A stretch of 64,000 nt of DNA, from NCBI RefSeq assembly GCF_026571515.1, contig NW_026867154.1, positions 310,001-374,000 of the forward strand, given 5' to 3'. Shown here one piece after another: positions 1-64,000 of the stretch. A program made the translations under genes and the position numbers. How positions within the stretch are numbered: the first letter of the stretch is position 1; each line of letters opens with the position of its first letter. The notes beneath the pieces are model-generated. The model did not search any database. It was not told where the DNA came from and saw only the letters and a list, made by a program, of their open reading frames with translations. This DNA comes from Ruditapes philippinarum (taxonomy: Eukaryota).

Positions 1-1953
<1,953 letters not shown>

Positions 1954-4900
1954 AGTGGATTTAAAATCTCTTTACAAAACTAGCTTATTTCCACTCCCCC
2001 GTTTATCTTTCCTTTTTAAAAGAATTTTTTGAAACCTTTATCCCAAAATTCAGGGTTAAATTAAAATGTTTTTACTTGAAAGTATTTGCCGCCTGCGACA
2101 AAAATAAAGGGATGGTTTTGCGTGACCATTTTCCAAAAAGGAATAGAACATATTGGGCTGAAAAAACAATACTGCAATTTTTCACCTAAAGCACATTAAT
2201 GATTTAAAAAATTTTTCAGTTTTAAATAAAGGGAAAAAATATTTATAACAACACATTTGGGTGTGTTTTAAAGGTTAAGAAAAATAAATTTGGAATGTTA
2301 AAAAGTTTGGTTTTAAGGGCGGGAGTATAATAAGAAAAATGGTTTTTTATTTTGTTTAAAGGGTTTAGAATTTTTTGGGAAAGAACAAACCCTTGATTTT
2401 TTTTATTTATAATTTGGGTTTCAAATGAATTTTCTTGTTTTAAATATATTTTTAATAAACCCATAATTTATGCTTATAGGGAAAAAAAACCCTCAAAATT
2501 ATTAAAAAACTTTAGGGATATAAATGAATTTTCAAAAATTTCCCAAGGAACCTTTTTTTAAATTAGGAATTTTAAAACTGAGCAACTATTTTTTAATGTA
2601 AGAAGGGCCCGTCAATAAACCCCAAAAAGGCCCCCATTTTTCCCCTTTATTAAAAAATTTTTTTGGAATATTTGGTCCAAAACCAAAAATTTTTCTTTCA
2701 AAATTCTATAAATTTTAAATTTAAACCCATTTTTTTTAATAACCCAAAAAAAAAAGCTCAAAAAACGAGGTTGTAATTTTAAACTGGGGGGTTCCTTAAA
2801 TTTTCCCCTTGTTGTCGCAACTTTTTTTTTCCATTTTAAATTCTCCCTTTTTTTGGTTTTTTAATAATTCAAACCCCAAAGCCTTTCATAAAATTTCCCA
2901 AAAATTTGGGGTTTTTTTTCAAAAACAGGGAAAAATTTTCATTCTTTTAATTTGTCCAAAAAAGTCAACCCCCAAATGGTTTTAAAAATTTTTATTTTTT
3001 GGGGCCCCAAGTTTTACCCCATTTTTGGGTTTTTAATTTTCACCCTTTAAAAAAAAAAACCCGTCCAAAAAAACCCTTAAAAATTTTTGGCCTTTTTTTT
3101 GGGGCCCTTTAAGGTCTTTGGAAAGGCAATATCCCCGCCCTGGGGGAACCAAAAATTTTGGGGGAAATTGGGAAATTTGGGAAAAAATCCCTTGCAAAAT
3201 TTTTATTTTGATTAAAATTAGTTTTTTTAAAAAACGTAATCCCAATTTTAAAAATTTAAGAAAATGCCAAAGGTTAAAAAAATGTATTTTTTAAAATAAA
3301 TCCAAAAATGGGAATCATTTTTTCCTTAACTTTAAATTTTAAAAAAATTGGAAAATCTTAAAAAGCTCCCCTTCAATGTTAAAGGGTTTAAGGGAATTTA
3401 ATTTTTTAATAAAACACATTATAACCTGGGGAAATTTAAAAACATGAAAAAATTAATTATTCCCAATTTTTTTTTTAGAAATTTAATGGAAATTCCCTTT
3501 TTTCCCAAAGTTTTTATTGATGCAAATTTGGGAAAACTTTTTTAATTTAAAATTTTTCTCTTAACCCAAAAAATAAAATCCCCACTTTTTTGCCCCCTTG
3601 GTTTTTATTTTCAAGATTCATTGTCGAAACAACCTTTTCCCCCAAAATTTGTTACTTTGTGGTTTTAAACTAAAGTTTTAAATAATTTAAATACAAATAA
3701 ATTAAATCTTATACTTCGCTTTTGGCCATTTTCCGTTCGGTAATCTTTTCCTATTATGGTAAAACCCCAATTTTTTGGGGGTCTTTTTGACAAAAAAATT
3801 TTTTTTCTCAATTTTTTCTTTAAGTTTCTTTTGGGGGTTTTTTTAGGAAATTTAAAAGTTCCCTTTTTTTCCCCTACCAAAAAATTTGAAAAAAATAAAA
3901 ATTAAATTTCCCCGTATTTAAACCAAATTTTTCTTTTTTCCTGGGCAACCCATTTTTTTAAGCCAACCAAATTAAGCGGGTTTTAAACCTTTCAATTTTT
4001 AAAAAAAAAAATTAAGACAATTTTTTTTTTTTTTAAAACTTGAAAAAAAGGACCCCAAAAATGCAAATAAGAAAATAAAAAATGCACAAATTTTTTCTTT
4101 CGGGTTTTCAAATTCCTTAAAATTTTGTTTTTTAACCCAAAAAAATTTTAAAAAACAAGTTTTAATTCTTACAAAAAATTTTTTTTACCCCAAACCTTAA
4201 AAGCATAAGAATTTATAACACAGTTAAAATAAAAAAAAAAAAATATTACCTTTTTTTGGGTTAAAAAATTTTTTACAAAAAAATGCAAAAAATTTCTTTT
4301 TTTCTTTGGGGGACAAAATTTTTTTAAAGATAAATATTTTCTTCACTCTGGGTGAAAAAAATTTTTTTCTGGAAGACCCCCAAAAAAAGACAAAACCAAT
4401 GGGACCTTTCTTTCCAAAAGGCCCAAAAAACCCTATTTTAAAAAGATTTTTTTAAACATTAAAAAATTTTTTTGGGGGAAAAAAATTTTGCGGGAATAAA
4501 AAAATGATTTTGGGCTTTATTTTAAAAACCCGTTTTTTTACTTTAAGTCCCAAAATTTTCAAGAAAATTCTGGGAAAAAAGGAAAAGAAAACAATTTCCG
4601 TTTTGTTTTCAATTTTAAATTTGCAAAAACCCATAAAAAAAATTTCTTTTTTTTTGTTTCCCCCTGGCAATTTTAAAAAAAGAAAAAAAGAGATTTAAAA
4701 ATTTTGTCCCCCCCTTTAAAAGGGTTTAAAAAAGAAATTTAAAAACCCCAGCAAAAAGGCAAACAAAAAGGGAAACCCCAGTTCAGGGACCAAAGGAAAG
4801 AAAATCTAAAAATTAATGCACCCAAGAGGACATGGACCTTAATAACCCTTAAAATTTTTCCCTTGGGTAAAACAATTTTTTGGGAATATTAAATTTTCGA

Positions 4901-4985
4901 AAAAAATTTTTAAAAAGAAACCAACATTTAGTGTGAAACAGTAACAGTCTTTTTGATTGTTAAGATATCCGAATACAGTTTTAAT

Positions 4986-5209
4986 GGCGACATAGCCGAG
5001 TGGTTAACGCGTCGGACTTAGTAATCTGATGATCGCTAGCCGCATGGGTAGCTCAAACCCAATCAGATGCTAGTCGTTGTTTCCTTGAGCAAGACACTTT
5101 ACACTCATTGCTCAGTACTGATTGGTTCCAGGAACGGATTCAAAAGTGTGTCTATAAGCTTATAGCTTCCTATACAATCGAACTAAAAATAAATTCTGTA
5201 TAAACCAAA
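4986..5209 (+). mobile_element. tRNA-derived SINE (CORE-like centre)
   Basis: tRNA-like head GGCGACATAGCCGAGTGGTTAACGCGTCGGACT, central CCTTGAGCAAGACACTT resembling a CORE domain, and a 3' module CAGTACTGATTGGTTCCAGGAA shared with the SINE at 26522. Confidence 0.8.
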
Positions 5210-5795
5210 TGCATTTTTTACTAAGCAACCATTCTAGCACAGACATTAGCGGGTTTCAAGCGTACAATTAAAAAAATAAATGAGAAGACAATCATGTCAA
5301 TACTGAAATGACAGACACATACTGTCACATAGAAGATAATCACTGTAACACTGTTATTGCTTACACTTACAGTCTTCTTAATTTAGTTATTTAACTGAAA
5401 AGACATTTATTCACAAAGTTTTACTCTTCACAAAATATTTTTATTACAATGCTTATGTCGATATATAAGTTATAACACAGGTATAAAATAAATAAAAAAA
5501 CAATACTATACAAATTTTGTGGTATAATAAGTTATTGTGACAAAACAATGTCAAACAATATCTAAATTGTTGTTCGTTGGATCAGTGTCTTTATGATTGA
5601 GATAACTATTTTCTGCATAGCATCTGCTGTAAATTCTGTTTCTGTTGTAGAACCCAAAAAGACAAAACATCGACACTGCTTTCAAAAAGCAAAAAATACA
5701 TATGGAGGGAAAGATAAGCATATAAAAAGATTAGTAGGCAAACGGCAGTCCTGCGGAATGACGAATGATGACGGTGTCATTTGATAACAGTTTGT

Positions 5796-8676
<2,881 letters not shown>

Positions 8677-9867
8677 TTTTAAAATCACTAATTCTTTAAA
8701 ACAAGCGTGTCAGTAATCCGCGTTTTCTCTTCTGCCTTTAATGGTTGTGTGATTTTATACTCATACAGTAAGTGTATATGTCGCAAATTGACAAAAACTG
8801 GCATGCGTATCAAAACAACACATGTACAAGGTGTGTCGGGACGCTGTGTTTTTATGTACAAAACTAGAAATTTGTACGCCAATATAAAGCACTTTAAAAC
8901 TATAAAACGTTAAAAGAAAAAAGATAGTGAAATAATTGATAACATTCAAACTGGATCATAATGTAAAATTATGCATCATTGTTTAATTGTAGATAATAAA
9001 ATAATTTTACGCAGTGATTATGTTGACATTTGAACAACAAGCATGCAGGGAAAATATCACATCAAACTTTTCACATTATACCATATTTATTCATCTAGTA
9101 CAGGCGGTATATATGTCTTTATAATCACAAATATATCATGAAATGTGCATTTCTTGGCAATGAAATATATTGATTGTAAAAACATGTCTGCAGTAACATA
9201 AAATGTAATCATAATATGAAAACGTGGAAGTTGATGTCGTTATTATGCTTTCCAACTAATTGATGACAAAATTGCTCAATTCGACACTAGTACTAGAATA
9301 ATTAAGAATATTGTTAATAGTTATATAGTATCATTTATTTCCAGTATTGGGTTTCGATTGAACCTGCCTGACAAAAAAACGAAATGTCCTTGAGAGTTTT
9401 TCTCACGAATGAAGATCGATTACCCATATTTCAAAGCTTGTAAAATATCATATTGTTGTTAGGAAGTATTATTTTTATGTAAAATGTTGAAACTATTACT
9501 GTGCAAATTCCCGGAACAAATTACATTAAATATGTTCCTGGTATGATTTCAATGCATATAGTTCTCTATTCAAAACAGTCAAAATTAGATGATTCCTCTA
9601 GTTACAGAGATAATAATTTAATGAGAATTTCATACACTCTGTAAGTCATTATTATGATGTGGGAGAAATTCTAGAATGTTCTGGTAATACACCTATAATA
9701 CTTGGTCATTATGAGCCGACATGAGCTATATGTCATATTGATAAATGACAATACCTATATACTTATATACTTATATTGAAATCTATTATTTCTTAATTTT
9801 GTATATGTTTCATTTGATTCTTACAAATTAATATTATCTAAATTTTTGTCGCATTATTTACAAAATG

Positions 9868-10688
9868 CTCTACTGGCATGCGAGCAGTTCCCGTACAAAA
9901 ATCGTAGTGAGTTAAACATTATTTTTTATTACGCTCACTCACCACAATTTGAATGTTACACATCAATATTCAGCTCGTCACACAAATAATGGAAATTCCA
10001 TGATGTTCTAAACATAGAACAACCCTTAGTTATGAGGCCTCATATGGGGTACCGAAATTATCCATTTTTTGTTTGAAGAGAAGTAGTTCCCGTACATAAA
10101 ATTTAACCCATTATAATTATACAAGTTTGTTATATCGGACCTATTTTTCATTTATAATTATTGAACAGAGCATTTTCTAAGAGATAACTAGATGTAATTC
10201 AGGAAATAGAGCGTAGACTAAACGCTGGTATCTATTACCCGGTACCGTTACCCCAACGCATTCACATGCAATGGCATGCTTGTATGCATGATATTTTACG
10301 CATCAAAGCCATAAAATTATTTAAATATTGTAATATTGGCCAAAATTCTGATAATTAAACAAGTTTTCATCACATTGCCTACTTATCTGTAAACAGGTGG
10401 TATCAGTGGAAAACCCTTTAACAGGCCTCACGTGTCAGTATTTTAGCGCATGCACGCAAGGACGGAATCCCCCAGAGAAAACAAGGTCACTTTTTGACAA
10501 CGCACAGGTGAAAGTGATTTAAAATGAGACTTTTTATACGTACTGCCGAACTGACACTTAGATTTTGTCTCGTTTATGCATCTGCTTGATTTGAAATGAA
10601 TTTTTGAAGAATGCAAGTAAAAATTAAGCGTTTAAATGAAAAATACGGGTACTGCTTCTGTACGGGAACTGCTCGCATACCAGTAGAG
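9868..10688. mobile_element. MITE / non-autonomous DNA transposon, ~820 bp
   Basis: About 30 bp terminal inverted repeats CTCTACTGGCATGCGAGCAGTTCCCGTACA / TGTACGGGAACTGCTCGCATACCAGTAGAG with 1 mismatch. No clear TSD. Confidence 0.8.
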
Positions 10689-10759
10689 GTACATAAATGT
10701 TAAGAGCAATGTCACCTTTAATGCACGTAGGCATGCTTTTTTGTAAATTTGTTTCCTAA

Positions 10760-11612
10760 TTCATCTTCGAAATTCAGATTCTATCGCCATTTGAATCACA
10801 TCCTTGATTATTTCAACAATTTCTTCTAAGTTTTTCTCAGTTTCCCTCTGAGATTGTTATACAAAGTGCATGATTAGATCTAAACATAACTATTTAATTG
10901 ATTGCCATCTTCATCGAGCACGTGGTTTCCTTTACAAATCACTTCTTTCAATGTTATGATTTGCGTCATAATCATGAGAACTTCTAGGAAATTCATCGTA
11001 AAATTTCCTGGCAAAGAAATAAAATATTAATATTCTCAACTTTCCAGAAAAATAAAACAACTAGGAAATTATACTCTGCCAAGGTAACTAGTACAGACTT
11101 TCGGGTCACTTAAATCATATAGACACGCATACAAATATTTCATTTCCAATTTTAACACAACTTATTTTTGAGTGCATATCTTTTATAAAATAAGACACAA
11201 GACGATACTTACTTTTAGAAATCAAAGTTTGCAAATTTTATAATTTTGTAACTAAGGCTGTATGTTCGTACAGACAAATTTGAAGAACTTTTGAGGAAAG
11301 TGAATCTTTATCTTCCGAGAGTTATTTTCAACAGTGACAAGAAATGTGCAACATCTTTAACGTCCAAAGAAGTATTCATTTTTAAATCTTATTTAAGTTA
11401 GACATACCATATAGATTTAATTGAATTCAAACTTGTGGCAAGACGCGCAATTTTAAACCACAAATATTATTTTTACTTGCATACAAAATATTTGAACTTG
11501 TACACTTAAGATTTTTACTTGTACACTTATTTTCACATCGACATCTACTTTATTGATCATGTCTTGTACCTCGGATATTGTGGGATTCTGCCCGAAAACA
11601 TCTTTAATGCTA
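10760..11612 (-). pseudogene. Decayed calmodulin pseudogene (exon 3 remnant ~11536-11612, exon 4 remnant ~10760-11007)
   Basis: Exon 3 remnant translates as FGQNPTISEVQDMINKVDVD. Exon 4 remnant begins at a cag acceptor as GNFTMNFLEVLMIM...VLDEDGN, with later EKL/EEIVEIIK-like traces and frameshifts. No exon 1 or 2 recognised. Confidence 0.8.
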
Positions 11613-13654
11613 TGTTGATTGTTCAACCACTTTTCTTGTGAAGAATTCAATTCAACAATTCAAACCTTACAATGAACTAATCGTACCAAACCAAAGGGAT
11701 AGTTAAAGTTGATTTCTGATTAGATCTATTTAAAATGAAAGCATTTGGCATATCATGACCATTTTAACGATAAAATGTGTACGATTTGTAGGTTTTGATA
11801 ATTCAAGAGACATTCAGATTTTACTATATTATTATTTATATTATTATATATATTACTTCAATGTTTACAAGCTTAAACTATTATTTCGATCAATAAATGC
11901 TTTTTGTAACAAATAACATTACTTTATTCAATGTAAATCTTATGCTATACTGTGCTCCTCTTAGTTCACGGTACGTAAGGAAGAAAACAACAAATGAAAC
12001 TTATGGTACAAAAATTGTCGTAAGCTATAAGTATTTTCTACTGTATGGCACAAGGAAACAACAATATATTCAGTCAAAGTCAATTTTAATGGACCATACC
12101 TAGACCATATGTCAGCCATTTTGATAAAGGTATGCAATCATTTAAATCGCGGTAATGTTGTTACATTTCAGTTTTTTTCATGTTTCAGTTAAAATTTCTG
12201 CACATTATTTTGCTTGATTTTAAATATTAAAATTATTCTGACTTTGTAACTCAAAATTTATTTTTCCAACAAACAAGAACATTTAGAAAATGATGATTGT
12301 ATCAGACATACGCACAAATTTAATGGACTATTATTGCTTTTTGCAGAAATTTGTAAAATTTTGTTCTGTTTTACGTAAAAATCTAAAGATTTAAAATATT
12401 TTTGCACAAGAACTTTGTTGTACAGGTGTATGAATAAAATATGTAAATTCTGACCAATTTTAACACTGGTCACATGAAAATATGCCATTACCGTGAAATA
12501 AGTGATGACGCAGAATTAGTGATGTTGAGTATACGTCAAATTTATATTTATCATTTTGAAATTGGCGGGCGTCTTGAATGAGATATTTTTTGGCCCACTG
12601 AACTTTTGATATATATTCCTGATAGTATTACTATGTATACTCATTTGACACCAGAAACCTTATTCTCCGCCTACTTCATGACTTGACATTTTAAATGACG
12701 TCATGCTTCGATGAAATAATAGCAAGTATACCACCTTGCGTATTACATAATTAAGATACACTCCTCTGTTAATGAGGGGTTGCCTATGAAACAAACAAAT
12801 CCTTTTTGTATATTACAATTGTATTTCTTTTCTTTCATCTCGAATTTTAAGACGCATACTGATATGACAGATCTATTAATATCTTAGATAGGATGATACA
12901 TATGACATCACTTCCAATATACTACAGACCAGATAATCGTGTACACTTAACAAGCTAGATATCTTAAATGGAGTTGTCAATATTTCAGTCTAAACAAAAC
13001 CCTTCATCATTTTCACGGAAATACTCAAAACATGTTCTAACTTAATAGCGAACAGTTCAGACAGATCATGATCAGACTAAACTGACTGATCTTGGTCTTC
13101 ATGGTTATATAGTTAGACCCTGTTCCCGCCAGCAGGCTCATAGGTGAATGTGCTAACTGTTCTCTTTGTTCTCGATTTCCTGAATAGACATAAATTGTCA
13201 TGGCTCTTTTAAAGGATAGTCAAGGGCAGTCTTTTTAAAAATTTCTTTGAGATAAATAAAGAAAGATTTTCCTCTTTTAAAGTCTCAAACATAGATTTCA
13301 TAAACTCATATAAATATGGACTTATTGATATTTTGATAATGTTCGTCTGATTCCTTTCAACTAAATCAAATGCTAATAAGTAAACAAATTATTATTTAGT
13401 GTCATGAACGTTTTCTTTATCAAATGTCGATAAAAGACAAAATTGCCTATACCGAAATTTTCTCGTACTCAAAATATTCAAACGCCTTTTGTCGATTTAT
13501 AAACTCGTATTATCAATCAAATATAAATCTTTTGACCGTAAATAAGATGTATTTTCATTTCGCAAAAATGAGGTACACATGTAGTTTAATTTCACAATAT
13601 GGATATGTTCGGTCCGCTTTTGTTATGCGACACCTATATGAAATATAACATTAA

Positions 13655-13666
13655 TGTCGCATTGCG
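13655..13666 (+). promoter_or_regulatory. Conserved CaM promoter-proximal motif TGTCGCAWTGCG
   Basis: The same motif occurs on the sense strand about 100-150 nt upstream of the ATG in CaM3, CaM6 (31874-31885), CaM7 (37142-37153) and CaM8 (49267-49278), and partially in CaM1 (2094-2100). Confidence 0.6.
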
Positions 13667-13761
13667 GCATAAAATTCAATAGTTTGCGTTCGTTTCAGAA
13701 ATGAATATAACAGTTAACGTTGGACTAAAGGCTTTGCTAGATTTTCACATATTCGTTTAAA

Positions 13762-15245
13762 ATGGTAAGTTTAATTTCTTCAGATAATCAATGCAAGTTA
13801 TAAAGATGATAGATGTTTTGTTTAAGAAACTCATTCGGGCATTTGTAATATTTCATACTTCTATATGCATTAAATTTGTAAATATAAATAGCAGTTTTCT
13901 TAAACTGATGAACAATTTAATTGGCTATTTTTTTCTTAGCTTTATGTCAGAGTAATAAGATACAGCGTAACAAAACGCTCTAATGAAATGTCTTATTCCT
14001 AACTGTTTCAGGCTAATCAATTAACAGAGGAGCAAACTGCAGGTATGTACCATTTTGATTGCGTCCTGGAAGTTCTAAAATGAGTATAACGTTATAAATA
14101 TTTACTCTTAAAGCTTTCAGTGTAAAATTATTTTTGATTGTAATAGAATTCAAGGAGGCTTTTGGTCTGTTTGACAAGGATGGTGATGGCACAATCACAA
14201 CCAACGAATTAGGAACAGTAATGAAGTCTTTGGGACAGAACCCTACTGAAGCAGAGTTACGAGATATGATCAATGAGGTGGATGTTGACGGTAGACTTTT
14301 ACTTCTTTTGATGATAAATATTATAGTTGTTGTAAATCTATATAATAGTTTGAATATTTTGTTCTCATTAATCCATTCACAATTTTTGTTTTCTTATGAT
14401 TGATTGATGGGCGCACTAGTTTTCTAATGGTTTATGCAAAAAAATATGATGAACAAGATAAACAAGGAAAGGCGGCGTTCAATAAACGCAACCCCCACAC
14501 GACCCATTAACAAATTTTATCAAACACATACATTATATACATTCAACCAGACAGTCCCCTGGTGTAGTATAAAAAGAAATTGACTTACATTAGAGATATG
14601 CTTCAATGAATTTTCATAAATACATAATAGTCTAACAATTAACTGGTTGCCGTTCCACTGTACATGTATTTGTGTGGGTGGGAATGCGTTATGTTAATGT
14701 TGATTCTCACTATCATTATGATGTTTTTATAGGAAATGGTACTATAGATTTCCAAGAATTTCTTACTATGATGGCACATAGCCAGACTGATGATGCTGAC
14801 GGAGATTTACGTGAAGCTTTCAGCGTTTTTGATAAAGATAACAGCGGAACAATTAGTGCAGCTGAATTAAGACATGTTATGACAAACCTTGGTGAAAAAC
14901 TTACAGATGAAGAAGTTGATGAAATGATAAGGGAGGCTGATATTGATGGCGATGGTCAAGTCAATTTTGAAGGTAAAAAGAACAAATGCATAACGATTCA
15001 ACAAAGTTGTTGCGAAAATAAAAATCTGGTTTAATGAAGGTTCGATTAATATGGACTATTCTTAGAATTTTGTCGAAATAAATTTCCAATTTATACATTT
15101 ATACCAAATCTGGTATATGTTAGTTTGATACCTAGTTTCAGTTTTGATTCAGGGATGAGTTTTAGTTTGAACATTTCTAAAAGAACAGCGCAAAAATCTG
15201 CTTTGTTTTATTTCAGAGTTTGCCATGATGATGAAAGGGAAATAA
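13762..15245 (+). CDS. Calmodulin-like paralogue CaM3, 148 aa. Exons 13762-13764, 14012-14042, 14147-14290, 14733-14972, 15217-15245
   Basis: GT-AG introns. Protein: [148 protein letters not shown]. Confidence 0.95.
14444..14506 (+). repeat. Short interspersed repeat (also 16140-16231 on minus and 55537-55620 on plus)
   Basis: ATATGATRAACAAGATMAACAARGAAAGGCGGCGTTCAATRAAC is present three times. Confidence 0.75.
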
Positions 15246-15768
15246 GCACTTTTTTGACGAGGAAAAATCAACAAGATAAAATAATATGATAAAAGAATGT
15301 TGAGAGATAAGGACTTTTTCATATAAAGTTTTTCTAGCGACACTTCCGAAGTGAATATCATACATTTTGAAGATATTTAAATCCCTTTAGTATCTTATTA
15401 TTAGAACTTGTTACTTAAAAGAATCACATTATGACAATAGTCTAAATATATTGCATATATCAAGAACTTTGCTTCTTTTGCAAACAAGGTTAAATAACGC
15501 TATGTCAAAATTACATTTATGTAGTAAGTAGAAAATACGAAATTGAAACATTTAGCTGAAATAAAATGTTTCAAAATGGTTTATGTTAACGTCACTCTTC
15601 CTTGATCTTTGTGTTCATATTTTCATGTGCACTGAACTTGTTCTTTGTAAACTCATTCCTAGGAGTGATGAATACATTTGCGATTATATAGCAGTAATGA
15701 TTTTAGAAAAAAAAAACAAACGTTTCTAGTAACCTTAGATGTTTAAATCTGGGCAATTCGGGACAAAG

Positions 15769-15935
15769 TGGTAAAGGTTGTTTGTGTTCACCCCTGTTGT
15801 TTCAAAACATGTTTATGATATTGTGACTCTGGAGATCTTTCATAAGGAAAAGCTATATCCATTTCACTTATGGAAGTAATCGACACCTGACGTTTTCCTC
15901 CACCACTACAGCTGTGATACTATAACACAAACACA
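15769..15935 (+). mobile_element. Degraded SINE related to the 50.6 kb element
   Basis: CTTTCATAAGGAAAAGCTATATCC...TTATGGAAG...CACCTGACGTTTTCCTCCACCACTACAGCTG resembles the reverse complement of the 50578-50831 SINE. Confidence 0.5.
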
Positions 15936-16314
15936 GATGTTTCAAGTTAACTAATTTTTTAGTCAATTTCGAAAGGAATGTCAAAATTATTATATATGTT
16001 CATGTAAACAGAATATTATAACAACAAAGAATAATTGCGTCTTTTTATTGAGCAACATTAGACAAACGATAATACGATTAACAATAAAATAAAAATAAAC
16101 TTCATATTTATTAAACATGTTTATTTTCTTGAACAGACTCGTCCTCGTGTGCTCCTTGTGCTGGGTTCTGTGGGGTTTAGTTCACAAGTTCATTGAACGC
16201 CGCCTTTCCTTGTTGATCTTGTTTATCATATTTCAATAAATCGGAGTCTATCATTTTCAACTTTCGTTTCTTATATAATTGCTCGCGAGGGATCTTCTCT
16301 TTCCAGAATAAGAT

Positions 16315-16535
16315 GAGCCGCGTCACGACAAAACCAAAATAGTGCCTTAGCGACCAGCATGGATCCAGACCAGCAGTCTGATCAGGATACATGCTGTTCG
16401 CTTACTAACTCTATTACAAGTGGAGAAACTGAAAGTGAACAGCAAGGATCCTGATCAGACTGCGCGGATGCGCAGGTTGGTCTGGATCCATGCTGGTCGC
16501 AAACGCACTATGTTGGTTCTGTCGTGACGCGTCTC
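16315..16535. mobile_element. Palindromic MITE with GAG..CTC ends and 4-bp TSD (Sola2-like)
   Basis: Long TIRs GAGCCGCGTCACGACAAAACC / GGTTCTGTCGTGACGCGTCTC. TSD AGAT at 16311-16314 and 16536-16539. Second copy at 27733. Confidence 0.85.
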
Positions 16536-16820
16536 AGATATTTTTAACAGCTGTGTTGCAGCTGTAGAATATTAGTACGTGCTTCAGCTTAATTTTCCTG
16601 GTTTGTCTTTTAATACTTTTTTGTGCTGAATACTGCCAAGGCCGCCTAATGGGTGTGATGATAAGACACGGGAAAATTGAGTCTGCAATGAGTTCAGCTA
16701 TTTTTTCTTTTTGTTTATATTAATCACCTTTCCAGAATTTAAATAATGAATAATTAATAGTGTTAAGAAGAAAAACAAAACTACTTTTAAGCGTTAACGG
16801 AGACACAAACAATCGGTCCT

Positions 16821-19800
16821 TCAACTTGATGACATAACTTCGATCAAATCTGAAATCAATGCAATTTATACATTTGATTGTATGAAATATATAACCGTCT
16901 AAACCTTTAGTATTGAGTTTATGAATTACAATGTATGCACTAGCAATTGATATGGTTATGGTTAAATTCAATTGTAGATTGATCCTATCTATAAAATTGT
17001 GTACAATTTGTATTTTAATCACCATATACTGTATGCACCTACCGGCCACATCTTTATAAAATAAACCTGTTATAATTCATTATATCAAACCTTACCTTTA
17101 TAGTCGACGTGCCCATCGACAATATTAATATCAGCATCTTGTAAGATATCATTTGCTTCCTTTGTAGTAAGTCCACCACCCAAATTTGTCATGGCATTTC
17201 TGAGGTTAGCAGCACTTAATATACCATACCCCTCCTTATCGAATACTCTGAAAGCTTCATATATATCCTCATCCCCTTCTTCTTCATTCAGTTTTCTTTT
17301 CATTAAAGTGAGGAATTTTGCCTCACTCACTTTTCCCTTACCTTGTGATTAGAAGCAAAAAAATCATTTAAAGTACTAGAAAAAACAGTACATTTAGTCA
17401 TTTTTGAGTAAAACATACATGAACATGTACATTTTACTACCAAAAGAAATAATATATTTAAAATTAATGTAGAAAAAAATCTAAAAGAGTTTGTACACAA
17501 GTGTATAATTATCTGGACTATATATTTCACTATCATTAACTTAACATATTCTAATGCTAAATAAACTGTTATGTTTGCTCAAACGTAAAATAGAAATAAA
17601 TAGGGTTTACATTATTTTTGCGTAGGGTTTACATTAATTTACTTTAAAAGACATTCCCACCGACAGTCCTTTATAACCTACAGTTTACTTGGATATATTC
17701 AATTGGCGACAAATTGAAATTTCATTTTGCATAAGTAGCTTTTGAAAGACGTGTTCACCGAATTATTGAAAGGGTTGATACGAAAAACAATCCTCTAGGT
17801 GTAGCAATAACGGTTTTGGAATGATGACTTGCAATGAGAGACAACCCTGTTCGGAGTCTTCTTATTGGAGAGGTCATTAGTTGTCTCCACAGTGTTGAGA
17901 ATGATTGCTGGCGGCATCCATTTTTTGCGTATCAAATTGAAGCTAATGCATCTCATTTTAAGCCTTAAAACATTAAAACTAGTCTACTTAAATTGATTTG
18001 CACATGCTCTTCATATTTAATGCCCTTTTTGGGAGAGGAAATGTTTCTTTATACTTTCCAAAACATTAATCGAAAATCTGATCATTGGATTTTACAATCA
18101 TTTATTTTAAAGTTAGTTTGATAACATAACATAAATTGTTCTCTTTCTAGAAAAATATCCCTAATGCGCCAAGAAAATGTTCGTTTCTCCGCCAGATAAT
18201 CTTTTAAAAGTGCAAAACAAACTTTCATTATAATACTTTATTTAATTTTACCCATGAAATATGATGCTTTATTTAATTTTAACCATGAAATATGGTGCTA
18301 TATCAGTCAAATATATTTCATATTTTTTAAAAATAAATATGAAATATAAATATGAAAGTGGGCGGAGTCAAAACTTATTTTAAGGGACTTCTTTCGGCGT
18401 TTTGTTTGAAAAATCTGATAAATACAAAACAACTTTTTCTTGAATTTTGTTTTGAAAACTATCTAGCATGATAGAAAATGGTCTAACTAAGAAAATTAAT
18501 CCGAACACAAATATCTTTTATTCAGTAATTAACGCTGTACAGACGTTTAAAGAGTTGTTTACATGACGTCACAATGTAGCGCCAAACAGCGCGTGCTTAC
18601 GCATAAATTACTGCGCGCTGTACAATCGCAGTCGGTAGCAAGCAAGGGGATTCGTTACCATTTTCTTTGATAATGAAATTAAATAAAAAGGATATTTTTT
18701 TGTTTTTTCGTGAAATATGGTATATATTTTCACTCAACATGATAAAATGCCACATATTTTCACTCGCTGTACCGGCTCGTGAAAATATGTGGCATTTTAT
18801 CATGTTTCGTGAAAATATATTCCATATTTCACGCAAACGAAAAATATCCTCTTAATATCAGTCAAATATATTTCATATTTTTTTAAAAGTAAATATGTAA
18901 TATAAATATGAAAGTGGGCGGAGTCAAAACTCATATTTATTTTCGGGGACTTCTTTCGCCATTTTGTTTGAAAAATCTGATAATTACAAAAAACTTTTTG
19001 TTGAATTTTGTTTTGAAAACTATCTAGAATGATAGAAAATGGTCTAACTAAGAAAATAAATCCGAACACCAATATCTTTAATTCAGTCATTAACGCTGTA
19101 CAGACATTTAAAGAGTTGTTTACGTGACGTCACAATGAAGCGCTAAATATCGCGTGCAAAACAATAATTATATTACTGCGCGTTGTACAATTGCAGTTGC
19201 GTAGCAAGCAAGGGGGTTCGTAACCATATTTCTTTGATAATGAAATTAAATAAAAAGGTTGTTTTTTCGTTTTTCGTGAAATATCGTATATATTTTCACG
19301 AAACATGATAAAATGCCACATATTTTCACTCGCCGTCCCGGCTCGTGAAAATATGTGGCATTTTATCATGTTTCGTGAAAATATATTCCATATTTCACTT
19401 AAACGAAAAAATATCCTCTTAATATTCAATATGAATAATACATTCTATTTTGTTAAAAATTTGTAATTTATAATCAATTATTGTGCCTTTTATGCAAAAA
19501 TATCTCCAAATATTTTCGAATTAAACAAATCTTACACAGCTGCAGAAATACCTCTTGGTTGCTTGTATATCCCAGTTTGCTGAATATTTAAACATGCATT
19601 CTTTTTATGGCAATTAAATGCACTTGCGACAAAATCGATGGCTGAATCATTAATGATTCAACCCGTTGATGTTTTAAAAGTTGAACGTTTTTGAATTAAT
19701 CAAAATTGTTTTTTTTTACTTATGACTTTGAATAAAGTATCGAAGCACTTTATTACAACATCAATCTAGACTATGCAAAGGCACGTCGTGCAAAAGATGA

Positions 19801-21070
19801 CAGTTTTGGCGTTACGTACAATTCAAGCAAAAAGTGACCGGGTGTACCCAATGTTTGATAAACAAACATGTGTAAATCAAATGGTTTGGATATTAAACAG
19901 TTATGACCAATATAATCAACGTTATGCTGAAACGTAAGATGGATGTTTCTTCTTCGTATGAGTATAAGTATGAAAGAAAGAAGTTAAAACCAACTTTTGC
20001 GTTTAAAATAAGATTGATAACTTAAGTTTATCAAACAATGCAGTTTACCATCATCTAACTCTGCAATATCCCCATCAGTTGGTGTCCGTCCAAGACATCT
20101 TATTGCAGTTTCTAGATCATCTCTGTTAATTGTACCAGCATTTTCCACATCAAACACGGAGAATATTTCCTTGATGTCTACGAAAACGAAGATATAAGAA
20201 GTTATTAATCGTATAATTCCAATTTACAAATTTACCGAATACACTCAAAAAACATTCATGTAATAAAAAGAATAGAAACAGTTTGTTGAAGCAACTCCAA
20301 ACATAGATATTAAACAAAAATATTAGTTAGCGTCATTTTATGGCACTAGCAAAAAGGTAGGGGCTAGCGTTACCTGATGCTTTCATTATAAATTGGAACG
20401 ATTCACTTAATTAATATGATGTTGAAGACATTGCTAACCAAATAAGAAGTGCAATTAAATGTATTCATGCAAAGAAATGGATTTACTACATCCGTTTAAT
20501 AAACGAAATTAGTCAATTACTGCGATTTTAATTTTTTTTAAACATGTATATAATGAATAACATATTTATTTTAAAGATTTAGAGTGTAGAGACATGTAAT
20601 TCACCCGAAGAAATACTTTAAACAATCAAGCTGCAACATAGATGTTAGGTATTGAACAACATCATAGACACATTGTAAATATTACAGAAACTTTATACAG
20701 AAATATTGAAATTAAACAAACGTTATAAATAAATTATATAAACTTAACATAGACAAAACAGAAACTAAGACAAGATGAATATAACAAACTGGCTGTATAC
20801 GGTAGATTAAATATATTACATAAACATAAAAATAGATTACATACTTGCTTCGTGTGTACTGTCGACTTGATTTGCCTTAAAGATATAAATGAGCAGTAAA
20901 TAAATTTGCGTTACAATATGTTAAATTGATAATGCTCATCAAATACCGCTTACAATTTTTTAAATTATGTAATCGATACTTAAACGTACATGTTTATCAT
21001 ATTATTGTCAAATTATCAATCATTAAAACTTCGCGAAAAAAGAATAAACGAAATTTTAATGACCTACCAT
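16821..21070 (-). CDS. Highly divergent calmodulin-like protein (CaM-L4), 145 aa. Exons 21068-21070, 20845-20875, 20049-20177, 17096-17341, 16821-16849
   Basis: Same exon phases as CaM (3/31/129/246/29 nt), all GT-AG, open frame. Protein: [145 protein letters not shown]. Confidence 0.85.
18300..19425 (-). mobile_element. Tandem dimer (~555-570 bp unit) of a long-hairpin element in CaM-L4 intron 3
   Basis: The unit starts ATATCAGTCAAATATATTTCATA at 18300 and again at 18855. Each unit ends in a ~160 bp palindrome centred on CTCG..CTCG (18763-18779, 19329-19345). Confidence 0.85.
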
Positions 21071-22326
21071 TACTTCACTCCTTTGTGGTATGCACAAAAC
21101 ATAACTTCCGCCTTCAACAAGGATTTACAAAAGATCGTGTCAAATTTCTAAAACATGCAACGATGAAATTGATATGATATCTATAATAAACTTAACTTGA
21201 ATATCACGCAATAATATTAGTGTCGATCCGTTCAACATATTTGATTTATATGAAGTCAAGACGAAACAAATATTTCAACGGTTATCATGATCTTCAATTC
21301 AATTAAGTATTGAATTCTATTCGATATATAATTAATAAAGATAATACTAGTATTTTATCCCTCTACTATAGTACTTCCTATTTATAATACTTATTCAATA
21401 TGATTAAAATCACGGTAAGTGTCCAGCTTTATTTGTCATCAAATGAAAACGCTGTATTTCTTAAAAAATATGTGTGTTAATTTTCATAGAAGAACAAAAG
21501 TCGATACTTTATCGAATTCTGTTCATAGATGCCTTCTATTTTCATAGTATTTCATATAACCGCGTAGTGACTTAATTAAGTGAATAATAATGAGGCCAAA
21601 TAAAGCTTGATACTAAGTATGTTAGTATTCATCCGTAGTTGTTCATCGCTCCCGTTGAAGTTTCTAATTTCTGTAGAACAGCACAGATGAACACTAACAT
21701 ATACATAGACAGACACTGTTTGAAAAAGGACTTTTTTCAGGAAAACATTTGCAAAGTGTTGAAAACATCTGCGGAAGTTTATAAAATGTTGAATTCTGCT
21801 TGAGCGATATTTGAAACATAAAAAGCTGAGAACACAGACAAACAAGGCATAGCAGCTCCCAACAAAATCCAGGCATACGATTCATGACAAATACTACTTG
21901 TAAAATCGACTATATGACCTCCACACGACATAAATATTATATGTGGCAATAATTTAGAAAACAACAGAATTCCCGAAGAATGCCCAAACGGCAAATTGAA
22001 AATGTTGCTGGCTCAGTTTGATTGAGCCTGTTCATGGACGGTACTGGACGTGCAAGTTACCGTCCACACACCCATAGCACCGGCTTTAGAAAGCGGCGTA
22101 TGGTTGTATCTTGTCTATTCGTATTCAAATTATGGACGATTTTGCTTATTTTGAACAGAAATAAGGAAATGGATGGTAGAAAATAAGATTTTATTAAAGT
22201 AATATAGCAGTGTAACATAAAACAAACATGTATAATGTCATCAAGATGATCTTATTGCAGATTCATTTTGTAGATAATAATGCAAGTGTACAGTTTTTAA
22301 AAACAAAACAAAACTTGTTCTTCAGG

Positions 22327-25033
<2,707 letters not shown>

Positions 25034-25130
25034 CTGAAATAGATAAGGTATATCAGCAATTAACACTTTAGTTTGATTAATTTGTTACTAAATAATTTAT
25101 TTTATAAAGATTTATATTTTTAGACAGAAG

Positions 25131-25351
25131 TTTTGTTTGTTTGTTTCATTTAACGCCTTTTCCCAAAAGTATTTCAGTCATTAAGGCGGGTAGTTTCCAA
25201 ACCATCGTTCCTGGAGAGTTACACCAGTACTAGACTAGCTTCCTCCGTGCTAAACTACCAAAGCATCTCCCGGGGATCGAACCCACGCCAGAGAGGTAAC
25301 TGGATTAGAAGTCATCGACTCTAACCCCTCGACCACGGAGGCGGTCATTTA
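25131..25351 (-). mobile_element. tRNA-derived SINE with TSD
   Basis: Minus-strand head GCCTCCGTGGTCGAGGGGTTAGAGTCG...GGTTCGATCCC and a (CAAA)n tail. TSD AGACAGAAG at 25122-25130 and 25352-25360. Empty site at 30711 in the duplicate. Confidence 0.9.
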
Positions 25352-26521
25352 AGACAGAAGAAAACCGTCGGAAACATCAAAAGGGTTGAAACGTTTCATG
25401 ATTGCACTACGCATTATTGAAAACATAATAATAGAAAATAAATCGTTATCCAATTATGCACGGATCCAAATATTTCAAATATGAGTAAACGCGTAGTTGT
25501 ATTGTAAAATATCAATTTTATAATTGTGCCCATTGTAAAATATCTTTCATCGTTGATTTTTTTGTGGTGTAAAGCAGCATAGTATTGATCAAATTTGAAA
25601 AACATGAATTCTTCTTGTAAGATAAAATGTAATTAGACATAAAATCTTATTTAAGGTAATGGAAAAATAAAGTATATGAAACATATTGCAAAATAATGAA
25701 ATAGCAAAGGAATTTACAATTATTATGTACCATTCGGCGGCCAAAAATATACCATGCCAACAAAAAGCAATATATGAATGTTTAATGTACAAACAATTAC
25801 CAATCTTAGAGTTTCTGTGCTGACGTTTCTATCATAAAAGCCAAATAAATATTTTCGTGTATTTTCACACCTTAAAAACGAATATTATATTCTGGGGAAA
25901 TTGCATAAAGTTTTACTCATAATTTAACAAATCAGCTGTATTTATTGGCGCTAAGATAATATTGCATTAGAAAAGACATGGTTCGTAACAATATACAAAA
26001 AGTATGAGGAATTTGTATGACCCACAAACATTTTATTTTTATGACGATATGTTTGTTTAATTAATGTATGACAAAAATACTTTACTCGTCGCAGTATAAT
26101 AATAGTTTGTATTTCTAAAACAATGAAGACAAAATACAATAAAACATTAAGCGCGATATTTGAAACATAAAAAGATAAACACAGGCAAACAAGGCATAGA
26201 GGTGTTCAGAACGCAGCTTCCAACAAAACCAGGCACACGATTCATGACAAACACTACTTGTAAAATCGACTATAGTATAGTATATACTAGTGTGCTTTTT
26301 AGTGTCGTACGAGCATTTTGAAAAAGTACTTTAACAATACCAGGCAAGGAAATTTACTATGCAATTATATCAAAATAGAGTCCCCAAATCGACAAAATTA
26401 AAAATGTTGCAGGCTCGGATTAATTGTGTCTATTAATGGACGGTACTTGAAAATGTAAGTAACCGTCTACGCCCCCTGTCACCGGCCTAACCTAAATTCA
26501 ACATTTAAACATAAACATGAA

Positions 26522-26715
26522 GGGGAGCGGTGGCCTAATGGTTAAGGTGTCTGCCTCTCAACCCAGAGATCATGGGTTCGAGCCCTACTCGGGTAACGAC
26601 CATGTTTCTCCATATGACACCAGTACTGATTGGTTCCAGGAAGCGGACTCGAAAGTAATTCATATAAGTTGCAAGAATTGTTTCGCAATCGAGCTTAAAT
26701 AAATATGTTTAAACC
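26522..26715 (+). mobile_element. tRNA-derived SINE with 15-bp TSD
   Basis: Head GGGGAGCGGTGGCCTAATGGTTAAGG...GGTTCGAGCCC (A and B boxes). TSD AAACATAAA(C/A)ATGAA at 26507-26521 and 26716-26730. Confidence 0.9.
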
Positions 26716-27388
26716 AAACATAAAAATGAATTATGATGTTTACGGCAGTTATCATAGAACCTTCAATGTGACACTTTCATGCCATTCGATGCAAAGTGGC
26801 GTATAGAAATAGAAAATACCACAAACATGTGCACACAACAGTAAGGTTGCGCTGAACGGTCTCCTAGGATTGAAAGTATAACATCTTTGAATAAATGTAC
26901 TGGGCGACTTTTTGCGACCTCCAAACGGCACAAATAACACTGATGTGGCAATAATATAAAGAACAACAGAATCATTGAAGAACGACAATTTGAATGGCGT
27001 TGTATAGTCCCAAAGTAAACAAGCGTACCTGCTACAGTCTATATAGATCAGTGTTACTGAAAATAACGGATTGTTCACAACTATTTGCTTTATATAATAA
27101 AATTATATTCACGTATATGTTCTTGTCCGTCGTTATAAAGGTATTACTAATTTACATTAATTCGTTTTACAAACATATATGCAATCTTGTCAATTTATGT
27201 CTTGCTTATTTTGAACAGAAATAGGAAAATGGATGATAGAAAATAAGATTTTATTAAAGTAATATAGCAGTGAAACATAAAAAACATGTAAAAATGTCAC
27301 CCAGAAGATTTAATTGGCAGTTTCTTTTTTGTAGAAAATACGGGCAAGTGTCAGTTTTTAAAAAAAAATAAAAAACTTTTTTTAAAGG

Positions 27389-31763
<4,375 letters not shown>

Positions 31764-32689
31764 GATGGATTTAAGTAAATCTCCAAACAGATACAAACGA
31801 AACCTTTCCCTCCACGTTTACACCTATATATGTACCTGTGTGCCCTGAACCATACTGAATTAATCGTACAATGCGCAATGCGACATTATACATGAAGTAT
31901 GTATTATTGTTCACTTCAACAGCTTGTAAATGTAGTGTTAACTTTCTTAAGGCAATCGATATCATTAACATTTCCTTGTTATATGATTAACGTCTAATGT
32001 AATTATGTTATTTATCTACACATTAAGGTGTTTAATTAAAATACAGACTTTCACTTTTTGATTTAGCAATGATCGGTGCAAGTTTAAACAAGCGAGAGTC
32101 AATTCAATTCAATTTAATTTATTTATTTATTCAGCATAATGAGAAAAGCATTGGAATGTATGAGCATTCATTAACAGTTATCATTTAATTGTGTAAAATT
32201 AAGTATGTCTACCAGTATCTGTACACACCGGCTTTTGAAATATCATTAAAAGAAAACTAAACCTAAGTAATATTCATACACATTAAGTTATTCATTAAAC
32301 TCAGTTACCTTCATAAGCCGCGGTGTATTCAAATATTGTTGAAGCTATGCTACTTCAACAAAGTCACTGTATAGTAACAAAAATAATAACTCTCTTTTTT
32401 TCTAATTTGTTCACAAATACATACAAAATAAAGATTATTAAACATAGGATAACATTATAGTTTTTTTATTATTTATGTTTCATATTTTAGGAGTAACCTC
32501 CCTTATAGCAATGTGCACGTCTTTTAAAATACAATGGTGTAAATATGCAGCAAAACATAATGAAGCCTTACATTATGTCTATATCAACAAAGTTTGCTAC
32601 ATCTATGAAATTACTACTAAGAAGTTTGACAAGCACATTTTTTATCAGCCAAGAAGACATATTAAGCTAGTTTACATAACAAGCCAGGT

Positions 32690-33560
32690 TGACAGCAAGT
32701 TAATAGTGTTTGAAATTTCTGAATAGTTGGCCAATGGCAACAATATTGTGGAGACACTTATATTTGATGGTACGCCACAACGGGGTCAGACAAGTACGAA
32801 ATGATAGTCATCTTTTATAACATTCATGTGACAAAAGATACATTCCCTATCAGCCCTAACAATGTTATGATAACGAACCATTTCGATTGCAAATTTATGA
32901 ACAGACCACCGCAGTCGGTAATTGCTATTCTATGATCATTTACCTTTACACTCGATAAATATTTTTCAATATCAAAACTTTTTTTTTATAATTTTATAAG
33001 TAGTAAGTTTTGGCATAGTATCTAAAGTGTTAAAACTATTCTGACAAATTGCCTCTATATAGGCTTTCTATAGCTTTACTTATTCGGAGGTCAGTAACAA
33101 GTATACCATCAATCATATTATTCCATATGTAACTGGAACCCATCTCATCTAACAGTAGTTTAACACTAAGGGCCCATGAACCTTTAACAAAGTTCTTCTT
33201 ATCATACATAAAGCATCTGTAAATAAATGTATCAGGAGATCTAACAACCTTGCACCAGTACTTAAGATAATTTTTTTTACATATCAAGAGGCACTTAACC
33301 AAGCTTACCACAGACAGTTGCATTCGTTGTTTGATACATTCAAAATTTGTTTCAAAAATTAATATCAATCTTTTCCATATCTGGTACTTTATGAAATCCC
33401 CAAATCTCGCAGCCATAATTCAAAATTTGAAGAATCATTGAACCAAATAAATAAGTGTTACACTAATACCAAGAGGTACAACATCAAATAAAGAATTTTA
33501 ATTTAAACACAGCTTTTAAAGCTTTTTGAACACTTAAAATTTACCATTAGCAGACAAAAC
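32690..33560 (-). mobile_element. Degenerate LINE ORF2 3' remnant
   Basis: The minus strand translates as KYWCKVV...SWALSVKLLLDEMGSSYIWN and LRWSVHKFAIEMVRYHNIVRADRECIFCHMNVIKDDYHFVLV*P. This matches the C-terminal Cys/His motif of invertebrate non-LTR RT proteins. Stops are present. Confidence 0.75.
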
Positions 33561-34551
33561 ATGAAAAAGGTCGGTGATGATTGATTGAGAGTTTACGGAA
33601 TTAAAAGATATGAAAATATGTGAATATTTACACGAGAAACAACTGTTTTATCACCCTAATTTATAAAAATTTTGAGGACGTTTCTTGTTAAAACTTAAGA
33701 TGATAAAAACATATTTTATAGTCTGCTGTCGGTCTAAATTTTGAAACCAAGAATGAATTAATTTTTGATTTGGTTAACCGAGCATTATATTCTTCCGTTT
33801 AAGTGGTGTTCTTGTTAAATTTCATATTATTACAACAATTCCTCAGTTTTTTTTGCTTTGCATTAATGTCATTGTAAAATATCTTTCATCTTTGATTTTT
33901 TTGTGGTGTAAGCAGCATAGTATTGATCAAATTTGAAACATGAATTCTTCTTGTAAAATAAAATGTAATTAGACATAAAATCTTATTTAAGGTAATGGAA
34001 AAATAAAGTATATGAAACATATTGCAAAATAATGAAATAGCAAAAGGAATTTACAATTATTATGTACCATTCGGTGGCCAAAAATATACCATGCCAACAA
34101 AAAACAATATATGAATGAATGTTAAATGTACAAACAATTACCAATCTTAGAGTTTCTATGCTGACGTTTCTATCATAAAATGTCAAATAAATATTTTCGT
34201 GTATTTTCACACCTTAAAAACGAATATTATATTCTGGGGAAATTGCATAAAGTTTTACTCATAATTTAACAAATCAGCTGTATTTATTGGCGCTAAGGTA
34301 ATATTGCATTAGAAAAACATGGTTCGTAACAATATACAAAAAGTATGAGGAATTTGTATGACCCACAAACATTTTATTTTTATGACGATATGTTTGTTTA
34401 ATTCACATTTGCACGTTAGGTTTTGATGTATTTCTAAATCAATAGCATGTATTTGTGTTTCAGTAAGAAATGTCAAAAAGCGATGATAATGTTTTCGAAA
34501 ATACAAGCAAGACATCTCTGGAATGAAATTGTCGAAAAGTAGTCCTCAGGT

Positions 34552-37021
34552 TTATTTCGTCATCATCATTTTTACAAATTCTGAAAAAGAAATGCATAAA
34601 TTTTGCAAAAATTGATCTAAACTTTATACATATACTGTAAGTGATGCATTACATTTTATTTGCTTTTGTCGTAAAAGAAGTTACATTTACTTATAATGTA
34701 TCAAATTGTATTTAGTTGTTTTAACTGTAACTCTGTGTTAGTTTATTTTTTATAAACAAATTTAAAATTTATACTAAAATGTCTAACGTCGGATGTCAAT
34801 ATTTACGATTTGGGAAATCAGATACAAATGCAAATTGAGCAAACAAGTTCTTGAAAGAATACGAATATGAAGTAAAATAATTATTTTTTATAAACTTTGA
34901 TATCATGATATATATAATTTCCAAAAATAAAGTGATGACCTGTAATGTTTTTTTGTACAAAAAGTTATACACCGCCTTTTTAGTTTTTTTACATAATGAT
35001 AGAATCATACCATCATAATTAACATGACCATCACCATCACCATCTGCTTCTCTAATCATTTCATCAACTTCTTCATCTGTAAGTTTTTCTCCTAGTTTAG
35101 TCATCACATTTCGTAGTTCAGATGCACTTATAAATCCGTTGCCATCTTTATCGAAGACACGGAAAGCGTCGCGAATTTCTTCTTCACTATCTGTATCCCT
35201 CAGTTTACGAGCCATCATATTGAGAAATTCAGCAAAGTCTATCGTTCCATTTCCTAAAATAATTAACTTATATTTTCATTGCAGTTATACTGTAGGTGTT
35301 TTTCAGTTTTGGGTTGAATTGATACGTTTTCTACGTTGTTAAGTACAGTATAATTGACACATGTACAGTTACTATACATAATTTTATGGTCACAAATTTA
35401 GAATTTTATTTTATCAACGACGAATACTGATAATGTGACGAAATAGTCATACAACATTACCATCAGCATCCACTTCATTGACCATTTCTTTTAAATCAGC
35501 TTCTGTGGGATTCTGTCCCAAGGACCTCATTACTGTTCCTAACTCTTTTGTTGTGATTGTGCCATCACCATCCTTGTCAAAAAGACTGAACGCCTCTTTG
35601 AATTCTGTAACAAAGTCAAAACATTACTTTGATACAATTTTACTTCAGTACACATTGAATTTGACAGAACTTTTTGTTAATCTTATATTCTAACACGACT
35701 CGCATTTTTCCCCATTGAACATAGAAGAACCGAAAGTGTGTGTTATTTTAGAAATAATATATCCCAAACAGTGATTTTATCGCTCAATAACATCACTGTT
35801 TGGAGTTCGGATGCGAGGAATTATATCACGAGGGCGTAGCCAATGTGATATAATGATGCGCATCTGAACGACAAACAGTGATGTTATTAAGCGATAAAAT
35901 CACTGATTTGGATATATTATTTCGATTCTAACACGACATTAACAAATAAATGTTGCGGTACTTGATAGTTAAGCAAAATTGCGCCTGATTTGTTTCCGAA
36001 CTTATTTTCAGCGTGTCGGATTTTTAGTAGTTACGTCACGTGTATAATGATTACGTCACATGTCTAAATATAGAACGTCAAACAGTGATTTTATAGCATA
36101 ATAACACACACTTTGGTTCTTCTATGTTCAATAGGGAAAAATGCGCTTGTGTTAGAATTAATTAGACCCCTATAATGTTTTCCCATCTAATTGAAAGATC
36201 GAATTAGTTTGTCATGAAGGAGAAATTGTCATTTCAGACATAGCTCAAGCTTGTAAAGTACAAAGTTCGTCCATTTCAAGTAATAGTTTTATAAAGTTAT
36301 ATAGGTTTGCAATTTCTTTCGTCATATTACTCTTGTAAATAAAAAAGCATAAAGTTATACAAGTAACACTAGTCTATCAATAGTTTGCAAATATAATATA
36401 TAGAATGCGTGTTTTACTTCTAGAATCATGCGCACTATAAAATCAACTGTTTTGATTAAACAAATAATTAATGAAGTGGTCAATGGAAATGCTAACATGG
36501 AAATCGTTGACAAAACAAGAATATTTACCAGCAATTTGATCCCCGGACAACTGATCTACCTGTAAAAAAGGTACGAATGTATTCTATATCAAAATAATTG
36601 TTTTTCAATATATATTCTCGTATATGGATATATTTAATGAAAAAATAATGAATATTTTTATACATAATTTAGAATAAATCAATAAAGATGGATGATCATT
36701 TCAAATGCATCCACATTTATATTAACTTATTAATTTTGACGAGAATTTAATCTAAACATGCTTCAAATGAAAGGACACATACTATTTTATGTAAGTGGGG
36801 GAAATATTCGCGCATGAAATATTAAGATGAATTGTAGATGCTGTTCAGCAAGCAAAATTAAGTGGTATTTGACAGTAAATATGTAGACAATAGATTCCAT
36901 TACCTTATAACTATTTTGTAAAATGGTTTGTATTAGGACATATATATCTATTTAATATATTTATAAATATTATACTAATATCCTTTTTTTCATCGTGCAC
37001 TTTGATGACCTGACTTACCAT
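34552..37021 (-). CDS. Calmodulin-like paralogue CaM7, 149 aa. Exons 37019-37021, 36529-36559, 35461-35604, 35011-35253, 34552-34580
   Basis: GT-AG introns. Protein: [149 protein letters not shown]. Confidence 0.95.
35687..36158. mobile_element. Element with ~60-bp outer inverted repeats and an inner ~170-bp hairpin (CaM7 intron 2)
   Basis: Outer IR ATTCTAACACGACTCGCATTTTTCCC...GTGTGTGTTATT with its reverse complement at 36100-36158. Inner palindrome 35752-35923, apex CGAGGGCGTAGCC. Confidence 0.8.
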
Positions 37022-40000
37022 AATGACAAATATTTTATAATCCTTTGTATAAAATTAAACTATTTCCTACAGTGTTACACCTTCAATACGTGTATGCTTA
37101 TGACAATATACTCCAGAATGTTTTGATCGAATGATAAAATGCGCAATGCGACAAAAGTATATGATCGTTACATCATTGTTAACATCAACAGCTTGTAAAT
37201 GTTGAATAAAAGTTTTCTTAAGGACAATCAATATCGGTCGAAATCATTACTGTTTTTGTGTTACATGAACAACATATTATATAATCAAGCAACTGTTTCA
37301 TATATAGTTTTATATATTAAATTCACTTGAATTAAAAGTAACTGACATGTCTGTTGCCAGTTTCGGCAATAATGAATAATTTCAGGTTCGATGCCGTTAA
37401 TGAAAGGTAGTTGTAGAGAAACAAACACACATCATGTGAGTCACTGGGCCTACGGTCCGTATACACGTAAAGAGTTATAATGCAAATACACATATCCAGT
37501 GTGTCAGACTATTCGATTGATATGACCCTAGCACCATCTTTACCAAAATTCAACTATCATGTAATCTTCTTTTTGTGACACTTTCCAGGAGAAATACCAA
37601 ATGGTCTAGAAGTGTAAGAATGTAAGTGCCTTAAGGTTACATATAGACAGTGAAAAATAGTGTGACGTTCATTTACATGTGTTACGATAAACCGGATAAA
37701 ATGTGTATTATTTCACTACCCATCTAGGAAATGTTTTTAACTTCTCAAGATTTTGTAAAATTATTTAAACATTATTGAAACATATTATGTGACATAAATT
37801 TTCTGTTTAACATCGCAGTCAAAGATAAAATTGGGTAAACTGAAATGTTCATGAACATGCATTATCACGTGTTCTGACCTTTTTCAGAATGATAATTATT
37901 CTCGATTTCATATACATGTATTATAAATAATCTTGAGTTTTATATGAACTATTTCAACATCAATTAAATTGACCTCTTTTCTTGCTAATAAATATATTTC
38001 AACGTTTCTGATAACAATTATCTCAATATCGCAAAGGAAAATTATTATTTTTTATGTCTTTTTATGGCAATTTTGGCCACAAAGCTATAAAGGCATCTTT
38101 TGTGTTTTTGTCAAAAACTTTTTTATGTAATTTTATACTTTTTACCCTACCTCAAACTAACTCGGAATTGTCTATGAACTTTCAACGACATTTCTTTTTT
38201 ATCATTGCAACGGACCGCGTCCAAAAAGGTGTATAACAGATTGAAAATTACAGAAGTTATTGAAACTTTGCATGACCTTAGCATATGATAATAGAAACAT
38301 TTTAAGTCTAACAAGGGATGTTTTTGTTAGAATGCCGTCGGAAAGCTGATGCCTTGGACAGTATTGTCGTCTCCCTCAACCACCAACGAGCAAGAACAGG
38401 TTCCAGGAAGATTCTCAATGAAATGACGTCCACGATAAGACTACAACTGTGGACGCTGATAAATCTGGGACATATGGTTATTCCAGCGCCGAGTATAAAC
38501 AAACCTATAAATACACATCAAATAAGATAAATATATTCATAATAGGTTTGATAGAAGAGATCTAATGTATTCAATATTTGAATTATACCAAATACCAAGT
38601 ATTTCTATGAAGAAATAAATGAAAGTAAACTTAAAATAATTTATGTTGTCAATTCGAAAGCAAGACAGGAAGTGGACAGAGTTACTAGGAATTGTTATAT
38701 TCCAGAACCAAATCAGCTTAAAATAACTTTCATACAAAATCAATCATCAATCACACAACTTGCGAAACCAGTTCAATCACCCATAACAAACAAACATGAC
38801 CACATAACACCACAATAGATCTGGTATGGCCTTTAAGATAAAATACCGTAAACATTCTAAAAAGAGGACCCGTATTATTTTAACCTTAGCTACATAGAAT
38901 ACAAATGAATGACTTTAAAAAAGATGTTTTCACGTGCCATATCAAAGCGCGTTATTACAACTTTATTGAAACATATGCTTTGGTGTTTAAAGAAATATAA
39001 TAACAATAACATATTTAACTTTTTAAAACATTCCTCTTGTACGTGTATTTATGTCTAATTTTAAATTTTAATGAAGAAATATTTTCCCAATTTTGTCAGA
39101 ATGCTATATTTTAAAAACCGTCGTAACAAATACAGGTAATAAATAATAGGGAACTGATTTTAAAAATACTATCTTTGTTTGAACATATACTATTCTCTTG
39201 CCATGACAATTAACATAACAGTGACATTATACCTTAGTAATGAAGGCATTTTCGTTTTAGAAGGCAATAACATGTTTTATAATGTTGTAATAATAGATTT
39301 AGAGTATTTTAGTTGTCTTTCACCTGGACAGAATAGCTTTAGATGTAAAATTTATTTTGTTAAATATGAAGCAAAATGTAAACTAAGGGATTTTGCAGCG
39401 TTCATACAAAATACTCAATCATTTTAACTATACTAATTGTCAAAGTGCTTCGATGGCTAAAGATGACACTATATGCAAAATGAATACCATTTTGGAAACT
39501 GTAAAAGTACACAAAACTATTATAAAAAATGAAACTAGAAGTTTTAGCTTTCTTCGGGCTTATTTGGACTTTAACAAAAATAACGATAGTTGTACAGAGA
39601 GTAATTAACGGACATAATTATACAAATATATATACAAAATGGAGGAGCTCCAATGCTATGTTCTATACAATGCAAGTACAAAAAAACTGCCAAATTGAAT
39701 ATTAATCTAAAATGCACATATTACAATATTTCTAAAAATGTTAAAATTACTGATTACTGTACCTTCTAACAATTAATTTTAAAGATAATGAATGAAAAAA
39801 ACAAATATACACTTCCTGTGTTGTTATCCAGCAGTTCATCATTATCAGTAGGATTTGATAGCTGAAATATTTGGGTTCAATTTGTAACATGACATTGACT
39901 GATTTTTAACGATTTGAACCATTTTAAGCACGTGTTAGTGTTTATCTTTATCTTTGTGTGTTAAGATTCAAAAACAATAGCGTTGTATATTTTACACATT

Positions 40001-40587
40001 TGACTATCGAACATATAAATAGAAAATAATGGTTGGTATACGAATTGATTTTGGATATTTAGTTATTAAAGGAGATAAAACCAGTATATGGTCTAAAAAA
40101 GAGAGACAAAAACACCATTCCTTAAGAAACTAGACCTATATCTGATATAAATAAAGGATTGTGTTTCAGCCCTCTCTCTTCGAAACATCTTTGATCTTTA
40201 AGATCATCTTTACATATAAAACGATTACATGCAGGCATTAGAATATTAAAACTTCCACGAGTTTATTCTATTGTTTCGTAATTTTGTATACCTGTACATT
40301 GCCTTAACCTTTCTTTAAGCATGTGATGTGGTCACATGTCTGATGTTATGCACCTTAATATATGTATGAATACATGTATGCATTACAATAAACAAAGAGT
40401 AAAAGTTTATTTAATCAGAGTGTATAATTGTAACATCTTTATCTTGCCGTCCACGACATTGGGACATCGGTTCACGTGCTAGATATTCTTCAAAGTGATT
40501 CAGTTTATGGGTGTTTATACTTATGATGCTTGTCTCATTGTTTAAGATTTCTTTCAAGTAGCAGATTGTGGAGATAATTTATTAGAA

Positions 40588-43402
40588 ATGAAGACAGGTG
40601 AGACAGAAAGAGAGAAAACTCCTCTTCTGAAGGAGACGAATTCTTCTAATGGATCTAAATTCGGATACAAATACTTCTTACTTTTATTAGTAATGGTGTT
40701 TTTATACATCTCTGTAGGAATTACTTTTTACACTATATCCCAATGGATCCAGTATAAAGTCAGGAAGGAAATATTGCAGGGTATTGAAATAAACTCGACT
40801 TCTGTATGCGAGGGAACAAATCAAAGTGACCCTGTGTATGAAAAGTTTCAAACGGTTGAAAAGAAAACAGCATTTTGGCAAATGTTAAACCAGCTGGCAT
40901 CAAGTATACCTGGGAGCTTAGCAGTTTTAATCATCCCATCGTTTTCTGACAGTTTAGGTAGAAAAGTTTTGTTTGTATTACCAACGACTACAATTTTGCT
41001 AAAAGAAGTAATTTACGCTTTGATAATATACTTTGAATGGGACATTTTGTGGGTAGTTTTGGCATCATTGTTCGAGGGAATATTTGGTTCATTCTACTTA
41101 TTCAGGTCAGGAATGTATGCTTATATTGCAGACATAACAAAACCTGGCCGACATAGGACATTAGCACTGACAATTTTGGAAGGAAGTTTCTTAATTTTTA
41201 TAACATTATCCGGACTAGCAGCAGGATATTTCATAGAGTTTGAAGGCTTCCTTGTGCCTATGATAACATGTGTTGGGCTTATTTTTTTTGCATGGTGCAT
41301 TGTTATATTTGCACTGCCTGAAACTCACGAAAAACACAATAGAGCCAAAAAGATGCCTTTTGGTGATCATATGAAACGCATTACAGGTTTCTATAGGAGT
41401 AAACAATTTTCAAATAAACGTTCAGCCTATGTAATGTTATTATTAGCGTTTTTTATTGCGGAGCTCACAAGTAGTCATCGAACATCTTTAGAAATGCTTT
41501 ATCAACTTGGAAAACCATTTTGCTGGCCTTCACAGAAAATCGGATTATTCAGCGCTGCAAGACATGCGACTGAAGGTTTTGCTGGCTTAGTACTAATTGC
41601 TCCACTAAAGAGTTGCTTTTCAGAAATTATTATTGCGATTCTGAGCTCAATGTTCAATGCAGGATCATATGTCCTCGAAGCATTTGCCGATACAGACCTA
41701 ATATTGTATTTAGGTAAGTTCATTAAACACACTGTAATACATATTTTATCATCTGCTGTAGTCATCACAACTTTACATAAACTATGATATATGTAGTTGA
41801 AAATTGAAAAAACAAAAGCTGGGGTTTATAATATTCACATGTGAAGTATAAGAATATAACGACTATATACAATGTTACAAAGTTAATCTTATTTGTTTAA
41901 TTATTAAATTAAGAAATGAAATTGGTATCAGCGGTGTTTATCGACTCTTTAACACCGGTTTGGAGTTTTGGTTCGTAGGAATTGATAAAAAAGGCCGTAG
42001 GTCCGAGTCGTTAATGTTTTTGCATCAAAACGCTCATATCGATGTCATTTCGATTCTAACAAGACTAAATATGGGAGGTTACTTCCGTTATTTTTATCAT
42101 GTACGAAGTAAAGAAAGTAATACCATATGCATATTGATTAGATGAAAAGCATGTACGTTGTAATTTAACTATTCAAGTATGTTACTAATTAGAAATTTCG
42201 CCGACTATTATAAGAACCAGAAGTAATTATGTTACTTGTGAGCTTACGAGCAAATATCATAAATCATGAAAATATATCAACTTATACCACCAAAAGCATA
42301 GTTAAGTATGTCTCCCTTGTAAATGATCCATGTAGTGTTACTATGCCTAGACGCGTGTTTGATAATTTCAATAAGAATTATCAAGGAGTTCAAATCATTT
42401 GTATTTAGTAAGATAGGTAGCTTGTTAGAATTAGTTATAAATCATCAAATATACGTGGTATTATATATGAACTCGTGTTTTATTACAGTACCTATACCAG
42501 CTACATTTTCATTTCTCATGATTCCGATGATAAAAACTATGATGTCGTCAATGACACCGTCAGACAAACAAGGTAAATGAGTTGTGTACACTAACTTTAT
42601 TCAATGTCGAAGCTCATTATTAATTTATATATTTAAAATAGAACACAACATGTTATAATATTATACCATTGATTGGTTTGCATGAGAACATTAATTTCTG
42701 AAGTGAGGAACGAATAAAGTAAAACTTAGTCATGTGTGTCAAAATGATAAAAAAAAATTATTTGGATAAAGTAAAAGAAACCAATTATTGTTCGTATTTT
42801 CATAATTAAGCAAACCATTTCTGTTCTAAACAATTCAAGCATTTGATTAATTCACACATTTGTCTTATTACAAGTAATGACTTTTAGGAAATATTATTGT
42901 TTTGTTTTCTGTTTTCAGGATCACTGTTTTCTGGTATTGTATTTGTAGAAGTTTTATGTTCAATAACTGCAACCTATCTATTCAACACCATCTACTCAGT
43001 AACTCTGTCGTTATTCCATGGTTTAGTGTTTCTTGTTCTCGCAGGTCTATGCATTCTGGTATTGATCGTATTAATGTAAGTAATTTATACTTTTTAATTC
43101 AACAAAAAAAAAAAAAAAAATAATTGTCATCTTATTTCCGAAAAAGGTCAAATTCATCAGGCGATGTAAGATGCATGGTTTTAAACCCTTATAATCACAT
43201 TGCCATTTATATAAGGATGTCAATTCAGACAATATAATTAAACCTTTTTTTGTTACTTTTTTAAGAACTATTTCATCGAACATTATACTCATAAATTTAG
43301 AGTTTATCTCCATAATAAAACATTTATTATTTCAGATTGTTTGCAATGACACAAACTGTGGAGATAGCTCTTCCAAAACTTGAAAAGATTGTGACAAACT
43401 AA
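40588..43402 (+). CDS. SLC46-family (PCFT/SLC46A3-like) MFS transporter, ~477 aa. Exons 40588-41713, 42489-42572, 42919-43075, 43336-43402
   Basis: Multiple hydrophobic TM segments, MFS motif A (SDSLGRK), AYIADIT, PFCW, and MMSSMTPSDKQGSLF, all typical of SLC46. Large Cys/N-glycosylated first loop. GT-AG introns with consistent phases (1, 1, 2). Confidence 0.9.
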
Positions 43403-46400
43403 GACATTGCTGCACAGAAGTCTATCACATTCAAAACAATTTTTTGACCACATCTTAAATCTTTGAATCTATTCCTACCTTTAACTTTAGATAGTTTATG
43501 AGTTATTTATAACGCTGTATATATAGCATTTTGAGGTGAAAAGTTGAAAGGTAAAATTGAATATATAAAAGTTTAACAGGTTGATATTGTTTACAATTAC
43601 TTTATGTAACGATAAAATTTAAGTGCATACAAACCAATACAGTGTTAATTCGGTTAGGATAAATTCAAGTTGATGATAAGAATAAAGGTAGTTGATACAA
43701 ATATGTTGTTATGATTTTACCATGTTTATTCAACAAAGTGCATGCAATTTTCCTTTATGCAGAAACTGTTTCTGAAATTGATAAGAATGGCATTCATACA
43801 TTGAATAAATGTTACATAAAATTACTTTTCCATATTATGTCGATATTACAGTATGCATTTGCACAATTATATTTGATAGTAAATATATAAATTCTATATC
43901 CACAATGAAATGTACAAACAAAAATGTAATTGTTAACTTACCTAAATTTTTTTATATTGAGCCATGTAGATAACGGAGATAAGCAGCTCTTATATACACC
44001 ATTGAAAATTTCACTCATGCCTATCGAAAAGTGAAAAATTGGGCATTTTGTAGCAAATAAAACTTAATGGATGTACATTTTATCCTTTTATATTATAAAC
44101 CATTTGAAAGTTAAATCTTTTATCTGTTGTGCATGTTAAGATATTGGTAATTTTTCATGCCTTTCACTTAGAAAAACATAGCAGAACATACCCACTAAGC
44201 CAGGTTTTTCGCCAGATGAATAGTTTTGTAACAAAAAATATATGTAGTTCTCTTTAAGAATGGATGTATCATTTATTTTAATGGGAACTGTAAATGTTTT
44301 TACTTGCAGCCATAGACCAATGTATCAGCTTTAAGAAAATGTATTATTTTACTGATTTTGATATCTGGTTAATAAGTTTTACTTGCTACAAGTTGTAAGT
44401 GGTATCTTAACTGGCTAGAAAGTTGCATATCTCTTTAATCTATGTCTCTGTAATCTATGTCTATGCCGATACAACAAAGATTTGAATCTCTACTTAATAT
44501 ATTTAATTGAATTATTGTACATTGAAACGTATGTTTATGAAAAATGTATACTTTACCATGTATTATACTTTTCTGTGCTATGTATTTTACCACCAAATTG
44601 TTTCTTGGCGATGAAGATGTACATGTTTTTGACAATAAAATTTTGACTTGAATTGACTTGATAAAATATTTACAGAAATGCCATTATATTTAAGTATTCC
44701 ACGGACATCTATTTTCAACCATAATGTAGGTATAAAAATACAGGAAATTTTACTTTTAAGAGGAAAATAACTTGCCAGATGTGACAACTTGTGAACCACT
44801 TAAGCTAGTGAACTTTGTTACATAGGGACACATGTTGTTTGACACGTTATTTTCTTCTGTTACAAGGAATAGTGTATACATTTTAAATAAATGTTGTTTG
44901 ACACGTTACATTTTAAATAAAAGTAGCATGACTTTACAACAATTAATTTGCGTTTGTTTGCACTTAAAAAAATCAAGTACACTGAAAATAGTCAATCGCT
45001 TTTAAAACATGATTTTGTATTGTTTATGATGATTTCTAGATTTGGGGGCTATTGATAAGTTTATGGACCTCAAAATCTGAATTATATACATGTATATACT
45101 TTTGTTGGACTATAATAATTGTTCTTTGTTTGATGCATGTGTAAGAATAAAATGTAATTATTAATATATTCGTCTGTTTTTTTCTTTCTGGTTTACACAG
45201 AATCTAGGAATTGTTCGTGCTGTTTTTAAAGAAGTATATATCAAAACAACAGAAGTAAAGTAATGTATTTGAACGTTGTATAATGCCCTTTAAAAGCCTG
45301 ATATTTGCCTAAGGGTGCTTTAAACAGTTGAAAGAGGAATGTACTCTGTTGCATTTACATATATAGTAAATCAAGTCCTTTTAGGCTGACATTTGTCAAG
45401 AACCTGCATATAGTCAATTTCCGAAATCGATCGGTTTACTCTTCTGTCGTTACCAAGGCAACTAAGAAATAATTCCAATTGGCCCAACTTTTTTTAGAAA
45501 TACTGTGCATATACCGTAATACAGGTCCATTCACCATATGTATAGCAAAAAAACAACAACAAAAAACCCCAAACAAACAAAAACACCCCCCTCCAAAAAA
45601 AAGCGTTATTGACAGTTGATAAACTGGCTACCGCATAGTTCAAACCTTTGAGAACATTTTTCGTTCCAAGTCATGTGAACAGAACTCTTAGCTTTGAAGG
45701 TAAAATCTTTAAAAAATACCCTTCAGCTTGACTATATTTTTTATGTGTGATTATCTCTTTTTTCCTAAAGTCACAAAAACAACATATTGTAGTAAAGTTT
45801 AGTTTTCCTAAATAAGAACCCATAGTTTTAACCTATCAAGAAGGTATGACAAATGTCATTTTAAGTATAGTAATGGTGCCAACTTCACAACAATTTTTAC
45901 ATTCTGTGCAGTCTGTTTTGTATGTTTAAAATCGTCTAACTGAAATTGTTTTACAAAGACCTTCTACTTTTCGTATTTAGGAGTGACACATACCCAGCCC
46001 ATCTCTGTATTTCTGTACTTTGATATTATGTTGCGATTAACCCATTACGCGATATACACGCCTTTTAACGCCTTTTTCACCCCCCTTTTTGTTGTCTCAA
46101 ATGGTGAAAAAATGCCTTATTCAGGCCCCAATACTTGTTTTTGTTTGAGAAATGTTGTTAAAAAAAGTGACCACTTTTTCGGCGCAGCCCCCCAACCAAA
46201 AGATACAGCAGGGGGTTGCCAGAAGGGGGATGCGCCCCCTTCTGTTTGGGGGGTTTGAAGGGGGGCGGAGTCCCCCTCCTCGCCAGGAAAATTTTGGACT
46301 TGTGAGACGCTATAAATGACCCCAGATTGATCATAAGGTAACGTGTAACTAGCGCTGAAAAGCATTTGACTCTATCTCAATCCATTGAGAAGTTGCAGCA

Positions 46401-48643
46401 CTTTGAAATCAAGTTTGATGGAAAAAATCAACGCAAAATAGTGATTTTTTGGCAATTTTGAGATGTCCCCTTGTTGCCATGGTAACAGAAAATTTAAGCC
46501 TGATTATGTTGTTGCAAGGGCAATGGTCCAGTCAACATCTGTGCCAAGTTTGATTAGTGTTGAAGCAGTTTTTATCGTATTATAGCAATTTGAACTTATA
46601 ACGTGAGACTTTTCAATGAAAACAGCCATATTTCACAAAATGCTCATGAAGTTATGGGTTAAGACATCTTATAACATTGCTTGTAAAGTGGTCTTAGGAA
46701 ACTATTTTGTCTTAATATATACCAGTTATTAATATATGATACACGCCATACAAATTTGATAGTCAACCTATTTTACCATGACGTTGTCAACGACAGAAGA
46801 ATGAAAAATGTATTGTAATCAATAATCTTTTTATTTCATTTTGGCATTTTAAAGACCTACTACCTTAATTTATTAGTTAAAACTAATCATAGTAATATTA
46901 AAAATGTAAATAAATATAAAACAGGCATATCATGTTGCTCGAGATTTAACCGGTGTGTTCATGGGTAAACAAAGTTAATATAATTTATAGAAGAATGAAT
47001 TACTTCATGTAGATTATAATTGCTGATATACATATGTTGGTATTTTCCTGAATGACGGAAATTTATTTAATCTTTAGACGTTGGAGTTGTACAGTTTGAA
47101 CATGCGCATTGAAGACAAAATAAATGTTGTTAAATTCAGTTGGTAGGACAAAATTTCTATATATTTTTACAATTTACAATTCTAATATTAGGTACAAAAG
47201 TGGCTAAAAGCGTATTAGAGAAGCTTCATATAATTCATCGCTCAACATCAAATGACACATATGATAAAAATGCTTGGCGTTGATTTTGTCTCTATCTACG
47301 AAGAAACTGGTCGCATTTACCAGAAGTGTTTGTTTTGCAACAACAGATGTGCAGAATGTTTTGTCCCGGTGTATCATAGTATTGTGAAAATTCTCTAATA
47401 GAAATCGTTGAAACATTCATTGCGACTAACGTGTTCACTCTTCTGTACAGTATCATTACATTTCGTTGGTTCTTTTGTGTCGATCATATCGGATATAAAT
47501 ACAGCTGCGACAGAAAATATTTTCACTCTTTGTCTGCAAGTGGCATCAGATTCAACAGAAAGGATCAGGTATTATGTATCTTAAAATTTTCCCTAAAAAT
47601 GATGAATGTTTTTTTTCCAGATTGTAAGATGGCCCTGTCCATTTGAGATATTAAGCCTTGTAAAGGTTCAAAGCACATTCACATTGGTGTAAAACGATTT
47701 GCAGCTTAATACTTCACATAGTTTGAGGGTTATATTGTGTCTATCGGAACTTGTTCCGACTTTCACAGAACCTTGGATTATTCATCGCAGCAAGACACGT
47801 AACAGTTGGTTTTACTGGCTACGTACTAATTTCTCCACTCAAAAGTTGCTTTTCTGAAATAAGTACAATTTTCAACTCAAAGCATTTATCGAAAGAGACA
47901 TCATTTCGTATTTAGGTATGACGATATTTATCATTATCTGATAACACGTGGTATTTCTAAATTCAACAATCTGCATGATAAATTCGAGACATTTATAATG
48001 TGTTTGGCTGTATTCTTTTATATCAATGCTTTATTGTATTGCATAATGCCTTGCAAAACTCCCATACTTTATATATTTGACATGCAAATCCAGAAAGGAA
48101 TGAAATGAATTTTAAAGGCTTCAAACAAGATTGACTGTTCAATACACTGAATCTAGTATTTTATACATAATTTAATCAACACTATGAAGTTTTTAAAATT
48201 TTATATGTGTTTTGTTAGTAAATTATAATATAAACAAACTGTAAATGAAATATATGAAACTAATGTACATCTGTGTCTTTAGAAATATATGTAAAGCCTA
48301 CTGTCTTTGTGGTCAATTACTACTCTTCAAAACTCAAAACCGTTAAAATAGCCGATAAACACCGCTGAAAACAGTATTATTTCTTAAATATTCATTCCTT
48401 ATTACATAGAATTGCAGTATGTCGGAAGGGGAAAAACTGTCAGAGGATTGTACTGGCGAGCTTAATAATATTTTTCTCAGACGAGTTTCATAAAATTTTA
48501 TACATTAAATCACAACTCATATCACATTTTGATCACATGACTAATTTTAAAGAAAACAATTCAAACAACACATATATGTAGACGTTTAACATATAACAAG
48601 AATGGATGTAATAAACGTGTGCGCCATATTACATATATTACAC

Positions 48644-48872
48644 ATAAAACCAGGGAAGTCATGAGACAAAACTATATGTATAATATTACTAAACAATTAT
48701 TTCAATGTGATATTTGATATAGATGTAACACTAGCACAGGAGTGGATGTTCAATATATCACTCGCTATATTTAATATAAAACAAGGGAAGTCATGTGATT
48801 AAACTATATTATAATATACCTAAATAAATATTTCAATGTGGTATTTGATATAAATGTAACGCAAGCACACAT
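48644..48872. repeat. Degenerate tandem duplication, ~133 bp unit, upstream of CaM8
   Basis: ATAAAAC(C/A)AGGGAAGTCATG...TTTCAATGTG.TATTTGATATA.ATGTAAC at about 48644 and 48776. Confidence 0.75.
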
Positions 48873-49413
48873 ATTAGAGACAGGTGGAAATGTCTAATTT
48901 TACATACCTACTTATTTGTTATTATGATATGAAAATGATCGAGACCCACAATATGCTCGGCTTAATCGTCTATTGATGTATGATAATGATGCGAGGACGA
49001 AGTATATCAAGTAATTTAATCATATAAATGAAAGCGTTGATGCATTTGACTTCAACTGCGTTTTATAAAACATAATGATATTGCACATATTAAGATTATC
49101 GATGTTAAATGCCCCTTTCAAGTTGTTGAATTCAAAAAATAATTCATAATTTATACATCTCATATTAGCAATCAATATACTCATTGCAAATAGTAAATTT
49201 CAATAAATTGTGTATTTGAATGTTATCTTTTTAGGGTTATGCGACCAGCATATTTAATTTTTAATTTGTCGCAATGCGTCACATATTTCAATAGCATCTA
49301 TCAATTATATTCATTTCAATGTATATTAGATATTAAGTCATAACTGTCAAAAGGAGTAAGATTTTGTGTGTGTGCGTGTGTGTAAAAGTGGAAATCTCTT
49401 AAATATAACAAAA

Positions 49414-51454
<2,041 letters not shown>

Positions 51455-53399
51455 CTATTCAACGTTTTCCTGAATTAGTTATAAATTTCTACAGTCTATA
51501 AAATTTAATATTTAAATGCTGTCCAAAAAGCAAAATGTACAAAACTTTTACAGATAAGCTACAGTTATTTGATTCACATACCGCGGGTACACTGGAATCA
51601 TTATTGTACTAAATCTTTATATGTATGTGATTGGTTGTGACGCTTCATCGTTGTAGTTATAACTAACATATTTAATTTATATACATTTGTATAATATCGT
51701 GTTAAGTGAAAAAAAACATTCGCCTTTCTGTCCAATACATGTATTTCAACAAGAAGGCAATGGTGGCCAAAAATTGTCCACCTGGCCCTAAAATTGGGAA
51801 ACAAGGAAATTCGGATAAATTGTACTAACGGGAAAATGAAAATTTTTAGTAAAAATTTAAGCATACTTTTTAAAAAGGGGTTTTACAAATGCCCTTTAAA
51901 TTTTAAAGGAAATTAGTCAATTACTGTGGCTAAAATATTCAGTTTATAAAGAATTAGCACTTCTATCATATTGAAGTTCTGAGTTGTGGTCAACATTCAC
52001 TCTTCCTAAATACAATATACAAATACAAACTGCATGTGGTTTGATAAAATGTTGTAATAATTGGAAAAATCATTTGAAATAATACATAAAAACCTTCATA
52101 TCACATGGTTGTACTCTATGTGTTGCGTCTCAAGATTAGAATTCCATACACAGTGTCTGTAAAGCAGATGATCCAAATTATACAAAGAAACAAATTCTGT
52201 TTATATAGCGTTGAGTACTTTAAATTTGTTCCATAATGAATTGAATAAGCATAATGAGGTTCAATCCACCAACGATAAGACACGGGGAGATAAGTCACTG
52301 CTGGAAAATGTCTATATATACGGACTTTCAACAAAAATAATGTCGGTTTGCTAATTATAAATATAGAAAAAAACTGCAAATAAAAATACCCTGAAAGTAA
52401 TTTAACATAAAAGTTATATATCAATAATGTTTTTCTTGTCAATTTCCCCCTTTCCCTTTATATATACATACTGCCTTCGTATGAATAAAGTTTATCTATC
52501 TTATCTATATAATTCAATATATGTGACACTTAGAGCGGGGCTAAATTCGACCCAAGGGTGGTGTTTTATATACAACTTCTGTAGAGGACTACAAGGTGAT
52601 GTGCTACAAGCCAAATAACTATGCGATGGGTGTTATAGTTTCAGGGGAGAATGTGTTTATGTAATGTTTACTATATAGGTCTGTGTCACAGGGACAATGT
52701 TTTCATATTGTTTGCTCTGTATACAGTGATTTACAAGTTTATACAGTGATTTAAGAGAAAATTATTTCAAAAGCAGTATAGTAAGCTGCCCAAGTAAGTG
52801 ATAAGTTATTTATCACAGTGAAACTAATAGCATTATCTCATTTTTTCTTGAGAAAACATTTGAAATAAGGCAATCATTTGAGTCAAACTAACCTATATTG
52901 CTGTGTATTGAAATAAATACAATGAAACTTTATCCACAAGTCATATGCATCTGTCATTTCTAAATAGTTCCCTAACTATAACATATTGATATAATTAATG
53001 AATACGTAAATAAGAACCAGGCTGAATGGAATGTAAGTGCTGGAAACTTTATCCATAAAAATTGTAGGAGGAACTACACACATCCACAAACGCTTTAAGA
53101 AATGACCGACTATAAATCAATTATTTGCAACCTTATAACAGGTAAAATTAGAACTTTAGTCCGTTTTGTGGTACTCTTGCAAATTTAACTGAAGAAAGTG
53201 CAAATGAAAGAAAACGAAGCCGTATTGACGGTGTGAACTCAGTTACATAATTAGGATTTCAGGTAATAGTAAAGAGACAAACTATGACAACTGGGCCCAG
53301 CAAGTATTTGTTAGAAATTTCCATGTTATAGATTTACCTGCAGTATATTCTAACAAGCATGAAGCTCGAATTTTAATACTGGTTAAAGAATACCAAACG

Positions 53400-54790
53400 C
53401 TTGGCAAGAGACCAATTGGATGACCTCAGTCTCTTTTAATAAGCGAACATAGATCTTAAGAGAACCACATTTGACCTTATAGAATCATTAGTGTTTGAAA
53501 TTATCTTTTGTCCAATAGGATCGCAGTATTTCATATGAATCGTAAATTCGGTAAGTCGACAAATAGTAAATCGACTGTTTATAGAAATAATTTAAAACAC
53601 TAAACCGGTTAAAATTTTATTAGTACGTATTTACAAAGTTAAATTTGTCACTCGGACTAATCAACTTTAACCTATACATGTTATTAATAAACGTAACTAA
53701 GTATTGAAGACATTGACGAGTTATTCTTACCATTAGTGAACTTGGTGGAAATGGAGATCTCTACCACGCATATGACAAAAAGGCATCATTTTGGACATGA
53801 CATTGTATATCAGTATTGTCTAAAGACGGGAAAGCCGGCAAGATTATGGTGGAAAAACCGCGTCTGTGATTTTAAATGAATTCTCAGACGAGCAATATTG
53901 TATGACAGTGGAAGAGAAGAAAGGCAAATTAAAACAACCGCAACAAAATTGATCAAATCTGATATCTATTAACTGAAAATGACATATAGTAGTATCATCC
54001 AACTCCATTACATTTGTCATTTATTATTAAAAATATATATGATACATTTACTGTCAACCATAAATCCAGATAAAGAAGAATTGAAGTTTAATTTTATTAA
54101 ACAAGCCATGATACGCAGAAGCGCATTGATATCTGTACAAATTGTGGTCTGTGTGGAAATGCACCACCATATCGGCTCAAAGTTCCTCTTTGATTTCTTG
54201 CATGAGCTCGAATGTAGTCGTTCTTTTTCAGAGACTTAGATATTTGACAGAAATGCTGCTGGTACTTTAAATACCATTCCATGTTTTTTTGTCGGAACTT
54301 TTGTACAATGCGTAGCAGATACTATTTATCACAATATCGAAACTATCGATGGACGCATTACTTTTCATAAAACAGGTATCATTGCCTGCATTGCAACTGG
54401 TTCACCTATTAGAACATCAAAAGCGAGAACTGATTTGTAAAAAGATCTGCGGAAGATCCTTAGATCAGAAAAAATTCAATGTCAAATACTTAAGATATCC
54501 AGACTATGAAATTGAAAATCTGATCTATTCTAAAATAACGTTAACGGAAAACACAGTGAAGACAAGAATTCTTTTTCTAAGGCGATATGGTCATGACACA
54601 AGAAGTGATTCTCATGGTCTGAATGCATGCAAGTCTACAACAATACTTGTGACAACCCCGGCACAGCTTAAATTGGCTTTGATCGATATGAGCGTTAGCG
54701 ATGATATATGCATAGATTCAATCTTACAATTTGAACAATCTAAAATGTACAATATCACGCCAGTTATCACCTTTGACTAACATCATTTGT
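53400..54790 (+). mobile_element. Degenerate Academ-like DNA transposase remnant
   Basis: Frame-broken motifs MHHHIGSKFLFDFLHELECSRSFSE, FVQCVADTIYHNIETIDGRITFHKTGII and LIDMSVSDDICIDSILQF...PVITFD* resemble the conserved DN..T..G..TFH and TFDQ blocks of this transposase class. Confidence 0.65.
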
Positions 54791-56257
54791 TTATCAGACA
54801 AATCCAGTAAATTATGTAGATGTACATGTAATACTTGTTTTTAACAACAGCGAAGTTTTAACACATTTTTCTTTACCAGTTTTTACAAAATAACTGTTTT
54901 CAATTTTTTAAATAATAGCAGTAAAATAAATGCCAAATCTGTTTTTAAGCAAGAAACGTATTATTAACACATTTTTATGTACATTTATAAACCTTTGGTA
55001 TATATTTATCGTTTTGTAAAAAGACACAAACCTTTTGCGGTTTTAAGCGTGAAGTTGAGCCGGTGCTAGGAAGTGCGCGGATGGTCATGAAACGAAACTG
55101 TTGCTGCAAAACTGTTCATATTTGCTTGATTGCTTTTTTTAAGTTTTCAATTTTAAACATTTAATTATTTATTACATGTATCACCGAGTCTTTGTGTATT
55201 GGATAAACATTTCAATACATATTTATTAGATGCAAAGCCTGGACGTTAGGAATTTTAGTCTACAAGTGTATTTACAAACAAAGAAATGCCAAAAAACAAC
55301 AATTATGTTCATTAATATGCAAAGTAAAAAAATATGTATTTTGTAGTTGTAATTTTGACAGAAAGATGTCGTCATTTGTAGTTTACACAGGATGGTAATT
55401 TATTTTTACATAACATACATGTATAATAATATTATCATTAGATCTGGTAAAGATATTAAAAATTTGTTTCAAATACATTCTGTACATTATCAAATAATGT
55501 ATAAAAACATCACTGATGACGACTTGCATATATAAAATATGATAAACAAGATCAACAAAGAAAGGCGGCGTTCAATGAACGCAGCCCCCACGTGCACACA
55601 ACCCAGCAACAAGGACCAGCGGCCAAGCAATTAAGTGTAAGGTTAACTTTTTTGTACATTTATGCAGTCTAAAATCATCTACACTGTGGAATGCTTGCTA
55701 ACAAAACCTTTGAGTCGACACAAAAAAAAATCAAAACAAAGTTAGTCTAATTTGAAAATTTTGCATTGTAATTATTAATCAATATAAATACTCACCATCG
55801 TAATAGACAAACTGTTACAAACAAAATGAAAAAATAAAAGTTATACTCTAAAAATTGTATTTAAAAAAAAACGGTGGCAAAAATGCTCAAGTTAAGAATA
55901 AAGCAATGATTCGAACATCCAGATGATCCGGATGTCTTATCCCGATACCGGATGATACCTAATTTACAGACTGACAATGTATATTTAAACTACCATATTA
56001 ACCCGGCAATTAAACTTAGTATGCCCTTCAACCTATTGAAAACAAATGACTGATATATTTCCTGTTTGTTAATACAATGAAAAGAAGGAAAATTATGGGT
56101 TTTATTCATTAGGAATATGATATGTTTATAAACAGTTTGTGTAATACTACAAACAATTTGAAAGGATAAACACGGTTGCGAAATTTCATAACTTATAAAA
56201 GGAATTTGAGGCTTAAGTGTGTAAATACGCGCGTTTTTACTAAAATTTCAACCTAAA

Positions 56258-57894
<1,637 letters not shown>

Positions 57895-59349
57895 CTATTC
57901 AACGATTTCCTATTTCTACAATCTTTATATATCTAAAGCATTGTCGTTGTACTTAAAGTTATTTATGACACTCCGGATGTCAATTAAACAATTTTGAGCT
58001 GTATTACAATGCAGAATTATTTTATATATGTCTGTTAAAAATGTACAAATCTTTCCCTGAAAAAAAATGTTTAAGCACGCTATACAGTACATGTTAATTA
58101 CTGTCACCCATGTACATTTGAGTCAGTATATTATTGAAATTTTGTTTATATTTCTGCTCGTTTTTATGCTACAAGCATAGTTATAGTTAACGCACAGCTT
58201 TATTGTATAATATAATTAAAGATCCTGTAACACATTTTTTCATGGTTTTATTTCATATATATGATGCTCAAATTAAGATTTGTCAATATTGTAAGTTTCA
58301 ATAAGTATTATTTATAAAGCTATTACAGAATTTAACATTTCATGTAAATAAAGGGAGGTAATTAGAAATCTATTTTCTATAAATTCTAAGTTAAACTTTC
58401 CAATAAGAAATGAATGCATATAATTTATTGATTAAATATAATGTGCACAAATATTTGCAGTACACATTTTACATATTCTTCGATGTTTGAAACTTGTTTT
58501 ATTTGCATAATTATATACATATATAATTTTTTTGCAAATGTGGTACACACACAATCACAAAACATACAGGATCATTTTGAATAAACCCAATGTGTTTCTG
58601 GTCTAGTATTTTAACAAGAGGGCAATGATGGCAAAGGAGTAGCTTGCAGAACATTGACACAGGGATAGGATAATTGTACTAACTGTAATACTGCCTTCTT
58701 AGTATTTTAGCACATCTTACATTATAGTAGTGCTACATATCTGTATTATTTTAGCTCTATGACAAGCTAAAAAAGATAGTCATATAAATGTTTACTAGCT
58801 TTAAAATCAATTTAACCTATTCATACAAATAGTTATTATATGAAGTTTTAGGTGACTATCAAAATCTTTGGACTTGTTTTATGTGATACTGTTATATCAT
58901 ATGACCAAAATTAAATTATTCATTTTGGTAAATTTTCAAAAATTTTCAATTTCTTTCTCCATGCACAAAATTCCCCTAAACAATCAGATGAAAGGCAAGT
59001 CTTCCTGCTTTCAGCTTTTGTATCTCTACTGGGTGTAGATGTTCATTACAATGCAAAGCAAAGTGTGTTTATTTTAAAGTGTCATCATCTGTAGTTTACA
59101 CAGGATATTTAATTTATGTAACCTTGTTCTTATTGGTCTGTTAGAAGTCTAGATCTGGTATATAGATATTGACCAGGTTGAATTAAGTGATCCAGTTTGT
59201 TTACAAGAATATCACTAAGAGATTAGAGAATGTCTCTTTCTATTGACTTTCATGTGACTGCATCTTGACCAATTGTAACAAGGTGAAATTGTTACTGACA
59301 TAATGCATACAATGTAGGATATTACAACAAATAATGCAACAGCCAATCA

Positions 59350-59605
59350 TCTGGTTAACTAACTGGTAGAGCATTGCACTGTGAATCAGGAGATCAGGGT
59401 TCGATTCCATCACTTACATTGCGATTCATCATGAAATATTTCCTACGGTCATTTGCACTGTATCTCTGCTATGGTATGTACAGCAGTTGTCAGTTCTGGC
59501 AACAAGAAGGCAGACTGCCCAGGAATGATGCTGAACTTTCCTCTTGTTATTTCAAAGTGGCCTACTGCCTTGATAAAGTTTACTAACAACACCACAACAA
59601 CAAAT
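59350..59605 (+). mobile_element. Degraded tRNA-derived SINE (Deu/Nin-like centre)
   Basis: TAACTAACTGGTAGAGCATTG...GGGTTCGATTCC boxes, centre ATCATGAAATATTTCCTACGGTCATT...GCAGTTGTCAGTT, and a (CAA)n tail. Confidence 0.65.
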
Positions 59606-59670
59606 TGAACAATGCAAAAGCCACAATTCTTTCAATTTCTTTTACAAGAATATATTATCATACATATCAG

Positions 59671-60378
59671 AAACAAGAGCCATGTTAACATGGCCATCCG
59701 CCACCAAATTTGTTTGCTCATTTGAACAATGTATATGTAGCAGAGCAAAATAAAAGAGGACTTTTGGTAATGAAAACTGATTGCTGAAGTGATAACAGAT
59801 TTGAAACCTATGTGAATACTGATGGCTGAAAATAACAACGGACAATTACTGAAAAATAATGCAGGGTAGGTTATCATTCTTGTGTGCTACACTCCTCCTC
59901 ATTGATATCTATCCACTTATGAAGTTTCAAGTTGATACCTCTAACACTTTTTGACATAAGCTCCGGACAAAAAGTAAAAAAAAATAACGAAAGACAATAA
60001 CTGAAAAATTATAAAGGGTAGAGTTACCATTCTTGCGCACAGCATTCCTCCTCAATAAGATAAATCCACCTATGAAGTTTCATGTTGACATCTCAAAGAC
60101 TTTTTGAGCCATGCTCCACTCGGGTGAAAAATTAAGTTTGAAAAATAACAAAGGACAATAACTGAAAAATATGCAGGGTAGTGTTATCATTCTTATGCAC
60201 TGCACTCTTCCTCAATATGATCTATCCACCTATGAAGTTTCAAGTTGATACCTCAAATACTTTTTGAGATATGCTCCCGACAAAAATGTGGGATGGAAGG
60301 ACGGTTGAACGAAAGGAAGGACGGACGGACAGAGACTATTTCTTTATCCCACGCCGCCTTTTCGGCAGAGGATAATAA
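59671..60378 (+). mobile_element. Non-autonomous Helentron-like element with three ~155-bp internal repeats
   Basis: AACAAGAGC start, repeats anchored at GAAGTTTC (59921, 60074, 60234), GGAC/GGAA microsatellite, and a 3' hairpin TATCC...GGATA. Confidence 0.75.
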
Positions 60379-60599
60379 GCACTTACTTAAATGTAATTAT
60401 AAATAATCACTTAGTACTTTTTTCTGCTTTATTCGAACACAGAATTGTAACAAGTAATCAAATATATTCTGTTACATTATCAAACATAATCAAAACATCT
60501 CTTAATTTGATATTTCAGAGAAAGGTTACACATTATACACAACAAATTATTTTCATGTACACATAAAACTATAATCAATTATGTCCGTTTTATTAGGTA

Positions 60600-63500
60600 T
60601 CATCTTGATTTTCCTTTTTTCCTCAATTTCATCATTCTGATAACATAGACATGTAGAGCAGGCCACAGTAATGAGATATTCTTCTTGTACCATTCTCTGA
60701 AATATAGAATAGTTTACAATAAACTCTCTGAACACTAAGCAGTGAGGTTGACTTGCCTATGTTACTAACAGACTAAGATACAGAGGATATTGAATGAGTG
60801 TACTTAGATTAATACTGAATTTATTGAACGAGTTGAATAAAATCATATTATGCGAGCCTCTGGCGAGCATAATATAGTTTTATTCAACGAGTTCAATAAA
60901 TTTAGTATTGAATCTGCACGAATATAATATTCTATTTATCACATATATAAAAATAAAAATGGTTAACAGTTGAAATGAGTCATTTTTCATTAACGCGTCT
61001 ATAGTGTAACGCTAACATTAGCGCGCTTTAACGCTATGTTTGTACATAACGCAAATGACGTCATGTCAAAGTGTTATTACACTAGTGTAATATCATTTTT
61101 ATTAAATGGCATTATTACATTACTGCACCGCAGGTTTTTGTGATAAAAGCTGTTATGTTCAATTACATATTTACAGTCTAACCAGACTCTGCACCGTTGA
61201 ATGCTTGTCAACAAAAACTGATCCATATTAAAAAACAAAGTTAGTCTTTTTTGGAAATTATGAGTGGTATCTGTTAAAGAATAGAAACACTCATTTATCA
61301 AGCGTAGTAGACAAAATATTATGTACAACAAAATGAAACGTGCTACAAGAAGTTGTAATAAGACTTCTTAAGAACATTGAATACATTTATCTAAAACTTT
61401 TATATACAAATGTATTTATAAGGAACAGTTAGGTGCTTGTTGAAGTTAATCTGATATACACTGAAAAACACTTTAAACATAATACTTTTCAAAACTGTTT
61501 TCATAAAAATGGTTTTAAGATATCATTCTCAAAATTTCAACAAATGTTATCTGAAGTAGTTTGCCACATTTGTGCACATGATTTCTATAACATAATTCAT
61601 CCATGTGGAATATGCATGCATTCAACTTTCTCTACATGGAAAGTGATCAGAGTGACATATTTGATTTGATTAAAATACAAGAGGGCCATGATGGCCCTGA
61701 GGTCTCTCACCTGTATAAAGGCACCCGGAGCGGGGCCAGTTTAAACCCCAGGGCTTTTATTTGAACAAACTTGGAAGACACCCATTAGAAGATGTTTCAC
61801 GATGTTAAGTTTTTACTACACACATATAATGAAATGACACCCATAAGAAGATGTTTCATGCTAAACATCTAAGCTCTAGCTATTTGGGTTTTTTCAAAGA
61901 AGATTTTTAAGTTTTTGCTATACAAATATAAGGAAAATCAATAACACCCGGGGCGGGGCCAATTTTGACCCCAGGGCTTTTATTTGAACAAACTTGGTAG
62001 ACAATTACTAGAACATGTTTCATGCTTAATATCTAAACTCTAGCTATTTGGGTTTTTTCAAAGAAGATTTTTAAGTTTTTGCTATACAAATATAAGGAAA
62101 ATCAATAACACCCGGGGCAGGGCCAATTTTGACCCCAGGGCTTTTATTTGAACAAACTTGGTAGACACCAATTAGAACATGTTTCATGCTAAATATCTTA
62201 GCTCTAGCTCTTTGAGTTCTTTAAAAGAAGATTTTTTAAGTTTTTACTATATGCATATAGGGAAAATCAATGACCCCCTGGGGTGGGGCCAATTTTGACC
62301 CCAGGGCTTTTATTTGAACAAACTTTGTAGACACTCATTAGAAGATGTTTCATGCTAAATATCTTAGCTCTAGCTCTTTGGGTTCTTTAAAAGAAGATTT
62401 TTTAAGTTTTTACTATATGCATATAGGGAAAATCAAAGACCCCCTTGGGTGGGGCCAATTTTGACCCCAGGGCTTTTATTTGAACAAACTTGGTAGACAC
62501 TCACTAGAAGATGTTTCATGCTAAATATCTTAGCTCTAGCTCTTTGGGTTCTTTAAAAGAAGATATTTTAAGTTTTTACGATATGCATATAAGGAAAATC
62601 AAAGACCCCCTGGGGCGGAACCAATTTTGACCCCAGAGCTTTTATTTGAACAAACTTGGTAGACACTCATTAGAAGATGTTTCATGCCAAATATCTAAGC
62701 TCTAGCTCTTAGGGTTTTTTAAGAGAAGATATTTAAAGTTTTTTCTTTCGGTTGCCATGGCAACCAGAGTTCTGCATGGAATTAATTCTTTGAACAATTT
62801 TTAAAGGTGACCACCAAAGGAACATTCCTGTGAAGTTTGGATGAAATTGGCTTAGTGGTTTATGAGGAGATGTCATTTAAAGTAAAAGTTTACGGATGGA
62901 CGGACGCCGGACGGACGGACGCCGGACGAAAAGCGATCACAAAAGCTCACCCTGTCACTTTGTGACAGATGAGCTAAAATACTGTTTTACATTAGCAACA
63001 ATGAAAATTATGATAAAGAAACATGGTCTTGGAAATGTAAAAAGATTCCAATGCAATTTTACATGCTCCCTTTGCTATCCAAAAACTTTAATGTTGGCTA
63101 TTATTTTATTAATCTTAAATGAATTGTATTCATACCTTGACACAACAACCTATGGACAAGACCTTCAAGTAGACCAGACTTAACATGACCTTGACTAATA
63201 AATGACCTTGACCTTACAGGCCAAATGTTTGTCTTTTACTTGATTTTTGCTGTAAGTGGCTATAACTTTGTTACTTACGTAAGGATCGTCTTCATTCTTT
63301 CACACAACAATCATTTAGACAAGAATTAATAGACCAAATTAATAATGACCTTTGCTCATCAATGACCTTGATCTTGAAGTTCAAATTAATGAATTCTACT
63401 TGATTTTTGTTATAATTAGCTATAACTTACTTATTTATGACTGGAATATTTAATATTTGAACATTACAATTCTTGGATGACAACTTAAAGATGACTAATA

Positions 63501-63760
63501 TGGTTTTGATCATCACTCATCAATGATATTTGAAATCCTTTGAATTTTGTTTAATTTGAAATTTGTTTAACTACAATAAGTAAGGGTATTTCAAATAGAA
63601 TGAATTCTCACTTGTTATATTTGATGTGTGACTTGAAATTATCATCAAGAAATCTTTTGTAAAATTCTGACAGCTCTTCTGGAGTGAGTGATTTAATGCT
63701 TTCATCATTTTCTGTTTGTACCTTCTCTGCTAATCTTCGCTGAATAAATTCCTCCTTTTC
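60600..63760 (-). CDS. COA8: Cytochrome c oxidase assembly factor 8 (APOPT1), last two coding exons 63612-63760 and 60600-60696; 5' part beyond the window
   Basis: Spliced translation EKEEFIQRRLAEKVQTENDESIKSLTPEELSEFYKRFLDDNFKSHIKYNKEWYKKNISLLWPALHVYVIRMMKLRKKGKSR* matches the COA8 signature KEEF...EEMADFYKEFL..N...H..YN.DWYKRN. GT-AG intron, phase 2. Confidence 0.9.
60783..61148 (+). mobile_element. Long-hairpin non-autonomous element in the COA8 intron
   Basis: Palindrome ~60783-60935, apex CGAGCCTCTGGCGAG. TTTATCACA after the hairpin is complementary to the terminal TGTGATAAA. Confidence 0.75.
61676..62979 (+). mobile_element. Non-autonomous Helentron-like element carrying a ~166-bp satellite array (~6 units)
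   Basis: 5' ACAAGAGGGCCATGATGGCCCT...CTCACCTG. Unit anchor GACCCCAG at 61967, 62131, 62297, 62463 and 62629. (GGAC)n microsatellite. 3' AGCTCAC-CTGTCAC-GTGACAG-TGAGCTAAAA hairpin. Confidence 0.88.
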
Positions 63761-64000
63761 CTACAAAGAAAATGTGACAATTGTTATATTAGAAATGACA
63801 GGTCCTGAATTGCTCACCTGAGATAATTTCTTGCTTGAAAAGACCACAAATTTTATTTTTCAATTAATTATGAAGTCAGTAATGAGGTCATATTTGATTA
63901 ATCATTTTTCACTCTATTTTTGAGAAATGAACTCTATTGTTTTTTTTTGTTCTGTTGACAGTTAGATGGCTCCTATCCCTTTTCAGACATGCGGACAGAC

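Follow-up and report, generated by a model that had tools for sequence, protein, structure and literature searches.

Six hairpins in the window, by which we mean the whole 64,000-nucleotide stretch of Ruditapes philippinarum DNA analyzed here, are almost certainly the ends of gene-less transposons of the CryptonA group. They derive from five high-copy families, each with hundreds of copies in the genome, that are built like CryptonA elements coding for a DUF3504 tyrosine recombinase and that probably move as a folded single-stranded circle exchanging the CGAG strand only. Each element has the layout A-apex-A'-b'-body-b, in which the hairpin constitutes the 5' end and b' is complementary to the far 3' end, b. 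The elements and their parts lie in the window as follows.

18238..19421, minus strand: outer copy of family D, about 600 bp, non-autonomous; body at 18855-19421, final 31 bp at 18238-18268
19329..19345, minus strand: apex of the outer D copy, CGAG-CCG-GGA-CGG-CGAG
18269..18854, minus strand: inner copy of family D, complete, with no target duplication at its insertion
18763..18779, minus strand: apex of the inner D copy, CGAG-CCG-GTA-CAG-CGAG, with one broken stem pair
19243..19253 (outer copy) and 18676-18686 (inner copy), minus strand: b', complement of the D 3' end
23835..24116, plus strand: family A element (consensus 283 bp), within an intron of a calmodulin-like gene
23901..23916, plus strand: family A apex, CGAG-CC-GTCA-GG-CGAG; the loop in the family consensus is GTTA
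23981..23989, plus strand: b', complement of the A 3' end
29163..29774, plus strand: family B element (consensus about 636-639 bp), with about 29 nt of the right arm missing here
29228..29243, plus strand: family B apex, CGAG-CC-GTTA-GG-CGAG
29281..29291, plus strand: b', complement of the B 3' end
35687..35746, minus strand: 3' end piece of an older family E copy in opposite orientation, the target of the newer E
35747..36157, plus strand: family E element (consensus 413 bp), with a one-T ambiguity at its ends
35829..35845, plus strand: family E apex, decayed, reading CGAG-GGC-GTA-GCC before it diverges
35925..35934, plus strand: b', complement of the E 3' end
60780..61146, plus strand: family C element (consensus 361 bp)
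60853..60867, plus strand: family C apex, CGAG-CC-TCT-GG-CGAG
60935..60943, plus strand: b', complement of the C 3' end

The apices at 23901, 29228 and 60853 (plus strand) and at 18763 and 19329 (minus strand) are present where the original prediction had placed them, as is the decayed one at 35829, which the family E consensus restores to CGAG-GGC-GTA-GCC-CGAG. The prediction spoke of five unrelated elements; five families without arm similarity do exist, but the hairpins at 18763 and 19329 belong to nested copies of a single family, the inner D having split the outer at an ATAT^N6-ATAT target inside the outer copy's own 3' end. Descent of all five from one recent family is ruled out by the lack of arm similarity. 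Apart from the apex, no DNA similarity among the five families clearly exceeds that of shuffled sequences: the A-B score of 38 (shuffle maximum 26) is the apex itself, and the C-D1 and C-D2 scores of 30 and 34 (shuffle maximum 29) are marginal. The elements are without sequence kinship and yet form one transposon group.

What they have in common at the apex is far from a chance occurrence. The window contains six CGAG-N7..11-CGAG sites, four with complementary outer arms, against means of 0.36 and 0.0 in 200 first-order Markov simulations, and exact matches to the A/B and E apex patterns number 812 and 1005 genome-wide, with 0 for each reversed control. The genome-wide search and family consensuses that had been proposed as a check bear out conservation of the apex: both CGAG motifs are retained in 115 of 127 full-length copies and are changed to perfect pairing in none, a retention that is unbiased for C, D, and E only (91/99), as copies of these families are the best-scoring matches of a DNA search and most A and B copies were found via the apex pattern. 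A single copy of the autonomous family F1 (L039/L099) has a fully paired apex. The TGACGT/ACGTCA motif noticed in the element bodies is likewise general (124 of 127 full-length copies versus 133 of 1499 random 400-bp bins). Two details required correction: a GNA or GNNA loop is not universal, the loop being TCT in family C and in the autonomous families F1 and F2, and the starts thought to be shared by two elements are in fact ATAGAGG (C) and TAAGAGG (D). Family C also has a second CGAG/CGAG loop further down the same arms.

NMR shows CGAG to form sheared G:A pairs when it faces CGAG, as reported in the accessible part of PMC10085684. ViennaRNA DNA energies give no consistent strand preference, the top strand being better by 0.9-1.8 kcal/mol in B, C, and E and the bottom by 4.9 kcal/mol in A. 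For integron attC sites, the available text of PMC2727003 states that the terminal structure plays no part in strand choice. The spacing between apex and junction ranges over 50-89 nt, a variation that speaks against a cleaving dimer reading the apex; that the recombinase reads the apex directly is unlikely.

The link to tyrosine recombinases comes from the DUF3504 genes of the same genome. Of 11 multi-copy DUF3504 clusters, 8 have an apex at one end of the sequence that their members share (8 of 17 when single-copy clusters are counted, from 40 loci), and none stands at a defined end in the other three multi-copy and six single-copy clusters. Apices occur at 6.8 per 100 kb around DUF3504 genes, at 1.2 in 600 kb of random DNA, and at 0 in 300 kb around Helitron genes. 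In the DUF3504 families, the hairpin is an intrinsic terminus that pairs with the opposite terminus of the same family. Family C supplies a direct connection: its 5' hairpin resembles that of autonomous F2 (140 of 170 aligned columns identical) and its 3' end that of autonomous F1 (22/33). The expectation of autonomous copies with the same ends is thereby borne out for C; for A, B, D, and E no autonomous partner with matching arms was found, and the layout alone is held in common.

The autonomous elements are 2.2-3.4 kb in size. The F2 frame of 488 aa matches Pfam DUF3504 (E 1.9e-28) as well as Phage_integrase and carries the R-H-R-H-Y motifs, and its predicted model is similar to QRICH1, Cre, Tn1549 Int, and IntI, the last ranking 33rd in the fold search, below Cre. 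Motifs FGLR, NHSAR, and GH..Y are present in F1, F2, and F5, the second catalytic R is replaced by K in F7 and F8, and the C-terminal motifs of F3, F4, and F6 lie beyond the frames examined. DUF3504, QRICH1, and Phage_integrase are the only Pfam domains in the eight frames scanned.

The original prediction had left the mobilizing enzyme open between a Crypton-type tyrosine recombinase and an HUH nuclease, and these findings uphold the first. That an HUH nuclease (Helitron/Helentron, Replitron, or IS200-like) reads the hairpin and mobilizes the small elements, the DUF3504 link being an incidental insertion, is very improbable. Fixed ends, a strand-specific hairpin, and absence of target duplication are HUH traits too (PMC8969392, as far as its available text goes), the genome has 94 Helitron_like_N matches, and the elements are often nested in each other. 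Yet the ends are not shared with Rep-helicase elements, no apex occurring in 300 kb around Helitron genes (50 loci, of which 30 narrow and 20 wide, scanned as loci rather than as individually mapped ends, the HUH genes covered being those of Helitrons only); the hairpin of a DUF3504 family pairs with its own far end; and the target consists of inverted sequences flanking 6 nt.

Part of the layout is a junction complement: A'b' pairs with the joined ends b and A, its counterpart of the 6-nt spacer being 1-2 nt shorter. In 10 of 11 aligned families, b and b' match perfectly over 9-22 nt; F1 was mis-aligned by the script, and its 13-nt run was read by eye. This pairing bridges 0.2-3 kb with a sequence that differs from family to family. 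The far-end complement first noticed in A, B, C, and E is real, and it is present also in D, where it had been missed. In all families aligned, the predicted junction stem would contain a mismatched spacer with 1-2 extra nt; in family B, the junction reads AATAA-N6-TTATT and the internal copy AATAA-N5-TTATT. Recombination likely takes place at the hairpin base, 50-89 nt away from the apex, once the joined ends have completed it.

The insertion point is the left edge of an inverted ATAT/TTAT-N6 target; most insertions leave no duplication, and target symmetry is highest at a 6-nt spacer (0.61 versus 0.29-0.45; 105 copies). The element's own 6-nt spacer is found at the 5' end of the CGAG strand at 127 of 128 ends, and alone at the 3' end at none of 749 family-B and none of 808 family-C ends genome-wide. 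Nine of the 749 family-B 3' ends are followed by the element's own spacer, and all nine are exact head-to-tail junctions; a spacer plus a non-element base follows none of the 808 family-C ends, the C 3' pattern being loose in the copy-level spacer comparison. The 3'-flank 6-mer matches the 5' spacer at an average of 1.4-2.9 of 6 positions. Joins are clean at about 17 of 20 independent empty sites, a count made after dropping same-tandem-array matches, one-flank matches, and copies mis-anchored on the internal complement, and in which four E sites sharing a position within E may stem from one ancestral event; the other three sites (L138, L209, L218) are 5-11 nt short of the filled copy at the junction. 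In the window, the nested D copy shows a clean join, the B element has a clean empty site in a paralogue near 23800, and the empty site of the A element is present in a paralogous copy of the calmodulin-like gene; in a read check for an empty allele at 60780, the unique flanks were barely covered.

Two-strand exchange between unlike spacers should leave about half of the copies in the other spacer form, as we infer from tyrosine-recombinase geometry (PMC2727003, available portion). A spacer that stays at the 5' end agrees with an integron-like exchange of one strand, the substrate being a folded single-stranded circle, and such an exchange is the reading toward which we lean; biased heteroduplex repair could be another source of the one-sided footprints. 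The footprints also lend support to the attC analogy drawn in the original prediction, with the hairpin base rather than the apex as the likely site. As we envision it, the CGAG strand would fold once exposed, e.g. at a replication fork, with b' splinting b beside A. The recombinase would then cut the CGAG strand at both ends and close a circle, whose junction would be a folded attC-like site with an unpaired spacer. A single strand exchange with the double-stranded target, resolved by replication, would complete the insertion. The CGAG/CGAG block and short loop might act at a distance from the cut, as a stabilizer of the one-strand fold or as a protein-binding element.

A less probable scheme, though one deserving consideration, holds that a single strand gives rise to the CryptonA circle, which then moves in double-stranded form (copy-out, as with bacterial SE elements), the internal inverted copy serving as an accessory recombinase site or second-strand priming origin and the CGAG hairpin serving circle replication, not recombination. 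The family B junction and its internal copy both resemble duplex recombinase sites, the CRE-like TGACGT motif in 124 of 127 copies hints at a duplex-binding host factor, exact head-to-tail dimers exist, and SE elements circularize one strand with no hairpin described in the accessible text (PMC9345347). Unlike-spacer targets should then give both spacer arrangements, however, and one alone was observed; the 6 bp of SE elements tend to shift to the other end upon integration (PMC9345347, in part). The G.A-opposite-G.A mismatch, kept in about 17 of 20 hairpin clusters (a biased count, as the search demanded GAG...CGA), would moreover be meaningless in a duplex site.

Palindromes homogenize their own arms, so arm complementarity by itself is no proof of function, a point that counts in favor of classical Crypton movement. 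In that model, double-stranded excision and two-strand exchange proceed as in fungal Cryptons, and the hairpin is an ancient fold-back by-product or acts as a signal in transcription or in RNA. Published work takes this as its working model (PMC3212892; PMC13465315, each as available), but we consider it improbable here. It rests on 4-6-bp direct repeats at both ends, against which stands the 3'-flank match of 1.4-2.9 of 6, and b:b' pairing over 0.2-3 kb, in sequences that differ between families, also speaks against it. Relative to the gene, the apex lies on the antisense strand in F1, F2, F4, and F5 and on the sense strand in F3, F6, F7, and F8, so it does not track the mRNA.

CryptonA elements and their non-autonomous derivatives were described by Kojima and Jurka 2011 (PMC3212892), and the present elements agree with that description, so far as its accessible text goes, in their size of about 2 kb, single DUF3504 tyrosine recombinase, abundant short non-autonomous families, and lack of terminal direct or inverted repeats. 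The accessible text reports animal Cryptons without terminal repeats and does not contain the words hairpin or palindrome; the one-sided subterminal hairpin, CGAG/CGAG apex, junction complement, and inverted N6 target set the present elements apart. Short non-autonomous CryptonA recognized by their termini are also known as Eulor5/Eulor6 and, in salmon, Crypton-N1_SSa together with CryptonA-N2_SSa (Kojima 2018, PMC5753468, in part).

Similarities extend to other systems. With integron attC x attI recombination, as depicted in the available text of Bouvier et al. 2009 (PMC2727003), they share a tyrosine recombinase, variable-sequence hairpins, an unpaired spacer, and head-to-tail stacking; the integron uses one strand, a usage to which footprints point here. 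Unlike in integrons, the folded site would span joined ends bridged by an internal splint, every autonomous element encodes an enzyme of its own, and the target is a loose AT-rich site. A platform of IntI-family integrase, attI, and promoter was not found, the enzyme being of the DUF3504 type, and the elements are not an integron, though they may work in an integron-like way. CTX phage integration has been named as a similar case (PMC9345347, in part). DIRS elements also have an internal stretch complementary to both termini, a tyrosine recombinase, and no target duplication (PMC8969392, in part), but neither the reverse transcriptase nor the inverted terminal repeats of DIRS are present in the 2-3 kb elements here, in which the complement adjoins the 5' end and continues as a 50-90-bp hairpin. 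Vibrio SE elements (PMC9345347) are tyrosine-recombinase elements in which the 6-bp spacer of the circle derives from one strand; they differ in their four core genes, the spacer's tendency to the other end on integration, and, in the text available, no mention of a hairpin. Fungal CryptonF, Starships, and Glomhoppers are likewise eukaryotic tyrosine-recombinase DNA transposons with a circle proposed or shown (PMC13465315; 10.64898/2026.09.21.753150; both in part). CryptonF and Starships have short direct repeats matching the target, as far as those texts go; none occur here, nor do the 4-6-bp direct repeats at both termini that mark CryptonF/CryptonS.

Searches of the literature returned no description of the apex or junction complement in Cryptons, although subscription papers, Repbase, Dfam, figures, or bioRxiv supplements may hold one. 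Eulor repeats are described as hairpins in Repbase and Dfam. The mode of movement of animal Cryptons has yet to be demonstrated, and the literature, in its accessible portions, gives them no defined ends and a double-stranded-circle model borrowed from fungi (PMC3212892; PMC13465315). For five gene-less families, ends, target, and candidate substrate are now known at single-base resolution, and eight recombinase-coding families show the same layout, so that a single protein and short oligonucleotides would suffice to test the mechanism. The single-strand route, if true, would explain the workings of a poorly understood transposon class, and structure-guided tyrosine recombination, to our knowledge otherwise known from bacteria and phages only, would operate in animal nuclei too. 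It would also furnish a compact tool to integrate single-stranded DNA. More tentatively, and with some doubt on our part, animal CryptonA might be a eukaryotic integron-like system whose recombinase reads the structure, not the sequence, of a folded strand, exchanges that strand only, and cross-mobilizes and stacks sequence-unrelated cassettes; tandem sheared G.A blocks would then be a strand-selection code, and this activity would be ancestral to the domesticated ZMYM, QRICH1, and KCTD1 domains. Apex and junction complement in any case provide a simple signature by which to classify many unnamed hairpin repeats.

The recombinase tree covers the 17 clusters of the R. philippinarum genome only, and homologues, named KIAA1958-like or ZMYM-like, come from bivalves, corals, and other animals. 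In metagenome contigs, such hairpins were found at 12 of 80 DUF3504 loci, with a far-end complement in five of six testable; the other 68, many of them short loci, had no hairpin. Viral contigs had no recombinase relative. Locus scans used a 5-sequence alignment, a 14-sequence alignment being too diverse. Among 30 Phage_integrase loci, scanned with flanks of ±1.5 kb that may fall short of the ends of DIRS-type elements, an apex was present only at L069, the same element as a DUF3504 match, and at L087, an inserted family-B copy. Small elements were frequently found inserted into one another.

The apex noted in the window, a hairpin tip of the form CGAG-stem-loop-stem-CGAG, is a real feature and was found at every position given. 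The hairpins belong to five gene-less repeat families, designated A–E, with copy numbers reaching into the hundreds:

23835-24116, family A element
29163-29774, family B element
60780-61146, family C element
18238-19421, minus strand, two nested copies of family D
35747-36157, family E element

The window carries 6 CGAG-N7..11-CGAG sites against a mean of 0.36 in 200 Markov simulations, and 4 sites have complementary outer arms, against a simulated mean of 0.0. Across the genome, exact A/B apices were matched 812 times, E apices 1005 times, and the 3' ends of B and C 749 and 808 times, respectively; all reversed controls gave 0. Both CGAG motifs are retained in 4/7 (A), 20/21 (B), 33/34 (C), 30/33 (D), and 28/32 (E) full-length copies, and the E consensus restores the apex decayed at 35829. 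In none of the full-length A–E copies was CGAG/CGAG converted to perfect pairing. By NMR, two CGAG segments facing each other adopt tandem sheared pairing (PMC10085684). Complementarity close to the tip is a property of every fold-back, so what is informative is not the stem but the fact that the G.A/A.G mismatch is retained. In a wider scan of all collected loci, the 135 unique GAG...CGA hairpins fell into 20 clusters, with an inner stem of at least 2 further pairs in 15 of these; the stem sequences are many and different. A strict motif-free scan of 600 kb of random DNA for hairpin tips returned 14 hits, namely 5 with GA/GA (3 sites), 8 in tandem repeats (one or two repeats), and 1 AA/AA variant. 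One collected hairpin resembling families A and B (L259:626) has CAAG opposite CAAG at its apex instead of CGAG. The TGACGT motif noted in each body is present in 124/127 copies vs 133/1499 random bins, and in 7/10 autonomous copies.

Every family has the order A-apex-A'-b'-body-b, where A and A' are the hairpin arms, b the element 3' end, and b' an internal complement of b; when b is joined to the start of A, the hairpin continues through the junction. The complementarity to the far terminus, noted originally in four of the hairpins, consists of perfect b:b' runs of 9 (A), 13 (B), 10 (C), 11 (D), and 12 (E) nt. Directly past the junction, mismatches occur in the internal copy, which is also shorter (by 1 nt in A and B, by 2 nt in the others). 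The apex lies 50–89 nt from the element start, and of 12 two-base loops elsewhere in the arms 6 are GA/GA, every one on the apex strand.

A search of the genome for DUF3504 gave 149 matches, 40 of which were examined with about 10 kb of DNA apiece and fell into 17 clusters, 11 of them multi-copy. In 8 of these 11, the autonomous families F1–F8, the apex hairpin sits at one end of the sequence shared among copies; in F8, insertions separate hairpin and gene. Apex density per 100 kb is 6.8 around DUF3504, 1.2 in random DNA, and 0 around Helitron genes (300 kb), such that of the two mobilising enzymes first envisaged the tyrosine recombinase is supported and the HUH nuclease is not. The hairpin lies downstream and antisense in F1, F2, F4, and F5 and upstream and sense in F3, F6, F7, and F8, a placement that tracks the protein tree. 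Perfect b:b' runs measure 10 (F2), 12 (F3), 13 (F4), 14 (F7), and 22 (F8) nt, and 13 in F1 by eye; no far end was found for F5 or F6. The window C element is identical to the F2 hairpin end in 140/170 columns and to the F1 far end in 22/33. The F2 frame (488 aa) carries DUF3504 and integrase domains with catalytic motifs present, and its structure model (mean pLDDT 68) most resembles QRICH1, Cre, Tn1549 Int, and IntI; the nearest named homologues of these recombinases are from bivalves. The elements are very probably non-autonomous CryptonA, a known group. Five autonomous copies (L093, L109, L107, L125, L084) have lost the hairpin tip, a loss that would follow if replication skipped an extruded hairpin. 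In F7 (L121, L125, L127, L129), a second hairpin of 73 nt, repeating part of the main arm, lies near the far end, ~550 nt past the DUF3504 match.

Flanking sequences define the target as ATAT or TTAT, then six variable bases, then the inverse motif; inverted matching of the flanks is strongest for a 6-nt spacer (0.61 vs 0.29–0.45; 105 copies). Tyrosine-recombinase sites are usually inverted repeats flanking 6 nt (PMC3212892, PMC2727003). Empty sites lacked a duplication in about 17/20 independent cases, including B, from a paralogous calmodulin-like copy, and the nested D pair. Mutual insertion is common (L003, L013, L016, L017, L027, L096, L195, L203), since sites resembling ATAT-N6-ATAT occur in arms and bodies; one gene-less copy, at L096, adjoins an autonomous one at an exact junction.

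If a circle junction and a target of unlike spacer exchanged both strands, replication should yield two kinds of copy, with the element spacer, its own 6 nt, at the 5' or the 3' end. Only the 5' kind was found: the spacer accompanies 127/128 5' ends vs 6/179 3' ends, the latter comprising 4 tandem junctions and 2 loose AT-rich matches in E. Genome-wide, the spacer comes directly after 9/749 B 3' ends, in each case at an exact head-to-tail junction, and 0/808 C 3' ends lead into the spacer plus a base from outside the element. This one-sided footprint suggests that the exchanged strand is always the CGAG strand. In families B, A, and D, most copies have an A as the first target base (27/28, 15/20, and 17/22), agreeing with the internal copy and differing from the element's own spacer; F7 and F8 lack this pattern.

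A likely pathway is that the CGAG strand folds with b' splinting the element ends, that the recombinase would then generate a single-stranded circle carrying an attC-like site, and that insertion would require one strand exchange plus replication. The sequences themselves establish the layout, the ends, the target, the link to DUF3504, and the one-sided footprint; the circle, its single-strandedness, the replication step, and the role of the apex belong to the proposed model. As the apex is distant from the cut at variable spacing, nucleating or stabilising the fold is a more probable role for it than recognition by the cleaving enzyme. ViennaRNA energies gave no consistent preference for the CGAG strand.

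Beyond this genome, such hairpins occur in 12/80 metagenome loci that encode related proteins, and many of them have more than one G.A block; in L340, L346, L353, L360, L362, L386, and L410 two or three blocks are stacked instead of one. Of nine mismatch patterns used as controls on these loci, eight scored 0 and the ninth, also of G.A type, scored 4. Nine downstream-hairpin loci were examined, 6 with sufficient upstream DNA, and a far-end complement of 10–21 nt, 211–308 nt before the gene match, was present in 5/6 as a raw count.

Animal Cryptons were described without terminal repeats, the CryptonA termini being given as not determined (Kojima and Jurka 2011); short direct repeats are still all that the 2026 Glomhopper paper and a curation guide from 2022 describe, and the word Crypton is absent from a bivalve transposon survey. 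In literature covered mostly by titles and abstract openings, no description of the apex or junction complement was found, nor of the end design with its footprint, which render an open mechanistic question testable. Eulor repeats are reportedly recorded as hairpins in Repbase and Dfam, which lay outside this search, so the hairpin itself may already be on record.

The AT-rich, 1.41-Gb genome carries in the window a calmodulin-like gene cluster occupying both strands, with at least 7 EF-hand copies in all (1-900, 6450-7950, 11500, 14100-15050, 22650-25050, 28050-30650, 34950-35650, 50250-57800). The copy near 800 appears degenerate, and two copies form a recent 5.4-kb duplication, the source of empty sites. 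Just 3' of element A, at 24114-24235, a short insertion containing a poly-T tract between ~13-bp direct repeats (by eye) looks like a retroposed piece. Other repeats include an element whose inverted ends measure 164 nt and which carries a 22-bp unit in inverted arrays (30864-31416), a 166-bp-unit array (61722-62735), and a high-copy repeat of ~155-bp units (59750-60350). A fold-back element at 27729-28057 has arms of 150 nt plus an inner palindrome and lacks the CGAG apex, and similar hairpins occur in several DUF3504 loci, e.g. L091, L101, L103, and L108.

What the first reader, a model, noticed from the sequence alone, without database searches (positions are those of the whole stretch)
16821..21070. 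Intact calmodulin descendant with all four EF-hand loops degenerate (candidate Ca2+-blind CaM or light chain)
Seen: a 145-aa ORF over five correctly phased GT-AG exons, mostly missed by the ORF track. EF1 is [14 protein letters not shown]2 has a 5-residue deletion and Lys at the bidentate position ([11 protein letters not shown]). EF3 is [12 protein letters not shown] with E12 changed to N. EF4 has a 1-residue insertion ([13 protein letters not shown]). The trimethylated Lys115 motif LGEKLT has become LGGGLT. Hydrophobic core residues (IFSVFD, FLTLM, AFRVFD) are retained and both indels are in frame despite heavy divergence, which argues for selection. Established: position-12 Glu is needed for high-affinity Ca2+ binding, and myosin light chains and CALML4 are EF-hand proteins that bind IQ motifs without Ca2+. 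Inference: a Ca2+-independent IQ-motif binder or CaM antagonist that arose inside the cluster.
Basis: partly seen in the sequence, partly recalled or inferred. Interest (0 to 1): 0.82.

Follow-up and report, generated by a model that had tools for sequence, protein, structure and literature searches.

The report
Degenerate-loop calmodulin paralogue of Manila clam
Inside a tandem array of ordinary calmodulin genes in the Manila clam sits an intact, evolutionarily maintained copy in which none of the four calcium-binding loops is canonical; it is probably a calcium-insensitive calmodulin-like subunit, a kind of protein already known from vertebrate CALML4 and myosin light chains.

Summary
A 145-aa ORF lies on the minus strand in five GT-AG exons (21070-16821). 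The model is identical to RefSeq XP_060577957.1, "calmodulin-like [Ruditapes philippinarum]", so the gene is already annotated but unstudied.

It sits among about nine calmodulin genes and shares their exon plan: ATG-only exon 1, 31-nt exon 2, phase-1 introns, 29-nt last exon.

- **Relatives:** the genome has no close paralogue (best 54% on exon 4). The 1.84-billion-protein search found no full-length relative above 47% identity.
- **Second lineage:** one fragment from another sample (P0003, 74-75% identical) shares 22 derived residues with it. These include LGGGLT, DKxGYG and the EF4 insertion. The two form a 100/100 clade with a long stem (1.05) and short tips (0.12, 0.25).
- **Selection:** neutral simulation leaves the frame open in 0.5% of trials, and branch dN/dS is about 0.24 (noisy).

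Selection is therefore supported. The tree does not resolve an origin inside the cluster.

The scan had noted this same stretch once before, and other calmodulin-like clusters elsewhere in this genome.

Verdict: a new member of a known kind, of moderate interest.

The parts
21068..21070 (-). Coding part of exon 1: the ATG only, followed by donor GTAGGT
   Evidence: the same ATG-only first coding exon is known for calmodulin genes (own knowledge)
20845..20875 (-). Exon 2, 31 nt, encoding [10 protein letters not shown] plus 1 nt; AG/GT flanks
   Evidence: Neighbouring calmodulin genes have a 31-nt exon 2 in the same phase, at 25033-25003, 30623-30593 and 14012-14042.
20049..20177 (-). Exon 3, 129 nt (144 nt in the neighbours): helix A, the EF1 loop (20116-20151), helix B, a shortened helix C and the first residues of the EF2 loop. 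It ends in phase 1 inside the Gly codon, as in the neighbours.
   Evidence: Pfam EF-hand_6 E=2.7e-6
17342..20048 (-). Intron 3, 2.7 kb. It is enlarged by two tandem copies (about 18323-18844 and 18879-19410) of a roughly 560-nt interspersed repeat with internal hairpins.
   Evidence: 2901 first-look candidates in the genome, 112 matches among the 40 that were scored, 78-96% identity, best about 40 places 88-96%
17096..17341 (-). Exon 4, 246 nt (243 nt in the neighbours): the rest of the EF2 loop (17316-17341), the linker, the EF3 loop (17205-17240), LGGGLT (17166-17183) and the 13-residue EF4 loop (17096-17132, completed by 16848-16849).
   Evidence: Pfam EF-hand_7 E=1.5e-7; 74% identical fragment P0003
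16821..16849 (-). Exon 5, 29 nt: completes Asp137, then LIEVMSSS and TGA. It has the same length and phase as the last coding exon of the neighbours.
   Evidence: neighbours: 22355-22327, 34580-34552, 5824-5796, 51426-51454
16609..16614 (-). ATTAAA, the only poly(A)-signal hexamer within 600 nt downstream of the stop. Its use is not shown.

Best explanation
This is a real, selectively maintained paralogue of calmodulin in the Manila clam (Ruditapes philippinarum). It was born by duplication of a calmodulin gene of the type that fills this tandem array. It went through a burst of amino-acid change (about 0.38 nonsynonymous substitutions per site), then settled under purifying selection in its new form. 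It keeps the four helix-loop-helix units and the hydrophobic target-binding residues. It has lost canonical Ca2+ coordination in all four loops, lost the E114-K115 pair (now Gly-Gly) and shortened helix C. Most likely it no longer switches with Ca2+ in the physiological range. It would then act as a constitutive, Ca2+-insensitive subunit that clamps an amphipathic or IQ-type helix of a dedicated partner, much as CALML4 and myosin essential light chains do. Shown here: the gene structure, its intactness, its divergence, the conservation of the derived state in a second lineage, and a predicted CaM-like fold. Inferred only: Ca2+ insensitivity, the type of target, and expression.
For: The five-exon ORF is intact with GT-AG introns and is identical to XP_060577957.1. 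Exon lengths and phases match the neighbouring calmodulin genes. None of the four loops fits the EF-loop pattern, against four of four in the untruncated neighbours. Position 12 is D, K, N and D in the four loops. Neutral simulation from a neighbouring CaM coding sequence to the observed 38% nucleotide difference gives a stop-free frame in 0.5% of 20,000 trials, with a mean of 5 stops. All 8 splice dinucleotides, the ATG and the stop position are kept, and both indels are in frame. Three-point branch estimates give bN 0.38, median bS 1.34 and omega about 0.24, against bN 0.02-0.09 and omega 0.04-0.20 for the neighbours. P0003 forms a 100/100 clade with it, with stem 1.05 and tips 0.12 and 0.25. 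In exon 4 there are 22 shared-derived residues against 3 and 6 lineage-specific ones, and their 17 differences are conservative (mean BLOSUM62 0.71 against a neutral -0.26, P=0.008). AlphaFold2 gives mean pLDDT 79, eight helices and four short loop strands. The best Foldseek matches are calmodulin, led by apo-CaM/IQ complexes. CALML4 is a precedent: 44% identical to CaM, no chelating residues, no Ca2+ binding, and a myosin-7 light chain (PMC10579538).
Against: The RefSeq model may rest on homology alone. Synonymous sites are saturated, so omega is noisy: single three-point estimates range from 0.15 to 1.0, and one is undefined because bS came out at about 0. The source species of P0003 is unknown and no DNA is available for it, so no dN/dS could be computed after the split. 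P0003 could be a presence/absence paralogue of the same species. P0003 covers exon 4 only, so nothing shows conservation of the N-lobe, whose EF2 is the most damaged. EF4 keeps D/N/D/D/D at the ligand positions and EF1 keeps D/E/N/D, so residual Ca2+ or Mg2+ binding is possible. No partner is known.
Confidence: 0.5

Rival explanations
1. It is still a metal sensor. The 13-residue EF4 loop, perhaps with EF1, binds Ca2+ or Mg2+ in a non-canonical geometry, so the protein is a low-affinity or Mg2+-preferring calmodulin-like sensor rather than a Ca2+-blind one.
For: EF4 has oxygen-bearing side chains at every ligand position if the extra residue bulges out (D125, N127, D130, D134, D137). Its core DGHVDYK is identical in P0003, where the loop is EIDTSDGHVDYK. 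EF1 keeps D1, E3, N9 and D12. From my own knowledge: a one-residue insertion is tolerated in the Ca2+-binding EF-hand 1 of BM-40/SPARC (Hohenester 1996, listed as ref 52 in PMC4196763), and Asp at position 12 occurs in Mg2+/Ca2+ sites of myosin regulatory light chains. In CALML4 too the fourth hand looked partly conserved and had to be tested.
Against: No loop fits the EF-loop pattern. EF4's partner EF3 has Tyr at position 5 and Asn at 12, and paired sites normally bind cooperatively. CALML4, with a similar residual fourth hand, did not bind Ca2+.
Confidence: 0.25
2. It is a recently silenced or never-transcribed gene copy, an unprocessed pseudogene still open by chance since its inactivation, that an automatic annotator called from homology.
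For: It has by far the highest nonsynonymous divergence in the cluster (bN 0.38 against 0.02-0.09). EF2 and helix C are truncated. A repeat insertion has enlarged intron 3. No transcript evidence could be obtained here. Only two lineages are known in 5.8 billion and 1.84 billion-protein searches.
Against: The ORF, ATG, stop position and all 8 splice dinucleotides are intact. Neutral drift over the whole divergence keeps a frame open in only 0.5% of trials. The derived residues are conserved in P0003, with short tips and conservative differences. This excludes old pseudogenisation but not a very recent one.
Confidence: 0.12
3. It is a decoy. It competes with apo-calmodulin for shared targets and so damps or buffers calmodulin signalling, rather than serving one dedicated partner.
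For: It lies in and derives from the calmodulin array. It retains the hydrophobic pattern of the CaM helices. The predicted fold is nearest to apo-CaM/IQ complexes.
Against: Six of the nine CaM methionines are replaced or deleted, E114-K115 have become Gly-Gly, and helix C is shortened. These changes point to an altered rather than a shared target surface. No data bear on it directly.
Confidence: 0.08
4. It is an orthologue of an already described family (CALML4, myosin essential light chain, troponin C) and has been misread as a calmodulin descendant.
For: The language-model feature search ranks clusters named 'calmodulin-like protein 4' among several equally scored hits, at 0.93.
Against: All 60 listed PDB matches are calmodulin itself, at E about 1e-32. 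The best single-domain hits in the 1.84-billion-protein search align over calmodulin's own positions 1-148 at 42-47% identity; that library carries no names, so I infer they are calmodulins. The exon plan and chromosomal position are those of the local calmodulin genes. In the tree it branches from the canonical calmodulin polytomy, not with the distant CaM-like genes of the genome. No CALML4 sequence was available by tool, so this was not tested directly.
Confidence: 0.03

Closest known systems
Canonical calmodulin (the neighbouring genes in this window; solved structures such as 1CLL, 1EXR, 1CFC)
   Same: It has the same length class (145 against 149 aa) and four helix-loop-helix units. It has the same exon plan and intron phases as the neighbours. 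It is 42-47% identical over the full length, E about 1e-32. The hydrophobic helix positions are retained.
   Different: It has no canonical loop and no Glu at position 12 in any hand. It has a 5-residue deletion (helix C/EF2) and a 1-residue insertion (EF4). E114-K115 have become Gly-Gly, and only 3 of the 9 methionines are kept. Its nonsynonymous divergence is 4 to 20 times that of the neighbours.
CALML4 (vertebrate calmodulin-like protein 4, light chain of myosin-7a/7b)
   Same: CALML4 is about 44% identical to CaM and lacks the chelating residues in every EF-hand, with a partly conserved fourth hand. It was shown not to bind Ca2+ and to act as a Ca2+-insensitive IQ-bound light chain (PMC10579538). 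This is the closest functional model for the clam protein.
   Different: Orthology is not shown. The clam gene sits in and shares its structure with a bivalve calmodulin array, and it has only one known relative. If it is functionally alike, it is probably an independent, convergent origin. No myosin or IQ partner is known, and Ca2+ binding is untested.
Myosin essential and regulatory light chains
   Same: They are CaM-fold proteins with mostly degenerate loops that bind IQ helices constitutively. Asp at position 12 occurs in the Mg2+/Ca2+ site of the regulatory light chain (own knowledge).
   Different: By sequence it is nearest to calmodulin, not to light chains: all 60 listed PDB matches are CaM. 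It lacks the N-terminal extension of the regulatory light chains.
Lineage-specific calmodulin duplicates such as Drosophila Androcam and the bivalve calmodulin-like proteins (own knowledge)
   Same: They arose by duplication of calmodulin, diverged quickly and became specialised.
   Different: Those described keep at least some working Ca2+ sites. Here none is canonical.

Membership tests
Calmodulin sensu stricto | Four canonical 12-residue EF loops, each with bidentate Glu at position 12 | tested here: not met
   Position 12 is D, K, N and D. EF4 has 13 residues.
Calmodulin sensu stricto | Near-invariant sequence (animal calmodulins are more than 90% identical; own knowledge) | tested here: not met
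   Full-length relatives are 42-47% identical: solved calmodulins and the best single-domain hits of the big search. The best match in its own genome is 54% on exon 4.
Calmodulin sensu stricto | Calmodulin gene structure: ATG-only first coding exon, 31-nt exon 2, phase-1 introns in the EF2 Gly codon and in the codon after EF4's Tyr, and a 29-nt last coding exon | tested here: met
   The structure is identical to the neighbouring calmodulin genes, which also have exons 4 and 5 of the vertebrate plan fused.
Calmodulin sensu stricto | The LGEKLT motif with Lys115, the trimethylation site | tested here: not met
   It reads LGGGLT at 17166-17183, and P0003 has the same.
EF-hand superfamily, calmodulin-like group | Two EF-hand pairs recognised by profile, and a four helix-loop-helix fold | tested here: met
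   On exon 4, Pfam EF-hand_7, _6 and _8 score at or above their cut-offs; on exon 3, EF-hand_6 does. The AlphaFold2 model has eight helices and four loop strands, pLDDT 79. Foldseek matches calmodulin with probability 1.00.
CALML4-type Ca2+-insensitive light chain | Chelating residues missing in every EF-hand | tested here: met
   Shown by sequence only. For CALML4 itself see PMC10579538.
CALML4-type Ca2+-insensitive light chain | No Ca2+ binding in gel-shift or thermophoresis assays | not testable with these tools
   This needs recombinant protein.
CALML4-type Ca2+-insensitive light chain | Orthology to CALML4, or binding to a myosin-7 IQ motif | not tested
   No CALML4 sequence was obtainable by tool. 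The only lead is the feature search, at 0.93 and tied with other CaM-like clusters. Position and exon plan argue for a local origin.
Myosin essential/regulatory light chain | Sequence nearest to the light chains | tested here: not met
   All 60 listed PDB matches are calmodulin.
Unprocessed pseudogene | Stops, frameshifts, or lost splice sites or start codon | tested here: not met
   None is present.
Unprocessed pseudogene | Neutral evolution | tested here: not met
   The frame stays stop-free in 0.5% of neutral trials. Branch omega is about 0.24 but noisy. The derived state is conserved in P0003, and the replacements are conservative, P=0.008.
Unprocessed pseudogene | No transcripts | not testable with these tools

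The most novel reading that the evidence does not exclude
Venerid clams independently evolved a Ca2+-blind calmodulin derivative out of their tandem calmodulin array, convergent with vertebrate CALML4. A burst of change killed all four sites, shortened helix C and replaced E114-K115 with a flexible Gly-Gly. This burst created a new, now conserved, target specificity as a dedicated light chain or as an apo-calmodulin competitor.
Probability: 0.35. Interest if true: 0.5.

Novelty: new member of a known kind. Interest (0 to 1): 0.35.

Why it matters
The gene offers a clean natural experiment. The parent genes lie next to the derivative, and they share its exon plan. The derived state is fixed in at least two lineages. 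One can therefore ask what it takes to turn the most conserved Ca2+ sensor of eukaryotes into a Ca2+-independent binding module, and whether the route repeats the one taken by CALML4 and the myosin light chains.

For bivalve biology, it adds a probable non-sensor to the large and poorly characterised calmodulin-like repertoire. Members of that repertoire are often read as 'Ca2+ signalling' or 'biomineralisation' genes in transcriptome studies. The practical lesson for annotation is that 'calmodulin-like' here should not be taken to mean Ca2+-binding.

Tried and rejected
- **Contig look-up:** I therefore have no DNA, species or flanks for the only relative, and no dN/dS after the split.
- **Metagenome scan:** The search for related loci with P0002 returned only an unrelated 32% match, L031.
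- **Word searches:** a search with P0001 and one with the P0002+P0003 alignment found no further members.
- **Big search:** the 1.84-billion-protein search found nothing closer than 47% identity apart from the fragment P0002.
- **Literature:** searches found nothing on this gene or its accession.
- **Pairwise dN/dS:** values of 0.16-0.40 against the neighbours are not decisive on their own. Synonymous sites are saturated, and the partner branch is under strong constraint.
- **Codon-position divergence:** 0.32, 0.23 and 0.59 at positions 1, 2 and 3. The third-position excess comes partly from the partner branch, so I do not rely on it.
- **Link to the '[11 protein letters not shown]' gene:** a possible tie to the CaM-like gene at C15641:1468-1716 (L014) was not borne out by the tree.
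- **Complex prediction:** not used, because no specific partner can be named.
- **The joined step:** no typed joined protein was sent to any search tool. The exons were searched by reference. Whole-protein searches used the database's own record P0001, which equals the joined model. The exons were joined only inside scripts, from window.fa.
Full report
**What is there**

The window is AT-rich (about 30% G+C). It is G000:C15641:310001-374000 of a 1.41-Gb assembly.

On the minus strand between 21070 and 16821 lies a five-exon open reading frame:
- an ATG-only exon (21070-21068)
- 31 nt (20875-20845)
- 129 nt (20177-20049)
- 246 nt (17341-17096)
- 29 nt including TGA (16849-16821)

All four introns begin with GT and end with AG. 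The exons sum to 438 nt, or 145 codons plus the stop.
- EF1: [12 protein letters not shown]
- EF2: [12 protein letters not shown]
- EF3: [12 protein letters not shown]
- EF4: [12 protein letters not shown]+D, 13 residues
- LGGGLT in place of LGEKLT

**Identity of the organism and of the gene**

I searched the exons by reference. Exon 4 as the open frame window:17088-17348 found a 145-aa database protein, P0001. It is named 'calmodulin-like [Ruditapes philippinarum]', XP_060577957.1, and is identical to the joined model. So the window is Manila clam and the gene model is already in RefSeq, although no paper mentions it.

Whole-protein searches used P0001.

**Context**

tBLASTn of the model against the window shows about nine calmodulin genes:
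- about 2-160 (-)
- 6499-7576 (-)
- 14012-14971 (+)
- this gene
- 22327-25033 (-)
- 28096-30623 (-)
- 34552-35602 (-)
- 50276-51454 (+)
- 57146-57703 (+)

They share one exon plan with our gene. Exon 2 is 31 nt. Exon 3 ends in phase 1 inside the Gly codon of the EF2 loop. One long exon runs from there to a phase-1 break after the Tyr of EF4. The last coding exon is 29 nt.

Our exon 3 is 15 nt shorter and our exon 4 is 3 nt longer than in the neighbours. These are the two in-frame indels. The gene is therefore a structural duplicate of the local calmodulin type.

Its intron 3 is 2.7 kb because it holds two copies of a roughly 560-nt repeat. That repeat is scattered through the genome.

**How far it has moved**

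Pfam recognises EF-hand pairs on both large exons. phmmer against the PDB returns only calmodulin among the 60 listed matches, at E about 1e-32. The alignment runs 1-144 against 1-148, with the two indels as its only gaps.

Identity to calmodulins is 42-47%. No close paralogue exists in the clam genome; the best is 54% on exon 4, and it is a neighbour.

The untruncated neighbours fit it four times each.

Three of calmodulin's nine methionines are kept, and the others are replaced by I, L or V or are deleted. So hydrophobicity is kept while the Met-rich surface is not.

**Is it alive?**

Four lines of evidence bear on this.

1. *Intactness.* The ATG, the stop position, eight splice dinucleotides and two in-frame indels are all in order. 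I mutated a neighbouring calmodulin coding sequence neutrally, with AT-biased substitutions and kappa 2, to the observed 38% nucleotide difference. This left a stop-free frame in 0.5% of 20,000 trials, with a mean of 5 stops.

2. *Rates.* Pairwise dN is 0.40-0.47 and dS is 1.2-2.6 against the neighbours. Three-point estimates isolate our branch. They give bN 0.38 (stable), median bS 1.34 and omega about 0.24. Most single estimates lie at 0.15-0.5, one reaches 1.0, and one is undefined because bS came out at about 0. The neighbours give bN 0.02-0.09 and omega 0.04-0.20. Synonymous sites are saturated, so this is only indicative.

3. *A second lineage.* P0003 is a 73-aa exon-4 fragment from a Logan/ENA assembly and is 74-75% identical.
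   - It has LGGGLT, DKDGYG, KEANDIL and the EF4 insertion with the identical core DGHVDYK. It also has the same donor position after DYK.
   - Of 68 comparable positions, 29 are unchanged and 22 are derived and shared. Three are derived only in ours, 6 only in P0003, and 8 differ in all three.
   - In an IQ-TREE analysis of exon 4 from 25 sequences, the two form a 100/100 clade on a stem of 1.05 changes per site, with tips of 0.12 and 0.25.
   - Their 17 differences are more conservative than random single-nucleotide replacements (mean BLOSUM62 0.71 against -0.26, P=0.008).
   - This is the pattern of a burst of change followed by constraint.

4. *Fold.* AlphaFold2 with a 47-row alignment gives mean pLDDT 79, eight helices and the four short loop strands, with helix C reduced to residues 46-52. 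Foldseek finds calmodulin, and apo-CaM/IQ complexes (myosin-1c, PPEF2, Nav1.6) rank first. I treat that ranking only as a lead.

**What is missing**

- *The relative.* Its species, DNA and flanks are unknown. It could even be a presence/absence paralogue within the species. It covers only exon 4, so nothing yet shows constraint on the N-lobe.
- *Further members.* Two word searches and the search of 1.84 billion representatives found none. As far as public proteins show, the family is restricted to this clam and one near lineage.

**Mechanism**

The most likely reading (0.5) is a Ca2+-insensitive calmodulin-like subunit that holds a helix of a dedicated partner constitutively. Three things support it:
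- The fold and hydrophobic pattern are retained.
- No site is canonical.
- Surface features such as Gly-Gly for E114-K115 are changed yet conserved.

The precedent is CALML4. It is 44% identical to calmodulin and lacks chelating residues in each hand. It does not bind Ca2+ in gel-shift or thermophoresis assays, and it serves as a Ca2+-independent light chain of myosin-7a/7b (PMC10579538).

The main rival (0.25) is residual metal binding.
- EF4 has acidic or amide side chains at every ligand position and is the best-conserved loop between the two lineages.
- One-residue insertions and Asp at position 12 are tolerated in some working EF-hands (own knowledge; the BM-40 structure is cited in PMC4196763).

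A very recent pseudogene (0.12) cannot be excluded without transcripts. A decoy role (0.08) and orthology to a described family (0.03) are less likely.

**Origin inside the cluster**

Position and exon plan fit a local origin. However, the tree places the pair in an unresolved polytomy with the canonical calmodulins of the genome. Synonymous distances to all neighbours are saturated. The duplication is therefore old, at least as old as the split from the P0003 lineage. Its donor cannot be named.

**Verdict**

This is a real, already annotated but unstudied gene. It is a new member of the known kind 'Ca2+-insensitive calmodulin-like proteins', probably of independent origin. Evidence for selection is good. 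Evidence on expression, metal binding and partner is absent.

The scan had noted this same stretch once (s1-792546), a neighbouring calmodulin copy (s1-792611), and other calmodulin-like clusters elsewhere in this genome (s1-803804, s1-811340).

Noticed in passing
window 18323-18844 and 18879-19410 (intron 3 of the gene): There are two tandem copies, about 560 nt apart and 80-93% alike, of an interspersed repeat with internal hairpins (arms of 66-73 nt, 88-89% complementary). The element is scattered through the genome: 2901 first-look candidates, 112 matches among the 40 that were scored, at 78-96% identity (the best about 40 places 88-96%). Copies often occur in tandem pairs. It looks like a MITE- or satellite-like element.
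   Followed up: partly
window 22327-25033 (-) and 28096-30623 (-): These two calmodulin genes encode identical exon 3 and exon 4 peptides. They differ only at silent sites (pN 0, pS 0.19), and their 31-nt second exons are identical. This indicates strong purifying selection or gene conversion. It relates to the scan's note s1-792611.
   Followed up: partly
window 14012-14971 (+) and 57146-57703 (+): These two further cluster members are moderately divergent calmodulin-likes. One has [10 protein letters not shown], an [12 protein letters not shown] linker and EF3 [12 protein letters not shown]. The other has [23 protein letters not shown]. Both have all four loops canonical. Their bN is 0.09 and omega 0.14-0.20, midway between the canonical copies and the gene studied here.
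   Followed up: partly
L014 (G000:C15641:1468-1716) and L015 (G000:C14194:3840-4088): An identical calmodulin-like exon 4 ([26 protein letters not shown]...) occurs on two contigs. This may be a haplotig or an assembly duplicate. It shares TLMKRK.NE with the studied gene but does not group with it in the tree.
   Followed up: partly
P0002 (JGI metagenome protein, 81 aa): This is an exon-4 ORF 99% identical to the clam gene, with one replacement (FLTLM to FLTFM), on a 2.9-kb metagenome contig. It is presumably clam DNA in an environmental sample and an allelic variant. The contig itself was not returned by the metagenome scan.
   Followed up: partly
P0005 (532 aa), P0006 (1219 aa), P0010, P0015 and others: These database proteins carry 4-11 calmodulin-like units in tandem. 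They are probably gene models that fuse neighbouring genes of tandem calmodulin arrays like this one.
   Followed up: no
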